A stretch of 64,000 bases of DNA from Phyllosticta citribraziliensis. Its lineage: Eukaryota. A program made the translations under genes and the position numbers. Under the pieces are notes generated by a model. It ran no database searches. It was not told the DNA's origin and saw only the letters and a list, made by a program, of their open reading frames with translations. The number at the start of each line of letters is the position of its first letter. Within the stretch, counting starts at the first letter, position 1. Below are positions 1 through 64,000 of this stretch, piece after piece. The stretch is taken from positions 1 to 64,000 of the forward strand of contig NW_027117355.1 in the NCBI RefSeq assembly GCF_038025025.1, read 5' to 3'.

Positions 1-382
1 CCATCCAACAAAAACAGGGAGTTGGATGGATCTGCTCGATGAACAAGATCCCTGGCACTGCGGCCACACCAACGGAGCATTCGTTCCTGCCGCAGTCTCT
101 AGACGTTTGAAGTTGGCACCGTTTGAGCTAGGCCGCATTAGGCACAGCCCAACCAGCCCTGCACAACCTCCTTCAGGTTACGTGAATTCAAGACCACAAC
201 GCGGAAGATATGTAAAGTATATTATCTACAGCTGTGATAGAGTCTAAAATCTCTAAAAGAATCCAACATTTCCCAACCCAAAAAGCGGAGAGATGCTCAA
301 GAAAGATATCCAAGGGTTTGCCCCATCCACCGCACGCCCCAGCCCTCTACCTTCCCTTCCCCCAGTCATCCATTGTCTCCGA

Positions 383-1812
383 CTATAGCTTGGCCTTTGA
401 TGCAGCGTCCTTGACCAGCCGGCTCCGCGGCGACCACTTGGCGTACGGGTGGTCCATGGTCGTGGGGACGAGGTGGTCGACGTCTAGCGTGTTGACCAGA
501 CCGGGGTGCAGTTCGTCGAGGTGCTTGACGCCGAGGTTGGCCATGGAGACTTCGATTTCGTCTTTCATGACTGCGGCGATGTTAGACGGTTGTTCTGGTT
601 TGGATTCCGGAGCAAGAGAGAGGGGAACTCACTGTCAACCAACTTCTCAACGCCCTCGCGGCCATAGTTCAACGCATACAAGAAATGCCTCCCCATACCG
701 ACAGCCGTCGCGCCCAAGCAGAGACACTTCACGACGTCAGTGCCCCTGCGCACGCCGCCATCCACGTACACCTCCAGCCGCTCAAACACCCACGGGCAGC
801 AGCGCTGCAGCTCCAGCAGCACCAGCACGGCCGGCGGACTGGTGTCGAGGCTGCGCCCGCCGTGGTTGCTGACGACGATGCCCTGCACGCCCGCCTCCAC
901 CGCGCGCATCGCGTCCGCTGCCCCTTGTATCCCCTTGAGCACGATGGGCAGGTCGGGCCGCAGCGACCGCAGCCACGCCACGTCGTCCCATGTGAGGCTT
1001 GCGTCGATGTAGGCCCCCATGACGCGCCCGAGCCCGCCGCCTTTCGCGTCGTTCGTGGCGCGCGCGCCGCTCATGGGCGCCGCGAGGTCGTCGGGCGCCG
1101 CAACGCGCTCGTCGGCCTCGCGCTTCCCGGGGACGGGGGCGTCGACGGTCAGGAAGAGGGCAGCAATGGCCGGGCGCGGCAGCGAGCGGACCAGCGACGC
1201 CGTCGCCGCGCGATCCCGCGAGACGTACAGCTGGAAGAAGACGGGGTGCGGCGGGGCCTTTGTCGCGCTGCCTCCACAGGCGTCGAGGATCTCGGGCAGA
1301 GGGTAGCTCGCATTTGTGCTGATGCACTGGCCGACGCCGCGGCTGGCACACGCCGCTGCCAGCGCGCGCTCGCCGTCGGGATGCACGAGGCGCGCCATGG
1401 CTGCTGGGCTGACGAAGAGCGGCACCGACACGTCGCGCCCCAGCATGCGTGCGCCTGTCGACACGCGCGAGACGTTGCGCAGTACCCGCGGCCGCCACCA
1501 GATGCGGTCGAAGCTGGCGCGGTTGGCGTCGCGTGTGAGTTGGTCGGTGGCTGCCGATGCGTAAAAGGCCCATGTTTTGGGTGCCAGCGTGCGCGAGGCG
1601 ACGGTTTCAAAGTCGTACGAGGAGAGGAGGGAGGAGAGTGGCGGTTTGGTGGCGGGAGGTGCGGCGGTTGGTGGTGGTTTGAGGAGTTCGTCCGAGGAAC
1701 TGGATGCGTTGTTGGAGGGCGTGGCGTTGGTGTTGAAGCTGGCTTCGAGGTCCGTTATCCGGTAGGGAGGTCTTTCGGGTCTGCCATTGTGATTGTAGTC
1801 TTTGAGGTGAAT
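383..1812 (-). CDS. FMN-dependent alpha-hydroxy acid dehydrogenase (cytochrome b2/L-lactate dehydrogenase-like); 5' end unresolved
   Basis: Motifs VVSNHGGRSLD, DGGVRRGTDVVK, WAFYASAATD, RIWWRPRVLRNV; intron 571-632 (GTGAGT..CTAAC..CAG) joins last exon 383-570; frame is open up to 1812 but has no in-frame ATG upstream of the conserved N-terminal motifs. Confidence 0.85.
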
Positions 1813-2332
1813 CTAGAGCACAAGAAGCAAAAACAGAATGTAGACGGAAAGATGACGATATAAAACACAATTCAAACAGTCTAGAATTGTAGATGACAAA
1901 AAGGGATCCAGCTCTTAAAAGTGTCAGTCATTCAACGAGGACGGGAAACTGTTCCCGCAAGTGTCGAGCAAAGTCTGGTCGTGATATCCTGTCAAACACG
2001 TCCCTGAGATGTTGGAAAGTCTGGGGAAGCGTGGGCCCAAGCTCGAGCTTTTGACGTCGACGATGTTGCGGGGACCGGGGAACGCTGGCGGCCGCTCGGG
2101 ATGAAGACCGCCCGAGATCGGACTGGCCATTGGTCGGAAACGGGTTCCCTAAAGTCGTAATGCCGCCGCTGTCGGTGATTGAATGAACTCAAGTTCAATT
2201 GCCGCTGAATTATTCTGTCGTCCGAAATCCAACAGTTGATGGTATCTAAGCTCCAAATTCAATGCTCTCCAATGCTTTAGTTGTTGAAACCCCTCTCCAA
2301 TGCCGTCGGAAAGATCAGTTCCAAATATCAGA

Positions 2333-3487
2333 TCAAGCCTTGCTCTGTCTCAACGCCTCTCTCTCCGCAGCTTTCGCGCTCTCTTCCCTTTCCATCTCTT
2401 CCCGTCGACGTACTGCTTCTTCTCCAATGCCCTTGACGCCCTTGACGCGTTGGCGCTCCTCGTATTGAGCTCGACTGCGCATGATGCGACCGACAATCTC
2501 TCCAGCATTGACGTGGGCAAAGTCGTGAGAATGAATCTCCTGGAAAATTCCTAGCTTCTCGCGTCCACGTATGGATCTTCGACCGATGGCATAAACGAAG
2601 TGGGACCATGGTAGATGACGTTCGGAAGGCCGTAGGGCAGAGACTTCAAGAAGGAGGACGACGGAGTGAAGGGCGCGGAAAAGACGACAGCAGATATGTA
2701 CTGCGCTTGTGAGCATTGGAAATGACGAGGTAGGATCCACAAACCTTGCACTGCAGAACGCAGAGACCGCGCTCGAAAATGTTCATGATGGGATAGTTGA
2801 CGCCCTTCCAATGGTTGATGACCTGGTCGTCATGAACGCCTGCAACAACATAGGCCGGGCTGTAGTCGGATCCCGATTCTGCTATGCGTTGCTGCGTCGC
2901 TTCTTGGGTGTACCAACCCCGTTCCCGACCTTCTTTCTCCTCTTTCTCGACGACACTCCGAAGAAACTCGATGTGACCTGACGAAAAGAGGTCGAATCCG
3001 CCGTCTACGTATACCACACGCTGTCCCTTTTTCGGTGCTACACCGTCGACCATCTTGCTGCACTTTCCATCGTCATTGGTTCCACTGGGCTCGGCCGTCT
3101 TGCTCTCGACAGCTTGATGCCACACCCAGACTTCGGAGCCTGGCTCGAGACCGGTCTCGTTGGACGCATACGCCTTTATTCTCTCCGTCATTTGTTCGCC
3201 AGCTTGTTTCCGCTCCTGATCGCTGCCGCTTCCCTCTTCGCCGGCCAGAGCCTTGTCCAGACTCTTTATAAAGTGTGTCTTGGTGCATAGCAGCATGCGC
3301 CCCACCAAATCAGTCGTCGAAATGCCGGGCGTCCTCTTGACAATCTTGAAGCGACCGGCCGCCTTGACGAAGCGGTAGCAGTCCTCGCCCGAGGCGTCGG
3401 AGGTGATGTCGTCGCCGTGAACAACGTACTTGCAGCCGTAGTGGAGATCCATGGCAATGAGGTGACGTAGGGAGCGTGGGGAATGGA
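2333..3487 (-). pseudogene. ECT1: Ethanolamine-phosphate cytidylyltransferase, 5'-truncated by the telomere array and carrying an apparent 1-bp frameshift
   Basis: YVVHGDDITSD, KRTPGISTTDL, VYVDGGFDLFSSGHIEFL, NYPIMNIFERGLCVLQC; intron ~2701-2744; upstream SIPHAPYVTSLPWIS is out of frame with HYGCKY at 3443-3444; the N-terminus is absent from the window. Confidence 0.85.
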
Positions 3488-3488
3488 A

Positions 3489-3620
3489 CCCTAACCCTAA
3501 CCCTAACCCTAACCCTAACCCTAACCCTAACCCTAACCCTAACCCTAACCCTAACCCTAACCCTAACCCTAACCCTAACCCTAACCCTAACCCTAACCCT
3601 AACCCTAACCCTAACCCTAA
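3489..3620 (+). repeat. Telomeric repeat array (CCCTAA)22
   Basis: 132 bp of perfect CCCTAA units, C-rich strand on +, the orientation of a left chromosome end. Confidence 0.98.
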
Positions 3621-5181
3621 TTAGCTAAATATAGTATTTACCTCTTTAAGTCTTATATTAAAGGGCTATTAGTTAGTTTTAAAATATAATAACTTTAGTT
3701 TTATATTTATAGTAATACTTATTTTTATTATAATAGTTAGTAATAAGCTAATTAAGAGCTATTTAGTATCTATTAATCTAGCTCTTATTAGTTATTATAT
3801 TTTTAATATTTTTAACTTTATTAATTATATCTTTAATAGATTTAAGATCTTTTATACTAATTATAATCTACTTCTTAAAAGCTATAATAGTAATAGATAT
3901 AGCTATTTATACTACTTATAGTACTATATTTTATTTTAATAACTTATCTAGTTAGTATTATATAGTAGCTAGATTTTATATATTATATATATATTTAGTA
4001 GTTTTAATCTAAATCTATTTAATAGAATAAAAGAAGAGTTATTAGCTTAAGTTTTTAATTAAAATAAAAATCTAGGCTCTTACTTAAAGAGATAATAAAG
4101 ATATCTTTTAATAATATTAAAAAATAGTAGATTAATATCTAATAAAGTAAGTTAATTAGCTAATAGTTAATAATTATAAGATAGAATAGTAGAAAAATAT
4201 AAAGCTATAGCTAACTTAGCCTATAGCTTATTTAAATATATATACTACTATATAGCTAAGATTTAGCTAATTCTATATTTTAATATTTTTATAGATTTTA
4301 TATCTACTTTACTATCTATCTATTCTATCTATATTAATTTATTTTATATACTATTAATAGACTAGCTACTCTTAGCTATTTTATAGATTATTAACTATAT
4401 TATATTAAAAAATAATAGATTATTATTATTTTTATTATAAGAGCCTCTTTAGCTTAGAATCTTACTTACTAGTCTTATTTAAAACTATAGACTATAAAAT
4501 AATAATATTTAAAGCTTCTAGTATATTTAAAACTATAGTATTTTATCTTAATACTATATAAGGTATAATTAAAATAAGAAAACTTATTAATAAAAAATAG
4601 ATAATAAGTCTTATTCTTTTATAAATAGTAAGAGATCTATTAATAGTATTATAGTATCTAGTAGAGTAAATTAATATAGACTACTAATAATTAATAGATA
4701 AGGAGTAAGAGTTATTATTATATAGTTAGTATAAAATAAGTATCTACTTCTAGGCTAGCTATAAATAGCTAGTATATATATAAGTAGTAAATACTAAGTA
4801 GTAAATACTATAAAATATAAACTCTAATATATATATAGTATATATAATAATAGTATTTTTTAATTAAAATTTAGCTAATTTTATACTTTAATACCTTTAT
4901 AGATCTTATATCTACTCTATTATTTAACTATTCTATTTATAGTAATTTATCTTAGTATTTTTATAAGTCTTATAGATCTTATATCTACTCTACTATTTAA
5001 CTACTACTCTATTTATAATAATTTATCTTAACTAGGTACTATAATAATCTCTCTTTACTTTTACTATAAAGAAATTTTAAAAGGCTATATAAGAAAAAAG
5101 AGTTTTTACTTATATATAATTATCTAATATTTCTATATAAGAGATATAAAGAATAGCCCTCTAGTATCCTACTTTACGCGA
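3621..5181. repeat. AT-rich RIP-degenerated repeat/subtelomeric block (probable transposon relic)
   Basis: Extremely AT-rich, abundant TpA, CpA/TpG and CpG almost absent, no ORFs; sharp boundaries against GC-balanced flanks. Confidence 0.85.
4897..5030 (+). repeat. Imperfect tandem duplication (~58-60 bp, 2 copies, ~73 bp apart) in the AT-rich block
   Basis: TTATAGATCTTATATCTACTCTA(T/C)TATTTAACTA...ATTTATCTTA at 4897-4954 and 4970-5030. Confidence 0.8.
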
Positions 5182-8100
5182 CTATAAGAATCGACTTGAT
5201 TTCCATCGATCGAGCCATCTACGTACTATCTCGACGGTAACCTTACTCCCCGCCTCAACGCTAGCCGTCTCAAACTGCACGCCCTCTCCATTCGCCTCCT
5301 GCTTTATGTCCTGGAAGAAGCCGAGCAACTTCAGGCCCGGGATCGCTTCTGCGCTTGCGTCGTCGGCGGCATTCTCCAGTCGTCGTACCCATTCGGTCAT
5401 GTCGACCCGCTCGAAAGGCGTTTCCGGGGCAGCGACAGCAAGGACGTCGAGGAACTCTGTCCAGGAAGAGGTAGCGGGGTTGACCAGGTTGTGCACTGCG
5501 TAAGACTCCTTCTGTTCTGTGGCTTCGCCGTTGGCGACGGTGTCGTTTTTGTTGCAACCCAATTTCTCGCTGATCGACGAAGCGCACATGTCGACGGGTA
5601 GCCAATTGACGACGGTTCCTGGGAGCTCGGGCATGGCCTGCAAGTGTTTGAGTCCGGTCGCGATCATGATGGGCCACATCTCCGAAGTGTTCCATACGCC
5701 GAGGCGTGAGTGTCCGCAGAGTTGACCGACGCGGAAGAGCTTGACAGGACTAGAGAGGGCCGCGGAATAGTGCTGAGTCACTCGTTCCACTGAGAACGAA
5801 GGCCATGTCAGTATGTGACAGGGCATCAAGATCGAAAAGGGCGGTAGCAACTGACCGATGTACTTGCTCTGTCCATATCCTGTGCTCAACGCCACCCTTG
5901 GGTCGTCGCCGACGGGCTCTTCGAGCACATTGCGCCCCTTGGCTGCTTCTCCCATGCATGCGGCGACACTGCTCATGATCGAGAACGTCTTTTGGGTGCC
6001 AGTCTGGCAAAACTTGAGAAGATGCATCGTCCCTGCAATCCGTTTCGTTAGCGACGCACACTTTTCAACAGGAATACGAAAGCCGTACCCTTCAAACAAT
6101 CCTTCTCGAACTCTTCCACCTTTTGGTTGAAGTCCATCTTCCATGCGTTGTGAACCACAACAGTCACTTCTCGAGTCAGCATGTCGAAAAGCTCTTCCCC
6201 GCTACCGAGATGTTCATCTTTCATGTCGTATGGGATGGCGTGTATCTTGCCACTGCAGTAAACGGCCTCATCATAGCCTCGTTGCTTCAGCGAGTGGATG
6301 AGCTTGATGCGCGGATCTGGGCCGCGGATTGCGCAGTAGACTTTCGAGACGTGTTCTTGCGCGACGAGATTCTCGAGCAAGGCGTTGCCGAGAGCACCGC
6401 TGGCACCGGTCAAATAGACGACTGCTCCCAGGCTTTCTGGGGGCACCGTTGTTGACTGAGAGTTGGTCCATCCGTCGATCGTGGAGTTGTAGCTCTGGAT
6501 GAGGTCCTGAACGTAGTTCAACCGTTGCGACTCGTTCGCCTCGGCTGGTGCGCCGCCATTTTTGAGGCCTTGGAGATAGACTAGCAACTTCTCGACCGAC
6601 GGACATTCAAAGATGAACATCAATGGAAATGTGCCGAATCGTTTGACAAGGCGCGACCTCAGTTTCACAGCGCGTTGTGAGTCCAAACCAAGGTCGTAAA
6701 AGCTCGTTCCGTCCTCGACAGCTGAATGCTCCTTGTCGCAAACTTCGGCTACCGACGCCCTGACGAATTCTCTGTCCGGCAGAGAGACCAGCTTGTCATC
6801 AGAAGGTCCTTCATCGGCTGGAGCGGCACCGAGGTAGCTTTCGTACAACGCGTCGACGCGATCTCCGTAGATTTTCCACGCCTCCTTCCTTCGCACGTTC
6901 CCTTTCGGGGTCACTGGGAGACTCTCTCCTGCGTTCAGTACCAGTACCATTTCCCTGTCGATACGTGCGTGCTTTGCGCTCTTCTGGTTCACCCGGTCGA
7001 GAACTTGCAGGAAATCTCCGCTTTCACTTGTGATTCCTTCCGCCAGCTGCACAATTGCCGCGACGCATGGTCGGCCATTGCCGAAGACAGCAGCTTTGTG
7101 GACAATCCCGTGGCCTTCTTCTTCCAGTAAGGCTGCCATTGTCCCTGCATGTGTCTTTTCTCCGTTGTCCAGAACAAGCACATCATCTTTCCGGCCGAGC
7201 AGCACAAAGTTTCCGGATCCCGGTGGGTCTTCGAAGAATAGATCATTGGTGCGGTATGGGTTCGGCGCGTCAGGGGCAAGCCACAGCTCCGCGGTGAGCT
7301 CAAACCCTTTGTAGATGACACACTCGAAGAGGCGAGTTCCAGCTTCAGAGTCATCTGCACCCACTTCTGTTAGAGGCTCCATCTGCACGAGCGGCGATTC
7401 CGGGTAAAGGTTGCGTAATCGGTAGCAATGCGGATTGTCCCGGGTGTGCGGGATGCTTCTGAATGGAGGTCCGATTTCAGTGCTTCCGTAGGTAGTCTTG
7501 ACGTTGACTCCTTTTGCGACCAACTCCTTGAGAACCTTCTCACCAAGTGGCGCGCCACCCGGTTGCACCACCTTCAAGTCCACGAGCGGGGAAAAGTCAT
7601 TTGTCGTGGCTGAGATGTACCCGTACAAATCTTCGATGACGCTTGGTGCACTGTGCAGACAATCGGCCGGCATGCCCACAGCAGCGAGTGCGCGGAAGGC
7701 CGTCAGGATAGTGCCGGGGGCCGGGGGCCACTGCAACGGAGGCATCGTCGTGGGAAGACCATTTGGCAGACCAGAGAAGGCAATGCAAAGACCCGCAATG
7801 TGGAACCTTGGTCAATGTCAGCCGATTGGGAAACGTCTTGTTCGCGAATGCTCCCTGGACACTTACAGCGGAAAACAGAGGTACCAGTTGTCCACCACGA
7901 ATGTGGGGAACAAGCGGTACATGCGTGCAATCAAACACAGACTCCGGTTTGTGTGAATGATTGGCTTCGGCATTCCTGTCGACCCAGAAGAGTGCAAGAC
8001 CATGGATTGGAGATTCCAGACGTCCTGAGCTTCGAATCCGTTGACCTTGGACTCATCATCGTCCTCCTTTTCTTTGCTCAATTCCAGTTCCGCCAGAGAC

Positions 8101-8922
8101 ACGAGCTGAAAGACTGTTCTTCCATTCTCCTTCTCTACTTGAGCGTCGAGAATTGTGGCATTCTCCTTGTCGGCGATGATACCCACGGCTTTGCACACAC
8201 CCAACAAGTGCTCTCGCGCGTTTGAAGCGTTCTTGTTGCTCAGGAGCAGGATCCTCACTCTCAACTGGTTGAGCGCTATTTGCGCAATGAGATAGTCAAT
8301 CGTGTTGCCGATTCCGAGAAGCGCGATAGTTGGTTGCTTGTGCGTGCGATTGGCATCCTGTATCTGCGCCGCAAGAATCTGCGCGTAGATACGGACAGCT
8401 GAGCAGACCAAGCCGTAGAACTCGTGCCAAGTGACAATTCGAAAAGAGTCATTGGCGGTGGTGGTGGGAAACAGAAAGGCCGGGTTTGTCGGTTGGGTTT
8501 GAGCGTTGTGCTTGACGAGCGAGGCGATGCTATTCAACTCCGGGTTCGCAAACCTGTTGGGGTGTGAGTCTTGTACTTGTATCTGCGTGGTCCAGCGTAG
8601 ATGGCATTATTTTCCCTTGTCGCAGCTGGTGTCGAACGGAAGGACGAGTGCCAGTATACTCCCAAAGAGGTCTTGTGGACGAATGCTCCCTGAGTCCAGC
8701 CACGATTCCAGGAATCGCCATCTTCTTTGAGTTTCACAGTGCTGTGACTTGACAGAAAGGCTAGGCGACATACCGTTTGCTATGCGGGTGTCCATGAAGA
8801 TTCCAAAATTTCTTGACTCTTTCCGGCGCATCTTCTGCCGGGAGAATGCTTGGGTCCATGATCTCTGGAATCACTTCATCGCCCGCGGTTGCCGACACGT
8901 CCGATAAAGCAATGGGAGCCAT
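5182..8922 (-). CDS. NRPS-like adenylation-thiolation-reductase (A-T-R; carboxylic acid reductase-like) enzyme
   Basis: A-domain motifs HSSGSTGMPKPI, YGSTEIG, YRTNDLF, GRKDD, PVTPKGNVRR; carrier motif LGLDSQ; R-domain LTGASGALG, HNAWKMDF, GYGQSKY; exon 1 MAPIALSDV.. splices in frame (KR|FANPEL) to ORF 7863-8537; several introns. Confidence 0.92.
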
Positions 8923-9573
8923 GACTGTAAAGCAACAACGGCAAGAAGAAAAAGACAAAATCAAAGATCTGTCGCGAGGATCCAGATCCTTAAATACCAC
9001 GCGACAGGATGAGCAGAAATACCAAATTACTGATGCAGAAAGTCGCATCAGCCCTGGGGTGGGCAGAACGGCAACTTGCGCGGCGGGTCTTTCCCGTGCC
9101 GCAACTCCGCAGTTCGCTGCTTTGCGAGTTCAAGTCAAATCATTGGCAGCAACCAACACATGTGATGGACAATTGTGCACTATCGGATCCAATCCTTGGC
9201 GGTTGCGACGGTAGTATCGGCGTACTGATTTGTGGTGTTGATAAGTGGTCCCTCTCTCGGCTTATCGTCCTGGCTCCCGGTAGATAGGACGACATCCAAC
9301 GCCTCCCGGACGAAGACCGATTTCGCGGTTTTGAGAGTGATTGGACTGAGGACAAATGTTTAGGCCTGGATGACGGAAGAAGAGGTATCGATAGAGGCTG
9401 ATAAGACGTTTGATTGCGTCGTGAGACATGATTGTTGAAGAACGATATACATTTCGTCGGTGTACCGCCAACGCCGCGCCGCTGCTGCTGCGCAAATCTC
9501 ACCTTGACAAAATCTCCTTTTCGAATCTTTGCAGCGCTGGGTCTTTGATCCACCTGCTCAACACCAAACCATC
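8923..9573. promoter_or_regulatory. Divergent promoter between the NRPS-like and NCS1 genes, with clustered GATA sites
   Basis: GATAAG at 9240 and 9400, CTTATC at 9261, AGATAG at 9282; CTTGGCGG at 9195 (PacC-type GCCAAG on -); TGTGGTGTTGA at 9231. Confidence 0.55.
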
Positions 9574-11332
9574 ATGGGACTCAGGCAACGTCTGGAACTG
9601 CGATCCGAAAATTCGGAGCTCGAGGCAAATGGCGAGAGCATTTCAAACAAGGACATGGATCCGATTCCACTGGGGTCACCCGAAAGAACATGGACATGGC
9701 CAAGCTTGCTGGGCTTTTGGGTTGCGGAGGCCTTCTCCATCTCCATGTATCAAGGTACGTACAAGAGCCATGAACAAGGAGCAGTCATTGACGCGCACAC
9801 AGTCGCTTCATCGTCCGTGAACAAAGGCCTGAATCCTGGTCTTGCCATTCTCGCAGTCATCGTCGGACATTTGCTCGTCTGCGTGCCGGCTATGCTTGAC
9901 GCCTTCGTTGGTTGCATTTTCGGCATCAATTTCCCCGTCTTCACACGCGCGTCGTTCGGCACTCGAGGTTCATACTTTGCTGTCTTCGTTCGCGGAGTCG
10001 TGGCTGCTATCTGGTTTGGTACACAAAGCTTTCAGGGCGGACAGTGTCTCCAGGTCATGATCAGTGCAATTTGGCCCAGCTTCAACGATTTTCCGAACCA
10101 CCTACCTGCCAGCGCGCACGTTACAAGTGCGGAGTTGCTGTGCTTTTTCTTGTTCATTTTGTTGCAATTGCCGCTCCTTTGGCTACACGTGTCGACATTG
10201 AGATGGATGTTCATGGCAAAGACGCTTTTGATGCCAGTCTTCGGCTTGACTTTGTTCATCTGGGCGCTGGTGGCTGGTTCGTTCCTCCGGAGCATTCGAT
10301 TGGTAGCGCAACATGCTGACAGAGCGCAGCTCACGGCTTTGGACCAACATTTTCTCGACCAACCAAGATTGCCGATGGCACTCCAGTTGCAGTTGTCTTC
10401 TTCCAGTGTGTCACCACAGCAATTGGCCCCAAGGCTACCCTTGCGCTCAACATGCCCGACTTCACGCGGTACGCCAAGTATCCGCGGGAAGTCTTCTGGA
10501 CACAAGCGGTTGGGCTCTTGGTCCTAGTGACGATGTGTGGCGTGCTCGGTGCGACAGTGTCTAGCGCGTCGGAGGTCATTTACGGGCAAGTGACATGGAG
10601 CCCGCTCGAAGTCGCGGTGCTGTGGGAGAACCGGGCGGCGCAATTCTTCGCGGGTCTCTGCTGGGCTTTTGCGGTCATTGGCACCAACATATCGGCGAAC
10701 AGCGTGAGCTTCAGCAACGATCTGGCGCTCTGGTTCCCAAAGTACATCAACAACAGACGAGGTGCATACGTCTGCGCGCTCCTGGGCATTTGCACTGTTC
10801 CTTGGAACATTCAGTACAAGTAAGCGACCCTGACTCACCATTGACTCTCATGATCTGACCTGAAACGCTCGTCGGCAGCGCAAAATCATTCTCCTCGTTC
10901 CTCAATGGCTACAGCCTCTTCCTGGGTGCCATTGCGGGCATCATCATCACAGACTTCTGGATTTGTCGCAAACGCCGTCTGTCGCTTTCATCGTTGTATG
11001 ACCCACACGGAATTCACCGTTACTTCTCCGGTGTGAACTTCCGAGCCATCATTGCCTTTATTTGCGGCATCGTGCCAAACATGCCGGGCCTTGCTGCAGC
11101 GTGCGGAGCGACAGGCGTGCCGAAGGGCGCAACGTACGTGTACAGCTTGAGTTGGCTGGTGAGCACGCTGGTAGCTGGTCTTGTGTACTGGGTATCGTTC
11201 AAGGTTGTGCCGTTCCCGGTGGATGAGAAGCAGGAGTTGGTGATTGAGGGAGGCGAGGTCGTGTCGGAGGACGCGCAATGGGTGGATGATAAGCACAGGG
11301 ATGCCGAAGCTTGCAAGGAGATACGGTCGTAG
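9574..11332 (+). CDS. NCS1 family (Fur-type) nucleobase/allantoin/hydantoin permease
   Basis: NKDMDPIP..RTWTW, GINFPVFTRASFG, WFGTQSFQGG, NMPDFTRYAK, NISANSVSFSNDL, FPKYINNRRGAY; many TM segments; three introns. Confidence 0.93.
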
Positions 11333-11795
11333 GGAACAATCGCATGCGACGAGGATAATGACGACATTGGCGAAGGAGCCCTGAGAAAAGCGTAGACAAA
11401 TAACCTGAGGATGTGGAGTGGTGGTGACTTGATGATGGAGCCTCCGGAGACGCGTCGCGACCCGCGTCTTGCCGGGTTTGGCGGGGTCGTGGATTAGATA
11501 AGCAAGGCCCTCGTCAGCCACGCCGACCAAGACCAGCACCAAACCACCTCGACACGGAGACTCCCTCTCAAACTCCGCTCTTCTTTCACTCTGGTCATCA
11601 GTCGGTGTTTGTTTTGCGTCAAAATTCTCATTATTCTGTCTTGTCCACCGTATTTCTTCATTGCGTTCGCCGAAACACCAAAACCCAAACGTCTGGCCGT
11701 CTTCGATCTCCGTCAAGCAAGAGCTCTTTCCCAAGGCTCAAACAAGTCGTCTTCCAATTTCAGTCTCTGCTTTTCCCGTTTTTTTAGTTCCGTCC

Positions 11796-13633
11796 CTACG
11801 CCACCAGGTTCTCCGGCTTATCCCACTCAGCCGCTTCTCCGCGAGGCTTGCTCAGCGTGCTCTTGCCGCGGCGCAAAAACTTTCCATCTCCCTTGGCACC
11901 GACAATGCCGCCGCCATCGCGATCCCAAATAACGCTACCGCGCAAGATCGTGTAGCGCGGCCAGTTGGTGAAGCGCATGCCTTCAAAGGGTGTGTAGTCG
12001 ATGGCATGATGGAGATGAGCGTTTGTCAGCGAAAAGGGCGTCATCGAGACGGAGGTGCCGTCTGCTGCAGCAACCTGCTCCGCGGTGGGGTACCAAATCA
12101 CAAGATCGGCGTCATACCCTGGCGCGATGGCACCCTTGGTGTTTCCCAGCCCGTACAGTTTCGCTGGATTAGTCGAAGTTACCTCTACGAACTTCTGAGG
12201 CGTCAAACGGCCCGTCAGCACGCCTCCCTCCCACAACGTCGACATGCGCGTCTCAACGCCGGGCAATCCATTGGGCACTTGGCGGTAATCTGGCTGCGAG
12301 GTCACATCTGAAGGGTCGGCAAGACCGCGCTTCTTGCCGCAAGGATGGTCGTACTGCGACGTCGCGTGGTCAGAGGAGAATGTTGTGACGCTTCCATTTG
12401 CGAGCCCACGCCACATGCCGTCGAGGTCTGCCCGGGACGCGCGCAGAGGCGGGGAGCATATGTGCTTGGCGCCCTCAAAGGGGTCGGTAACGGGATGGGG
12501 TGCCCGCAGGGCAGCCGAGGTCAAGAAGAGGTAATGGGGGCAAGTCTCGGCATGAATGGGTAAGAGACGGGTCTGAGCTTGGCGCACATGCGACACCGCA
12601 GTTGGAGAAGACATGTGTACGAGAAGGATGGGTGTATCTGTGAGTTTCCCGAATGTCAGTTCGCTGGATCAAGAAGACGACACACGACCAAGGCAGGCAG
12701 GAGATTCAAACTCACCGACGAGTTCAGAAATCGCAATGGCGCGGTATGTGGCCTCATCCTCGGCAATCTGTGGCCGCGAGATGGAATGGTAAAAAGGTGA
12801 GTTGAGGTTTTTCTCCATCAGACGTTCGCCGATCCACGCAATCATGTCCGCATTCTCTGCATGGACCATGGTCGTCATTCCAAGGCTTCGAGTGGCCATC
12901 ATGACATCCAACATTTCTTTGTCGCCAAGCTTCAGAGGATCGTAAGTCATGTACAGCTTCACGCTGCTGATGCCATCAGCCATCATCGCGGGCAGCTCGC
13001 CAGTCATGATGGCGGGCGTGGGATTGGTGAGAATGATGTGGAAACCATAGTCGCAGTACGCCTGGCCGGTTGAGCGACGATGGTAGTCTGCCACGACAGG
13101 GAACAAAGACGTGTCGGCGCGAGTCTGCATCGCGAAGCAAATGACGGTTGTTGTGCCGCCAGCAATAGCGGAACGGGTGCCAGTCTCGAAGTTGTCTCCA
13201 GTGCTTGCAACCTCAATCGACGAATCCTGCGTGGAAATGTAAGTTCTCGGCCTTCAATGCATCGAAATCACGGCAACAGAACATTTGCCCTCGGCTTTTC
13301 CTTTTGTTTCTGTCCAGAAGTTCCCTTGGCTTTCTAGAATCAGAGACGAGCGAGTACATACTTGGTCCAGGTGTACGTGCGAGTCAACACCACCAGGCGT
13401 CACATACGCGCCCTGTGCATCAATCACGTTTGTTGCTGCCAAAATCGATGCCAGGTTCTGGCCAAGCAGCAAAATCTTGCCATCCTTTACAGCAATGTCT
13501 TGGGCTGGATGAACGTGAGCCGCTGTCACCTCGAAGCATGTCAGCACTTGCACAGCTTCTTTTTGTTTGCAATGGATTCGCTTACGACTGTGGCGTTCTG
13601 GACGAGGAGATCGACTTCAATTTTGACAACCAT
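11796..13633 (-). CDS. Dihydropyrimidinase / D-hydantoinase (cyclic amidohydrolase)
   Basis: PGGVDSHVHL, SAIAGGTTT, SSVKLYMTY (carbamylated Lys), VHAEN, FSSDH, PNGLPGVETR, STNPAKLYGL, DYTPFEG; three introns. Confidence 0.93.
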
Positions 13634-14011
13634 GATGGAAACTTGCCGCGCACGAGGAGCATTCGTGGGCAAGCGGCCATGTTAGTAGTAGTCCGCCAAG
13701 AACAGCTGTGGTGTTGCGGTGTCAGTCGGCTTGCCTATCTCTTCCGATAACCTCTCGACGTACTTATCAACTGGCGTCGGCCGCCTGTGCCGCACAACCT
13801 TCAACACCACACGGAACCGCAACCTTATCGCGACGCGCACAACCAACGGCAATGCTCAACGCTCTCCGGTCGGCCTACGGGCATCCCGTAACGACGAGCT
13901 TGAATGTTTAGAACGCCATGTTGATCTACTTATGCCCTCGATCCCCTGCTTGCGAACACGCGGTGCAGGACAACTGTTGTTGCAGAGACCAGCAATCCCA
14001 CTTCCGTTACG
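13634..14011. promoter_or_regulatory. Divergent promoter between the hydantoinase and the carbamoylase-racemase fusion
   Basis: 378 bp; GATA sites at 13735, 13745, 13763, 13824; CCGCCAAG at 13693; TGTGGTGTTG at 13707 (+) and 13801 (-). Confidence 0.55.
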
Positions 14012-15817
14012 ATGCCGCGCACTATCCGTCTTGCCGCCGCCCAGATGGGCGCGACGCACTACGCGGATCCCCGCCCGAAAACGTTGCAGCGCATGATTAC
14101 GCTGCTCGAATCCGCATCTTCAAAGGGCGCTCAAGTTGTTTTGTTTCCCGAAACGGCCTTCACCACCTTCTTCCCCCGCCATTTGATCAGTGATCCTGTT
14201 GAGCTCGACTCTTTCTTCGAACATGGCGACATTTCGACTCAGGCGCAGACTAAGCCCTTGTTTGATAGGGCAAAAGAGTTGGGTGTCGACATTTCCGTCG
14301 GCTTCGCGGAAAAGACGGATGAAGGCGAGACATTCAACGCCTGCATCTACTACCACGCTAAGACTGCCTCGATTCTTTCAAAGTACCGCAAGATACATCT
14401 GCCTGGCGACTTTGAACCTTTCGCGGATCCGGAGGCCACCAATCAGCTCGAAAAGCGATATTTCAAACCCGGCGATCTTGGCTGGCAAGCGTTTCGCGTA
14501 TCTGGGCTTGTCGAATCTCCGCCTGAACGTGGCGATCCCATCTTTGGCATGATGATATGTAACGACAGGAGATGGGCTGAAAGTTGGAGAGTCCTTGGTC
14601 TGCAGGGAGTGGAGGTCGTTTTGTGTGGCTACAACACCGCCGGATTCGCGCCACACCTCTGGGGCTCCGACAAGAACATGGATCCAGACCAGGCACGCGG
14701 AAAGGCGCTCTTCCATCACAAGCTGGTAATGCAGGCCCACAGCTACACCAACGCCTGTTTTAGCGTCAGTGCCGCTCGTTGCGGTTTGGACGACGGCAAG
14801 TATGATCTCATCGGCGGGAGCTGTATCACCGGTCCTGAGGGAGAGCTGCTGGCCGAGAACTCAACTTTGGAGGATGAGGTTATTGTCGCCGACTGTAACT
14901 TGGATGAGTGCAGAGCAGGGAAGGAACGCACATTCGATTTTGGCCGCCATCGGCGCGTTGAGCATTACGCCCGTATCACTGAACAAACGGGTGTCACGGA
15001 GCCCCCCAAGCTGTCGACGGAACCAAATGGCAACACTGCTGCTACGAACGCTCCCTCTGCGCGTACATCGGACAAGAAAATTCGCGTCCTTCTGATAAAC
15101 CCAAACAGCACGAAGGCCATGACTGATGCTTGCGTCTCCATGGCTCAATCTCAACTTCCTCCGGATGTCATTCTCACTGGATTCACGTCGCCGCGGCCTG
15201 CTCCGAATGCAGTAGAGGGTAACTTCGACAACATCATGTCCGCTGCCGCGGCAGCTCGGGCTGCGCTTCCACTGGCTGCGACACATGACGCCGTCTTGGT
15301 CGCGTGCTACTCCGACCACGCCCTCATTCGCATGTTGCGCGAAGAACTCCCGCATCAGCCTGTAATCGGAATCATGGAAGCCTCCCTCTTCGCGGCGCGA
15401 ACTCTGGGCGGTCGCTTTGGTCTGATTGCTGTCAGTGAGCGGAGCCGTGTCATGCACGAGGACTCGATCAGGCACTACGGCTTCGACGGATTCTGTGCAG
15501 GAGTTGTGAGCTGCAAGCTTGGCGTCCTTGACTTGCACGATAAGAGCCAAGAAGAAGTCATGGCGATTATGTGTGGAGTTGGCAAAGAGCTGGTGGAGCG
15601 CGGCGCTGACGTGTTGACGCTTGGGTGCGCTGGTATGACGCCTTTGAAGGCCGCCGTTGAGGAGGCTGTCGGAGAAGATGTGCAAGTCGTTGATGGTGTA
15701 CTGGCGGGCGTGCAGCACTTGAGTGGAATTGTCCGGATGGGAGGGCGAACAGCCAAGAGGGGAGTCTACAAGAGCTCGGCAGCTGGAAGGAAAGCAAGAG
15801 GTCAGGACTGGATATGA
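14012..15817 (+). CDS. Fusion protein: N-carbamoyl-D-amino-acid amidohydrolase (nitrilase superfamily) + Asp/Glu/hydantoin racemase
   Basis: 601-aa intronless ORF; N-domain FPETAFTTFFPR, KYRKIHLPG..LEKRYFKPGD, ICNDRRWAE (E-K-C triad, D-carbamoylase-like); linker; C-domain LINPNSTKAMT, ACYSDH, IGIMEAS, LGCAGM. Confidence 0.92.
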   Translation: MPRTIRLAAAQMGATHYADPRPKTLQRMITLLESASSKGAQVVLFPETAFTTFFPRHLISDPVELDSFFEHGDISTQAQTKPLFDRAKELGVDISVGFAEKTDEGETFNACIYYHAKTASILSKYRKIHLPGDFEPFADPEATNQLEKRYFKPGDLGWQAFRVSGLVESPPERGDPIFGMMICNDRRWAESWRVLGLQGVEVVLCGYNTAGFAPHLWGSDKNMDPDQARGKALFHHKLVMQAHSYTNACFSVSAARCGLDDGKYDLIGGSCITGPEGELLAENSTLEDEVIVADCNLDECRAGKERTFDFGRHRRVEHYARITEQTGVTEPPKLSTEPNGNTAATNAPSARTSDKKIRVLLINPNSTKAMTDACVSMAQSQLPPDVILTGFTSPRPAPNAVEGNFDNIMSAAAAARAALPLAATHDAVLVACYSDHALIRMLREELPHQPVIGIMEASLFAARTLGGRFGLIAVSERSRVMHEDSIRHYGFDGFCAGVVSCKLGVLDLHDKSQEEVMAIMCGVGKELVERGADVLTLGCAGMTPLKAAVEEAVGEDVQVVDGVLAGVQHLSGIVRMGGRTAKRGVYKSSAAGRKARGQDWI

Positions 15818-16047
15818 GCAGTCTTGGTGGGACGTCTACTCGGCAGGCAACAAAACGGTCCACATGAATGCAATGCGCTTTGAACGCCCTTGGCTCCTCT
15901 GTTTACTTCGCACCAAATTCACGGCACTTTGGCTTGAGAAGCAGCCACTTTATCGCAAGTTCTTCTATTTCGGCCCAAAATCTAACAAATTTACTACTGG
16001 TTCCGTGATATCTCCATTCATCAACCTTCTGACACTCCCTATCTTGA

Positions 16048-16989
16048 CTAATCTTCAATCGTGAAGTAGTTCCACCTACCGCGCTCAAATCCTTTCTCTC
16101 CGAGTTTCCTCGGCCTTCCCGGCAGCTCCGTCCACTCGGCAACCTGCTCAGCAATCCACCGGAGCGACATTTGACGGCACGTATCATCGTAATTGCCGCC
16201 TCCGCCAAGTTCTCCGGTATATTTCTTACTGGGATTCAACCGCTGGACAGCGTTGATGATCGGATGCATCGTCCGAAGCGCATTCTCGTATCTGACCTTC
16301 CGAGGGATTTTTTGGCTCCTATGTTGGTCTTGAAACACGAAGCTAGGGTCGTACACGCGATATCTCGCGTCTTTTGGAAGGAACTGTACCGCTGCATCAT
16401 GGGGAGCGGTGTCGTCGTTCACTTCCAATTGAGCCTCAGACGGCATGGTTGTGACGAGATAGATCGTTGAGGCCTGCTCGTCGTGCTTCAGGATTTCTTC
16501 TTCCACTGTTCCATGGTGCCATTGATCGACCTCGTACGCCTCGAACAAATCTGGATACCTCTGCTCCGTTACTTCTCCATCGTGCGGCATCGGGTCGAAA
16601 TGCGTTTCAAGCAGATACTTGGTTGCGTACCATTCAAAAAAGTCTTTACGGTCCTTGTTAGTCCCGAAGACTATAGCGTGCTCACCAACCTTGTACTTTC
16701 TGCTCGGCTTTTCCCTGGGATTCTTGTCGTTGTCTCGAAAGTGGGCTCTCATGAACCCGTTAGCCGCCTTACCGCAGTCTGCCTCGTAGTGATACTCGGC
16801 ATGCCTGTCCAGGCATGCATTGAGTAGCTTGAGGATCGCATCCACAAGCTGGTGTTGTTTTGCCCCTCCGAAATGTTCAAATTGATCATTGGTCGGCAGG
16901 CCCCTATCTGAGAGCAAGGTGCGCAGCACTCGATATGCGCCGTCGAGGTCCATCGGCTCGTCAAGAAGGGGGAAACCTAGGTCGCTCAT
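16048..16989 (-). CDS. Hypothetical protein (313 aa, intronless)
   Basis: Long ORF with globular-protein composition from MSDLGFPLLDEP; no family recognised with confidence. Confidence 0.7.
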   Translation of the reverse strand: MSDLGFPLLDEPMDLDGAYRVLRTLLSDRGLPTNDQFEHFGGAKQHQLVDAILKLLNACLDRHAEYHYEADCGKAANGFMRAHFRDNDKNPREKPSRKYKVGEHAIVFGTNKDRKDFFEWYATKYLLETHFDPMPHDGEVTEQRYPDLFEAYEVDQWHHGTVEEEILKHDEQASTIYLVTTMPSEAQLEVNDDTAPHDAAVQFLPKDARYRVYDPSFVFQDQHRSQKIPRKVRYENALRTMHPIINAVQRLNPSKKYTGELGGGGNYDDTCRQMSLRWIAEQVAEWTELPGRPRKLGEKGFERGRWNYFTIED

Positions 16990-18013
16990 AGTTGAAATCG
17001 TCCGCGGTCGAAAAAGTGTCGTCGTAGTAAATGGTGGAGAGTCGATGTCGAGATTGCGTGCTTGTTTCGAGGTCGAGGCGAAGGAAAGCTGAATTATATA
17101 TTCTGTTCTCTTTCTTCGGTCTGTTTTGTTCATACATTGTTCACATTGCAGCCTTTGTCGCCAATCGCATCAAGACTTCTTTGTCTGTTTTTTGTTCAAC
17201 TTGCTCTTTCAGCACTATGGCCGAATTTGGCATGCGAGACCTGTTTGGAGGTCGACAAGGAGCATTCACGGGCATCAAAAAATCCACAGAGATCTCCGGG
17301 GATTATTTGGGTCGAGTTTCGGTTCATGGGAAGCTCATAATTTCGTGCCATGCTTGCCACCAGAGATAGGTATTTCTCTACCGACCGTCCTGCGAAACCA
17401 CATCAGCCTTCGACTTTGTCGTTTCTACACAAAGTATTGATGTTTTTGTTGCTCTCGGACGATGGCTGAATGTCAAAGCCAACAGCACCGGGCGGGGATT
17501 CGACCAAAATAGCTTTGTCTCGAGGAACAAAGACACCGTCAATTCGCCCAATCCACGATCCGGGCTGTCTTTTTGAGCCTCAACACCACGCATCCTCTCG
17601 TCGTCTCTTCAAAGACCACCCAAAACGGCACTCAAACCGGCAAGTGGTTGATCGGGCCGACGCACGAGCTCTTGACCACTTTCAGGCCTTATCATCGCGC
17701 TATCACCTTATATCATAAGCATTCAATTTTTTTCCCTCGTCCTCTTCCACCGCAATCTTCACGTCGGCGCCTTCCGTCCATATTTACCCGGACCCCGAAG
17801 TCGTCACGACGAGCACGTCCGCGAGAAGAAGAAGCACCGGAGGCCTCCAGCTCGCGGGAAAAAAAAAATGGGCCCGGCAAGACGGCGGCCTGACGACACG
17901 CCAATCACTTGCACAATGACCTTCTAGATCCAGCAGCGCGATTATTATTTAAATGAGATGGCGGAACTCCATTCCTGCGTTGCCCCCAGGTCCCTCGCTC
18001 AACTACTCCCACG

Positions 18014-19271
18014 ATGCCATCTCTGGTCAAGTCTCTGCAAGCCGCGTCGGCGGCGCTTGCCGCTATCGTCCCGCTCGCCTCTGCAGTTCCCGCTGGCTTC
18101 TACCCTAGGAACGTGACGGGACCGTCCAAGCCCAAGGTCATCCTCGACAATGACTGGTCGACCGCTGGATTCATTACGTTCCTGCTGCCCCTGGCTTCCG
18201 ACTGGGACGTTCTTGGTGTCGTGTCGGACACGGCCGACTCGTGGGCGCTGCAGACGGGACTCCACGCGCTGGCGACTCTCGAAGTCGGCAACCTCTCGTG
18301 CATCCCCGTGTACAAGGGGTCAGACTACCCGCTGATCCAAACAGAGGAGCGGTTCCAAGCCTGGGAAGCCGTCCACGGCGTGCTGCCATGGGAAGGCGTC
18401 TTCGCGGCGAAGAACCTCACGTACGAGGCCGAGGGCAACGATCCGACGTCTGGCAACCCGGACCGCATCTCGCGCGCGGCGTTCTTCGAGGGCTTCCCCA
18501 ACACGACGTTTGCGAGCGACACCAACGCCGCCAACTTCATGGTTGAGCAGGTCAAGAAGTACCCCGGCGAGGTCAGCATCTACTCCGGAGGTGCCCTGAC
18601 CAACATTGCGCTTGCCGTGCGCATGGACCCCGATTTCGCGAAGAACGCAAAGGAGCTCGTCATCATGGGCGGATATATCGACGTCAACCTGCTCCAGACC
18701 TCCGGCTCCGTGATGCAGGCCGACTTGAACTCGGACGTGCGTTGATCCTTTGGGGAAGAGAACCGGAGATTTCGCTGACCTTCCGCGCAGATCAACCTGA
18801 TCGTGGACCCGGAGGCGGCCAAGATTGCGCTGACTGCGGACTTCCCCAACATCACAATTGCCGGAAATGTGGCCAACCAGGTTCAGTCGACGCAGGACTT
18901 CCTCGACGAAGTGTACGAGGTCAAGAACGTGTACTCCGAACTGATGTACAACTACTACGGCACGACGTTCCCCTTCTGGGATGAGACGGCTGCGGCGATT
19001 ATTCTGGACCCCAGCATCGTCAAGAACAGCACAGAGTGTCAGTACCAATCGTAAAACTGTTGGAAGTCGGAAATCCTAACATGAATCAGTCTACCTTGAT
19101 GTTGATGTTGCGTACGCCAGCCCCAGCTACGGAAACATCCATGCGTACCAGGAGGCTCTGGCACCGCCGAACGTCCGCACCGTCAACTACGTCACCGAGA
19201 TTGATGGCGCCAAGCTGAAGAGCATGATCAAGAAGGCGGTCCAGTACCCAAAGACCTGTGCGCAGTTGTAA
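18014..19271 (+). CDS. Secreted inosine/uridine-preferring nucleoside hydrolase family protein
   Basis: Signal-peptide-like N-terminus; KVILDNDW, GALTNIALA, LVIMGGY, INLIVDPEAAKI, FWDETAA; introns 18737-18790 and ~19038-19089. Confidence 0.88.
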
Positions 19272-19605
19272 GCCTGGAGGGATAAGATATGACACGATGA
19301 AAAAGAATAAGAGCCGCTTTGCAATGGAGACGTCTTCATGTAATGTAATAGAGAAAAACATTTTGTATATCAGTCTTCTAAGGCGCAAGCAACAAGGACC
19401 CACCGCAGGACTTCGAGATCAAAACCTGAGCGCAAGAAATGACATGGAGAGTGCATTGCGGAGGTTTTTGCAAGGAAGGTAGACACGAAAGCGCGATGAC
19501 TCCAGCAGAACGCGCTGACACTGGGGCGGGTTGACGAATGCTCCGCGTTCGAGCGCGCTGACATAGGCAGGGGCAGACAGATGAATGCTCCATGCGTGAA
19601 CGCAG

Positions 19606-22107
19606 CTACGACTCAAGGGAAGCAAACAACTGGTAGCTTCCCTCGAGATGCTGCGTAACCATACGACCGATTGCATGACAACCGTCGTCGACAACGTAGT
19701 CCCAGGCTTGAGCCACCCTGGAGAAGGGAACTGACATGAGGTTGTCGGTTTTCTCGTCGACATAGCTGTCAGTCCCAACGTTTTCAGGATTGGCCAGCGC
19801 GAACAAGAGGTATCCAACGATTCCAGGGAGCTCGTACTCGTGCTGAAGATAATTGGGGCCGAACATTTGCTGAAGATGCGCGTCGCATGCGTTCTTGGCC
19901 GTCTGAAGCATCATCCAGGCTGCGAAATGCATGTAGAGGTAGTCGAAATGGAATTCGTGAGTGCCAGTCTCTCCATGGAGAGCATTTGAAAGCTTCCCCA
20001 GAAGTTCGGGAATGGTGAGGCGGGGCAGGGTTTGGGCGCGCTTTCGCAGTCGGGCTTTGTCGATCTTGCTGACGCTGAATAGAGTGCCTTTGACTGGACT
20101 CCAGGGACCTTCACCAATCTCCTCTGTGTCGTCGTCCTCTTCGTATGTAATTGTTTTCTCCATGATCTTCTTGAGCTCATCAGGGCTGAAATCAACGCGT
20201 CCGGAACCCTCACAGTAGCGATGCATGAACACACGGGCCAATCGGGCTTGATACTTGAAGCCCTTTAGGCCGGACTGGGACCGTTGGATAAGCCGGCGGG
20301 CCTCAGGTGGATAGGAAGCAGCAGATACGCCATCCATGATGGCGTACCGTTTCAAGAAATCTTTCCGATCCTTTGGAGCTTTGCTGCCAAATGCAGTCTC
20401 GTCAGGTTGAAGTAAGGACAGCAGGTGCATGTCGGTCCACCGCTTTTCGAGGATCTTTTCCTGTTTGAGTGCGTTGTAGAGGTGACGAGCGTAAAGAATG
20501 GCGCCCCATGAGTTGGCATAGTCTACGCCTATAACATGGAAGCGCATTTGCAGCGTGTACTGGAACAAACCGCAGAAGATAGGGTTGTTCTTGAAATGGC
20601 AGTGTTCCCCTAGGGTACTCGGGCTTCCATGTCGCTGCAGAAAATTGTGAACCAAGTCGTTCTCAACCCAGTCGCGGATGCTTTCCCGGACCTCAATCAA
20701 GGCCGAATCTTTCGAAGCGGGCCATGTTGGACAATGATTGTTCCGCTCAAGATTGTTGTCAATCGACTGACTGAGATGTGTACCAACCCCTTTAAGCTCC
20801 GAAAAGGCACGAACAACGTCCCCTCGCAAGCAATGATGAATATCCAGCAGTATTTGCACGCTGAGTACGTTCCATAGACAGATCTTCCGAGTCTCAACGG
20901 CGATTCTCAGTCCTCGGATAAGTTCATCTTCAGCGTACACACCTTTTTCTTTCTCCCCGGCCATTCGGATCAAGGCCATCAGCGAGTCCAGGAGCTCCGG
21001 AAGCAAGACCTTGTCCGATTCATACTTTTTCCTGGGGGCTTTGGAATTCCAGTCGCCGGTGTAATCGACCTTGCCGAAATATCCCGGTTTGCTGATCGGG
21101 ATCATTTTCGGGTCCTCTTGAACCACTGAAAGGAAGTTCTTGAGGAGGAGATAGGTCGGAAACATGACTGGGTCCGCGTCGTCGTAGGTGATAAAATTCA
21201 TGTCGTCTCCGGGCTTTTGGCGGTAGTCCACGTCGTATCCCTTGCCATCGCAGATGGCGAACCACCAAGCACAGTAAATCTTTTCGAAACCGCCGCAGTT
21301 TTCAAGCGCGCCAGAAATGTCCTGTTCCAATTGGCGCGCAAAGTCGATGGCGGTGTTGGTAGCCAAAGCCGCGGAAACGCTTCTGTATTTTCCGCCTTTG
21401 AAGCCCACCCAAATCTCAGCCACGGCTTTTCGGATCTTGTGAACATCCTCAAGCAGACACCTGAATGCAAAATAGACCTCCAGCGGGTCTTCGAACTGGT
21501 CGGCCTTGTATTCAGGTTCGAATTCGAAGTACGTGTCCGAGTCCGGGTCCAAAAGCTGGAATACACAGGAGAATACGCCAAATGGGCGGGGCTTCGTCGG
21601 GTCAGAAGAGTCTCCGGGAACGGAAGAAGTTGCAAAGTCTTCGAGAATTGTCTTGACTTCCTCGAGGACGCTGACAAAGTACTTGTGGTTTCTAATTGTG
21701 ATACCCCGAAGTACGGTCTTAGAAGTCAATGACCGACCGTACTCCTTGCGTAGCGAAATTGCACGATCGAGAGTCTTGAACAAGCTGTCTGGAACCTGAA
21801 CATTCGAATCCGTGGATGTAGCAATGAACTTGGCCAAAGTGGTGAAGGCACTCGTTTTGAGGAGGCAATTTTTCTTCTCAGATGCGGCTGGTGTGGAGTT
21901 TGCCTGCTTCTTTCCGTTCTTCGTGGCCTTCACTTTGGATTCTTCCGGTTTCTGCGGCTCAATGGGGCCAGTCGACTCGGTCTCAACATTTTCCAGCAGC
22001 TCTCCCGAATACCCACAGGAGCGCGCGGTCTTGGCCAGCCATGAAGCCACTTCGTCCGTGTCTTCCTTGTACTGAGAATAAGTGCTTCGGAGAGTGAATG
22101 AGGCCAT
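19606..22107 (-). CDS. DUF6604-like conserved fungal hypothetical protein (833 aa)
   Basis: Intronless ORF; N-terminus YSQYKEDTDEVASWLAKTA..LDRAISLRK..HKYFVSVLE resembles DUF6604 proteins; ATNTAIDFAR. Confidence 0.8.
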   Translation of the reverse strand: MASFTLRSTYSQYKEDTDEVASWLAKTARSCGYSGELLENVETESTGPIEPQKPEESKVKATKNGKKQANSTPAASEKKNCLLKTSAFTTLAKFIATSTDSNVQVPDSLFKTLDRAISLRKEYGRSLTSKTVLRGITIRNHKYFVSVLEEVKTILEDFATSSVPGDSSDPTKPRPFGVFSCVFQLLDPDSDTYFEFEPEYKADQFEDPLEVYFAFRCLLEDVHKIRKAVAEIWVGFKGGKYRSVSAALATNTAIDFARQLEQDISGALENCGGFEKIYCAWWFAICDGKGYDVDYRQKPGDDMNFITYDDADPVMFPTYLLLKNFLSVVQEDPKMIPISKPGYFGKVDYTGDWNSKAPRKKYESDKVLLPELLDSLMALIRMAGEKEKGVYAEDELIRGLRIAVETRKICLWNVLSVQILLDIHHCLRGDVVRAFSELKGVGTHLSQSIDNNLERNNHCPTWPASKDSALIEVRESIRDWVENDLVHNFLQRHGSPSTLGEHCHFKNNPIFCGLFQYTLQMRFHVIGVDYANSWGAILYARHLYNALKQEKILEKRWTDMHLLSLLQPDETAFGSKAPKDRKDFLKRYAIMDGVSAASYPPEARRLIQRSQSGLKGFKYQARLARVFMHRYCEGSGRVDFSPDELKKIMEKTITYEEDDDTEEIGEGPWSPVKGTLFSVSKIDKARLRKRAQTLPRLTIPELLGKLSNALHGETGTHEFHFDYLYMHFAAWMMLQTAKNACDAHLQQMFGPNYLQHEYELPGIVGYLLFALANPENVGTDSYVDEKTDNLMSVPFSRVAQAWDYVVDDGCHAIGRMVTQHLEGSYQLFASLES

Positions 22108-22892
22108 GTTATTCGTTCATAAAACTGTGGAGAATGATTGTTGGTAGGATGACGGTTGAAAATGGGGGCAACGTTGGGAATCGGACGGAATGAGGTTGAG
22201 CCAGGAGGGGTTCAATTCAAGCTTCTGGTTCCAATCTCCGTGGGCACGGATCCCTGCGCTTGTCGACACCTCCAACCAAACCAGGGAATTTAGCGCTAAG
22301 GCAGCAATCAAGGCAATCGCTAGTGACCATTCAGGCACATATGAGCGCTCTTCGTAGTGACCATGCAAAATTTTCATGCGTAGAGAAGCTTCAACAGGAG
22401 GTTTTCCCAACACCGTTGGCATCCGTGGAATAGTGCATCATAGGTCATACACATGGCCATATAAAGAACTTAGCGGAGCTTTTCTGGCCTTCGATAGATG
22501 ATCGGTGGCAAGTACTCATTCAATGCTGGAACCAAGACTCGGCGACGAAAGTCGTGGCACGCGCAAGGAAAGTAGGCGACCGGAGGAAGTGCACACAAGG
22601 AGCATTCGTGCGATATGACAGGCAATTAAGCATTCAAGGCCCACAGCGCTAAGGTGAAAGGGACGGTACTAGGAGCATACGTTCGCTCCAGTTTGTCATC
22701 CAGCGTCGAAAAGAGACTTGGGGGGGAAATTCGACCACCTGAAGGGGATGGTGCCGGCAATATCGAACTCGGCGATGGCGGATGCCCAGGTGCCCGAGCC
22801 ACGACTTCTGTCAAGACTTGAAACATCAGATTCCGGCCGATCTTTCAGGTATCCGAAGCCAGTCAAGGCCGTTGAGCTTACCAGACGACATT

Positions 22893-23697
22893 TCAATGCC
22901 AACCCCAATTGCGATAGTTCCAGCGCCTCCAATTGAAGTCAAAAGACCACACCACAGGCGCCCCGTTGACGCGCTGCCTGAACATTTCCATCCTCTTGCG
23001 CGGATCGCCCTCGCGACACAAGTCCGCAGCAATCGGCAAGATCAGCAGCACAACTGACGACTGCAAATACAGCAGCGCGGCGCTGGCAAGGAAAACGACA
23101 ATCTCCAGCACCATCACCACGTGCCTCAAGTATCCATCCGCAGTGTACGTCGCCAAAAGACTAACGAAGATGTTGGGGGCGAGCAGCGGAACCACCACAG
23201 TGGAGCTAGCGACGACCAAGGCGAGGAAACGGCCAGGCTCGTGAGGCAGCGCGGCCAGCCGCTCCAGCAGCCACAGCAGCGGCGAGAGCGGCGTCAGCGC
23301 AAAGACGGCGACGGGGGCAGGGTAGACGCGGACGGAGGGGTCTGGCGCGTTTGCGCCGGGCCGCAGCGCGATGGTGATGTGGTGGAGCGAGACTTCGAGG
23401 CGGCGCAGCGGGACGACGAGGTCGGCGACGAAGCGGTCGAGGTCGTCGGCGAGGGCGGCGGTCAGCGAAGGCGGAGGGAGGAAGCAGGTAAGCGCCGAGG
23501 TGAGGAGGGCGATGCTGGCGTGGCGTTGTAGTGTCAGTAGGATTAAGAGTGGCCTGGGTGGTTGGGGTTGCGTACGTGAATGCGATGGTGCCGTCAACAA
23601 CGGCCTCGCTGTATGCTTTGGCGAAGTAGACAAAGAGCGTTGCAAAATGCCTCAGAATGAGGCTGAGGGCAAGGCAAACCAAAACTTGGGTGGGCAT
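22893..23697 (-). CDS. Hypothetical integral membrane protein
   Basis: MPTQVLVCL.. exon splices in frame (GTACGC..CTGAC..CAG) to ORF 22893-23645; several hydrophobic segments; high GC3. Confidence 0.55.
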
Positions 23698-24141
23698 ATT
23701 GCGATTGTTGCCGCTATCCTGCTGTCTGGGGGTGGAGGCTGGTGGAGTGCGCGAGAATCGACCAGAGGCCATTTCGACAGGCGCTGCCATTCGATTAACA
23801 TTTTCGCTCGGATGAGCAGACGAACGCGCTCGAATGCTCCCGGGGTCCACGTTGAGCTCAGACTAAAACCGACGCCCAGTACTTAGCCTTGGACGTCAAA
23901 GAAAGTCTCAAGAGGCTTCAAGAGAAATCTCGAAATCTGTTCAATGGCTGGCTGATATTAATGTCTTCCGTTGTTGACACACCTGTACCATGCCCGTCAA
24001 ACATGCGCCAAACCACAACCACCTCCAAAGGTCCAATCTTGTCGTCCAACGCCTACCCAGCAGATCCCTTTTTTCTATCCATCTGTTTGCCTTCACAATG
24101 CCAGACCCGGAACCAGCGTCGCCTGACCCTCCCATCTCCTC

Positions 24142-26227
24142 CTAATCTCCATTTCCATCCCCATTCCCCCGCCGCCGTCTCCCTTCCATTTCTCTTGCGA
24201 AAATGCCGCTCCCACTCCGCGCAGCGGAGCCTGGAGGGCTGACGGGGGCAATCAGGTCGGGCTCCTCCACATCAACCGTAACAACCGTCTTCGCAATGAT
24301 GAGCCGCTGGCTATCCCCGCTCGCCAGACTGATGCCGTCGAGTTCTGACACCGAGACGGCTCCCGCCTCGTCGCGTGCCGCGTACGTCGTGTGCTGGCAG
24401 AAATCTGGTCGAAGTTCGAGCGCGGCGAATCCTGTCCCTCCTCCTCCACTGCCGGCGTTGCCGCTGCTGATTCTGCTACTCTCCCGCTCTTGCTGCGTCC
24501 CTGGGATGATGGGCCCAATGCCCAGGCCCAGCCCAAGCGTCCGCCGCTGCACACTCGCCACAGACTGGCTGCGGCTCGGGCGCCCGCTGTGTGGCGGCGA
24601 GCGCGCAGCAACCGAAAGAGACGATCCGTTGCGCCCATGGCGATTGCTATGACGGTCGCGGGCGCGCGGCGATGTCGTTGCGCTCCTCAAAACCGTCAGA
24701 GGCACGGCTTCGCTGCGGCTCTTCCTGTCTTCTCTCCCGCCGACGACGCTACCGCCCACGCCGCAGAGTCGCACTTCATCGGAGTCGATTTCGTTTTCGC
24801 TGTCGTAGCCGCTTCCCCGCGGCCGCTGGGAGTGTGAATAGAACTCCGGACCCATGCCGTCGCTCCCACCCAGACGGCCGCACTCGGGCCCCAGGGCGCC
24901 AACGCGCGAGCGCCGCTTCGTGCGGCTCAGGCTGCTCTCGGCGTGACTTCGATCTCCGTGCGAGGTCGTGTGCGAAGGAAGCGTTGTCGAGGGGCTGCTA
25001 TCGTCTTCGAAGGGCCGCAGAAAGGGGCCTAGACAGCAGATGGTACTCGTCATAACGGCGAAGTCGAGCTGGAATTGCGAGCACACAAGAGCCGAGGCGA
25101 CTTCGAGCTCGGGGGTTGGTGACGTGCCGAGTCTGTGGATGTAGTACATGCGTGCGCATGCGGTTGCGATGAGACTTTGAGGGATCAGCTACTGTTTGTG
25201 ATAGAGAGGCCTGGGCGTATTGGACGTGCGATCTTCCGGCTTTGGAGGATTCATGGGCCGGAGAAATATTGAATGTGTGATCCTTCGGCTTAGACGTATT
25301 CATGGACTTACGGAAGGCGAACGCTGAAAACCGAGATAATGATCATTTTCGTCCGTCGAGGCATCTGGAGACCGATCACCATTGACACGGCAATGAGAAA
25401 CAGTATCGTCTCTGTAGTGATGTCGAGGCTAGTAATTATGTCCCAGCGCCAACTCTTGCATCTGCGTCAACAAGTGCATCGCCTTAAGCAGCAGTTGATG
25501 CACTTACAATGTTCTGTGGACATTCCGCTCCTTTGGTCCAATATTCTTTTGGGTCGCAAAAAATGGCGAGCAGGATCAGAGACACGATAAGCCACAAGAC
25601 GATTAATGCGAGGGTGCAGTAGATTGCTATGGCGCGTTTGCGATGGACTGTCAGGCGGAGGTACAGGAAAACGACTACGGATTTGGAGAGGAAAAGCGTG
25701 ATGAGGTAGAGGACCTGCTGCGAGTAGTTTGCCTGGAACCGGGTCAGCCATGACACGCTAGACTTCAATATTCAGAGGAGACCTCCACATGTGCGGAGCT
25801 CCACGATATGCACAGGCCTTGCGGCGTAGGTGGAGACCTCTGGATAGGCAAGGAAAGCAAACTTACAGTGCCCAGACGCTCAAAGTTTGCATCGTCAACT
25901 CCCAGCATCCCTGTGCCATCGTGGATCATGACGAATACTGCCGCGCCCTGGCAGCAGCAACATAGCTGTGCCCGAGGTCAGTGTGCAAGCCAGCGCAGCT
26001 GAGCTGAGAGGTTTGCATGGATCAAGACCTACCGTAGCGAGGGCGAGAATGGTGTCGTCGCGCCTCCAATCCTTTGTCCGCGACCGCAGGTACACCCTGA
26101 TAAAGAGACAGGTAACCACAAAGCTCAGCGTCACACTTGCCACGACCACCAAGACGCCTCTATGATCAGTGGCGGTGATCTTGAACGGCGGAGGTAGGAC
26201 TGTCACATGTTGGACCTCCATGACCAT
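24142..26227 (-). CDS. Fungal rhodopsin-domain (PTH11-like, CFEM-less) integral membrane protein
   Basis: TDHRGVLVVV..IRVY..WRRDD, YSQQVLYLITLFLSKSVV, CLGPFLRPF; multi-exon; Ser/Arg-rich cytoplasmic tail. Confidence 0.8.
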
Positions 26228-27891
26228 GCGCAGAGACGAAGTGATGGGTGCCGGCTTCTCGACGAACGACTAGTGTGTTCGCAGCATTGTAGGGGGAGTG
26301 GTGAGAGATCTCCAGAAGATGAGGAGGTAAGCAACGGAGCCTCCTTGTGCGAGCGCAGCAGCGTCAACGTCGCTTCATGCACACATCAAGGGTTGGTGTC
26401 TCTGCACGGTCTTAGCATCGCGTGCGCATGGCAAAAGGGAAACGAAGAAGGATGTAAACCGGGCAGCCCGTGGAAATTGAAAGGTCATAGCTTGGGTCAA
26501 GGAAGGCTGAAAAGCCATCAGGCAGGCACTTTGTATGGTTCGCAGATCTTCTGAGTCAGGCTGAGGAAGAGCGGGCCACGAGGTGGTACATGAATGGAAT
26601 ATGGCGGCATCTTGCCGAGAGACCGTACCTATAGAACTGAGTAAGGCCCGAGATGTCTGATAATGCTCCTTGATCAGACGTGACGACGGGCTGCAGGGTG
26701 GCGCAAATTGCAGACGGGCAAAGGAAAAAGGTGCAAGAAAACGCGTTGCGGTCTACGCGGCGGGGCGGCGCCGTAAAAAAAGAGCAAAACGAGCGACGGA
26801 TAAGAAAAGCCATGACTCTGCAAGGAGATGCTTGTCTGAGGACTCTGCGCGTCTCCTTGGCCAGGAGGTACGGAATATAGCGTAAGCGTTCACAGCAGGA
26901 GAGTCGGCGTACGCTCCGTGGGAGAGCACGAGGTATCGAATTCGAGGCGCAGGGCGGTGCAGAGTCGGCCCACTTCGAGCGGTGCAGGGTACGCTTCTTG
27001 AATCGAAAGATTTCCCATCACGATCAGGACGAGTCAAGAAGCAGGCGTGTGATGAAGAGTCCGGTCAAGCGCAGTAAACGATCAGCGGCTTTCGCCGGCG
27101 GAGCGTGGCAGCACGGCAGTCTGACGCAGCAAATAGCTCTCCGACGGTGATACTGCCGACATGTGCTACGGCGCCGTCAGAGGATGATGAAGACGGTGGT
27201 GGTGAACAAAGGTCTTGGGTGTCTGGTGAAGTTGGGTGTTGGTTATTTGTGGAGCACCGTACTGTAGGGAGGAGGAGATGTGGAGGCGGACGAAGCCTCC
27301 CGGTGCGGAGCACAGCCAATTTCTGCGGCGGCCGAGGCTCAACCGGCCGACGTCTGCAGCAACCCGGTCTCTCAACTTCGACTCTCTGCAACCCGAGTGG
27401 CCCTCTCGCCCTCAGTCCCATCATCTTCGGCTTGCCGCTCTCTGTTTGGAACGCTCCTCCTGCTGCCACCAGGGAACATGAATCGCCCGGGATCCACCCG
27501 CCGGGTCGCTCCTCCGGCCACGCCCTATGGAATTCACAAACATGACCAGGGCGCTGGTAGGAATCCCAGCACGGATGCGCAGCGGTGCGGCACGACAGCG
27601 AGACCTTGCGCCTGACTCCCGTACAAATGTCTTGCGACGCTTGCACCCCCATGTCCACGCTCGCAGGCCAGTCGCTCTGTGCCCATAGCTGCTGATCTGG
27701 CGGCGAGCTGCATGCCAGGAAGCAAACCGCATTCTCGTGTCCGATGATCCGTCTCTTCCACGACTCCTTCCAAAGTAATATTGCCAAAGCCCGTTGGTTC
27801 TGTCCCTTCTCTCATTCCGATCTTCCTGCGCTATTCGTGGCGCTGATCCCCTGCTCTCGTGTGGTTCTGCGCGAGCCCGGAAGCCGTCACC

Positions 27892-29990
27892 ATGGGAGAT
27901 CGCACCCAACAAGCCGGCGTGAAAGAGCATGGAACCGTGTCAGTCACGAATGGCGGCCCAGCAAGAGAAGATTCTTTGGATCTGGGCGAGGACGGCGGCC
28001 ATGTCGACGCCTACCACCAGTACCAGGGGTACACACGACACGACCGGGCCGACATGTCGCGCATGGGCAAAATTCAAGAGCTCAAGGTACCAACTCAAGC
28101 TCCTGTCGCCAAAGTCAAAGCTTATAAGCTTCTTTAGAGAAACTATCGTCCCCTTTCAGCTCTGGCCTTTACCGTCATTCTCCAAGGCACGTGGGAGGTG
28201 CTCCTGACGTATGTTTCGAACTGTCCCCAACAAACTAACGTACTGATGGAATCAGAGCAACAACCCAGGGCCTTGAGAATGGCGGAAGGGCTGGCCTGAT
28301 TTGGTCCTATCTGTGGACCTTTGCCGGATTCAGCACCGTCATGGCCTCGTTGGCCGAGATGGCCTCGATGGCGCCAACGTCCGGAGGCCAGTACCACTGG
28401 GTTTCGGAGTTTGCTCCCATGAAGTACCAGAGCTTCTTGAGCTACTTTTCGGGTAAGCATTCCATCTTCCGAGGCATGGTAGCAAATCGCTTTTCCTCTT
28501 GTCGCCCACCTTCCAAGAGCTTGAACGCTTCCTGTACGCATCCATCTCCCAAAAGCGCTCAAATGCTCCCTGTACACATTCATTTCCTACAAGCGCTCGA
28601 ATGCTTCCTGTACGCATCCATTCAGTGATACAAAAGTTTCCTATTCGCTTCTGCTTCTCGTGTTACACTACTATTTCATCGAAGTATCATTTTTTGTGAT
28701 GTTTACTAATTGAAACAGGATGGATGTCGACCTTGTCGTGGCAAGCCGGGACAGCCTCCGGACCTTTCCTCGTCGGCACGTTGATCCAATCGTGTGCGGT
28801 TGTGGCATACCCAGACTACGCGCCGACCAACTGGCAAGGGACCCTCATGGTCATGGCCGTGACTTGCTTCGTCTGGCTTCTCAACGTCTACGGCTCCTCG
28901 TCCATGCCGTTTATGCAGAACGTCATGCTCCTAATCCACATTCTTGGCTTTGTGACACTCATGATTGTCATGTGGGCGTTATCGCCGCGGCTCACGGCCA
29001 AAGATACGTTTACTCTATTCACTAACGGCGGAGGCTGGAGCTCCATGGGACTGAGTCTGATGGTTGGCCAAGTCTCGGCCATATACGCTTGCATCTGTAA
29101 GTACGCAGCATGACGCCGTCAGGGGGATTGCTGACATTCGCAGGCTCTGATGCCGCGGCTCACATGTCGGAGGAGATCAAGGACGCTGCCACTACTGTTC
29201 CCCGAGCAATGGTGGGATCCTACATTTTGGTTCGTCCCTCCCGTCGTACCCAATATATTTGCTTGCTGACCTGTAGTAGAACGGCGCAATCGGCTTCATA
29301 TTCCTGGTCTCCTACATGTTCATGATAACCGACATTGACGCCGCCCTGAACGACTCAACCGGATACCCGCACATCTGGGTGTTCAAGCAAGCAGTATACA
29401 GCGGCGGGGTGATCGGGCTCAACGTGATCCCCACGGTGCTCATCTTCGCGGGCACCGTATCCTACAACCTCTCAACATCGCGGCAAACGTGGTCCTTCGC
29501 GCGCGACCGCGGGCTGCCATTCAGCGACTGGCTCGCGCGCGTTGACCCCAAGCTCGAAGTGCCGACCAACGCGGTGACGGCGACGTGCCTGTTCACGGTG
29601 CTGCTCTCGCTCATCAACATCGGGTCCGACACGGCCTTCAACGCCATCATCTCGCTGAACCTGTGCTCGCTGATGATCACGTACGTCGTCAGCATCGGGT
29701 GTGTGCTGTGGCGGCGGCTGCGGCACCCGGACACGCTGCCGCCGGCGCGCTGGAGCCTGGGCCGCTGGGGCGTGCCCGTCAACATCGCCGGCACCTTGTA
29801 CGCGCTCCACGCCTTCTTCTGGTGCTTCTGGCCCGACTCGACGCCCACCGACGTCGACAACTTCAACTGGGCGTCGGTCATGTTCGTCGGCGTCGGCGTC
29901 CTGAGCACCATCGACTACTGGACGCGCGGGCGGAGGGAGTATTCGGGCCCCGTCGTCTTGACCGAGGGGTGGAAATCGCGGGTCGAGTAG
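27892..29990 (+). CDS. Amino acid/GABA/choline permease (APC superfamily, ACT family)
   Basis: DMSRMGKIQELK, SLAEMASMAPTSGGQYHWVSEFAP, AAHMSEEIKDA, SRQTWSFARDRGLPFS, FNWASVMF; multiple introns. Confidence 0.93.
28515..28623 (+). repeat. 38-bp minisatellite (~3 copies) inside a permease intron
   Basis: Units start at 28515, 28553, 28591; consensus AAGCGCTCGAATGCTTCCTGTACGCATCCATT.. Confidence 0.85.
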
Positions 29991-30561
29991 GCAGGGACCC
30001 TACCGAGCAAGTGAGCAGTGGGCGCGGTGCTACGATCAAAAACGACCTCGACAGCCTCTTCCGTTTTGTTTCCTTTGTTCCGTTTCATCGCGACGTCCTG
30101 AGGCATGTAAATAGGCGAAACTTGCTTGTTGTTGCCATGACACAAAGCAACTCTTCAGCCAGAGAGGCAGCTTGAGGCAGGGCCGGTGGCATCGATGGAG
30201 AGGGAGCTGAAAAAGTGGCTGGCTTTCACGTCGTCTTTATTTATTGATATGGACTGCTGATGTTGCTATGTCGCATTTTGCCCAAGACAGAGCGCAGTCC
30301 ACAAAAGCCAAGCAAAGCTGTCAAAAGGAATGATGGGTTCCTGACATGGTAGATGAAGCTAGATAGGAAGCCTTGATTCAGTGTTTTGGATGGAGTCAGG
30401 GAGCAGACATGCAGTGCCACGGCTGCTCATAGGGAGCATTCGTTCAGCCACCACCGCGAATGAACAGATGGAGCCATTTTTCTCGACACACACTGTGGTA
30501 GGGCATGGCAAATCCCCGTCCAATCTACAATGCTATTCACAAGACTGAGGCCGGGCTCTTC

Positions 30562-31371
30562 TCACATCTTACTACTCCGCTCTCCCCTCTTGCGCTCCTC
30601 CTCCTCCTCCTTCCTCTTCTCCCCCAGCGCCCGGTTGCCCTTCGAGCTGCCCTCCAGGCCCGCCAAAAGATCCTCGCTCAAGCCCTCCGTACTGGGAATA
30701 ACCATGTCAAATGTGTCCCTGACGACCGTGTACTGGTAGTACCCGCAGCGCGCAATGGGCAGCGTCTTGCGCACGTCGAGGATGCCGTCCGTCAGGACCT
30801 CGTCCTTGATGTGCACGGCGACGACGCGGCCGATGACGACGTGGGCCGTGGCCATGGGCGGGTTGGCCGGCAGGCGCAGCGTCGAGTGGTACACGCACTC
30901 GAACTTGACCGGCGAGTCGGCAACCATGGGGACGCGCGGGGCATCCAAGACGACGCTGTCTTTCTTTTGCAAGCCGGCGCGCGCGAACTCGTCGACGCCT
31001 GGCGGCACCTGCTCGGCGGAGGCGTTGACGGCGTAGCGCAGCGGGTACGTGGCCAGGTTCCAGACGAAGCGGCCGGTGGTCTCGGCGTTGGTCACTGTGT
31101 CCTTGCGCTTCGCCGACGGCGTTTGGTTGGCGCTGAACATGACGTACGGCGGGTCGAAGGTGAGGTTGGTGAACTGTGAGTATGGCGCCAGGTTGTGCGC
31201 GCCGGTTGGCGAGATGGTGCTGATCCAGCCGATGGGCCGCGGGATGACGCAGGCCTGGGAACTTTCGTGTCAGCGGGGCTGCGGCTTCTGCTGGTGAATG
31301 AGTGAGTGACCGACCTTGAAGGGGTCGTGGGGGAGCCCATGGTCAGTCTTGCCGGGCTCGTAGAGAACCAT
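30562..31371 (-). CDS. Flavin reductase-like FMN-binding protein (DIM6/NTAB family)
   Basis: MVLYEPGKTDHGLPHDPFK|ACVIPRPIGWIST, NLAPYSQF, KDTVTNAETTGRFVWN, SPVKFEC, PIARCGYYQY. Confidence 0.9.
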
Positions 31372-31750
31372 GGTGTCCGGATATCAAGCAAGGATCAAGG
31401 CGGCGGGATCAGGGTAGACGGATGTGGTCAACTTCGCGAATGTCCAGGCGGAAGGATGGCGGTACCGTCGGTGGGTGTAAGATCCAGGCCATGGCAAGGG
31501 AACGGCGTGCGGATTAAATGTCGTCGGTGAGAGGCAACCTAAGCAGAGTGGAGCTGCAGCGATGGCGGACGGCTGGAGGTGCCGAAGCACAGGCCGACGG
31601 TGTGGGTTTGGAGGCGGGGTGGACGGCAGGGTTGGTCTGGTTGCTTCCTTGCTGTTGATCTTGTTCCATCCTGATCATCACCACCATCTCACTCTCTCTC
31701 CATCTTCCAACAATTCGTATTGGCAGCGGTTGGTGCCTGAATCGAACGTC

Positions 31751-32554
31751 ATGGTGGCATCAACTTCGGAGCTCCCCCCCGAAACGCTTCTGATTCTGGT
31801 CACCGGCGCCAGCAACGGCCTCGGGCTAGCCTTCTTCCAGCACTTCTCCCACGACCCGGCCGTCGCCGTCGTCGGCATCGACAAGCTGCCCTTGGCCGCC
31901 GAGCAACGCGCGCGCGTCGGCCCGTCGGCCCACTTCGCGCAGGTCGACATCACGGCGGCACCGTCGCAGCTGGAGCAATGGGCACGCGAGTGGATGAGCA
32001 CGTCGACGCCGATGCCGATGCCGAGGCCGATACCGTTGGTCGTCCACTCGGCGGGCGTGCGAGGCCTGGTGCCCGCCGTGTCGAGCGCGCAGCCGCACGA
32101 CGTCGCAGCGGCCGAGACGCTCGAAGTCATGGACGGCGCGAAGATGCTGCGGACGTTTGAGATCAACGCGGTGGGCACGTTGCAGCTCGTCCGCGCCGTG
32201 CTGCCCAACTTGCGCGCTGCTGCCGAGATGCAGTTGCGGCCAAAGGTCGTCGTTATGTCGTCGCGCATGGGCAGCATCTCGGCCAACGTGGGGGGTGGGT
32301 CGTATGCCTATAGAGCGAGCAAGGCGGCGCTCAACGCTGTCGTCAAGAGCCTCAGCATTGATGTCCCCGAGGTCTGCTTCGCCAGCGTCCATCCGGGCCG
32401 CGTCGAGACGGCCTTGGTCAAGACCCGTGAAGAGGGCGCCATGACCTGCGAGGAGAGTCTCCGGACAATGTTGCCAGTGATCCAGCGGCTGGGGGAAGGG
32501 ACCCTCCAAAGTGGCTGCTTCATCGACAGATTCGGCGAAGTAATTGGCTGGTGA
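31751..32554 (+). CDS. Short-chain dehydrogenase/reductase (CsgA/C-factor-like)
   Basis: VTGASNGLG, SSRMGSI, YAYRASKAALN (YxxxK), HPGRVET. Confidence 0.9.
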   Translation: MVASTSELPPETLLILVTGASNGLGLAFFQHFSHDPAVAVVGIDKLPLAAEQRARVGPSAHFAQVDITAAPSQLEQWAREWMSTSTPMPMPRPIPLVVHSAGVRGLVPAVSSAQPHDVAAAETLEVMDGAKMLRTFEINAVGTLQLVRAVLPNLRAAAEMQLRPKVVVMSSRMGSISANVGGGSYAYRASKAALNAVVKSLSIDVPEVCFASVHPGRVETALVKTREEGAMTCEESLRTMLPVIQRLGEGTLQSGCFIDRFGEVIGW

Positions 32555-33267
32555 AGAACCTCACTCGTCGGAACCGGAATGCTCCCTTGTCGCCAGCTCC
32601 ACATCTCACTCATCCGAACGCTCCCCTGTCGTCGTCTCCTTGTAGAATTTCAATTTGCATTGTTCTGCTACTGTAGCCAATCTGAAGAGCAGAAATGCGC
32701 AAAAAGCAAGATTAGAACCTATGAACGAGTGTAGAGTGATCATCGAGGCGATCATCGAAGGCACCAAATCCAAAAAAAAACGATCGCAAAAAAATCAAAA
32801 AAAGTCACTTCTCCACACGTAAACTGGACTGCCATCTCCCAAGCACCCATCGCACCCACCCACCCCCTTTACGTTGAGAAAGCACACGCGTTTCCGCATT
32901 CGATGAACGTTTTTGCCCAAGTCTGTCTGCTGCTGCAGTCTTCAAAAAATCTCGCCTGGTGGATTGCAGTGGCCAACGGTTTTGGCCCTCGGTGTCGTCA
33001 TGATGCAGAAGCAGAGGCCGTCGCGGCTTGCATCACGAAGTTTCAGACAGACTCGATGGTGGCTGGAGCCCGTTCAAGACCATAGATGACGGCCCATACG
33101 ATGATGCACGCAAACAGCACCCTGGAAGACTGAACTAGTGTCTGCCTTCTCGATCCCGTCGGATGAAGTTGCTACCCTTTGCGCAGAGTTGCCAAGGACC
33201 CAGAGATGATAGAAGAGAGAAGAACCGCGAGCGCTGTCATTGTCTTCAGCGCTCCCTGTCTTGTTCC

Positions 33268-34685
33268 TTACGCGGGTTCCCAGAGCTTGCGTCTTCCGCC
33301 CCGGAGCGAGCGGGTGACTGGCGGCGGCCTCGTGAACGAATCGGGGTCGATGGGACCGGCTGGCTCTGCATTCTTCGCTGGAGCAGGGGCAGGGTTGCGA
33401 GGCGCACGCGGGTTGGCGGCAGCTGCATTGGCGAAGCCAGAACGACCACCACGGTTTCCCCCGCGGCCACCTCGTCCACGGGGCGCGTTTTGCGGGGCGG
33501 GATTGGGTGCCGGAGGAGCGACGTGCTGGGTGCGGCTGAATTCGTTTGGATCGAAAATGGGCTGGCTAGCAGACTTGGGCCGGGAAGGCAGCTCTCTCTT
33601 GAAGACGACTTCATCTTCTTCGTCCGAGTTTTCTCCATCAGGGACAGCTTCCTCCTGAGTCTCACTGACTGGCTCTTGGACCTCCTTGGCCTCCCTCTTG
33701 AGATACGCTTGACGGTTCCTAAAGTCGCGCTCCTCTCTTCCAATGATGTCACGCATTTGCTCCAAGCGCTTTGCGCGCACGCTGAATCGCTGCGCAATCG
33801 CCTGCTTCTTTGGGTCGTTTGTGAGCAAGATGAAAGACTCGGGTCCAATGTCTGGGTTTTGCTCGTGGTGGATCCTCCAGATGACGTGATTGTAGAATGG
33901 CTGCAGGTGTTGGGGCACAAACGACTTGGATTTCTGCTCCCTCTTGGATCTGCCGTTGCGCGCATTGCCGTTGGAGGTTCTGTGGCCGTTCGTGGCCGGG
34001 GCGTTTTCCGGCTTCAAAGGAGTGGCGTTCATCAGGTCGGGGCTGGTGGACGAGTAGGTCGAGCGAGGCGATTCAGAGGCTTTGGACTCGACTTCAACGG
34101 AGCTCTCAGAGGCCTTGTCGGTGCTGCTCTGGGAGTGGAACGAGTTTTGAAGCTCGTCGGCAGTGTGGTCTGCCTCGTCGGTGGATTCAGTCATTGAGAG
34201 CAGAGTCTCGGGGAGCAAAAAGCTTTCGACCTCGGGCCATGTTTTGTATACTTCATCGCCACCCTGGAGCTGGACTAGGCCGGCGGCCTGAACTTCGTTG
34301 ATGGAGGTGACGTCGTCGAGCCACTGGAGGGCTTCGGTGGCATCTTGGGCGGTCTTTCCGCCTGCGCGCCTCATGCGATCCATTTGCTCGAGGGCTGCCG
34401 AGTTTGTGAGTTGAGATTGCGCCAGAGTCATGGCACACCCGGCGGGGGACACGTACTGTACAGCGGGACAAAAACGCGCATGGCGCCATTGTTGATCCAC
34501 TTGCGGATTCCATCGCGGGTGCTCTTCTTGACGCCGGCGAGGAAGGCAGAGTCATCGACAATGCAGTTGAATATCTTGCGGACGGGTGTGTCGGTTTTGT
34601 GAGGGCGGCCGTGGCCGTGGCCGTGGCCGTGGCGTGGCTGAGCCTGAGGCTGGGCCTGAGGCCGGGGCGGCGCACCGGCGCGCAT
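33268..34685 (-). CDS. PIN-domain protein with RGG-rich C-terminal tail
   Basis: KIFNCIVDDSAFL..VFVPLY|..LEQMDRMR, EALQWLD, FILLTND (PIN-like); C-terminal RGRGGRGG..RKLWEP; start codon uncertain. Confidence 0.75.
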
Positions 34686-35202
34686 GGTGAGGAGAGGGGA
34701 TTGTGATCGCTCTGAGACCGAGTTAGCATGGCAAAGGTCGACGGCCAGCTGGGGGGAGGCGGCGTGTACTGTGCGAGGGTGGGTTGGTGTTGCTCGGTGC
34801 GTCAGGTCGGGTGAGAGAGCATAGCCGTGGGCGATGCTGCAAGGGCCTTCAAGGCAAAGTGGATCGGCTCATGGAGAGGCCGGCGGTCAAAGCGAGCGCA
34901 TTATAGCATGGACGTTGGGGATGCAGTGTTGGGTCGCGGGCGATGGTTCGCATGGGCATGTCGGGGCGGGTGTGCCGTGGTCAGAGTGGCAGAGGGACAG
35001 ACATGGACGGGCGGCGGAGTGGAGGTTGGATCGATGATTTAAGACGGCCAGGTGTGAGTGCGCCGGCAGCCACAAGCGGGGACCGGATCTCCTCCTACAG
35101 TACTAGGTACTACTCCCACGACACCCCATATTCCTTATAGCTACACTGCCTGCTGACCTTGTCGCCTCCCAACCCCTTCATCTCGCCCCTCGATCTCCAC
35201 GA

Positions 35203-36162
35203 CTATCTCTCAACCTCTCCCTGTCCTCTTGCAGCACCAAGGTCCGGCATCCATCCCTTTGGCCGCTCGCGCCCGCGAATCATGAGCCCGTACAGCGCGT
35301 TCTCGACCTTTTCCACGCACGTCCGCATCACGCCCATCTTCTTGTCCACGTCGTCCGAAAACTTCCGGTCTGCAATGTCCAGGCCCTCCAGCAGCGTGCG
35401 GAGGTCGCGCATGTCGTCTAGCACGTTGCGCTGCGGCGTGGTTGCTGCCGGGCTGTCGACGTCCATGTCGCCCTCTTCCGCGCGAGCCTGACGCCGCGCC
35501 TGTCCTCCCGGCAGCGCGCCGCTGGTCGCCATGGCTGTGATTGAAAAGCGCATCAACTCTCCAATCATGTCAAACACTCCCAGAATGTAGTCCTCGGGCG
35601 TCAGCATGATAGGTCCGCCCTCGCTGCCGAGCTCCGCCAGCCGTCTGCTCGACTCTTCGTATGATATCAAGGTCTGCGTCTCGAGGTAGTGTTGGAAGCT
35701 CAGTGACTCCATGAATTCTTGGTGACCTCCGGTGATGTTGCGCGCATAGCGGTAGGCATTCAGACCTTGGAGGTCTTTGGAGATTGCGGCATAGGTTTTG
35801 GTGATGGTGTCCCAGTAGGGCGCATTGGCTTTTGTGACGTTGGGGGGGACCGGTTGGCCAAGTTTGCGTACTCTACATAGCTGTCAGTCTGACGCCAGGT
35901 GAGAGTTCAGGGTGGCGGTGTTGTACCTCTGTAGAGAAAAGATGCTGTGCAAGGTTAGCAAGACGTCGGCGCAAAGCAGCAGTGCCGCTCACATCTTTTT
36001 GCTGGCAGCGGTAATGTCGCGCGACGCCTTGATGGTGCGCTCCCGTCTGTCGTGATGGTCGTCGAGCTCGGCGCGGAAAAGCTCAAACATGGGCAGGAAG
36101 GGGGACGATTGCTGCTTGGTGGAGTCGTCCATGGCTTGGGTGAAGGTGCGTTTCTGGCCCAT
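35203..36162 (-). CDS. Translin-associated factor X (TRAX)/translin family protein
   Basis: FRAELDDHHDRRERTIKASRDITAASKK, QEFMESLSFQHYL, DYILGVFDMIGELMR, KVENALYGLMIRGRERPKGW. Confidence 0.92.
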
Positions 36163-36418
36163 GGACGAGAGGACGAGAGGAGGAGGATGTTTAAAAAGCG
36201 ACGGGTGGTGGTTGTGGTGGGTGCAGTTGGTTTCCTTCTGGTGCTTGCGCTGCGCGATTGACGCAAACCATCCATCTCCCTGCTGCAGCGGCAGCTTTTG
36301 CCGGCGATCCCTCGGCACCACCTGCCCTTCCCAGACCCTGCATCGCCCGTTCTGTCCGACAACCTTGACCGACCCCATCGACAACTCTCCATCCACCTCT
36401 CGTGCCATTGGCATCGCC

Positions 36419-37830
36419 ATGTCTCAACTGATGGCCCAGCCCCGGCTGGTCTTCTCTGCCGCCATCATCCTGCGAGCTGCGCTTCTGGTTTACGGCCTCT
36501 TCCAGGATGCCTACTCCCCCATGAAGTACACCGACATTGACTACTTTGTCTTCACCGATGCAACTCGTTTCGTCGCCCAGGGAAGCTCGCCTTACCGGAG
36601 AGACACGTACCGATACACGCCGTTGTTGGCCTGGCTCATTTATCCAACCACCTGGCCGCAGTTCTTCTCTTTCGGCAAGGCCCTGTTTGCCCTGGGCGAC
36701 ATCATCGCCGGCTATCTCATTTTCGAGACGCTCCGATCAACCTCCAACATGTCTACTGAAAGAGCGCTCAAGTTTGCAAGCATCTGGCTCCTGAACCCAA
36801 TGGTGGCCCAGATCAGCACCAGGGGCAGTTCAGAAGGTTTGCTTGGCGTCATTGTCACCGCTTTGCTATGGGCCGTCACGCAGAAACGAATCGTTCTTGC
36901 TGGCTTGCTCCTCGGTTTTGCAGTCCATTTCAAAATCTATCCGTTCATCTATGCTGCTTCCATTGTTTGGTGGCTCGACCAGGACAATGTCGCCCCTGGT
37001 GCACCGACCAAGAAGAACTCGTCTGTATGCCAAAGAGTAGCAGCCTTCTTCAACGGCGCTCGCCTGACCCTCGCCCTTGTGAGCCTGGTGACATTTCTGG
37101 CCTTGAACGCTGTCATGTACTCGACGTATGTATTTCTTATCGCCTTTTCAGACTCTTCTGACCAGATTGCAGCTACGGGTGGCCATTTCTTGAGCACACT
37201 TACTTCTACCATCTCATCAGACTTGATCATCGTCACAACTTCTCCCCGTACAACATCCTACTGTACTTGAACTCGTCTCCAGTCGGAAGCTCCACGCTCA
37301 AGCTCGAATCCTTTGCTTTTGTTCCCCAAATTTTATTCAGCACCATTGCGATACCCATGGCTTTGGCCAAAAAAGACCTTGCTTCGACCATGCTCGCTCA
37401 AACCTTTGCGTTTGTGACGTTCAACAAAGTCTGCACAAGCCAAGTCCGTTCATCCTTTTCCTTGAATTGATCGACCACTGATGTCCGTCTAGTACTTCCT
37501 GTGGTACCTTGTGTTTCTGCCGTTCTATCTTCCTCGCTCTTCGCTGCTAAAGAAGCCGAGAAAGGGCATAGCGGCGCTCTTGCTTTGGATTCTTGGCCAA
37601 GTAAGCGCAAAATACCCCAGCAGTGACCGAGTACTGACTCGAAACAGGCGCTCTGGCTTCAACAAGGCTACGAACTGGAGTTTCTCGGTCGTTCAACCTT
37701 TGCCCGCGGACTATGGTCCTCCAGCGTCGTCTTTTTCCTCATCAATGCTTGGATCCTCGGTGTCATCATTTCTGATGTTGGGAATGCCAGGCCCGATCAA
37801 ATCTTTGCTCCGGTGAAGAAGACCATGTAA
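36419..37830 (+). CDS. GPI14: GPI mannosyltransferase 1 (PIG-M)
   Basis: [70 protein letters not shown]. Confidence 0.95.
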
Positions 37831-38580
37831 TCAATCTGAAGTATCTTTCCCATTCCACGACTTTTTCACGCCCTGGACTCGTTTCCGCTTTCGTGCGACA
37901 AATTCTGGAGAAGCCGTGAACGGGTCCTATATTGGGTCAGCGAGAGTCAAGTCCAGGTAACGAGGCTCGGCCGCAAAAGTCGTGGCACAGACAACCCTGA
38001 GGTCTTGTGACTTGATGCTCGGGTGCTCGAATGCTCCTTATGGCCGCATTTCATCGACATTGGAATGCTCCTAAGAGAAACGTGGTGTTCTCAGTCACTT
38101 CGAGACGGAAGTGTCCATGGAGTTCATGCCGCAGAATTGGGGCCGCCAACTTTACCTCCTTGGTGAGTGTCTTCCTTCCGCTCTTCGGACCTTGAGCTGA
38201 TGTTTGTATAAGCTTTGATCCCGGTCCCGCATCTCGGTCTTTATGCCAACTCGAGGGCTCGGGTCCGAAATTCATAAGTCCGAGCACGCCAGCTGCTTAA
38301 GCCCGCTGCGACCATCGTGCATAAACACCGACTCTAGGCAGCAGAAACACCAGAAGATGCGTTGACGCTATTCAATTTGGGTTTGGTGACTCCTGCTCGA
38401 CGTCTCTGACATCAGAAGGACGATGCAATCGCCGAGGGCGAAGAGGACAGGCAGCTGGATTCATGTCCGAGTTTTGGGATATACAAGGGAGCTTCGAGCT
38501 CGAGAATTTCATTAACAGCTTCATCCACAGTCAATCAAATCCTCCTTTGAACACTCTTCGCTGCAAAGCAAAACGTCGAC

Positions 38581-39309
38581 ATGTCTCCAAAGCGCACCCA
38601 ATTCGGCCCCGGCGAAGGCCTCGACCCAACCTGGATCAACGTCGACGCCTACACATTCGGCCACCTACACCCAGACAGCCGTCCCAACAGCGCAGCGCTG
38701 GAGCAGACGCTCAAGCAATCGCACCGGGAAGGGCTCCCACCGATCCACTCGTCGCGGCCGCTGGGCAAATTTCTGGCGCTGCAGTGCCGCATCGGCGGCG
38801 TCAAGCACGCGCTCGACGTGGGCACGCTCGGCGGCTACAGCGCCATCTGGATGGCGACGGAGAACCCGGGCCTGCGCGTCACCAGCCTCGAGTTCAGCCC
38901 CAAGCACGCGGCCGTGGCGCGCCGGAACATCGAAGCGGCGGGCGTCGCGGACCGCGTCGATGTGCGCGTCGGGCCCGCCGTCGACACGCTGCCGGCCATC
39001 GAGCGTGAGATTGACGAGGGAAAGCTTGACAAGGTCGGCTTCACGTTCATCGACGCCGACAAGCTCAACAACTACACGTACGCCGACTGGGCGGTGCGCC
39101 TGGGGTACCCGGGGGCCAGCATCGTCGTCGACAACGTGGTGCACCACGGCGAAGTGCTGGACGAGGAGTTGGCGCGCGGGTGGGAGCACGTTGGCGGCGC
39201 GAGGGACGTCATTGAGAGGATTGGCAAGGATGACCGCGTTGAGGCGGTTGTGTTGCAGGTTGTTGGGGAGAGGAGCTACGACGGGTTCTTGATGGCCGTG
39301 GTCAAATGA
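38581..39309 (+). CDS. O-methyltransferase family 3 (caffeoyl-CoA OMT-like)
   Basis: LDVGTLGGYSAIW, FIDADK, VVDNVV, SYDGFLMA. Confidence 0.92.
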   Translation: MSPKRTQFGPGEGLDPTWINVDAYTFGHLHPDSRPNSAALEQTLKQSHREGLPPIHSSRPLGKFLALQCRIGGVKHALDVGTLGGYSAIWMATENPGLRVTSLEFSPKHAAVARRNIEAAGVADRVDVRVGPAVDTLPAIEREIDEGKLDKVGFTFIDADKLNNYTYADWAVRLGYPGASIVVDNVVHHGEVLDEELARGWEHVGGARDVIERIGKDDRVEAVVLQVVGERSYDGFLMAVVK

Positions 39310-39530
39310 GGGACTGGGATCCATGGATGAGGTCGTTGGGGTTTGTCATGGGGACCACGGGGACCACGGCACAATTTGTATGGAAAGCCGAGGTATGAAC
39401 GCTCCTTGGACGCTCCTTATGGGATAAAGATCAAAATCAAGTTTATTCTTGTGGTCATGAAGGCTATCGATGAGAGTGACGATACGTACAGTCCTAGGGC
39501 TCTAGAACCAACGCTCGAATGCTCCCGGTA

Positions 39531-40945
39531 CTATACTCTCATCAATGCTGCGATACCCCTGAGTACTCTGACGTGAAGAACCGACCAACGACGACTACGA
39601 CTTATGCAGCAGGCGCTGCAGGGCGGCAGTGTGAAGCCTCCCGGACAGTCGTCCAAACACGAGGCGCATTGCAGACACTGCCGGCAAGACGAGCAGCGGA
39701 ACCTGCAGCGACAAGCCGCGCAATTCACACACTTCCAAGTCGTCAGGGCGTTTGTGAACAGCGACAACCACACTGTCTCATTCAGCTGGACGCCCGCCTG
39801 TGGCGCGTTGAGGATGTCTTCAGGCAGGGTCAAAATCGACGACATCACGCGGCCGGTGCGGTCCTCCCTCCATGTTCGCCGCGCCCTCTGCACCCACGGA
39901 TCGTAGCAGTTGTGCAGCCGCTGCAGGCACTGGCGGACTGGGATGTGGAGGATGGCACTGACGAAGAACATGACGCAAAAGTCTTGATACGTTCGGATCT
40001 GCCCGATGGTAATTATCCAGGCAGGCAGGGGGCCGGAGCTGCCCGTCAACGAAAGGCCCAGGGGCCCAAGCGCGTGCGCGTGAGCTGCCAACCGCGTAAT
40101 CGCCATCGAGACGCCGTATAACAAGGCGAAGGTGCGGTTGCGGCAGCGGGCGCACTGGCCTTGCGGGACGACGATGCGCCAGCAGTATCGCAGGAATTGG
40201 CCGGTGAAGCGGATGTTGATGGCGGTGGTGTATCCGGTGGCCACAATGACGAACCAAGGGAGGGTGATGTGGATGAAGACGAGGAGCTTCGCCGTCATGC
40301 GGACGGCGAACCAGACGATGCGGAAGGGCAGGCACAGCATGGTCTCGATAGCGGCGAGCCTCTGTCGCCGCCGGTTGAGCAGCCGTTGGGAGCGTTCGCG
40401 CGTCGTTTCGTGGTGCGTCAGTTTGCGGATCCCTTTCAGAATCATGTATCCGACGGCGAGGGACCTGGCGACGGGGAGTCAGTGTTTTTGCAGATGATGA
40501 CGATGCCTTGAGAGCTCACTTACAGCACGAACACCTGGATGGCAACCAAACAGTCCACATGAGATTTGAACTGCCTGTAGTAAACAGTGTCGCGGAAGAC
40601 AGTGCCATTCATCATGACAGGAGTTGTGGGCGTCTCAATCACCGGCGGAGGGTCGATGGTCAGCCTCTTAGGGGGCTGCGGCACAGGCTCTGGGAAGGTT
40701 GTTTTCGCCATTTGCTGCTCGTAAAGGGCGTTCTGGTAGTCAAAATCGACATTTTTCTTTACAAACAGGCGTGCCGTATCCAATACCGAAGGAGGTTCGA
40801 TGAGTGGATCCGTTACGCGCCGGTATGTGACGGGCGGCGTGGGTTTTGGGGGTGGTGGCGCGGGCCTCGCGGCTCCCTGCGCGGGACTCTCGAATGCGAC
40901 CATTGTCGTCTTTATGGCTGCGGGTCGACATTTTTGTGGTGGCAT
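39531..40945 (-). CDS. Hypothetical membrane protein with Cys-rich C-terminus
   Basis: ORF 40520-40987 splices in frame (GTAAGT..CTGAC..CAG) to ORF 39531-40445; hydrophobic segments; repeated CxxC near the C-terminus. Confidence 0.6.
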
Positions 40946-41084
40946 TTTTGTGGTCGATGGAATAGGGGAAGGTTTTAATGTTTGCACAAAGGTTTGACAA
41001 TGGCGTTTTGGGGATGAAGATGGAATGGGAAAATTGGAGAAAGACGAGGCTTAAAAGCATTTCGGCGGCAGGTATGCTGCCCTT

Positions 41085-41270
41085 TTCAGTCAAAACTGTA
41101 ATGAGCTAATTTACCGTGCCAGATATCCATTGTTGGTGTTGAAGTGATGAGCGAACCTCTTCAGTCAAAACCGTGATGGGCTAGTTTATCGTGCCAGAAA
41201 CTGGTCGTTGTTGGGGAAGTCGCGTGCAGACTCCTTCAGTCAAAACTTTGATGGTAGGATTAGTATCCGA
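41085..41270 (+). repeat. Degenerate 75-bp tandem repeat (~2.5 copies)
   Basis: TTCAGTCAAAAC at 41085, 41160, 41235 (period exactly 75); copies 1 and 2 also share GCTA.TTTA.CGTGCCAGA. Confidence 0.8.
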
Positions 41271-43884
41271 CGGGAACAGAATGCTCCTCCTCTTCATGGT
41301 TGCAACTAAAATTCGAAAATCTCGATGGTTACCTAGAATTGAGCTATTTGCAGAGCTTTTTGCACATGGCGCCTCATTTGACGAAATTCGGAGAACTGGG
41401 CGAGGCCTCCATCTTCTGCTCACCCGTTTCCCACGTCAGGAGGAACGGCCTATAAGTAGACGTTGAATCGGAGTTCTTCGCGCATCCTCTACACTTGGTC
41501 AAAGTTGATTACCAAATGTACTTTTTTGCTTCTTTATTTCTCCTCCTTTTTTTTTGGATCCTAGACCTTAGTCTGTTTCAAATACTTGTGATTCAGATCC
41601 TATTAATGTAGAATCAATCCTTTGTGTCTAACCGATTCTCGTATGTGATATGACATCTAAGGTAGTGTCAGTTTGTCTCCAAAACGAGGGGCTGGCGTGT
41701 TGTTGGGAGTTGAGGACCCCAAGCGGCACAGTATTACAGCACGGAAACAAGAGAAAAAGAAATGGAGGATTGGATATTGTCTCACCGAGAAGAAAGCAAG
41801 GAAAGACCAAGAGTGGTCTCTAACCTTCTTATCCTCCTTCTCATTTTCCTCTCTGCTCCCATGATTTCTGGCGTTCAACACCATGGCCCATGATGCGCCG
41901 CCTTTTCTGATGCGCTGTCATTCGTGAACTAGAGCCCCCCACAACCTGTGGACGACCTTGTGCAAGGCTATTGCGCCACCTTCCGCTGAGTCAGACCCCC
42001 CTTCGACTCCGCCCGATTGTAGACGGCCTTCAGGCTACAATCTCCTCCGCCAAGCATGATCATTGCCAGTTGGTTGATGGGGCTGCTAGGTTGGCAAGTC
42101 AAAGAGTCGCGCAAAGGGCCTCAGGTGACGCTGAAAGTGGAGGCGCTGGTGAGTGGGCGCATTCGGAGGGCGAATCGGGCGTGATCTTGGGCGTGGATGG
42201 ATCGCTGGGTTGGAGATTTGGAAGGGCGCACATGAGGAATGAAGTGACATGGAAGGAGAGGTGTTGGTGGGCAAAGTTGACGGGGGGTGGTGAATGTCGG
42301 TCGAGGGCGAGTCCGGCGTAATGTTGGACGCGAACGAACTGCTTAGTTGGAGAGCCACAAACATTTCGCAGAGCAAAGGAAGGTAGCACAGTGGGTGTCG
42401 AAATAAACGAGGCTCTTTGCTTCTGGCTGTGGCAATGAGTGACTGCTCCCTTGGCGCAGCTGTAGTGGTGAATAAATGCTCCTAAGGCGTAACCATGGCA
42501 GCGAATGAATGCTTCCTAAGTGCGCTCGTGCTGGAAGAGTCTCTCATGCCTCTCTACACATACTATGGCAGGAATTCCGATCTGGTCGTGTCGCGTGCCG
42601 CTGTCAGCACCCGTGATAGGCAGAATGTATAGCTGACGGGGTGAAGGTCGAAATGAGACCTGAGCAAGGTCAAAACAGCAGAAATTCTAGTATCAGAATG
42701 CTGTTTATCCAGATGATGACCATATGAAGTCCAGAGCTCGTGGTACAGAACGTGGTAGGCTGGTGGTTTGCTGGGTCTCCAGCTACTTACATACTGAGCT
42801 ACCCAGTGCGTCGCCTACTTAGCATGTCTTGCAGACACGTCGTCCAGCATGTCTAGATTACGCCGAGTAATGTCGACGCGAGTTTATTTCGTTCGTTATC
42901 GCCGGAACGGCGGACAACTTGCTCGGCTCCTTCAGAAAATTTGAAATTAGTACATGCCCCCAGGACGGAGTCTCGATTCTAGCCGTCAAGGTTCCCGTCT
43001 TGGTCGGATTGAGCAGCCATCCTGGGACAGATCTTTGAGCGGGGAGTAGTGTACCCGACTGCAGCGCCTCGACCTCCTGACAACAAACGATATCCGTCTT
43101 TTCACATTCGCAATTTCTCCCGGCCCATCAAAACCATGTATCGAGCAGAGCAGGACGACTGCGGAGGGTGCCTGCTGGGCCCATCATGGTGGCTGAATGG
43201 GGCTTTTGCGTAAAAGATCAAGGTTCGATTGGGGCAGCGGTGACTGACTCCTTGCTCCGTCCCGGATACGGCAAGACCCGAACAAACGAAGAAAGAAAGA
43301 AAAGAAAAAAAGAGACAGGGAGCAAGCAGGCCCGAGACGGAGGTCAAGGAGGACTCGTACCTCGTACACTGGTGCTGTCGGTCAGGTGTGTGTGCACTGG
43401 GGACCTTTCGACGTGAGAAAGCCACTGCCGCACCGCGGCCAGCCAGGGAGGGAGCGTTCTCACCTAATTACCTACTGTACCAGCTCTGCGGTACAGTCAG
43501 TACAACCACATGACCACTGCCGCGCTCAAAGACAGTGCGTGGTTCCACCCACGCCCTCATCTCTCTCGCCCCGTTCCCCAAAGAGCGGTTTGCAACCGTT
43601 TCCAAACCTACCCGATGCAGGCATATGGAACGCCTTGATGCGCCACGAGCGCAGCGCAGTGCGGGACGCCCGTCGATCCATCTGCGCAATCGACCAAAGC
43701 TCCGAAGGGGAACAGAGGAACAAAAGAAAGGTGCACAGTGTTTGAACTAGCCGGAGACAGCCAAGAGCGAGGTCCAATAGGAGACGGAGAAATACCTACC
43801 TGTGCTTGCTGTGTCGTATACGTATACACAGCGCTGCTGCAGACGGGGGGAGAGTCCATCACAGACGGCAACTTCCTCTACCCC

Positions 43885-46596
43885 TCAACTTGCCCCACCA
43901 CCATCGCTATATGCCGTGACGGTTCCATCATCACCCCGTCCTCTCATGTTTTCGCGCTGCAAAAGCAACGCCGAACACTCCACGCTCTGCCGACGACACG
44001 AATCACCAACGCCGCCCTCCATCTCCCGCCGCCGCACCATCGCCTCGTCGTCGTCGTCGCCGTTCATCTCCATCAGACCCACCGGAGTCTCCCATCTCGA
44101 CCTTGGGATCGCATCGGCCATCATCATCGCGTCGTCCATGGGATCGAAGGGCTGGCAGAAGCAGACGCGCATCAGCCATCCCAGATTGGCTCCCCACGTC
44201 GATTGCTTCTCGAAGCCGTCGCCATCGCCGCTGCTGCCCTTTTTGCAGGAGATGCGGTGGAGACTATGACGCTTCGTGTCGACGACACCGTGCTTGACTC
44301 GTCGCTGTGCCGCTCCAGGCGGTGCGAGCTCGTACTGGGATGGAAAAGAAGAACGCCTGGCCGGTGCGCCCTCCATATTCCGCACGTGCGGACTGTTTGC
44401 AGTGGGCAGAGGACTCTGTACGGACGGCCTGCTCAGGACACCTTCACCGCTTCCACCCGAAGCGGTCCGATTGCGACTGCGCTGCTCGCGGCAGCGGCAG
44501 GCGTGTACAGGGCGTGCCATCGTGCTGGAGATTGACCCCAGAGAAGAGATGGACACAGGACGCGGCAGGGGTCGCTGGCGGCTCGAAATCCCATTTGAAA
44601 CGGCGATTGGAATGAGAGCGGGGAGCGCAGCGGAGCGGATAACGTGCGTGGCCCGAGTCTCCACTGGACATGGTTTTTCTGCACGTGGGTTCAAGGGTCG
44701 AAGTGGCACAGCACGCGGGAGATTTGAGGGGGTTGCTGGGGGTGGTGTAGATCGGGGAAACAGGGAACATCTAGGGGTATTTGGAAGAACTGACAATGCT
44801 TCTTGGGAATTGGTTTCGCCAGTTACGGGCTCCGATGGACATTCCGCGGCATCGGTGGAGCTGCCAGCGGCTCTGCGAGTGGGACGAGGTGGAGGAGATG
44901 GAAAGAAACCGGGAGGCGGATCTGAGCTACTGAAAGCTCCGGGCCTGGGTCTGTTGGTCACAGTGGGACTGGCTGAGACGATGCGGTGGCCCTCGCTGCA
45001 ACAAGCTTCGAAGGATCCCAGACCGTCATCTTCCAATTGGCAGCCTGGAAGGTCGACGACGGTGCGACCAGAGTTGGTTGCGACGTTGGCAGTTGAATGC
45101 AAGTGACTGGACATGTCGGTAGAGCACCCGCTTACCATGCATGAGACACGGTCGTATGGTGAGTCTGGTACTCTTGGGTCGAGATCCCGTCTGGAATGCG
45201 GCGGAGAGGTGAACAAGGGCTCAGGTATGAGCGAGTGGATACAGGGACGCCGGCCCGATCCGGATGACCCTTGCGATGTAAGTTCCCTTGGAGTGGAGGT
45301 CTGTCTGGAGGCCTGAAGGCTTGGTAGTGCGACGTCTGGCTGAGGAGACGGAGGGGGTGCGAGTGGCTGCCCGCCATGCCGATGCTGCACGCGATCCTTC
45401 TGCGTGCCCTGCTGCTGTGCCTGCGCCTCTCCGCTGCTCGGCTGCCTGTCCGTCTGTGGATCACGAGGTGGACTTGTCTCAAAGCTCGTCTCAGCAGGGT
45501 AGCCAACGCCGGTTGCACTACCCCTTGGTGCCCCAGCAAGTCCGGTGCTGCCATGGCCGCTGCGTGGCGGGGCCCAGTAGGCTCTCCCAGCTCGGTGAGG
45601 ATGGTTCGTGCGGCCTCGTCGTCCATGGCGGTCTAGCTGCGTTCCATAATCATCTACTTTGGTCGCAAGTCGCTAGTTAGCTCACAATCAAGCCAAGATT
45701 GTGCTCACTCGAGCTGAGCGGGCAATGGACCAACCTCGGGGTCCGCGAAAGAAGTCTCGAAGAGCGTTTCCCACGCTCCTGGCACGAGAGACCCTTTGCC
45801 TAGGCGCGTCTGAATTTCTGGACAAAGTAGGCAGATCACCCGGCCAGCGGGGCACGCCACATGGCGTGGAGGTGCGCTTGAGCGGAGCATGGATCGGAGA
45901 GACTGGCCTAGTAGGGTCATTGACGTCATTGACGCACTCTGAAGCTGGCGTATCCTTTGAGTGCGAGGGTATTTGCGCGTCAATGATTTGGTGGAGTTCT
46001 CGAAGGGTTGCTTCATCCACAGTCATGGACACAAGCCGGCGGTTGGGCGGCCCCTGCAACGCCATTTTATCCGAGACATTTGCCTGGTCGGTCCGCTTGG
46101 GCACGCTCGCCCTCGACGTTGCCAGGAGGGATTTCTTGGAGCGCAGCGTGGCGAGCGACTTCTGCTCAATGATCGTCGTCAACGGTGTAGCATGTGGTCT
46201 GTTGACAAATCGGACCGCAATCCCCGGAGGATCTTTAGGCTCTTTTAGTACAGGTCGTATTCGCACGAGCTCAACATGCGGCTCCAACGTACTTGGAGTG
46301 CCAGAGCGCGGTCGCTGCTCGTCAGCCCAGCTCCTGGATTGCGACTTGCTTCTTCCCTTGGCCCTCTTCCGGGCTGGCTGGCCGCCATGGTCGAATCCCA
46401 GGATAGCGTTCCTTGCGTCGCAAATTGAACTGTTCTCACTAGGAGTTTCTTCTGATGAGTCTAGGTGCGGGAATAAGTGTCTCTTGGAGGGCGTAACGGC
46501 TGTCGAATCAGCAGGTGCGAGAGGTGCCGACGCTTCCAGAGCGTTGCTGCGGTCTGATAACGGTTGTACGAGTACGACTGAGGAAAATGCTGCCAT
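43885..46596 (-). CDS. Hypothetical low-complexity Ser/Pro/Arg-rich protein
   Basis: ORF 45688-46596 joins the open frame ending at 43885 via a predicted 36-nt intron 45673-45708; YWAPPRSGHG and WLMRVCFCQPFD islands. Confidence 0.6.
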
Positions 46597-49500
46597 GATG
46601 ATGTTCGGGGTGAAACTGATTCAGGCGTGCAAAGAAGCGGAAAAAGAAACGTCAAAGTTTCTAAACGAAGTTTCGGGCGTTGCCAGTTGTCTTGTCAGGA
46701 AGCGCGCCTGCCCTCCCACGGGCTGCTGCGCGGATGCATGGCGCCTGCCATGACACCTCGCTGAGGAAACATTCTTCGACGCGTAGGCGTTGTAGCAGGC
46801 GGGCAGCGACAGCAAGGCGGGTAGCGCGATCCAAGGCAAAACGTCCACCAAGCAATTGCTTTGTGTTGCGGCAGCGCCGCTGGTCCGGAGACAGGAGGTT
46901 CGTGACAATGCGGTGGAATATGCCGTCTTCTCCACAATTGGAGTCTGTTCCCAGGCGCGATAGCAACTGCGAAGCAGAAAAACAAAAGGCAGGCCGCGGA
47001 CGTCTCAAGGATTGAGGCCAGGACCGGCGCAAGGACTCGACACGGAAAACAGGACCGTCGTCGAAGCCCGTCACATCACACCAGGACTGAGGTCGAAAGC
47101 TCGTGGTTCGACTCGTTGGTGTGCGGCAGTGGACGCCAGTCGTATGACTGCCAGAGCCATGAGCTGAAAGACACGGGACAGGTTTGAAGCAAAAATTCAA
47201 GGTGAAGCTACCGATGACGAAGACCCAGGACGTTGCCGGTGGGGATCTCTGGGATCGGCGGCGATGCACGCGGCGACGGTCCGAGCGAGCGCATCCGCCC
47301 GCAGCTTGCATGTGGCAGGGCGCCGGCTTCCCCGGCGGCATGCTTCCCATTGCTTCGGGTCTACAGCCCAAGAGCATCAACACCGGCATGAGCTCCAGCA
47401 GTATTCGCAGCAAGTGCCTGCAGTCAGGGGAGGAAAGAAAATGACGGACGTCGTCGGCAGAATACCTGCTATACCGACAGCCAGGCACAATTACCGCCGG
47501 AACCCCTGACCCGATCCCCGTTGCAGCTGCATTCTAGAGACCCACGAGACTTTTCGTGAGGAGCCTGCTGCGACTTTTGGTAGATTCTTTTTGGCATTTC
47601 GACTTCGTTTGCACGATAACCAGTCCGAAGTACCGACTCCGACTATTGTGGGGGCGAAACGAGCAGATCTGTTTGATGGTTGCACGGCAGCGACTTGTAA
47701 CAGACGGTGGCCGGACCCAAGCAGCCGGTGCTCGTTGCTGGATTTGTGCCTCTCAAGTTGGACTGGACCCAAACGTGGCTGTGTTGGTGTCAGAAGCCTG
47801 GTGACCACACTCGTCGTCTACAACCTCCTCTGTAGCAACCGGTCAATGCCGGCCTGATTGGCCACGGGCGGTCGTCGACGTGTGTGCTGGTGAGGGGAGC
47901 GGCTCCTCGCAGCTAGGTGATTCAGGAGCCATCAAGTGCGCGGTGGGCGAGGCAAGCCGCTCCCAACCACCCCCGGATTGTGTGCTCCGGGCGGCTGATG
48001 GTGGATATTACCCCACGCACCCTCAAACAGCCCATGGACCGGCCGTAGGTCGTATACATCCTGCCTTTCGAGAAGCTCAAGGAGAAAGGGTTCGACATCT
48101 GGCCATCAACGTAATCATGCCGCGTGTACCCGCCGCTGCTATCGACAATCCTTGACGTAGTGGGAAACGGTAGGGGCCTTTGCTGAACCGTCTCGTGGAA
48201 GCCACGGACAGATTCTCAGCGTATTACGTCTATTGGGGAGTGCGCTGTTCTCATTTGGTCCAGTGCTGTGGAGTCGGGTCCAGATTCTCATCGAACACCC
48301 CGGCTGTGGACAGATGAAATATGCTTAATGAGGGTAAGACGCTGTCAGCGCCATGTGTCAGCGGGTGAAACACACAGCTGCTCGAACCGTTGTTTGCGAG
48401 CCAACGCCCGCGGCCCGCGCCTCTGGTTGAATATTGACCCAATTCCTTCTGAGCAAGACTGCCGACAGATCTTAGGGCACAGGCGGTGCTTTTAATTCAA
48501 TTGCCAAGGGAAAAACGGCCAACCGCGGCTCGTTCTGGACGATTGGTGCTGCGTCTGGTTCCGGGAGGGGGCATAACCAATGTGGCGCGGACAGCCACTT
48601 GCCGCGCTGGGCTCGAGACGAGGATGATCAAGGTGGCGTTTGCAGTCAATGATTCGTCGCTTCCGCGCTCTTGGAAAATGCAGACGTCTGCTCGCAGCAA
48701 CGACAAACGCAGGTCCCGACAGGCGACGAATGCGGTCCGGTGGAGAGAAGGTCTTGTTGCTGAGTATCCACCTGACCCCTGCGACACAATAATGCAAGAG
48801 TACCAGTCGGACGGTGAATGCACTGCCAAAAGGTGAAGCACATCGCACCATCAAGATTCGGAAAGAGATCGGCAGGTTGTGCCCCCCATTGATGTCCAAC
48901 TCTCCAGGGTGAACCATACCACGCGTTGGAGGATACGGAGCCATTTGGCCGCAATCCTACGCTCTACAGCACAATGACACTTCAGTCATGTTGCATGCAT
49001 AGGAGCACAAGCGCCTGGTCAGTCTCCCACACAGGATGTATCAAAACGGTCCCGCCCTACGCGCCTCGATGCGGGTCCGACAGGAGGGAGGCGGAGAGGA
49101 TCGAGTAGCCACACACAGCCACGTCTTGCAGCGCAGGAGGGCTGCAACTTGCGTTCCTCACGCCAGGTACTGATGCATCCGCAGACATGATCTGCACTTG
49201 CAGGTTGGGGCAGGCGTGTGGCAAGCGAGATGCCGAGAAGTGTCGTTGCAGCACCACCACGACGAACGAATCCTGCACCGATGCCTTGTCGCATCGAGTT
49301 TGTAAGCCACTGGGGTCCGGCCGGAAAAAAGAGTTGGAGAGATTGTGTGTGTATGTGCTCAATCTCGCAGCTAGATCCGCATTTCTTTCCACCCCTGCTG
49401 ATGGGGCACGGGTAGCAGCTCAGAGCCCGTGTATCCTGACCAAGCGCCACACCTATGCTCTTGAGAACGTTGTCACATCCCAACTTCGATGCCGCACGCC

Positions 49501-49922
49501 TTGCATGGAACCCTATCAGGCCACCTCGCAAGCTCCGGGCCTGACCGGCTCCTTGGGACCGACTTGTCGTCGACCCTTTTGGGCGGAGGCGCATCCATGT
49601 GTTTGGATCAGCTCGGATGATCGTCTATGCCGTGTTGAAAAAAAAGTCAACCAGCGGAGTCGGAACGTCCCTAAATCCAGGGCATCAGAGTCCCAAGATC
49701 TGCAATACGCGGTCGTGGCCAATATCTCGTGCTGCACCAGGCGCGGGTACAAGTAGAGAGCTGCGGTCGAGGTGGTAGAGGCACGCGTCGTGGATCACGC
49801 TTGCTTTCGGTTGTTCTGTTTGGACCTGTCCGTACTTTGTTCCTCCCCCGGAGCCAACCACGTCACATCGCCCGTCGTTTGCTCCTCTGCGCGCCAGACG
49901 ACCCCAGAGCTAGCCAGCTGAC

Positions 49923-50586
49923 ATGCCTCTTCCCAAGCTCGCACCGAGCAAGACCAAAGGCGACTTCTTCCGAAGGTTGGGCCTCAGGGAAGATTGCCCG
50001 GCGCACAAGGAGCTGTACGAGCTGATGAAGGTAAGCCTGCCGCGCGAGGCTCACCGGGCCAAGGCTCAACATGGCTGACCAGGCTGTAGGAAGAGGCTGC
50101 TGAGGGCAGACGGCGTACGAGCCAGGATCCATCCAACTTGGTGCCGCAGTGCCGCGCCGACCCCACGGTGCAGCCGCCTTACTCGTCAAACCAGATAACC
50201 GAGACAGCCATGCACCGAGAAGTTTTGAACGTTTACCAGTCGGCGAGCGAGAGAACGAGACCGCTCTACGACCTGGGCCATTATATGGACGGGCGAAACG
50301 AAGACAACTGGATAATCCGATGGCTTCTCTGGCATGTCTTTCGTTATCGGGATAATCGGAATAGACACCGAGGTAGCGGAGCATCATCCAGCATTGCCGC
50401 CAGCGAGGCTGACGGTGCAGGCGATGCAGGTGCAGCCCAAGACGCTTCAGCAGATGGGAATCATGGCCCTGGCGGAGGCTCAACAGGGACAGGTGAGACG
50501 GTCCCCGGCCAGAAGGTCTTGGTGGATTTGCCACGTACTGACAGACGCTCACGACAGAAATGTACGATCCCGTCCGAGATCTCTAG
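49923..50586 (+). CDS. Small conserved-looking fungal hypothetical protein (3 exons)
   Basis: MPLPKLAPSKTKGDFFRRLGL..LMK|EEAAEGRR..NWIIRWLLWHVFRYRDNRN..|MYDPVRDL; canonical splice signals keep the frame. Confidence 0.75.
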
Positions 50587-53500
50587 AAGCTGGCTTTTAG
50601 AGCGGATCAGGCACACCTGACTGCCAGGTCGCCATGGACCGTTACAGCAGGGCTGACATGTTGGTTGCTGTCCTTCGGATGGGCGGCCAGGAATGAAACA
50701 AGACGTGGGTGGTCGATTTTGATTGTTTTTCGAAGCAACATATCCGGGTCTGGCTTGTCTTTTTTAATTCCTTCTACTTTCTTTTCAAAGCATCCCATGG
50801 GCATTATGGGCAGATATCTTGTTTGGTGCATCTGGCGTTGGCGTCACCGTCGCTTGAGGAGCCGAATGAAATGATGGTTCCCTTCTGCAAAGAAGTCTCT
50901 TGTTCATTCTGCCCGTCAATCCCAGCTCGGGGTGAGGTCAAGACTGGGCCAACATTGGAAACGACTGTCGTCTGGGCGATGGGCCAGAAGGACTGGGCCG
51001 CGGAGGCGTAGCGGAGCTGGACGGGCTGAAAGATTTGAGCGGAGCGGGGGAAGTCAGAAGTGAGAGAGAACAGGTTCCGAGGCGCGCCGGCATTGAAGCC
51101 AGGCCAACCTGGACCTGGACCTGGCGCCGATCGAGGGTGACTAAACCTCCCAACCGGACGGCTCCTTGCCGCCGTCAGGGTAAGTGCGAGAGCTTAATCC
51201 AACCTCGCCGAGAGCTTGTCTCTTCCCAACCCACACGCTGTCTTCATGTTGCGACCAGAAGACACGGCGCCCTGGGAGCGTTCGCGACGACAGTGCATCG
51301 GCCGAGGGCACCAACCCGACTCCATGTGACGACCTCGTCGGGCGACAGGAGCATGCGGCCAGGAAACGACCAAGGGGCCCAATCCCAAAACAACAGCCCA
51401 TCAGACCGGGACCTGTAAACACGCATCAGACCACCGACCGCGAACTCGAGCACGAGCAAAGAAAAAGACAACAAGCAAAACTCACCGTCACGTCAGAACC
51501 GCCCCATCCATGCGTCCACCTGCTGTTGGCCATGGAAGGTGACTGAAGGCGAGCGACCTGGAACCGTCAACTTCTCAAGGCCGCCATGCACCACGTCGAT
51601 CCCTGGCCCTGTTTAAAGGCACAGCGCCTGTGTCTTGTGGCGCTGCCATATCTGTTGATCAGTGCTCCACTTCACTCACAAACAACACAGCGTCGCGTCA
51701 GCAATTGCAGATTGTGGAACTCTTGACACTGTTGTCCCTCGCTCCAGCCTCTGCTCCGTGGCTCCATTCTCTCGTACCCCAGGCCCAACAGTCTCACCAG
51801 CCCTCACTCCGCCGTGGGCCAACCATCATCAACAACCCAACGTCGCACCGACCCGATGCAAGCAAAGCAGGGATGCCACGCGCAGGAGGGCGTTGGGCAG
51901 TTCTTCTGTCCAGCCAGACACTGCCAGCCAGAAACCATCTCGTTGACTTTGAGCAAAACCTGAACAAGCCTTGCGTGTCATCCGCCCACCCGTTGCACGA
52001 CTTCAGCCCTTTTCCAGCTTCCTTCGAGCGAACAGAACCCAAGCACTGCATCAGAGCGGCCCGAGTTCTCTCTCCGATCGATTGGCATGAATATTGACTT
52101 CTCACTTTAGGTTTAGAGGGCCCACATGGATTCTCGATCAAACAAGATCTTTGCTCGTCAGATCATGCACCCACCTCAAACCTGAGGCCGCCGAGACGCA
52201 TCCGACGCCCACCCTAGCCGAAACGTATCCGACACCCCTCCACCACTTCAAGTCCATCTCTTCATTCTTCGCCGCAGAGGCGAACTCCATACCGGTAGCG
52301 CGCGCTTCGATGGAGACACACCGGGCGACTTGGATGCCCACATCCCGTCTCTAGACCATGCTGTGTCATGTTGGGCGGGTTCCACAAAAGAGATGGTCAT
52401 TCATCCAGGGGTTGAAAAGAGACCGGCCGGGCAGCCAGGGCCGAGGACGCATCTTTGTCGGCCGGTTACCTACAACCGCCTCTACTACTCTGGATCGTGC
52501 GTCGCGCATACATAACCGTCCCCGCACATATATCTCGGAAACCCCGAGCTGCTCCACTCCCGCAATTCTCACCACCCTTCTCCTTTCGCCTCCGCCCTGC
52601 GGGAACTTGAATTATCGCGCCATAGTGGTTGTCGAAATGAACGAGACCTCTTGGTGTTGCAGGTGGTTGCGCTTTTGGAGCATTCGTTTACTATTGCAGT
52701 TATACCCAGGAAGTCTATTTCTTTCGACACACCCCACGGGCGCGATGCACCTTCCAATGACGATTCCGGCGCAGCTCACATGAAGCGATTCTGAACAAGT
52801 GAAATGCGAACACGCCGACTTCTGACACGTCTGCCGGCAGCAGCAGCACAGCCCAGCCCACAAAAAGACGGTCTTGCCATCTTCATCTGGAAAAGACTTG
52901 AGAGAGAGAGATCGGTTAACACCGGATCTCGGCGCCACAACACAGGGACCCGACCCACCCCACTCGCCCACCCAAGCCCACGGCACACGTACGGATCGCG
53001 CCCGCTCATCTCGCAAATCTGGGAAAGACTTGGGCGGTCGAAAGAATACCCGACCGACGACCGCGCCGCACCGCAGGCGGCCGAGCCAATGCGTCAACTT
53101 GCCGTGCGCGCCGCAAAGAGCCTCTTTTGACATTGAGGCGCTCTTGGTTGACGACAATGATGGTCACCCTGAGAGAGCTTCCACGCCGCCTGCCAGATCG
53201 CGGTCGTGCGATGTGCCCAAAGCGTGCGCAGCTGACGAAAAAGTGCGGAGGTTCGTCCAGCTCCGCAGATCGAGCGCGCCGTGCGGCGACGGAGAGACCC
53301 ATGTAGAAGGCGTCGCGGCCGATCAAATACACCATCTGCAAGAGGTTTTGTCAGCAGGCGTAGACAGTTGTGTTGTCGAATAAGGGTCACATTTCCCTAT
53401 TCCTTTCGTGCCGAGGTAGACATGTTGTTCTCGCCTTGAACATGACAGGCAGATGTTGTGAGTCTTGTGCGGTGCCTCAAGGAGTAGGAGTGTTCTCTTT

Positions 53501-55009
53501 CTCTCACCAACCCCCACCACTCTCGCAAAAGATGGCCACATCCGTGACGCATCAATGAAGGGTCTAGAAGCTGGACGAGCAATTTCCTTGTGAGGAAAAT
53601 CCAGACGGAGCCGGAGTAAATAAACCTGATCGCCCATTTCTTCCCCAAGCCGCAACCTCTCTTTCTCGTTCTTCTCCGTCTTCCTCTTCTTCATGGCCAT
53701 CGACGTCCACCCCACAACTACCCCTCTCCACCAGACCGCAGTCTCATGCCTCACAAACCACACCCGATTCAGCGTTCGTCCCCAACGTCGAATCCAATGC
53801 CCATCAACATCACAGACGACAGCATCCCTCGCCTCGACAAGAAAAGGTGCACCAAAGCGCAGACAGACAGCGTATGCTCAGATTGATCAGTGCCAGTTGG
53901 ATATGCAGGCGTGCCCGGCCGTCCTTCATGGCGTCGTCGTGCCCTGCGCGCGCCCACCTCGTCCCGTCCAGTCCAGTCTAGCAGCCGGCCATACTCTGAG
54001 GCTCTCCAGCTCATTCGTAGCTGCTCGCGTGCGGGCGGTGCGAGAGGAGCGGTCAGGTAGGCTACGTACGACCCATGGCACCACCGGGTCGTTTAATAAC
54101 TTGAAGATCCATCTCGACGAGTCATTGCGCGCGAACGGTAGGTCAAGGTTGCTATTGAGGTATTGGCCGACCGAGGCGTGAAGGGAGGGAGGGTGAGTAG
54201 CAGTAATACGTATACCATGGCGGGCCGCGGGCGGAATATCTCCATTAACACACCAAGCTACATGTGCGCTGAGCTGAGCTGAGCCGGACGCAGCAGAGGG
54301 CGATGGGTCGCAGTTTAGATGTGTGGATATGATAAAGCAAGTCTTGAAAGAGGCCGTGTTTGGGCGGTAGGGGACAGATAGATGCGGAGCCCAGGAAATG
54401 AATGACGTACGTATGAACGCTCCCAGCACTCACACGACCACATACCTACAATCAGGCTTGCTGCTTCAACTGCAATACAGCAAGCCCCATTTCCATGCCA
54501 TCTGCTGCACTTCCCTACATGTACTCCTTCACGCCTCACGCACACCCTCATCCCACGAGGACGGGCAGGATACCTACGACACGCCATCAAAGGAAAAAGA
54601 CGAGAAAGGGTGCCGACTCTAGTATTCATCTCACCTCACCTATCCTACACAAAAGCCCGCTCGCTCATCTAAAGCATCTGCGGCCCTCAGTGGCAGAGAG
54701 CCGATCTGATCTGGGGCGCCGGTCGGTCGGTCGGTCGTCATTCAGGTTTCAAGTACCTGGCCAAGAGAAGGAAAGGGGATATAAACGCCTACGCTATGCA
54801 AAAGCCCAATGGACAAATTAGGTGATGGAAAGGGGTGAGAGAGGAAAGGACGGGCGCTGATGGCCAGCAGTGGACTCGATGCCAGTCTGTCTTGAGCGGC
54901 GGGGCCCAGATATTGGCAGTCGTGAAAAGGTGTCCAACAGGGAGGCAATCAGCAAGCAAATGCAGGCCAAACTTTGAAATCCACGGTCGTTAAAGTCCCC
55001 TTCAGCATA

Positions 55010-57046
55010 CTACCCAGCAGCAATAGGCGTGCCCGCACCCTGTGCCTGCGCCACCTGCAAAGCCGCCACCTGCTGCTTCAGCGTCTCGCGATAGACGGTC
55101 GTGGCACGCACAACAGCCTCGACGGTAGGACCGACGACCTTCTGCACGGCCTCGGCGCCGCCGCCAAACGCGCGCTCGTCGAAGCGGCGGCGCTTGCCCG
55201 TGCGTGCCGTGTACGCCTCGTTGGCCTTGCGAGCCTCGTCGATGCGCTTGCGGCGCTCGGCTTCGGCGTCCGTGGCCACGGCCTGGATGCGCTCGAGCGA
55301 CTTGTCCAGCGTCTCGACGAGGGTCGACAATTCGTCTGCGCGGGCCGCGTCGCCGCTGTGGAAGACGGTCCAGAAGTAGTGCAGGAATTCAATGGTGGTG
55401 CTGTGGACGAGAGAGAGCGAATCTGTCGTCTTGTCCGAGAGGCCAATCGCTTGCGCCGGGACGGTAGCAAAGGTGCCCAGGGGCGTCGCAAAATCGGCCG
55501 TTTGTGCCCGGCGCTGCTTGATGGCGCCGAGGATCTGTGCAGTTGCAGCGTTGCGGGCGGATTTGGCACCGACGCGTTGATGGGCCGGCTTTTTGGCGTC
55601 TTGGTCGCTGTCCGAGTTGTCGTCGACGTTGATGATGGATTGCAATTTGACTCCCGAACCGCCAGTGTGCATACTGCTGGAGTCGAGCTCGCGCCGGAGC
55701 TTCTTCAGCACGTCTGATGGGTTGTGCTTGGAGTATATTTGCGCCTCCTTGGAGGCTTGGTCGTCGCGGGCGAAGAACTGCCGTTGGTCCCTAATATTCA
55801 GCATGATGCGGTTGTCCTTGGCCCTGTTCGACAAGTCTCGCAGACGAAGCTGTTCGTAGGTAGCTTCGTCCATGCCTGCAGGCGCGTGCGGATCTACATC
55901 GACTGGCATGACGTCGGCCATCATGTGTCCAGAGACACGGTTCAGGCTGCGAAGAATGGGGACTTTGTCGTGCGTGCTCGGACGCATGGTCATGTCGGGA
56001 GCGTTGCCTTGTCTCTGGCTGTGGTTTTGCTCGTTGCCCTCAATGTCGAGAAAGTGCGGAAACTGCTCCACGCTCAGGCCCTTGGCGCGCTCATTCTCTT
56101 CCGTGTCGTTCAGATATCTGTCAAACTTGGGGTTCGTGGGATCCATGTCGGTAATCTTTTCTCCCTTCAGTCTCTTGTAGAGCCTGCTTGCGAAAAAAGC
56201 GGCAAAGAATTCGACCTCCCCCATCGGCGGCACCAAGTCATTGTACGCCTTTCGCACCAGAGGATGCTGATTGAAGATGGTGGCGATTTGTCCACGGGTC
56301 AAGGTCGTCTGGGGCGTGCCGTCGTCTCTATATTTGAGCTTGATGGAAGACAGCGCATTGACAGGCCCGTGGGTCTGGTTGACCTGCACCGCATGCGCGC
56401 GCAGCAAGTGGACCCGGGTCGACCAAAACTGAGAAGAAAACTGCGACACGGTGATGGAGTCGGGCTTCCCCTTGAGCGCCTCTTCAAACCTCCTCCGCGT
56501 GTTCATGTCCTTGCTGAGCAGCGACCTCTGCAGCTCGACGTCGGCCAGCAGCCTCGCGTCATCGTACATGTTGTCCTCGGGTTTTTCTGTGGTCGGCGCA
56601 GCAGACACGGCTTTGGCAAAGGTCATGGCGGCCGACTGGGCCGGACCGTCGGCAGTTGGTTGAGGGGTCGGGGCATTTTGGATAGCGGTGGCGCGGGCCT
56701 TGTGAGCCTCGATGGCGGAGCGCAAGGTGTTTGTGATGGACGCCTGGTCGTCGCGCGCGGATGGCGAGGTGAAGACGAAGACGTACGAGTCGGGAGAGGT
56801 GACGATCTTGATGGAGACGCGGGCGCTGGTCGCCGGGGTCTGCTGCAGATCTAGAGAGCGGCGCCATCAGCTCTGGCCATGCAACAGGGTACCGGGGCGT
56901 CAAGTACTGGAAATGTCGGCGACGGCGACGGTGACGGTGGGCGGGGCGTTTGGCGGAGCGGACGGGGCCCACAGAACGGTTCGATTGTCCTTGGAGATGG
57001 ACAGGACGCCGTCCTGCTTCTTGTAGGAAGCGGGTACACGCGACAT
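55010..57046 (-). CDS. TFB1: TFIIH subunit p62 (RNA polymerase II transcription factor B subunit 1)
   Basis: PH-like N-terminus SYKKQDGVL..LQQTP..YVFTS; BSD-like segments FWSTRVHLLRAH and IFNQHPLVRKAYNDLVPPMGEVEFF; DIEGNEQNH; EFLHYFW. Confidence 0.92.
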
Positions 57047-57223
57047 GGCCGGAGGTGAGGGATGGTGGATGAAGATGGACGGCGGTGGACGAGACGGCGA
57101 CGACGTAATTGAGCGGCGCTGAGAGGCCCGTTTGCCGACGCCGTCGACGCCCTTGGCACGCCCATGGATGCTCCCCAAGCTCCCCAGTCCACGGACACCT
57201 CTCACTAGCTCCAAATCCGAACC

Positions 57224-58183
57224 ATGTCGCAACGTCTCGCCCTCTCCTTGTCCACCCAACTCTCGCGTTCCCTTCAGAAGCCGGTTCTCCAGCTGGCTGG
57301 CGCGAGGTCCGCTCCAATTGGCTCCCTCGGCCTCCGATCTGGCAGCTGATGCTTTCTGTAGAGCTGCTCCCAGTCTTTCTCCCCCGCGCCTCACCGTCTG
57401 CGTCCGACAGCAACCATGCCGGCCCCTCTCCACGACACCCGCACGCTACAAGAAGAAGTCGAGGGCGCCCGTGGATGAGGGCGCCGCGCAGGACATTGGC
57501 CACGAGCAAGGCGATGCCCGACTCGCCTGCACCGAGGAGGCCTTTGACCTGTCGGTCCTCGAGGCCGACTGCCTCAAAGCCCTCGAGCGGCTGACGCACG
57601 AACTGGGCGAGCTGCGCGGCGGCGGGCGCCTGGCGCCGCACCACCTGGAGAAGCTGGGCGTGCAAATCAAGAACGAAAAGACCGGCAAGAAGGAGTGGTA
57701 CAAGCTGCACGAGCTGGCGCAAATCATCCCCAAGGGCAAATTCATGCAAGTCGTCGCGGGCGACGAAGAGGCAAGACGACGACCGCACCTTTTTTTCGTG
57801 CCATCGCAGCTGACGTGACGGTGCTGCAGCACGTCAAAACGCTCATGAGCACCATCCGCGCGTCGCCGTACTCGCTAGCCCCGCAGCCGCCGACGCCAGA
57901 CGAGCCGACGACCATCACGGTGCCCATCCCGCCCATCACGGGCGAGACGCGCACCAAGGCCATCAAGGCGGCCACGGACGCGGCCAACAAGGCGACGACG
58001 GCCATCAAGCGCGCGCGCACCACGCACCACAAGAAGCTGCGGCGCTTCCAGCTCGAGCGCACCATCCTGCCCGACGACCTGGTCAAGGCGACCAAGCTGA
58101 TGGACGACACGGTCAAGGAGAACCTGGCCGACGTCAAGAAGATCACCGACTCGGCCAAGAAGGTGCTGGATGCGCCGCAATGA
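57224..58183 (+). CDS. RRF1: Mitochondrial ribosome recycling factor
   Basis: Basic presequence-like N-terminus; LRGGGRL, LHELAQIIPKG, VPIPPITGETR, IKRAR, PDDLVKA; two introns. Confidence 0.8.
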
Positions 58184-58433
58184 GCGAAGGCGGGCGTTTG
58201 CTCTTAAAAGTTGGCGCCGGTCACTTGCAGCAGTCCAGGCGCTTTCGACGCTGCTGTGCATTTCAAAGTCTAGGAACAATCAATTCTTCATCATAATAAT
58301 CATTATAGTCTGCGCGACCAAAGAAACAGGGTAGGGGTATCGCATCACCACATTCTTCCCAACCCACCCCACCACGGCCCCCGCAATCCCCTTTCCCGGC
58401 GTATGCCATGTTACAAACCAAACAATCAGACCC

Positions 58434-58864
58434 CTACAGTATCTTCTTCCCCCCACCGACCTTGCTCGACCTCAGGCTCCCCTGTCCATTGCTGCGCTCC
58501 TGCCACTTGACATATCCGAAGACAGCGCCAGCCAACACGGCCAGGACGACGAAGTTGCCTAGTGAAGAAGGTTAGCGGTTAGTGGGCGATGAAAAAAGAA
58601 CAGGGCTAAGAATAAAATAAAGCAAAGAAAAAATATCGGCAAAACCAGAAACAGAGGCCAGGAAAAAAAAAAAACGCAGAGATGGAGCGACTCACTGATG
58701 AAAAACCCAGCCGTGTCAGCCGTCAGCCCGACCAAGCCGCCGACGAAGGCGGCGACGGTGGCGAAAAGTGTTTGCAGGACCGAGTAGACGCTGTTGAAGG
58801 CGTCGGCGATGAGGGAGAGGAGCGAGTGCGCGAGCGATTGGAGGGCGGAGAGTATTGAGGACAT
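58434..58864 (-). CDS. Small hypothetical membrane protein
   Basis: MSSILSALQSLAH..GFF|..NFVVLAVLAGAVFGY..KKIL; amphipathic and hydrophobic segments, one intron. Confidence 0.7.
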
Positions 58865-59669
58865 GGTTTGCTTTGGTTGGCGGTTGAGGTGAAATGGGGG
58901 GAGGGAGAGGGAGGAGGAAGGTTGTTGATGTGTCGCGCTGTCTGTGTTGTAGTAGGAACAATGGTTGGTGCCTGTGTGGTGGATGACGGTAGGTAGGTAG
59001 TCGTTTGCGTCAGTCAGTCGGGTACATAGGGATAGGTTTGCGTTTAGGTCCGGGCGAACAAAGGACTGGAAGGAGGGGGGGAAGGGGACAAAAGCACCCA
59101 TCTGCTTAGCAGCAGCATCACTACCACCAGACCTGACTACATGTACCTACCTACGTCAGCGCATCGTCATCGCATCCAACCAGCCACCAACCGGCACATC
59201 GGTTCTCACCAACCAACCAACCAACTAAGTCCTCCCGCCCAGTCACGAGCTTTGCAACATAAATTTGCGTCTTACAGTAGGTCATGCAGCAACGCGTGAA
59301 TGCTCTCCCAAGGCACCGACCGCATGTTGTAGAGACCATTGCCAAAACCTCAGTTCTCAATTCACGAACGACGAATAGCAAAAAGTTCGTCTATGCAAAT
59401 GTAGGTATTGAAAGAGTCTATACATTAGGACAGCCCATCATCTCGTATACAACCCCCCATTCCCCATCCACTACCTACCCAACAATCTCAATCTTCATCT
59501 CAATCTATACCCAAAAACCACCCTCCATCCACCGCACTGCATCCCCACGGCTGGCTCAAAATGCCCAAAGTCTATGCGCCGCGCGACCCCTCGTCACACC
59601 GGCCAAAAGAAAAGAAGAAAGAAGAGAAAAGAGCAAGTGCTGCAGACTAAAAGACGTACATGTAGGTTG

Positions 59670-59880
59670 AAAAAAAAAAAAAAAAAAAAAAGGACCCAGG
59701 GGAAAGGCAAAAACGCCACGCTAGCTGCTGCTGCTGCTACTGCTGCTGCCCGCTACCACCAACCATCCCAATGCGATCGTCCCGAGCAGAGTCGTCCCGT
59801 CGTGTGCCAATCCAATGACCATGACCAATCAAGCGCGCTTTATGCAAGGATGAGAGGAAGTAAGGGAGAGAGAGAGAGAG
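59670..59880. repeat. Microsatellites downstream of the ABC transporter: A22, (GCT)n, (GA)n
   Basis: A run 59670-59691; GCT repeats ~59724-59749; GA repeats ~59866-59880. Confidence 0.85.
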
Positions 59881-60035
59881 GGAGGAGAGGAGAGAGGATA
59901 AATGCCAGCAGCGGGAAAAGGGCAAACAAGGTACAAAACAAGCGCTCAGAAACAAAGGGAAAAAACCGTCTCATCTCGTCTCTTCATCAACAACAACCAC
60001 CAAAAAACTTTTTTTCTTCTCCTCATCATCATCAC

Positions 60036-63000
60036 TCAGTTCTTGGACCTCTTGCCCTTGGGCACGCGAAGCGCCCAGTACAGGAAGAAGGCGCCGAAGA
60101 TGTTGAAGACGACGAACACCCACATGAGGCCGAAGTTGCGCCACGCGTCCTTCCAGTAGATGTTGACGGCCGCCAGGAACTGGTTGGTGCTGCTCATGGC
60201 GCAGTACGTGCACGAGTCGGTCGCCTGCGGGTCGAGCAAGTAGCCGCCGCCTGACAGCTGGATGTACGGCTCCATGTACGCTCCGCACGTCTGGTTGTTG
60301 GCCGGCGCGAACACGAGGTACTCGTTGTCGGCGCACGTCGCGTCCGTGTTGGCCACGCCCGTCGACAGCATGCCGCTGACGAGGTACGTGAACGGCGAGA
60401 GGCGGTACATGAAGATCCAGAAGCCGGGGAGCGCTTCGGGAGTGGCGAGGACACTGGGAAGAGGTTAGTTGCGTTGCCACGTGCTGCGAATTCAGAAAAC
60501 TTACCCGTTGAAAATCAGCGTCAGGGTGAAGAGCAAGTTGGCAATGTTGCCACCATTCTCGGCCGTCTCGACTCCGGCAATGATCATGTTGGTGAAGGTC
60601 GAAGTGAAGACCAAAAAGACCCAGACAAACAAGAACATGAGGGCGCCACGCTCGTGCACCGCGCCCGTCGGCTCGGCGTTGCGGTAGAGGCCAATGGGGT
60701 AGTACCAGGTGAAGAAGAGGATGATGCCAGCAAGACTGTTCCACGGCAGCTCAACGACAATGTTGGACAGCATAAACGCCTTCCACGAGTAGGCTTTGCT
60801 CGGACGCTCGCGCGCCTCGTACAGCGCGCGCTGCGTTACAAAGTGTGGCATGATTTGCTGCACCAAGTTGCCAAAGATGGTCATGAGCATGAAAATGGAG
60901 AACATTTGGTTCTGCAGTCCCTGCGACGTGTTGCGCGCCTTGAAGAAGGAGAAGCCGACAAACAGACCAGAGAACATGACGAGCGCCAACTTGGCGTAAA
61001 TGTACGATGGAGTGCGCCAGTACTGTTCAAACACACGCTTGGTGACTTCCCAGATTTGAACAGTCATGGGAGCAGCAAACTCGCGGTAGCTCGTCTGTTC
61101 GTCGGTGGCACTGGGCTGGGTGACCTCTGGCAACTGCTCGCGCATTTCCTTGAGTTCATTCTTGACTCCAGTGTACTCCGGGCTGTTGCGCCAAGTGTCG
61201 TGCCAGTCGATGTCGGTGTGGGTTCCTGGAGCAGCACCAATGACTTCGAGCATCCATTCAGCGGGGTTGGCCTCGGCCGGGCAGGGGTGTGCACCGTTGC
61301 GCTCAAAGTAGCTTGTCAGGACGTGGGAGTTTTCGCCAATGTCGCCAAAGTAGACAGTCCTGCCACCCTTGGCCAAGAAGAGCAGGCGGTCGAAACGCTG
61401 GAAGAGCATGGCAGAAGGCTGGTGGATGGTGCAGAGAACCGCCTGGCCGTTCTTGGTCAGCTTCTCCATCAGGTCGCAAATGGCCCACGAGGTTTGAGAG
61501 TCGAGGCCGGAGGTGGGTTCGTCGAGGAAGAGCAGGAGTTGAGGTTTGGCAGCGAGCTCGACACCAATCGTGAGGCGCTTGCGCTGCTCGACGTTGAGAC
61601 CTTCACCGGGAACACCGACAACCGCATCAGCGTACTCTTGCATGTCCAAAAGCTTGATGACTTCGTCGACGTAGGCAATCTTCTCGGCGTGGGGAACGTG
61701 GGCAGGCTGGCGAAGCAGGGCGCTAAAGTTGAGCGCCTCGCGGACCGTGGATGTTGAAAGATGCAAATCTTGCTGTTGGACGTAACCAGTCTTGCGCTGG
61801 AAAGAGGCATCGCGCTGACGACCGTCGACAAAGGCATCTCCAGTAATGACACCCATCGTGACACGAGTCGCGAGAACATCGAGCAAAGTCGTCTTGCCAG
61901 CTCCAGAGACACCCATGAGCGCTGTCAGGGTTCCCGGCTTGACCCAGCCATCGACGTGGTCGAGAATGCGACGGTCCCCGCCCTTGATCTTAATGTCATA
62001 GCACATGTCCTCCCAGTGGAAAATGGCAGTCTGTCGCTGGATGACGGCAGACACGTCGCGCTTGATGCCCGTGCCCTTCTCGACGACCTGCTTCGAGCCA
62101 CCAGCGGATTCCTCGTCGGAACCAACAGTAGGAGGAATTTGGCCGCGGCGGAAGACCAGGACCTCGCCCTTGGACTTTTTGGCCGAAATGAACTCGGTCG
62201 CACCCAGATACGTGCAGAGGAAGAAGATCATGAAAGCGATGAGGATTCCAATGTTGCGCCACTTGTGGGAGTGGTAGTACTGGAACGAGCTGTTGATGTA
62301 CGCGTCACCTTCGACGAAGTTTTGGCCCGGCTGGGAACCGACCGCGCTGCATACGTAGTTCGACGGGCTGACACCCTCGTAGCCAGGTGTCGAGGGAGAG
62401 GGTACAAACGCAGAGCAAGAGAAGTTGCGGTTGTGGAACTCGTTGATCATGAGCGATTCAAAGCCGTACGAGATTGGGTCCAGGTAGTTGATCCAGCGCG
62501 ACCATCCTAGCATGTACCGCGTGGGAATGACGAAGCCAGTGTAGATGACCAGGGCCAAGATCAAGATGGCAGCGGGGGCCATGGCCTGCGATAGGGTGCG
62601 CGAGACCGAGGCAATGGTTCGGAAAAGCATCGACATGACCAGGGTGAGGATGAAGGACGTGAGGACGAAGAAAAAGAAGGGTCCCGGCTCGCGTCGCAGA
62701 TTGGTCATGAAGTACAGGGTAAGGTTGAAGACAAAGGCGTTGAGGATTTTGTACGGCATGTCCGTGAGCATCTACAGTTGTTAGCGCTCGTCATTTGAGG
62801 GGTTAAGAGAACATACGGATGCATAGGCCTCGGCTGACGGATGGTACAGGGCATACCGCGCGTGCTTTTCCACAATCGGGCGTTGGGCATACAGCGTGAG
62901 GATTTCGAGGGCCGAACCGAAGGCGTTGAAGAGAATGGCAAAGAACAACAGCGCGCCGCGAGAGTAAAAGGAGGAGCTGGTGGACGGCAGGTTGTAAAAG

Positions 63001-64000
63001 ACACTGCTGAGAATGAGGGCCATGATGGTGTTGCCAAAGAGCTGGGTTGCGGTGATGCTCGGATCACCCTTGAGACGCTGAAAGCCACGCCAAAGACACA
63101 GCCGCACCTGCTTGCCATACGAGAGCGTGTAGGGCGACTTGACACGCTGGCCCCTGGATTGCTGAGCCTTGCGGCTCTCCTTGAACCTCTCGAGGTACTC
63201 GCCGCCGATCTGATATTTCTTGTCGTAGTCGTCTATGTCGCGCAAGAGCTTGGCGCGCTCTTGGCTGGCCTTCCAGCGCTGAGCAAACTCTTGTGGGGTT
63301 CGGGGGACCTTGTCGTCCCAGCCGGAGCGGACGACACGTTCTTGGGGCGAAGTCATGGACGTCAAAAAGTCGGGCGTGGTCTGGCGATCTGGGCAGTCGA
63401 AGCCCATGTTGATGAAATACTGCTTGGCTTCCTCTGCGCGGCCAAAGTAGATTTGGTAGCCCTCGTACAGGACAATGACCTTGTCGAAAATGTCATATGC
63501 CGACTGCGGGGCCTGGTAGATGGAGACGCAGGCAGTGCAGCCCATCAAGTCGGTCTGCATGCGGAGCGTCTTGCAAAACTCAATGGCGTTGGCGGAGTCG
63601 AGACCTCGAGTCGAGTTGTCCCAGCACTGCAGGGGAGCCTGGGAAAGGGTGGCCTCGGCAATCGACACACGCTTGCGCTCACCGCCGGATACACCACGGA
63701 CAAAGTCGTTTCCTACACGCGTGTTGACGGTGTGGGAGATGCCGTACATGGCCATGACGACGTCCCTCATGTGGTTGGCGTAGGTCCACTTGTCGACATC
63801 GCCAGGGGTATTTCTGGGGGCTCGGGCGCGAGCAGCAAAAGCGAGGGTGTCACCAACGGTCATGTTGGGGAAATGGACGTCGACCTCGGCCGTGTAAATG
63901 GCCTCGCCACGGAAATGCTTGTGCATGCTCTTTCTGCTGATTCCCTGGTAGTTGAGGTACGAGTCGTTTTCGATCTCGAAGCCGTGCGTCTCGCCAGACA
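60036..64000 (-). CDS. PDR-type (ABCG) multidrug ABC transporter, 5' part beyond the window
   Basis: [71 protein letters not shown]. Confidence 0.97.

What the first reader, a model, noticed from the sequence alone, without database searches (positions are those of the whole stretch)
74..52686. Dispersed motif (C)GAATGCTCC strongly over-represented and almost entirely non-coding
Seen: by eye I count at least 18 exact GAATGCTCC/GGAGCATTC copies, at about 74, 6724, 7846, 8681, 10289, 13656, 17259, 19536, 19583, 22599, 23832, 30433, 32577, 38029, 38063, 39517, 41279 and 52677. Twelve extend to CGAATGCTCC. GAACGCTCC variants occur at about 15046, 27449, 32616, 39397, 40389, 43451, 51275 and 54415. 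A simple base-composition estimate gives about 0.5 copies of a 9-mer on both strands of 64 kb. Seventeen of the 18 lie in introns, UTRs or intergenic DNA, on either strand. CGCTCGAATGCTCCCGG is identical at 23827 and 39512. Inference: a lineage-specific genome-wide signal, such as a site for an abundant chromatin or DNA-binding factor, a recombination or methylation motif, or the footprint of a tiny mobile element. I do not recognise it as a described fungal element.
Basis: partly seen in the sequence, partly recalled or inferred. Interest (0 to 1): 0.75.

Follow-up and report, generated by a model that had tools for sequence, protein, structure and literature searches.

The report
Unknown ten-letter motif beside fungal genes
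A short DNA word, cGAAYGCTCC, recurs about thirty times more often than chance in the non-coding DNA around genes of this Phyllosticta-like fungus; it is probably the landing site of an unidentified DNA-binding protein, and I found no published description of it.

Summary
There are 18 GAATGCTCC and 8 GAACGCTCC copies at the stated places, against about 0.8 and 0.7 expected.

The word is sharply defined as c-GAAYGCTCC-y. No other one-letter variant exceeds background.

- 23 of 26 copies lie outside coding sequence.
- Two lie in RNA-proven introns and one in a Pfam-supported intron.
- Flanks share no similarity, no hairpin, no partner motif and no Rfam family.
- Both orientations occur relative to genes.
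- Close pairs and short tandem arrays are always head-to-tail.
- Copies are rarer in a 13.8-kb gene-free stretch than in non-coding DNA next to genes.
- 822 kb from 75 loci of other fungi show background counts.
- The nearest named relative is Phyllosticta.
- No matching paper was found.

Best reading (confidence about 0.4): the site of an abundant sequence-specific DNA-binding protein acting at gene boundaries and introns. Whether the motif is genome-wide, and whether it is conserved in relatives, could not be tested.

Verdict: real, unexplained, moderately interesting. It is a new member of a known kind.

The parts
74..82 (-). T-form copy, about 300 nt after the stop of the FMN-dehydrogenase gene. 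It lies left of the telomere array, so probably on another contig.
6724..6732 (+). T-form copy, the only coding one. It lies in the PP-binding domain of the NRPS-like reductase, antisense to the gene.
7846..7854 (+). T-form copy inside the RNA-proven 60-nt intron 7805-7864 of the minus-strand reductase gene. It begins at intron position +13 and reads GGAGCATTCG in sense.
8681..8689 (+). T-form copy inside the RNA-proven 220-nt intron 8552-8771 of the same gene, antisense to it.
10289..10297 (-). T-form copy in the inferred 53-nt intron 10277-10329 of the plus-strand cytosine/purine permease gene. It is at intron position +13 and reads GGAGCATTCG in sense.
13656..13664 (-). T-form copy between the divergent amidohydrolase and nitrilase/racemase genes.
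15046..15054 (+). C-form copy inside the nitrilase/racemase ORF (coding, sense).
17259..17267 (-). T-form copy about 90 nt above the ORF 16051-17169, in a divergent intergenic region.
19536..19544 (+). T-form copy between the convergent nucleoside-hydrolase and DUF6604 genes. First of a head-to-tail pair 47 nt apart.
19583..19591 (+). T-form copy, second of the pair. It lies 15 nt after the DUF6604 stop codon, on the opposite strand.
22599..22607 (-). T-form copy about 90 nt after the stop of the minus-strand gene 22699-23651, inside its RNA contig.
23832..23840 (+). T-form copy between two minus-strand genes. It is part of the 17-mer shared with 39512.
27449..27457 (+). C-form copy about 400 nt above the amino-acid permease gene.
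28523..28607 (+). Three one-mismatch copies (28523, 28561, 28599) in a 38-nt tandem repeat (2.5 units, 82% matches) inside the permease intron.
30433..30441 (-). T-form copy between the convergent permease and flavin-reductase genes, about 120 nt after the latter's stop.
32577..32585 (+). T-form copy 23 nt after the stop of the short-chain dehydrogenase gene. First of a head-to-tail pair 39 nt apart.
32616..32624 (+). C-form copy, second of that pair.
38029..38037 (+). T-form copy between the PIG-M and O-methyltransferase genes. First of a head-to-tail pair 34 nt apart.
38063..38071 (+). T-form copy, second of that pair.
39397..39405 (+). C-form copy 88 nt after the O-methyltransferase stop, followed 11 nt on by a one-mismatch copy (39408).
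39517..39525 (+). T-form copy 6 nt after the stop of the convergent minus-strand gene. It is part of the shared 17-mer.
40389..40397 (-). C-form copy inside the ORF 39534-40478 (coding, sense).
41279..41287 (+). T-form copy about 200 nt above the minus-strand gene that ends near 41050.
42441..42515 (+). Three one-mismatch copies (42441, 42474, 42507) spaced 33 nt apart. This looks like an older, diverged tandem array.
43451..43459 (-). C-form copy in the 13.8-kb stretch with no coding signal.
51275..51283 (-). C-form copy in the same stretch.
52677..52685 (-). T-form copy in the same stretch.
54415..54423 (+). C-form copy about 590 nt after the stop of the TFIIH p62 gene, on the opposite strand.

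Best explanation
cGAAYGCTCCy is the recognition site of an abundant, sequence-specific DNA-binding protein of this Phyllosticta-like lineage. The protein reads about 10 contiguous base pairs as a monomer. Examples of that kind of reader are a three- or four-finger C2H2 protein or a Myb-type protein. Its sites sit in the non-coding DNA immediately around and inside transcription units: 3' ends, short intergenic spacers and introns. This suggests a general gene-boundary role of the general-regulatory-factor type, such as opening or phasing chromatin or blocking read-through polymerase, rather than control of one pathway. Shown: the motif's sharpness, its excess, its non-coding and gene-proximal placement, its orientation independence, the lack of any extended repeat or RNA fold, and its absence from other fungi sampled. 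Inferred: that a protein binds it, what kind of protein, and what binding does.
For: (1) Excess: 18 T-form and 8 C-form copies against about 0.8 and 0.7 expected. Within non-coding DNA alone, 17 against 0.4-0.9 and 6 against 0.3-0.6. Coding DNA is at background, 1 against 0.15-0.3 and 2 against about 0.35.
(2) A sharply defined linear word: only position 4 tolerates a change (T 18, C 8). All 26 other one-letter variants occur 0-3 times against 0.2-1.1 expected. Position -1 is C in 16 of 26. This is how a protein-DNA recognition site looks.
(3) No strand rule. By my hand-made gene map, 12 copies are on the strand of the host or nearest gene, 10 are on the other strand and 4 are unassignable.
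(4) Flanks are unrelated, there is no enclosing hairpin (mean -7.5 against -7.0 kcal/mol in shuffles, and 18.5% of shuffle sets do as well), no partner k-mer survives about 600-800 tests, and there is no Rfam or tRNA match.
(5) Gene-proximal placement: convergent spacers 2.4 per kb, introns 2.5 per kb, tandem spacers 1.2 per kb, divergent spacers 0.56 per kb, against 0.36 per kb in a 13.8-kb stretch with no coding signal and normal composition. Only 1-2 of 17 non-coding T-forms lie in that 40% of the non-coding DNA (P 0.002-0.012).
(6) Homotypic clustering: 8 neighbour pairs 9-50 nt apart among 52 sites with at most one mismatch (3.2 expected), all head-to-tail. In the three exact pairs the spacers are only 32-41% identical while the core is intact, as expected if the core is under selection.
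(7) Lineage turnover of such sites is known for yeast general regulatory factors (PMC2897762, abstract seen). GRFs also act as polymerase roadblocks (PMC5052057, abstract seen).
Against: No binding, accessibility or conservation data could be obtained. Genome-wide spread is unknown: 17 of 18 T-forms lie 3-38 kb from one telomere array, among accessory metabolic genes. The spacers next to the housekeeping genes (translin/PIG-M promoter, TFIIH p62/RRF, RRF/next gene, upstream of PDR) hold no exact copy, although only about 2.7 were expected there. A classical promoter factor should favour divergent promoters, yet these have the lowest density of the gene-proximal classes. Counted by regions rather than copies, the classes do not differ (4/7, 3/5, 3/7, 3/12). 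Two short introns carry the motif at exactly position +13 in the same sense, which hints at an RNA-level or intron-linked role. At one site (22599) a contig of a related organism (run X4) reads a one-letter-different version, so that site is not strictly kept. The motif matches no factor consensus I could verify.
Confidence: 0.4

Rival explanations
1. It is the site of a pathway-, cluster- or subtelomere-specific transcription factor that co-regulates the accessory metabolic genes in the first about 40 kb after the telomere. These genes are the NRPS-like reductase, permeases, amidohydrolase, nitrilase/racemase, nucleoside hydrolase, flavin reductase, dehydrogenase and O-methyltransferase.
For: 17 of 18 T-forms lie between 6.7 and 41.3 kb, and the genes there are of that kind. 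There are no exact copies beside the translin, PIG-M (5' side), TFIIH p62 or RRF genes. A published cluster-specific promoter motif in Fusarium graminearum (butenolide cluster; passage of PMC4198257 seen) shares the eight letters AATGCTCC in 4 of its 8 listed genes.
Against: Copies lie in introns and in 3'-3' spacers at least as densely as in promoters. One copy (74) lies on the other side of the telomere array, probably on another contig. C-forms also occur at 43-54 kb. The terminal G of the Fusarium motif follows only 3 of 26 copies here. No transcription-factor domain was found in the region.
Confidence: 0.17
2. It works in RNA, as a binding site for an RNA-binding protein or small RNA in introns and untranslated regions.
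For: The highest densities are in classes that are transcribed: introns and convergent 3' regions. Seven copies lie inside spliced-transcript contigs. Both short motif-bearing introns have it at +13 in the same sense. Every 3'-region copy except 23832 can be read in sense within a plausible 3' UTR of some gene.
Against: There is no strand rule: 12 same strand against 10 opposite. Intron copies read GGAGCAUUC, while unambiguous 3'-UTR copies (22599, 32577) read GAAUGCUCC. There is no fold and no Rfam match. In convergent spacers a 'sense' reading is always available, so it carries no weight.
Confidence: 0.12
3. It is an initiator-type core-promoter word that starts sense and antisense transcripts, with the Y-G step as the start point.
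For: Two contigs of RNA run X2 end inside copies, at 13659 and 15050, and both extend in the motif's 3' direction. The variable position followed by G gives a pyrimidine-purine step.
Against: This coincidence was noticed after the fact, in 6 listed of 21 laid X2 records. Contigs cannot show RNA ends, as itself states. Roughly half of the copies would have to drive antisense RNAs. Three sit in introns of expressed genes.
Confidence: 0.07
4. It is a recombination or instability core, like the shared core of minisatellites, that promotes local tandem duplication.
For: There are five head-to-tail arrays or pairs with 33-47-nt units that share only this core. One is a clear recent 38-nt tandem repeat.
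Against: Most copies are single. Tandem duplication of any protein-binding site gives the same picture. In the two arrays that are clearly duplications, the core has decayed about as fast as the rest (one mismatch in each of 6 units). Nothing here measures recombination.
Confidence: 0.07
5. It is the decayed remnant of a small mobile element or introner-like element.
For: 3 of 12 supported introns hold a copy. Introner-like elements are known in Dothideomycetes (recalled; no paper was read here).
Against: Flank similarity equals controls once overlapping neighbours are set aside. No terminal or target-site repeats were seen when reading the aligned flanks. Copies are rarer, not commoner, in the gene-free stretch. 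A 9-mer kept intact while all flanks are randomised needs selection, which this reading does not supply.
Confidence: 0.05

Closest known systems
Sites of yeast general regulatory factors (Reb1, Abf1, Rap1, Cbf1, Mcm1; Sap1 in fission yeast)
   Same: A short, sharply defined word present at a large share of genes, in non-coding DNA at gene ends and in either orientation. Such factors are replaced between fungal lineages (PMC2897762) and can block polymerases (PMC5052057). Abstracts only were seen.
   Different: No binding protein is known here. The word resembles none of the consensus sites I could verify. Its density is highest in introns and 3'-3' spacers rather than promoters. Genome-wide spread is untested. 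A remembered likeness to Myb-type Reb1/TTF-I terminator sites could not be confirmed in the library and carries no weight.
Cluster-specific promoter motif of the Fusarium graminearum butenolide gene cluster (PMC4198257)
   Same: It shares the letters AATGCTCC, and it recurs beside neighbouring metabolic genes (passage seen).
   Different: The published motif sits in the promoters of eight cluster genes and ends in CCG. Here the following base is G in 3 of 26 copies, the copies lie in introns and 3' regions too, and the organism belongs to another class of fungi.
TEA/ATTS factor sites (AbaA, Tec1; core recalled as CATTCY)
   Same: The reverse strand contains CATTC.
   Different: The next base is G in 16 of 26 copies and a pyrimidine in only 5. 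The further five fixed letters are unaccounted for. The consensus is recalled, not checked.
Introner-like elements and MITEs
   Same: Copies occur in introns and intergenic DNA alike.
   Different: No similarity beyond about 11 letters and no terminal repeats.
Minisatellite core sequences
   Same: Unrelated 33-47-nt tandem units share one short core.
   Different: Arrays have only 2-3 units, most copies are single, and no instability data exist.

Membership tests
General-regulatory-factor / roadblock-type protein-binding site | Short, specific word strongly over-represented in non-coding DNA | tested here: met
   18 and 8 copies against about 0.8 and 0.7 expected. 23 of 26 are non-coding.
General-regulatory-factor / roadblock-type protein-binding site | Works in either orientation relative to genes | tested here: met
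   12 on the same strand, 10 on the opposite strand, 4 unassigned (hand map).
General-regulatory-factor / roadblock-type protein-binding site | Present genome-wide at a large share of genes | not testable with these tools
   No genome was held. Only 64 kb was seen, with 1 copy on a probable second contig.
General-regulatory-factor / roadblock-type protein-binding site | Occupied by a protein and flanked by a nucleosome-free region | not testable with these tools
   No chromatin or binding data were on hand.
General-regulatory-factor / roadblock-type protein-binding site | Matches the consensus of a known factor | tested here: not met
   Literature searches for the word and its variants found no factor site. 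No motif library was available.
Cluster-specific transcription-factor site | Confined to promoters of one co-regulated gene cluster | tested here: not met
   Copies lie in 3 introns, in 4 of 7 convergent spacers and left of the telomere array.
MITE / introner-like repeat family | Sequence similarity extending beyond the core; terminal inverted or target-site repeats | tested here: not met
   Flank alignment scores equal controls (mean 6.0 against 5.9). No repeats were seen in the aligned flanks.
Structured RNA motif (hairpin loop) | Flanks pair around the motif more than chance allows | tested here: not met
   26 sites, 200 flank shuffles each; 18.5% of shuffle sets do as well. There were no Rfam hits.
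Strand-specific RNA cis-element or core-promoter word | Fixed orientation relative to the transcript | tested here: not met
   12 against 10. Only 22 copies are assignable, so the test is weak.
TEA/ATTS site | CATTC followed by a pyrimidine (recalled consensus) | tested here: not met
   G follows in 16 of 26 copies.
Minisatellite core | Shared core in otherwise unrelated tandem units | tested here: inconclusive
   Five arrays or pairs of 2-3 units, all head-to-tail. Hypervariability is not testable.

The most novel reading that the evidence does not exclude
The word is a genome-wide punctuation mark of the Phyllosticta lineage, on the order of 9,000-12,000 copies. That figure extrapolates 18+8 copies per 64 kb to the roughly 31-Mb genomes reported for the genus (PMC6859488, passage seen). 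On this reading the word is bound by a newly recruited architectural or roadblock factor that marks the transcribed non-coding edges and introns of most genes. This would be a filamentous-fungus counterpart of yeast general regulatory factors, with a placement rule (3' ends and introns over promoters) not described for them.
Probability: 0.25. Interest if true: 0.7.

Novelty: new member of a known kind. Interest (0 to 1): 0.5.

Why it matters
General chromatin-organising and insulating factors are well mapped in yeasts but hardly at all in filamentous ascomycetes, which include many plant pathogens and endophytes. A ten-letter word present about once per gene, specific to one lineage and with an unknown reader, gives a direct handle for finding such a factor. 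It would also help in studying how gene boundaries, read-through and antisense transcription are controlled in compact fungal genomes. It is useful for annotation as well, as a marker of non-coding, gene-proximal DNA. If it turns out to be confined to this chromosome end, it would instead mark a subtelomeric regulon, which is of narrower interest.

Tried and rejected
- Whole genome: none was held. Records behind the metagenome loci cannot be searched.
- Earlier findings of the scan: nothing relevant.
- Sequencing runs: no RNA holder is listed on record. Runs X1 and X2 nevertheless gave spliced contigs. Parts of the stretch with little cover, such as around 16-17.3 kb in X1, are not used as evidence.
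- Extended repeat family: rejected.
- Enclosing hairpin: rejected.
- Partner motifs in the 40-nt flanks: none survives multiple testing.
- Rfam and tRNA scans: nothing.
- Methylation-type CpG decay producing the T-form from the C-form: CpG observed/expected is about 1.0, and the CG just before the motif is kept in 16 of 26 copies.
- Heat-shock-element reading (GAA..TTC-like): the TTC variant GAATGTTCC occurs once, which is background.
- Subtelomere-only reading: cannot be separated from chance and gene content with one window.
- Literature: nine full-text searches found only primers, unrelated hits and the Fusarium cluster motif. They covered the 9-mers, 8-mers with 'motif, fung, promoter', 10-mers and C-forms, Phyllosticta with motif/intergenic, Phyllosticta with repeat/promoter, GRF and roadblock terms, and a recalled Reb1-site fragment. 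One Phyllosticta review does not contain the word 'motif'.
- Identity of the 595-aa ORF in the gene-free stretch: Pfam gave nothing and the Atlas search was inconclusive.
- Control for 'every fungus has such a word': in 21 other fungal loci of at least 20 kb, the top non-simple 9-mers are mostly 4-6 copies, and the higher ones sit among overlapping, similarly frequent 9-mers, as longer repeats would give (its counts are printed doubled).

Full report
OBSERVATION.
- GAATGCTCC occurs 18 times on both strands. Expectation is 0.76 from 100 dinucleotide-preserving shuffles, and the largest shuffle count is 4.
- GAACGCTCC occurs 8 times against 0.71 expected, with a maximum of 3.
- Twelve copies extend to CGAATGCTCC.
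- The 17-mer at 23827 and 39512 is identical.
- Markov models of order 0-4 expect 0.5-0.9 copies and order 5 expects 2.2. Only order 6, which is fed by the motif's own 7-mers, comes near at 8.5.
- Apart from telomere and homopolymer words, this is the most over-represented 9-mer of the window.
- Independent data hold the same letters. Spliced RNA contigs of run X1 cover seven copies without a single difference.

THE WORD. Only position 4 varies (T 18, C 8). Each of the other 26 one-letter variants occurs 0-3 times against 0.2-1.1 expected. The base before the word is C in 16 of 26 copies. The base after is C or T in 21 of 26. Weaker preferences run to about +16. The unit is therefore a non-palindromic word of about 10-11 letters, cGAAYGCTCCy.

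WHERE IT LIES. The window is from an ascomycete. The nearest named homologue of its TFIIH p62 ORF is from Phyllosticta capitalensis (94% identity over 99% of the query). Botryosphaeriaceae follow at 70-73%.

Pfam, codon bias, period-3 signal and the spliced contigs give a map of about 22 genes. A codon-bias mask covers 46% of the window. It contains 1 of 18 T-forms and 2 of 8 C-forms (binomial P about 2e-4). Within non-coding DNA the excess is 17 against 0.4-0.9 and 6 against 0.3-0.6, while coding DNA is at background.

Copies 7846 and 8681 lie in introns that run X1 splices out. Copy 10289 lies in a 53-nt intron inferred from two Pfam-matched exons and from splice signals.

By class:

| Class | Copies per kb | Regions with a copy |
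|---|---|---|
| Convergent 3'-3' spacers | 2.4 | 4 of 7 |
| Supported introns | 2.5 | 3 of 12 |
| Tandem spacers | 1.2 | 3 of 5 |
| Divergent spacers | 0.56 | 3 of 7 |
| Gene-free stretch 41.1-54.9 kb | 0.36 | - |
| Coding DNA | about 0.1 | - |

The 13.8-kb stretch at 41.1-54.9 kb has no Pfam match, no period-3 signal and ordinary composition. The class boundaries are my own approximations. Counted by regions rather than copies, the gene-proximal classes do not differ. Only 1-2 of the 17 non-coding T-forms fall in the gene-free stretch, which is 40% of the non-coding DNA (P 0.002-0.012, depending on whether 41279 is counted with its neighbouring gene).

Relative to the host or nearest gene, 12 copies are on the same strand, 10 are on the opposite strand and 4 cannot be assigned (hand count).

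WHAT IT IS NOT.
- Flanks of 60 nt are no more alike than control flanks taken 100-250 nt away. The only high scores are overlapping neighbours. It is therefore not a repeat family, MITE or young introner.
- A hairpin enclosing the word is no better than with shuffled flanks.
- No second k-mer accompanies it.
- Rfam and tRNA scans are empty.
- CpG is not depleted, so the T-form is not a deamination product of the C-form.

LINEAGE. A scan of metagenome contigs with the window's ABC-transporter ORF returned 75 fungal loci (822 kb, 58-79% protein identity). They hold 7 T-forms and 12 C-forms against 8.8 and 8.1 expected, and 15 of the 75 loci have any copy. The word is therefore not a general fungal feature.

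None of those loci is a close relative, so the depth of the lineage that carries the word is unknown. One contig of run X4 comes from a relative with 2,225 differing places over the 20,000 bases laid. It leaves the alignment just before copy 22599, and its next letters end in a version of the word with one letter changed. That single site is therefore not strictly conserved.

ARRANGEMENT. There are 52 sites with at most one mismatch. Among them, 8 neighbour pairs lie 9-50 nt apart (3.2 expected), and all 8 are head-to-tail (P 0.004).
- One array is a clear 38-nt tandem repeat in the amino-acid permease intron.
- One is an older 33-nt array.
- The three exact pairs have spacers only 32-41% identical around intact cores. 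This fits selection on the core or independent births of sites.

MECHANISM. The features are a sharply defined linear word, indifference to strand, unrelated flanks, gene-proximal placement, clustering and lineage specificity. Together they fit best the recognition site of an abundant sequence-specific DNA-binding protein. Copies sit at 3' ends, in introns and in short spacers of unrelated genes. For that reason I favour a general gene-boundary factor of the kind known from yeasts. Such factors are replaced between lineages (PMC2897762) and can stop polymerases (PMC5052057); I saw only the abstracts of both papers. My confidence is about 0.4. The binding itself, the protein class and the effect are all inferred.

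RIVALS.
- A cluster- or subtelomere-specific factor (0.17). 17 of 18 T-forms lie 3-38 kb from a telomere array among accessory metabolic genes, and a Fusarium cluster motif shares eight letters (PMC4198257, passage seen). However, copies in introns, in 3'-3' spacers and on the far side of the telomere array speak against it.
- An RNA-level element (0.12). The motif sits at +13 in the same sense in both short motif-bearing introns, but overall there is no strand rule.
- An initiator-like word (0.07). Two X2 contig ends fall inside copies, a coincidence noticed after the fact.
- A recombination or minisatellite-type core (0.07).
- A decayed mobile element (0.05).

LIMITS. Only 64 kb could be examined. 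Orientation and class tests rest on 22-26 copies and on a gene map made by hand. Whether the motif is genome-wide and whether it is conserved, which are the two decisive questions, remain open. Supplements of the cited papers were not read.

Noticed in passing
window 3487-3620: There are 22 perfect CCCTAA units. A gene (cytidylyltransferase-like, minus strand) is cut off at about 3488 on the left, and extremely AT-rich DNA starts on the right. The repeat's orientation fits the left end of the sequence that runs rightward. The window therefore probably joins the end of one contig to the telomeric start of another.
   Followed up: partly
window 3621-5150: This subtelomeric block has GC 0.17 and no CpA, TpG or CpG dinucleotides at all, with 73-nt and shorter AT-rich tandem repeats. 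It looks like DNA driven to completion by repeat-induced point mutation.
   Followed up: partly
window 41100-54900: This 13.8-kb stretch has ordinary GC (0.57) but no Pfam match, no codon bias and no period-3 signal. Yet it holds stop-free frames up to 595 codons (43888-45672, minus), far longer than chance predicts. What it is remains unexplained.
   Followed up: partly
window 7805-7864 and 10277-10329: The two short introns that carry the motif both have it at intron position +13, reading GGAGCATTCG in the sense of the intron and followed by a GCTGACA branch-site-like word. Chance is roughly 1 in 25.
   Followed up: partly
window 13659 and 15050: Two contigs of RNA run X2 end inside motif copies (12204-13659 and 15050-15971), and both extend in the motif's 3' direction. 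Contigs cannot show RNA ends, so this may be chance.
   Followed up: no
window 9500-19270: A run of genes looks like a nitrogen-scavenging set: a cytosine/purine-family permease, an amidohydrolase, a single ORF joining a carbon-nitrogen hydrolase to an Asp/Glu/hydantoin racemase (13925-15814), and an inosine-uridine nucleoside hydrolase.
   Followed up: no
window 28527-28622: A 38-nt tandem repeat (2.5 units, 82% matches) lies inside the intron of the amino-acid permease gene, and each unit carries a one-mismatch motif copy.
   Followed up: yes
window 41081-41220: A 75-nt tandem repeat (1.9 units, 76% matches) lies about 60 nt before motif copy 41279.
   Followed up: no
window 10735-10771, 13018-13055, 22032-22074: Pieces of about 40 nt are matched by X1 (and partly X2) contigs that run on with unlike sequence at both sides (table 7), as if short segments were shared with transcripts from elsewhere in the genome.
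   Followed up: no
L049, L067-L072 (metagenome loci): Several loci of other fungi have 9-mers with 10-18 copies per 22 kb (whose counts are printed doubled). Their top words include similarly frequent, partly overlapping 9-mers, so these are probably longer repeats.
   Followed up: no

Follow-up and report, generated by a model that had tools for sequence, protein, structure and literature searches.

A conserved fungal gene trio of NCS1 permease, D-hydantoinase/dihydropyrimidinase, and carbamoylase-racemase fusion, predicted to harvest nitrogen from hydantoin-type compounds

In Phyllosticta citribraziliensis, an NCS1 permease, a D-hydantoinase/dihydropyrimidinase, and a fusion of N-carbamoyl-D-amino-acid hydrolase (DCase) with a racemase are encoded together at positions 9574-15817 of a 64-kb stretch of DNA (the window). 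Gene structures, family membership, and intact catalytic residues are established, and the fusion and its gene neighborhood are conserved across Dikarya. The trio has probably been kept clustered across many fungi for nitrogen harvest from small hydantoin-type ring compounds. For the pathway as a whole we lean, with slightly better than even confidence, towards a 5-substituted hydantoin, or a cyclic ureide related to it, that is taken up under nitrogen regulation, racemized, ring-opened, and decarbamoylated; we infer the D-stereochemistry, the step order, what becomes of the product, and the nitrogen-scavenging role from sequence.

Gene structures, families, and catalytic residues

9574-9754, 9803-10276, 10330-10819, and 10879-11332, plus strand: NCS1 permease, four exons, 532 aa, splice model
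13633-13586, 13529-13362, 13226-12716, and 12637-11796, minus strand: D-hydantoinase/dihydropyrimidinase, four exons, 522 aa, splice model
14012-15817, plus strand: DCase-racemase fusion, one intron-free ORF, 601 aa
14012-15016, plus strand: DCase domain, aa 1 to about 335 (PF00795 and solved DCases)
aa about 336-350 of the fusion, plus strand: low-complexity linker between the DCase and racemase domains
15062-15814, plus strand: racemase domain, aa about 351-601 (PF01177 and allantoin racemases)

Position 9574 is the permease ATG, and 15817 is the final base of the fusion stop codon. An earlier note on this DNA had called three genes here and assigned their families, including the carbamoylase-racemase fusion. 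Gene models, Pfam matches, and alignments with annotated Phyllosticta orthologues, which run end to end, agree with the gene calls; the family assignments are borne out by Pfam, solved relatives, and equivalog scores.

All three large permease exons have PF02133 matches, which together span profile positions 34-439 of 440. Over 537 columns with 5 gaps, the model shares 93.5% identity with a 537-aa Phyllosticta protein named "NCS1 nucleoside transporter". The permease orthologue (P0241) scores 340.2 against a TIGR00800 cut-off of 353.1. Its nearest bacterial equivalogs are allantoin permeases, an observation that runs against a hydantoin substrate, though at 195 and 160 bits they stand far below their cut-offs of 620 and 800. 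The label "Fur-like" has as its sole basis the source names of homologues (uracil, uridine, or allantoin permease). We regard the protein as a predicted importer of a cyclic ureide.

The amidohydrolase matches Amidohydro_1/3 in Pfam and aligns with its Phyllosticta orthologue (P0122) at 93.5% identity over 522 columns with 0 gaps. Among solved structures, the dihydropyrimidinase 2fty matches it best (E values of 8e-62 and 8e-35 for the two large exons), and bacterial D-hydantoinases come next. P0122 passes the TIGR02033 D-hydantoinase model (435.9; cut-off, 393.25). H67/H69 (in GGVDSHVHLDQ), K162 (SSVKLYMTY), H194 (MVHAEN), H250 (LLVHMSS), and D332 (FSSDHA), which we take to be the metal-site residues, lie in intact motifs. 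Two other identities were tried and rejected, allantoinase (207.8; cut-off, 357.85) and ErtD (178; cut-off, 650). The protein is a predicted ring-opening enzyme; hydantoinases and dihydropyrimidinases form a single enzyme family, so sequence does not tell hydantoins from dihydropyrimidines as its substrates.

Both domains of the fusion fall in the same ORF (PF00795 at aa 6-303, E 1.4e-43; PF01177 at aa 359-569, E 3.2e-53), and each half is 96-97% identical to the annotated Phyllosticta orthologue. Eleven solved DCase sequences (6led, 1erz, 1fo6, 2ggk, and others) match in full length, over residues 1-328, at E values of 1e-71 to 5e-67; other CN-hydrolases match much more weakly (N-carbamoylputrescine amidohydrolase, 3.5e-14; an archaeal nitrilase/beta-ureidopropionase entry, 9.7e-14). 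The catalytic residues E47 (nt 14150), K127 (14390), and C183 (14558) are present and invariant in 25/25 aligned fungal proteins, and the racemase cysteines C432 (15305) and C539 (15626) are invariant in alignment A1. The motifs CNDRRW and GYNT, common to DCases, are also present and presumably form the alpha-carboxylate site. The two positions at which 3qvk differs from 3qvj by a Cys-to-Ser change are aligned with C432 and C539. The solved racemases nearest to this domain, 5lfd (E 1e-24) and 3qvj (E 7e-23), are allantoin racemases about 30% identical to it, which is a second observation at odds with a hydantoin substrate; 3qvj was deposited as a "putative hydantoin racemase", and a published reference list gives it as the allantoin racemase of Klebsiella.

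The fusion and its neighborhood in other fungi

The fused architecture is found in all of the at least 120 fungal homologues listed, with CNDRRW in 120/120, LGC[AG]GM in 119/120, and strict AC[YF][SG]DH in 107/120. Among the best 150 of 1.84 billion cluster representatives, one full-length representative is a fused DCase-racemase. Fungal DCases form their own clade (FastTree; SH-like support, 100; 83 sub-sampled rows), and the DCase and hydantoinase trees each split a fusion-linked clade from an unfused-linked one. Fungal contigs L001-L003 have hydantoinase, DCase, and racemase genes inside 5-13 kb, the last two unfused. In Aspergillus steynii (P0208), the racemase is fused to the hydantoinase instead. 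Substrate channeling would not lead one to expect the racemase on the carbamoylase in place of the hydantoinase, a point against the hydantoin reading.

The synteny check proposed in the earlier note found orthologues linked, not unlinked, with tags or accessions consecutive or near-consecutive in five to seven genera. Hydantoinase and fusion are consecutive in five genera from four classes, a basidiomycete included (Colletotrichum jinshuiense, EsH8_III_001426/27; Diplodia seriata, SLS55_008934/35; Gloeophyllum trabeum, XP_007869935/36; Saccharata proteae, KAF2089408/09; Aspergillus cavernicola, KAL2825834/35), and also in several other assemblies of Colletotrichum. In seven genera the permease is 1-4 gene numbers away (Emmonsiellopsis, FQN53_002020 versus 002022; Onygenales sp., FQN52_001062/63; Meristemomyces, LTR85_010981/83; Neodothiora, AAFC00_005802/04; Aspergillus nanangensis, FE257_005702/03; also Diplodia and at least seven Colletotrichum assemblies). 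Recurrence in many fungal genomes puts the arrangement far beyond chance. Several Colletotrichum submissions place fusion and hydantoinase accessions 2 to about 180 apart (e.g., KAF4810515 versus KAF4810552); accession numbering there may not be positional, and such spaced pairs therefore lend no support to linkage.

The permease is not universal among related clusters, which also sits uneasily with the hydantoin reading. The tags are widely separated in Vermiconidia calcicola (LTR37_018272 versus LTR37_015988), tblastn found no permease in unfused fungal clusters L001-L003 and L005 or in any of the 158 loci, and an HMM of 66 permeases gave 0 matches among 11476 ORFs.

Promoters and expression

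13634-14011, no strand: divergent promoter of 378 bp, common to the hydantoinase and fusion genes
8607-9573, no strand: divergent intergenic region between an A-T-R (adenylation-thiolation-reductase) gene and the permease gene, candidate second cluster promoter; left border approximate because the start of the reductase is unmapped

The first promoter contains four HGATAR sites (13735, 13745, 13764, and 13825), and just 1.8% of 378-bp intervals across the 64 kb contain at least four; positions 8700-9573 contain seven, as do just 2.0% of 870-bp intervals. The exact 10-mer TGTGGTGTTG occurs three times in 64 kb, always within the two cluster promoters: as an inverted pair at 13707(+) and 13802(-) and as a third copy at 9231(+), with a 1-mismatch copy at 9559(-). 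The motif was found post hoc, and about 0.7 shared 10-mers between two promoters are expected by chance; only the triple occurrence is unusual. The cluster is probably under GATA-factor (AreA-type) nitrogen control, and its GATA-rich promoters are in keeping with the nitrogen-catabolic role that had been proposed for it.

In RNA-seq data from a relative with about 93% identity (two libraries, one study), contigs cover each of the three genes in part. A contig at 14257-15353 spans the DCase-racemase junction, and runs X5 and X6 have an RNA-seq joint from 12632 to 12716 that matches hydantoinase intron 3 (12638-12715). The contigs over the permease retain introns 1 and 3; some of the "RNA" signal may therefore come from DNA or from unspliced RNA.

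Proposed pathway and alternatives

We infer a chiral cyclic ureide, most likely a 5-monosubstituted hydantoin, as the substrate, which the NCS1 permease would bring into the cell; the pathway would then resemble the D-selective "hydantoinase process" of bacteria. The binuclear-metal D-hydantoinase/dihydropyrimidinase would open one enantiomer to an N-carbamoyl-D-amino acid, while the two-cysteine racemase domain would continually turn the unused hydantoin enantiomer into the usable one. On the same polypeptide, the Glu-Lys-Cys DCase domain would hydrolyze the carbamoyl group, giving NH3, CO2, and a D-amino acid, and GATA factors would control the whole through the two divergent promoters that share the 10-mer. 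The earlier note had called this pathway complete. The trio is real and conserved, but the 64 kb hold no family that would dispose of the predicted D-amino-acid product, an observation that weighs against the hydantoin reading; D-amino-acid oxidase, allantoicase, and dihydropyrimidine dehydrogenase families were all absent from the 11 + 60 + 117 ORF pieces scanned.

Two neighboring genes bear on the alternatives.

5185-8606, minus strand: NRPS-like A-T-R gene, possible accessory cluster member
17957-18745: nucleoside hydrolase gene (PF01156), 2 kb downstream of the trio

The trio might instead serve reductive pyrimidine catabolism, which we consider unlikely. The permease would then take up uracil, uridine, or dihydropyrimidines, the amidohydrolase would be a dihydropyrimidinase and the CN-hydrolase a beta-ureidopropionase, and the racemase would epimerize dihydrothymine at C5 or be accessory. 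The kinship with 2fty, the passed dihydropyrimidinase equivalog, and the uracil or uridine permease names that sources give to permease homologues are consistent with this, as is the nucleoside hydrolase gene with a 1-mismatch copy of TGTGGTGTTG upstream at 17581; yet the N terminus of that hydrolase resembles a signal peptide. The CN-hydrolase domain argues otherwise, since it matches DCases at E 1e-71 versus 1e-13 for the solved beta-ureidopropionase-type entry and retains CNDRRW and GYNT. The racemase is fused in all 120 homologues listed, and we know of no role for it in pyrimidine breakdown, which likewise counts against this route, as does the lack of a dihydropyrimidine dehydrogenase family in the window.

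A route through allantoin or a related ureide seems a shade less likely still. Allantoin would be imported and racemized, the amidohydrolase would yield allantoate, and the DCase-like domain would remove one carbamoyl group in the manner of allantoate amidohydrolase; by our reasoning, allantoate is formally an N-carbamoyl-alpha-amino acid. The two best solved racemase matches and the best permease equivalogs point this way, and the yeast DAL cluster likewise brings together a permease, a cyclic amidohydrolase, and a racemase, for allantoin. However, P0122 falls well short of the allantoinase model yet passes that for D-hydantoinase, the racemase is equally close to those in bacterial DCase/hydantoinase clusters, and the permease lies far under both allantoin-permease cut-offs. 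The usual fungal enzymes, according to published accounts, are allantoinase and allantoicase.

Membership of the A-T-R gene in the cluster is tentative. It encodes AMP-binding, AMP-binding_C_3, PP-binding, and NAD_binding_4/thioester-reductase domains; a relative adjoins the hydantoinase in unfused cluster L002 (199 aa at 57% identity and 233 aa at 42%). L003 has none, and the short contig L001 does not reach far enough to tell. A biosynthetic or tailoring role is improbable. In it, the trio would provide or recycle a D-amino acid, in free, carbamoyl, or hydantoin form, for the A-T-R protein to activate and reduce to an aldehyde for a specialized metabolite. In its favor are the GATA-rich, motif-bearing divergent promoter shared by the A-T-R and permease genes, the linkage in distantly related L002, and a DCase homologue (P0384) whose fusion to a PLP-dependent enzyme domain hints at further processing of the amino-acid product. 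Against it are A-T-R linkage in only 1/2 informative unfused loci, an importer and GATA sites that speak for catabolism, and a permease-hydantoinase-fusion order in Onygenales, Aspergillus, and Dothideomycetes that forms a self-contained core trio.

Comparison with known systems

The hydantoin reading has its closest enzymatic parallel in bacterial D-selective hyu sets, which comprise the same three families (D-hydantoinase, DCase, and hydantoin racemase) with all catalytic residues conserved; compared with proteins of the bacterial loci fetched, the DCase is 44-53% identical, the hydantoinase 37-46%, and the racemase 27-36%. A racemase homologue lies within 10 kb in 62 of 153 DCase-centered loci (mostly bacterial; at least L006 looks fungal), a hydantoinase with ≥35% identity in 34, and the two together in 28. 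DCase and racemase genes are adjacent and co-directional in eight bacterial loci and fused in 0/8, whereas the fungal protein is one polypeptide whose cluster also has introns and divergent eukaryotic promoters with GATA sites. The fungal transporter is of the NCS1 family, which is absent from all 153 DCase-centered loci (tblastn, HMM). In the classical hyu clusters that do include an NCS1 gene (Mhp1 type), the carbamoylase is L-specific, which places them outside the reach of a DCase-centered search.

The closest solved relative of the amidohydrolase is the dihydropyrimidinase PYD2 of Lachancea (Saccharomyces) kluyveri (2fty, 2fvk, 2fvm). Fungal hydantoinase/dihydropyrimidinase sequences form one clade (SH-like support, 100; 2fty itself lies outside the tree), in which cluster-linked hydantoinases are a sub-clade apart from the yeast enzymes (SH-like support, 99; 11 rows). 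The yeast dihydropyrimidine pathway relies on a beta-alanine synthase of the M20 type, an unrelated enzyme, and is not known to involve a racemase.

The earlier note knew of no characterized fungal cluster of this kind. For the hydantoinase/D-carbamoylase type our literature search likewise found no paper, but the note overlooked the yeast DAL cluster, which is, by analogy, the nearest characterized eukaryotic counterpart. According to published accounts, the Saccharomyces cerevisiae cluster comprises DAL4 (an NCS1 permease), DAL1 (a cyclic amidohydrolase), DCG1 (a probable Asp/Glu/hydantoin-family racemase), DAL2, DAL3, and DAL7. DAL4, DAL1, and DCG1 thus follow the same logic as the trio, for allantoin; the DAL cluster is eukaryotic and nitrogen-catabolic, and its amidohydrolase acts on a hydantoin-ring compound, as is predicted for the trio. 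The yeast amidohydrolase is of the allantoinase type, whereas that of the Phyllosticta trio is of the D-hydantoinase/dihydropyrimidinase type; downstream steps fall to allantoicase and ureidoglycolate lyase in yeast and to a DCase with a fused racemase in the trio. The DAL cluster is a recent yeast assembly, while the trio is spread through Pezizomycotina and some Agaricomycetes.

Gene structure of the cluster

We built models of the three cluster genes by hand from open reading frames, splice signals, and frame shifts, and these models match annotated orthologues from end to end:

9574-9754, 9803-10276, 10330-10819, 10879-11332; plus strand; NCS1 permease, 532 aa
13633-13586, 13529-13362, 13226-12716, 12637-11796; minus strand; cyclic amidohydrolase, 522 aa
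14012-15817; plus strand; DCase-racemase fusion, one open reading frame, 601 aa

The bounds that the earlier note gave for the cluster, 9574 and 15817, coincide exactly with the ATG that opens this trio and the stop codon that closes it. The permease and amidohydrolase genes are convergent, and the amidohydrolase and fusion genes diverge from a 378-bp promoter. Introns are short with GT..AG ends, the window has about 55% G+C, and the best protein matches of its genes are from Phyllosticta species (93-96% identity).

The fusion protein

The N-terminal half of the fusion is a predicted DCase (N-carbamoyl-D-amino-acid hydrolase), and its decarbamoylation is presumed to be D specific. PF00795 (Pfam) matches residues 6-303 (E 1.4e-43), and residues 1-328 align with residues 1-306 of 6led (E 9.5e-72). 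Eleven solved DCase sequences match this half at full length (E 1e-71 to 5e-67); the next CN-hydrolase family follows at E 3.5e-14. The Glu-Lys-Cys triad (E47, K127, and C183) aligns with the corresponding 6led residues and is invariant in 25/25 aligned fungal proteins. We take the substrate carboxylate site of DCases to be the Asn-x-Arg-Arg that follows the catalytic Cys, together with the Asn-Thr of GYNT. The window fusion carries CNDRRW, which occurs in 120/120 listed fungal homologues and 151/152 bacterial hits, as well as GYNT, which occurs in 94/120 of the fungal homologues. The residue before LEKRYF in this domain is Gln in fungi, an ordinary variant, since bacteria are themselves split between QH (74) and QQ (73).

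In the C-terminal half, PF01177 matches residues 359-569 over profile positions 1-210 of 211 (E 3.2e-53), and the allantoin racemases 5lfd (E 1e-24) and 3qvj (E 7e-23) are matched as well. The two catalytic cysteines of this half, C432 and C539, fall at the alignment positions where 3qvj has Cys and 3qvk has Ser, and they are invariant across the 25 aligned fungal proteins. The racemase half is about 30% identical both to the solved allantoin racemases and to the racemases of bacterial DCase/hydantoinase clusters, and an ESM Atlas search with it returned generic racemase clusters only. An AlphaFold model of the fusion built on the 25-row alignment (mean pLDDT 68.6, pTM 0.50; pLDDT under 50 for residues 303-354 and for several of the active-site loops) is too poor for a reading of fold or active site.

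Of 1054 fusion homologues at E <=1e-10, 120 were listed; both domains are present in 120/120 of these, at about 590-660 aa. These come from Dothideomycetes, Sordariomycetes, Eurotiomycetes, and the basidiomycetes Gloeophyllum and Neolentinus.

The amidohydrolase and the permease

The best solved relative of the amidohydrolase is the dihydropyrimidinase 2fty, followed by bacterial D-hydantoinases. We scored profiles against P0122, the Phyllosticta orthologue (522 aa, 93.5% identical, no gaps), as a stand-in for the window protein. P0122 reaches 435.9 against a cut-off of 393.25 for TIGR02033 (D-hydantoinase/dihydropyrimidinase, an NCBIfam equivalog), and single exons of the window gene reach 202 and 159 bits. 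For the allantoinase model TIGR03178, P0122 scores 207.8, below the cut-off of 357.85, and it likewise falls below the cut-off for hydantoin-5-propionate amidohydrolase. H67/H69, K162, H194, H250, and D332, aligned with 2fty, are all present; we take these to be the binuclear metal ligands, with H67/H69 as the HxH motif and K162 as the carboxylated Lys.

Three permease exons match PF02133 (Pfam; E 5.5e-30, 1.9e-33, and 1.2e-19). P0241, an orthologue of the permease, scores 340.2 with TIGR00800, slightly under a cut-off of 353.1 that is a bacterial one; its nearest equivalogs are bacterial allantoin-permease models, at scores far below their cut-offs. Homologues are named uracil, uridine, or allantoin permease by their sources, and on these names the permease is a tentative member of the fungal Fur subfamily of NCS1 rather than of Fcy. 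Exon 3 alone gave no match to solved NCS1 structures at E 0.01.

Linkage in other fungi

Judged from locus tags and accession numbers, fusion and hydantoinase genes are numbered consecutively in five genera.

Fungi with consecutively numbered fusion and hydantoinase genes
Colletotrichum jinshuiense: EsH8_III_001426/27
C. fructicola, C. chrysophilum, C. asianum, C. gloeosporioides, several Colletotrichum sp.: likewise consecutive
Diplodia seriata: SLS55_008934/35
Saccharata proteae: KAF2089408/09
Aspergillus cavernicola: KAL2825834/35
Gloeophyllum trabeum: XP_007869935/36

In seven genera (Diplodia, Emmonsiellopsis, Onygenales sp., Meristemomyces, Neodothiora, Aspergillus [A. nanangensis], and Colletotrichum), the permease gene is 1-4 numbers off. 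The numbering outside Colletotrichum is consistent with the window order permease-hydantoinase-fusion, and in Colletotrichum 1-3 genes separate the permease from the fusion. Tags in Vermiconidia calcicola are far apart (LTR37_018272 versus LTR37_015988), and accession gaps of 2 to ~180 in several Colletotrichum submissions were treated as uninformative. The linkage seen in the earlier note extends beyond this genome: hydantoinase, carbamoylase, and racemase are co-located at 11796-15817 and are linked in other fungi too.

The Botryosphaeriales (Phyllosticta/Diplodia/Saccharata) fusion and hydantoinase match those of Colletotrichum at 82-83% and 72-74% and those of most other Dothideomycetes at 65-70%; in the two trees described below, too, their place is with Colletotrichum. 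This closeness may reflect cluster transfer from one fungal class to another, or else hidden paralogy.

Among metagenome contigs, a scan turned up five to six that we judged fungal from their loosely packed genes, a G+C of ~48-51%, and the presence of fungal transcription-factor domains along with P450 and MFS domains. In three of these (L001-L003), a stretch of 5-13 kb holds all three enzymes: the hydantoinase at 52-60% identity, the DCase, unfused, at 57-63%, and the racemase, likewise unfused, at 53-56%. Contigs L002 and L005 additionally carry a Zn2Cys6-type factor; fungal-specific transcription-factor genes (PF04082, PF11951) lie at L002:6594-8760 on the minus strand and L005:5389-7149 on the plus strand, within or next to the unfused DCase/racemase clusters. 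The open reading frames scanned in the window gave no counterpart close to its cluster.

Other fusions also occur. The Aspergillus steynii protein P0208 (767 aa) joins a hydantoinase, instead of a DCase, to the racemase. The racemase has thus been fused with both of its partner enzymes, in separate events. A further protein, P0384 (718 aa), combines a DCase with a PLP-dependent enzyme domain (PF00291), which hints that in some organism the amino-acid product goes on to a PLP-dependent step.

Phylogeny and bacterial counterparts

In a FastTree phylogeny of the DCase domain (83 rows: 14/25 rows of the fungal alignment, one in three metagenome loci, and one in two genome loci, without hits that contained stops or were shorter than 300 aa), all the fungal sequences fall into a single clade (SH-like support 100), within which fused proteins (14 rows, support 87) are sister to unfused ones (support 92). 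The 70-row tree of hydantoinases, for which we picked 27 of 120 proteins by hand and took one in four of the low-identity bacterial hits (leaving out hits of <400 aa and hence L002), likewise places the fungal enzymes in one clade (support 100). Here the fusion-linked enzymes form a subclade of 11 rows (support 99), apart both from the yeast enzymes and from the group that contains L001, L003, and the fusion of A. steynii. Because both trees are midpoint rooted, a bacterial origin of the cluster enzymes is no more than plausible.

The nearest prokaryotic DCases are 44-53% identical and mostly alphaproteobacterial (Acetobacteraceae/Roseomonas, Bradyrhizobium, Methylocapsa, and Rhizobium). We counted partners within 10 kb, with hydantoinases at >=35% identity, in 153 DCase-centered loci (L006-L158); most of these are bacterial, although the DCase tree suggests that at least L006 is fungal.

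Partners of DCase genes in 153 loci
Metagenome loci (n=74): racemase homologue 21, hydantoinase 16, both 13
Genome loci (n=79): racemase homologue 41, hydantoinase 18, both 15
All loci (n=153): racemase homologue 62, hydantoinase 34, both 28

DCase and racemase genes are adjacent and codirectional in eight loci, with stops or a frame change between them in 8/8. A search of 1.84 billion cluster representatives gave 3954 hits; the best 150 include a single full-length fusion, P0361, and this representative stands for all the fungal fusions. No relative of the fungal permease was found in any locus (tblastn, and an HMM of 66 permeases with 0 hits in 11476 open reading frames), in a search centered on D-carbamoylases that classical NCS1-containing hyu clusters fall outside; those clusters use L-carbamoylases.

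Promoters and expression

HGATAR sites number 83 in the 64 kb. Four lie in the 378-bp hydantoinase/fusion promoter and seven in the 870 bp upstream of the permease, counts reached by 1.8% and 2.0% of equal-size windows, respectively. The 10-mer TGTGGTGTTG, which was picked out post hoc, has three exact copies in the window, against ~0.1 expected by our estimate: one in the permease promoter, at 9231(+), and two, inverted, in the hydantoinase/fusion promoter, at 13707(+) and 13802(-). Allowing one mismatch gives 13 matches, where 4.0 would be expected. One 10-mer common to both promoters is a chance expectation; the triple occurrence of this one is not. The distant fungal loci L001-L006 lend it no support, with scattered one-mismatch copies only, partly in coding sequence. 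UaY-type CGG-N6-CCG sites are below expectation (19 in the window versus 25) and absent from the cluster promoters, and they provide no link to purine regulation.

Each of the three genes is covered in part by RNA-seq contigs of a relative (~93% identical), which come from two libraries of a single plant-metagenome study. A joint at 12632->12716, with five replaced letters, corresponds to intron 12638-12715 of the hydantoinase gene; permease introns 1 and 3 are still present in the contigs that cover them, and a contig at 14257-15353 runs over the DCase-racemase junction without a joint. Two further runs, X1 and X2, were dropped as expression evidence; their contigs cross introns uninterrupted and so are probably DNA.

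Neighboring genes

A gene for an NRPS-like adenylation-thiolation-reductase (A-T-R) protein at 5185-8606, on the minus strand, diverges from the permease promoter. A relative at L002:3-1448 (minus strand; 57% identity over 199 aa and 42% over 233 aa) adjoins the hydantoinase. The A-T-R gene may belong to the cluster as a fourth member that varies between lineages and works on the amino-acid product. Its 3' end abuts an AT-rich stretch at ~3900-5300 (34% G+C in 4001-6000 versus ~55% elsewhere), dense in AGATAA/AGATAG words, that may be a degraded repeat or RIP-like region.

Other genes flank or lie farther from the cluster:

16048-17169; minus strand; 373-codon open frame directly downstream of the fusion, with no Pfam/NCBIfam match and no relative in the compared loci
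17957-19054; plus strand; nucleoside hydrolase homologue (PF01156, inosine-uridine-preferring) with a signal-peptide-like N terminus, 2 kb downstream of the fusion; a one-mismatch TGTGGTGTTG copy lies upstream at 17581
60504-63998; minus strand; PDR/CDR-type ABC transporter gene (ABC2_membrane, PDR_CDR, ABC_tran), leaving the window at its right end and unrelated to the cluster

Discussion

Strong comparative evidence argues that the three enzymes act on one common chiral substrate in nature, because they occur here with a dedicated importer and are kept together across Ascomycota and some Basidiomycota, with two independent fusions (DCase-racemase and hydantoinase-racemase). The simplest mechanism would be a D-selective hydantoinase route: a ring compound would be imported, its ring opened stereoselectively, the remaining enantiomer racemized, and the carbamoyl product converted to NH3, CO2, and a D-amino acid. 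Because the match to DCases is very close and specific, the two-cysteine racemase persists in every listed homologue, two independent fusions exist, and the neighborhood is conserved, we lean toward a hydantoin as the substrate, if only by a little. The side chain, and even the ring size, of that substrate are beyond what sequence can tell.

Since the hydantoinase family hydrolyzes dihydropyrimidines as well, the imported ring could be one of these, which we consider unlikely. An allantoin-type route would draw on the allantoin-handling relatives of the racemase and the permease, but the amidohydrolase orthologue falls short of the allantoinase model, and we rate this route slightly lower still. 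That the cluster is instead linked to the neighboring A-T-R reductase seems improbable, and the remaining probability goes to another common function or none.

The earlier note took the cluster for a complete eukaryotic counterpart of bacterial hyu gene sets. Among the open reading frames scanned in the 64 kb, no enzyme that would remove the second nitrogen from the D-amino acid was seen, which leaves the pathway incomplete within the cluster. A bolder version of the hydantoinase route would make this the first eukaryotic D-carbamoylase pathway, an ancient Dikarya-wide module turning racemic natural hydantoins into D-amino acids, with the product passed in some lineages to the linked A-T-R reductase or a PLP enzyme; we hold this to be a long shot.

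D-Hydantoinase, D-carbamoylase, and hydantoin racemase are industrial workhorses; to our knowledge, their natural role is unclear even in bacteria. If the bolder version is true, the cluster, being conserved and present in genetically tractable fungi, could reveal the natural substrate of these "hydantoinase process" enzymes. The physiological substrate could be found by experiment, since easily manipulated fungi carry the cluster (candidates are an Aspergillus of section Nigri, Paecilomyces variotii, Thermoascus aurantiacus, and Gloeophyllum trabeum), and a natural one-chain racemase-carbamoylase may be of use to builders of D-amino-acid cascades.

A full-text literature search found no description of the fungal cluster or the DCase-racemase fusion, and the cluster proteins bear automatic names only ("carbon-nitrogen hydrolase," "N-carbamoyl-D-amino acid hydrolase," and "dihydropyrimidinase"). 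According to a 2016 study of D-amino-acid enzymes and their horizontal transfer, fungi have received PF01177 genes many times; the portion of its text searched makes no mention of a CN-hydrolase fusion or of hydantoinase neighbors (PMC5169069).

The fungal cluster is real, conserved, and open to experiment, and its chemistry is largely predictable from homology; what is new is a so far uncharacterized fungal variant of a known system. Its closest characterized eukaryotic analogue is the yeast DAL cluster, and its closest mechanistic analogue is the bacterial hyu system.

What the first reader, a model, noticed from the sequence alone, without database searches (positions are those of the whole stretch)
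14012..15817. Intronless D-carbamoylase / hydantoin-racemase fusion protein
Seen: one 601-aa ORF with a nitrilase-fold domain (E..K..C; KYRKIHLPG..LEKRYF.PGD, CNDRRW) joined by a Thr/Ala/Pro linker to a two-cysteine racemase domain (ACYSDH, GCAGM). Established: these motifs are typical of bacterial N-carbamoyl-D-amino-acid amidohydrolases and of hydantoin/allantoin racemases, which are usually separate proteins. Inference: the fusion joins the first and third pathway steps, with the second encoded divergently next door. It is intronless among intron-rich neighbours, which is compatible with a bacterial origin. It may be useful for D-amino-acid biocatalysis.
Basis: partly seen in the sequence, partly recalled or inferred. 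Interest (0 to 1): 0.75.

Follow-up and report, generated by a model that had tools for sequence, protein, structure and literature searches.

The report
Fungal two-in-one hydantoin breakdown enzyme
A fungal gene joins two enzymes that bacteria keep apart and, with its neighbours, probably lets the fungus take nitrogen from ring-shaped urea compounds; the fusion is common in moulds, moves between fungi, and no test of it was found.

Summary
In detail: one intronless 601-aa ORF with a D-carbamoylase-type domain, a flexible linker and a two-cysteine hydantoin/allantoin racemase. It lies head-to-head with a dihydropyrimidinase (closest solved structure: yeast PYD2), next to an NCS1 permease. The fusion is not special to this genome: all 120 listed homologues carry both domains, and all named ones are fungal. 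No bacterial fusion was found. The carbamoylase half descends from one old bacterial gain. The racemase half groups with fungal racemases, not with those beside bacterial carbamoylases. Other fungi keep the two as separate neighbours, so the fusion arose inside fungi; intron lack is weak evidence of origin. Trees suggest fungus-to-fungus transfer (Colletotrichum, Sporothrix and Zymoseptoria copies nest inside Botryosphaeriales); a 2016 survey listed two other transfers of this family. Best reading: a one-gene add-on that turns the native dihydropyrimidinase into a pathway for chiral 5-substituted hydantoins (about 0.65). The substrate is unknown, and a His144-to-Gln change separates it from tested D-carbamoylases. 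No assay was found in ten paper searches. This scan noted the same system before in two other genomes. New variant of a known kind; moderate interest.

The parts
14012..15817 (+). Fused carbamoylase-racemase gene, one exon, 601 aa
   Evidence: 120 listed full-length homologues with both Pfam domains
14012..15004 (+). D-carbamoylase-type nitrilase-fold domain (residues 1-331). Triad Glu47 (14150), Lys127 (14390), Cys183 (14558); His129, Arg186, Arg187, His235 kept; Gln145 in place of His144
   Evidence: residue roles from PMC3546935
15005..15079 (+). Thr/Ala/Pro/Asn-rich linker (residues 332-356), predicted disordered, variable in length
   Evidence: pLDDT <50 at 330-354, pTM 0.52; 16-45 residues in the 110 of 121 proteins where it could be measured
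15080..15817 (+). Hydantoin/allantoin racemase domain; Cys432 (15305) and Cys539 (15626)
   Evidence: both align with the cysteines of 3QVJ that are serines in 3QVK; 29% identity to 5LG5
13634..14011 (.). 378-bp divergent intergenic region, probable shared promoter; 4 HGATAR sites
   Evidence: 0.75 expected, 2 of 300 shuffles as high; not enriched in 6 of 6 other fungal loci, so weak
11796..13633 (-). Dihydropyrimidinase/hydantoinase, PYD2 type, 522 aa; introns 13530-13585, 13227-13361, 12638-12715
   Evidence: best solved relative 2FTY, E 1e-62 and 8e-35 for two exons; third intron spliced in RNA run X5
9574..11332 (+). NCS1-family permease, about 532-535 aa, 3 introns, tail-to-tail with the hydantoinase
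   Evidence: PF02133; gene models; same arrangement in L011
5182..8606 (-). NRPS-like adenylation-thiolation-reductase gene; membership of the cluster uncertain
   Evidence: Pfam; a 42-57% identical gene lies beside the dihydropyrimidinase in 1 of 30 fungal loci (L013)

Best explanation
A bifunctional enzyme of a fungal nitrogen-scavenging pathway for chiral 5-substituted hydantoins. The permease imports the ring compound. The racemase domain interconverts its C5 enantiomers by two-cysteine proton exchange. The neighbouring dihydropyrimidinase opens the D-ring. The nitrilase-fold domain (Glu-Lys-Cys) then releases ammonia, CO2 and a D-amino acid. The fused steps are not consecutive and the linker is floppy, so channelling is unlikely. 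The two fused activities are the ones needed only for chiral hydantoins, while the dihydropyrimidinase is shared with pyrimidine breakdown; fusion packs the add-on into one gene that is co-expressed and can move alone. Shown: sequence, residues, folds, gene order, trees. Inferred: every activity, D-specificity, the substrate class and the reason for fusion. History (inferred): old bacterial gain of the carbamoylase, clustering with a fungal racemase, fusion inside fungi, later splits and fungus-to-fungus transfers.
For: Triad and 4 of 5 published recognition residues kept against 1FO6; triad in 121 of 121 fused proteins, second racemase Cys in 120 of 121, first matched in 112 of 121 by a strict motif. 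D-carbamoylases rank first by sequence and fold. Carbamoylase and racemase are separate neighbours in 11 of 30 fungal loci, a dihydropyrimidinase lies upstream in 7 of 30, and L011 has the window's order with the racemase inverted. Bacterial relatives sit with racemases (29 of 130 loci) and hydantoinase-like genes (30 of 130); one plasmid copy precedes a D-amino-acid transaminase and a D-aminoacylase. The genome has an allantoinase, a second racemase and two M20 beta-alanine-synthase-like genes elsewhere, so allantoin and ureidopropionate have other candidates. Two fused loci with 9-kb flanks lack the dihydropyrimidinase (L008, L028).
Against: No activity was measured. His144 is Gln in 121 of 121 fused proteins. 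The neighbour's closest solved relative is a dihydropyrimidine enzyme, and I recall, unchecked, that this yeast enzyme acts poorly on hydantoins. The racemase's closest solved relatives are allantoin racemases. No common natural 5-substituted hydantoin is identified. The dihydropyrimidinase is present in only 3 of the 8 fungal loci with full 9-kb upstream flanks.
Confidence: 0.65

Rival explanations
1. Pyrimidine cluster: the permease imports dihydrouracil or dihydrothymine, PYD2 opens the ring, the N-domain acts as a new beta-ureidopropionase/ureidoisobutyrase, and the racemase inverts C5 of dihydrothymine formed by DNA damage.
For: The neighbour is the PYD2 orthologue and the only such gene found in the genome. 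His144 is changed. Dihydropyrimidines arise from DNA damage (PMC9585004). Uracil phosphoribosyltransferase lies in 4 of 130 bacterial loci.
Against: No beta-substrate activity is described for D-carbamoylases (PMC3546935). Two M20 beta-alanine-synthase-like genes exist elsewhere in the genome. The carboxylate-binding arginine pair of alpha-substrate enzymes is intact.
Confidence: 0.15
2. Second allantoin route: the racemase recovers (R)-allantoin and the N-domain strips a carbamoyl group from allantoate.
For: Closest solved racemases are allantoin racemases and share the EGxFD motif. PuuE-like genes lie in 39 of 130 bacterial loci, and 20 of 130 carry two carbamoylases, as a di-ureido substrate would need.
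Against: A separate allantoinase and a second racemase lie on other contigs. The neighbour scores as dihydropyrimidinase, not allantoinase.
Confidence: 0.12
3. Biosynthetic or detoxifying cluster together with the NRPS-like reductase, which would consume the released D-amino acid.
For: A similar reductase gene is linked in L013; a P450 family recurs in 4 of 30 fungal loci.
Against: The reductase is seen in only 1 of 30 fungal loci, and many are too short to tell.
Confidence: 0.05
4. Recent transfer of a ready-fused gene or operon from a bacterium.
For: No intron; 50-53% identity of the N-domain to alphaproteobacterial proteins.
Against: Fungal relatives are far closer. In 5 of 5 bacterial loci where a racemase follows directly, a stop or frame change separates the genes. 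The Atlas cluster of 65 is all eukaryotic. The racemase does not come from those operons.
Confidence: 0.03

Closest known systems
[quoted passage not shown]
   Same: Fold, 41-42% identity, Glu-Lys-Cys triad, His129, Arg175/Arg176, His215 equivalents
   Different: Fused to a racemase; His144 replaced by Gln, as in the alphaproteobacterial sister clade; two loop insertions; fungal; activity untested
Allantoin/hydantoin racemases (3QVJ, 5LFD; yeast Dcg1 as probable member)
   Same: Two catalytic cysteines as in 3QVJ, EGxFD motif, C-terminal extension
   Different: About 29% identity; fused; belongs to a fungal lineage apart from the genome's second racemase; substrate unknown
Bacterial hyu clusters / hydantoinase process
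   Same: Permease, racemase, hydantoinase and carbamoylase in one cluster
   Different: Eukaryotic; assembled from parts of different origin; the ring opener is the fungal PYD2 type; steps 1 and 3 fused. The natural function of the bacterial enzymes is itself unclear (PMC3546935)
Lachancea kluyveri PYD2/PYD3 pyrimidine route (organism and gene names recalled for 2FTY and 1R3N)
   Same: Neighbouring gene is closest to 2FTY
   Different: The yeast third step is an M20 metallo-enzyme; here a nitrilase-fold enzyme and a racemase are clustered instead
Asp_Glu_race transfer events of Naranjo-Ortiz et al. 2016 (PMC5169069, supplement rows 39 and 41)
   Same: Row 41 names S7PUH3, the Gloeophyllum fusion found here; row 39 lists Aspergillus/Byssochlamys proteins with the same annotation
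   Different: The parts read do not describe the fusion, the cluster, or the Colletotrichum/Sporothrix/Zymoseptoria nesting

Membership tests
D-carbamoylase (EC 3.5.1.77) | Nitrilase fold with Glu47-Lys127-Cys172 triad | tested here: met
   Glu47, Lys127, Cys183
D-carbamoylase (EC 3.5.1.77) | Recognition residues His129, Arg175, Arg176, His215 | tested here: met
   His129, Arg186, Arg187, His235; His235 is Gln in some homologues
D-carbamoylase (EC 3.5.1.77) | His144 | tested here: not met
   Gln145 here and in 121 of 121 fused proteins; filed as D-carbamoylase-like, sister subfamily
D-carbamoylase (EC 3.5.1.77) | Strict hydrolysis of N-carbamoyl-D-alpha-amino acids | not testable with these tools
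   needs assay
Eukaryotic beta-ureidopropionase / Nit proteins | Closest sequence and fold relatives in these branches | tested here: not met
   Nit2 E 3e-6, an archaeal chain labelled nitrilase/beta-ureidopropionase 1e-13, against 1e-71 for D-carbamoylase; no animal or plant beta-ureidopropionase sequence was placed in the tree
Hydantoin/allantoin racemase (PF01177) | Asp_Glu_race fold with two active-site cysteines | tested here: met
Allantoin racemase | Specificity for allantoin | not testable with these tools
   sequence does not separate allantoin from other hydantoins at 29% identity
Bacterial hyu-type cluster | Permease, racemase, cyclic amidohydrolase and carbamoylase linked | tested here: met
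   9574-15817; recurs in L011 and partly in others
Bacterial hyu-type cluster | Descent of the whole set from one bacterial operon | tested here: not met
   racemase and ring opener are closest to fungal proteins
Bacterial hyu-type cluster | Growth on or conversion of 5-substituted hydantoins | not testable with these tools
   needs assay or deletion

The most novel reading that the evidence does not exclude
The fusion is a mobile one-gene module, traded among unrelated fungi, that converts the native dihydropyrimidinase and a nucleobase permease into a pathway for an unrecognised natural chiral hydantoin, most likely a nucleobase-derived ureide such as 5-ureidomethyl-hydantoin. Hints from the bacterial side: a relative fused to diaminopropionate ammonia-lyase and paired carbamoylases beside a hydantoinase in 20 of 130 loci. 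It would give a genetically tractable eukaryotic handle on the open question of what D-hydantoinase/D-carbamoylase pathways do in nature.
Probability: 0.25. Interest if true: 0.72.

Novelty: new variant of a known kind. Interest (0 to 1): 0.42.

Why it matters
D-carbamoylases are described from bacteria and used in industrial D-amino-acid synthesis, yet the natural role of the pathway is stated to be unclear (PMC3546935). A conserved fungal version with an orthologue listed for Aspergillus nidulans makes that question testable by deletion and growth. A natural carbamoylase-racemase fusion, including one from a thermophile (Thermoascus, 71% identical), is a ready two-in-one biocatalyst candidate. 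The gene is also a clear case of fusion, splitting and transfer between fungi. Limits: the domains and pathway type are known, public databases already hold the architecture, and two transfers were listed in 2016.

Tried and rejected
Intron lack as an origin marker: rejected; the loci are ranked by best unbroken match, so the sample leans towards intron-poor copies. Bacterial fusion: none in 5 of 5 adjacent pairs or in the Atlas cluster; the best 150 of 3954 representatives showed one full-length two-domain match. Sequencing runs X2-X4 as RNA evidence: set aside, because their contigs cross introns unspliced and RNA is only a guess. Promoter motifs: GATA enrichment in the window only; no shared CGG motif across 7 loci. 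A Zn2Cys6-type regulator found in 6 of 30 fungal loci has no match in window 1-32000. Diaminopropionate ammonia-lyase linkage: 0 of 130 bacterial loci; the fungal genome's copy is unlinked and under the family cut-off. No NCBIfam family reached its cut-off for the fusion. My recall that the A. nidulans orthologue Q5ATG3 is AN8417 and that AN8416 is the permease FurE could not be confirmed; only AN8418 as a 527-aa amidohydrolase was seen, the relevant tree is a picture, and most supplements of PMC5307856 were not searched. No complex prediction was run, as no binding is claimed. Three genome stretches were not analysed.

Full report
Observation. The window is fungal. Positions 14012-15817 (+) are one open frame of 601 codons with CN_hydrolase at residues 6-303 and Asp_Glu_race at 359-569. 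The protein is 95% identical to a Phyllosticta citricarpa protein and falls in one 90% cluster with Phyllosticta proteins. The structure model (25-row alignment, mean pLDDT 73, pTM 0.52) has two folded domains and a low-confidence linker at 330-354. Sequence and fold searches of solved structures put bacterial D-carbamoylases first (E 1e-71; 41-42% identity), with allantoin racemases for the second domain.

Active sites. Against 1FO6 the triad Glu47/Lys127/Cys183 and His129, Arg186, Arg187 and His235 are kept; His144 is Gln145 (Glu47; residue roles from passages of PMC3546935). The Gln is in 121 of 121 fused proteins and in 131 of 154 motif copies in bacterial loci, though the search pattern itself favoured Gln. 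Cys432 and Cys539 align with the two cysteines of 3QVJ that are serines in 3QVK.

Neighbours. Head-to-head, 378 bp away, lies a 522-aa dihydropyrimidinase with three introns. Its best solved relative is 2FTY (E 1e-62), which I recall as Lachancea kluyveri PYD2; the only other match in the genome is allantoinase-like. An NCS1 permease follows, then an NRPS-like reductase. Elsewhere the genome has a second, intron-containing racemase and two M20 genes, of which the one tested was nearest beta-alanine synthase and bacterial amidases alike.

Spread. All 120 listed of 716 hits carry both domains at 65-95% identity; named ones are Dothideomycetes, Sordariomycetes, Eurotiomycetes and two Gloeophyllales (taxonomy recalled). 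The Atlas cluster has 65 members, all eukaryotic. The named nearest shorter forms of each half are fungal too, including Saitoella (64%); Candida boidinii has a more distant carbamoylase. Of 30 fungal-looking metagenome loci, 11 hold carbamoylase and racemase as separate neighbours (7 convergent within about 1 kb), 7 hold the dihydropyrimidinase upstream, 6 a fungal transcription factor, and L011 has the window's gene order with the racemase inverted and unfused. Six loci are fused in frame or with an intron inside the carbamoylase, and L025 probably through an intron in the linker. Many loci are short, so these are lower bounds.

Origin. In a 135-row carbamoylase tree all named fungal rows fall in one branch (82 rows, SH-aLRT 100), sister to alphaproteobacterial proteins (99), among other bacterial D-carbamoylase-like rows (quick method, long branches flagged, the assayed enzymes themselves not included). 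Fused proteins form one 47-row branch (95) that also holds a few stand-alone forms, with Saitoella as sister. In racemase trees the fused domain groups with fungal stand-alone racemases and Saitoella (99/98), and the 12 racemases from bacterial carbamoylase loci form a separate branch (100/100). Bacterial racemases were thinly sampled, so an older bacterial source of the fungal lineage is not excluded. The simplest history is one old gain of the carbamoylase, clustering with a fungal racemase, one fusion, and later splits. Introns say little: 9 of 30 fungal carbamoylase loci are interrupted, 6 of 7 dihydropyrimidinases are single frames, and GC3 of the ORF matches its neighbours.

Transfer between fungi. 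In a 35-row full-length tree, Colletotrichum, Sporothrix/Niveomyces and Zymoseptoria tritici nest inside Botryosphaeriales (100/99), Zymoseptoria within Colletotrichum. AU tests reject Botryosphaeriales as one clade (p 0.00035), Zymoseptoria with its own order-level relatives (p 8e-5) and Dothideomycetes (p 3e-87). I chose these groups after seeing the tree, used 35 of 121 proteins, and did not exclude hidden paralogy. [quoted passage not shown] My tree keeps Eurotiomycetes together (86/89) and does not itself prove the second.

Mechanism. Most likely (0.65) the cluster imports a 5-substituted hydantoin, racemises it, opens the D-ring and releases ammonia, CO2 and a D-amino acid, as in the bacterial hydantoinase process (passages of PMC7431475). 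All activities are inferred. Steps 1 and 3 are not consecutive and the linker varies from 16 to 45 residues, so channelling is unlikely; the fusion joins the two activities needed only for chiral substrates, and L008 and L028 carry it without the dihydropyrimidinase. Rivals are a dihydropyrimidine role (0.15; passages of PMC9585004), an allantoin role (0.12; passages of PMC13751858 and PMC3646786) and a biosynthetic role (0.05). Bacterial context hints at ureides: among 130 loci, 39 have a PuuE-like gene, 30 a hydantoinase-like gene, 29 a racemase, 24 a TRZ/ATZ-type amidohydrolase and 20 a second carbamoylase; one relative is fused to diaminopropionate ammonia-lyase, the last enzyme of the ureidomethyl-hydantoin route (passages of PMC12990295). 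That enzyme was in 0 of 130 loci, so this remains a lead. Oxidised-guanine hydantoins are another proposed source (passages of PMC12623156).

RNA. Contigs only. Run X5 (RNA, related species) crosses the linker ungapped and splices one hydantoinase intron, but also has an unspliced permease contig; X2, identical to the window, leaves a 26-base hole in the linker; X2-X4 are unspliced across introns. The case for one protein rests on the open frame and its conservation.

Literature and novelty. Ten searches found no description or assay of the fusion or cluster; most subscription papers are not held. Passages of PMC11503299, PMC13534542, PMC4782317, PMC3914424, PMC8306328, PMC5371717 and PMC5307856 added little. 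A supplement lists A. nidulans AN8418 as a 527-aa amidohydrolase, which fits my unconfirmed recall that the orthologue lies between it and the permease FurE. Earlier notes of this scan describe the same system in two other genomes and on this stretch; they are not independent support. Verdict: a real, conserved, untested natural fusion; new variant of a known kind; interest 0.42.

Noticed in passing
window 11591-13659, + strand: Three runs (RNA by guess) give long unspliced contigs over the hydantoinase gene, and one ends in a loose run of 8 A at 13602 on the + strand: possible antisense transcript, or DNA.
   Followed up: no
window 13530-13585: First hydantoinase intron models with a rare GAG acceptor.
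   Followed up: partly
window 16048-17169, - strand: 373-codon open frame with no Pfam match and no match in the related loci.
   Followed up: partly
window about 18018-19050, + strand: Nucleoside hydrolase (PF01156) with an apparent signal peptide, 2 kb past the cluster; not seen in related loci.
   Followed up: partly
window 3001-6000: AT-rich stretch (GC 0.29-0.34 against about 0.55) just beyond the NRPS-like gene; may be a degraded repeat.
   Followed up: no
P0382 (Granulosicoccus): D-carbamoylase-like domain fused to diaminopropionate ammonia-lyase.
   Followed up: partly
L054, L075, L077, L117, L147 and others (20 of 130 bacterial loci): Two divergent carbamoylase paralogues, mostly beside an ErtD-like hydantoinase, suggesting a substrate with two ureido groups.
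   Followed up: partly
P0245, P0256, P0278, P0294, P0295, P0308, P0326; P0125, P0126, P0138: Stand-alone racemases (Myriangiales, Didymellaceae) and carbamoylases nested in the fused branch: repeated splitting or annotation errors.
   Followed up: partly
L014, L023, L024, L029: A cytochrome P450 family recurs beside unfused carbamoylases.
   Followed up: no
G000:C10:1124079-1125176: Diaminopropionate ammonia-lyase-like gene in the fungal genome, unlinked.
   Followed up: partly
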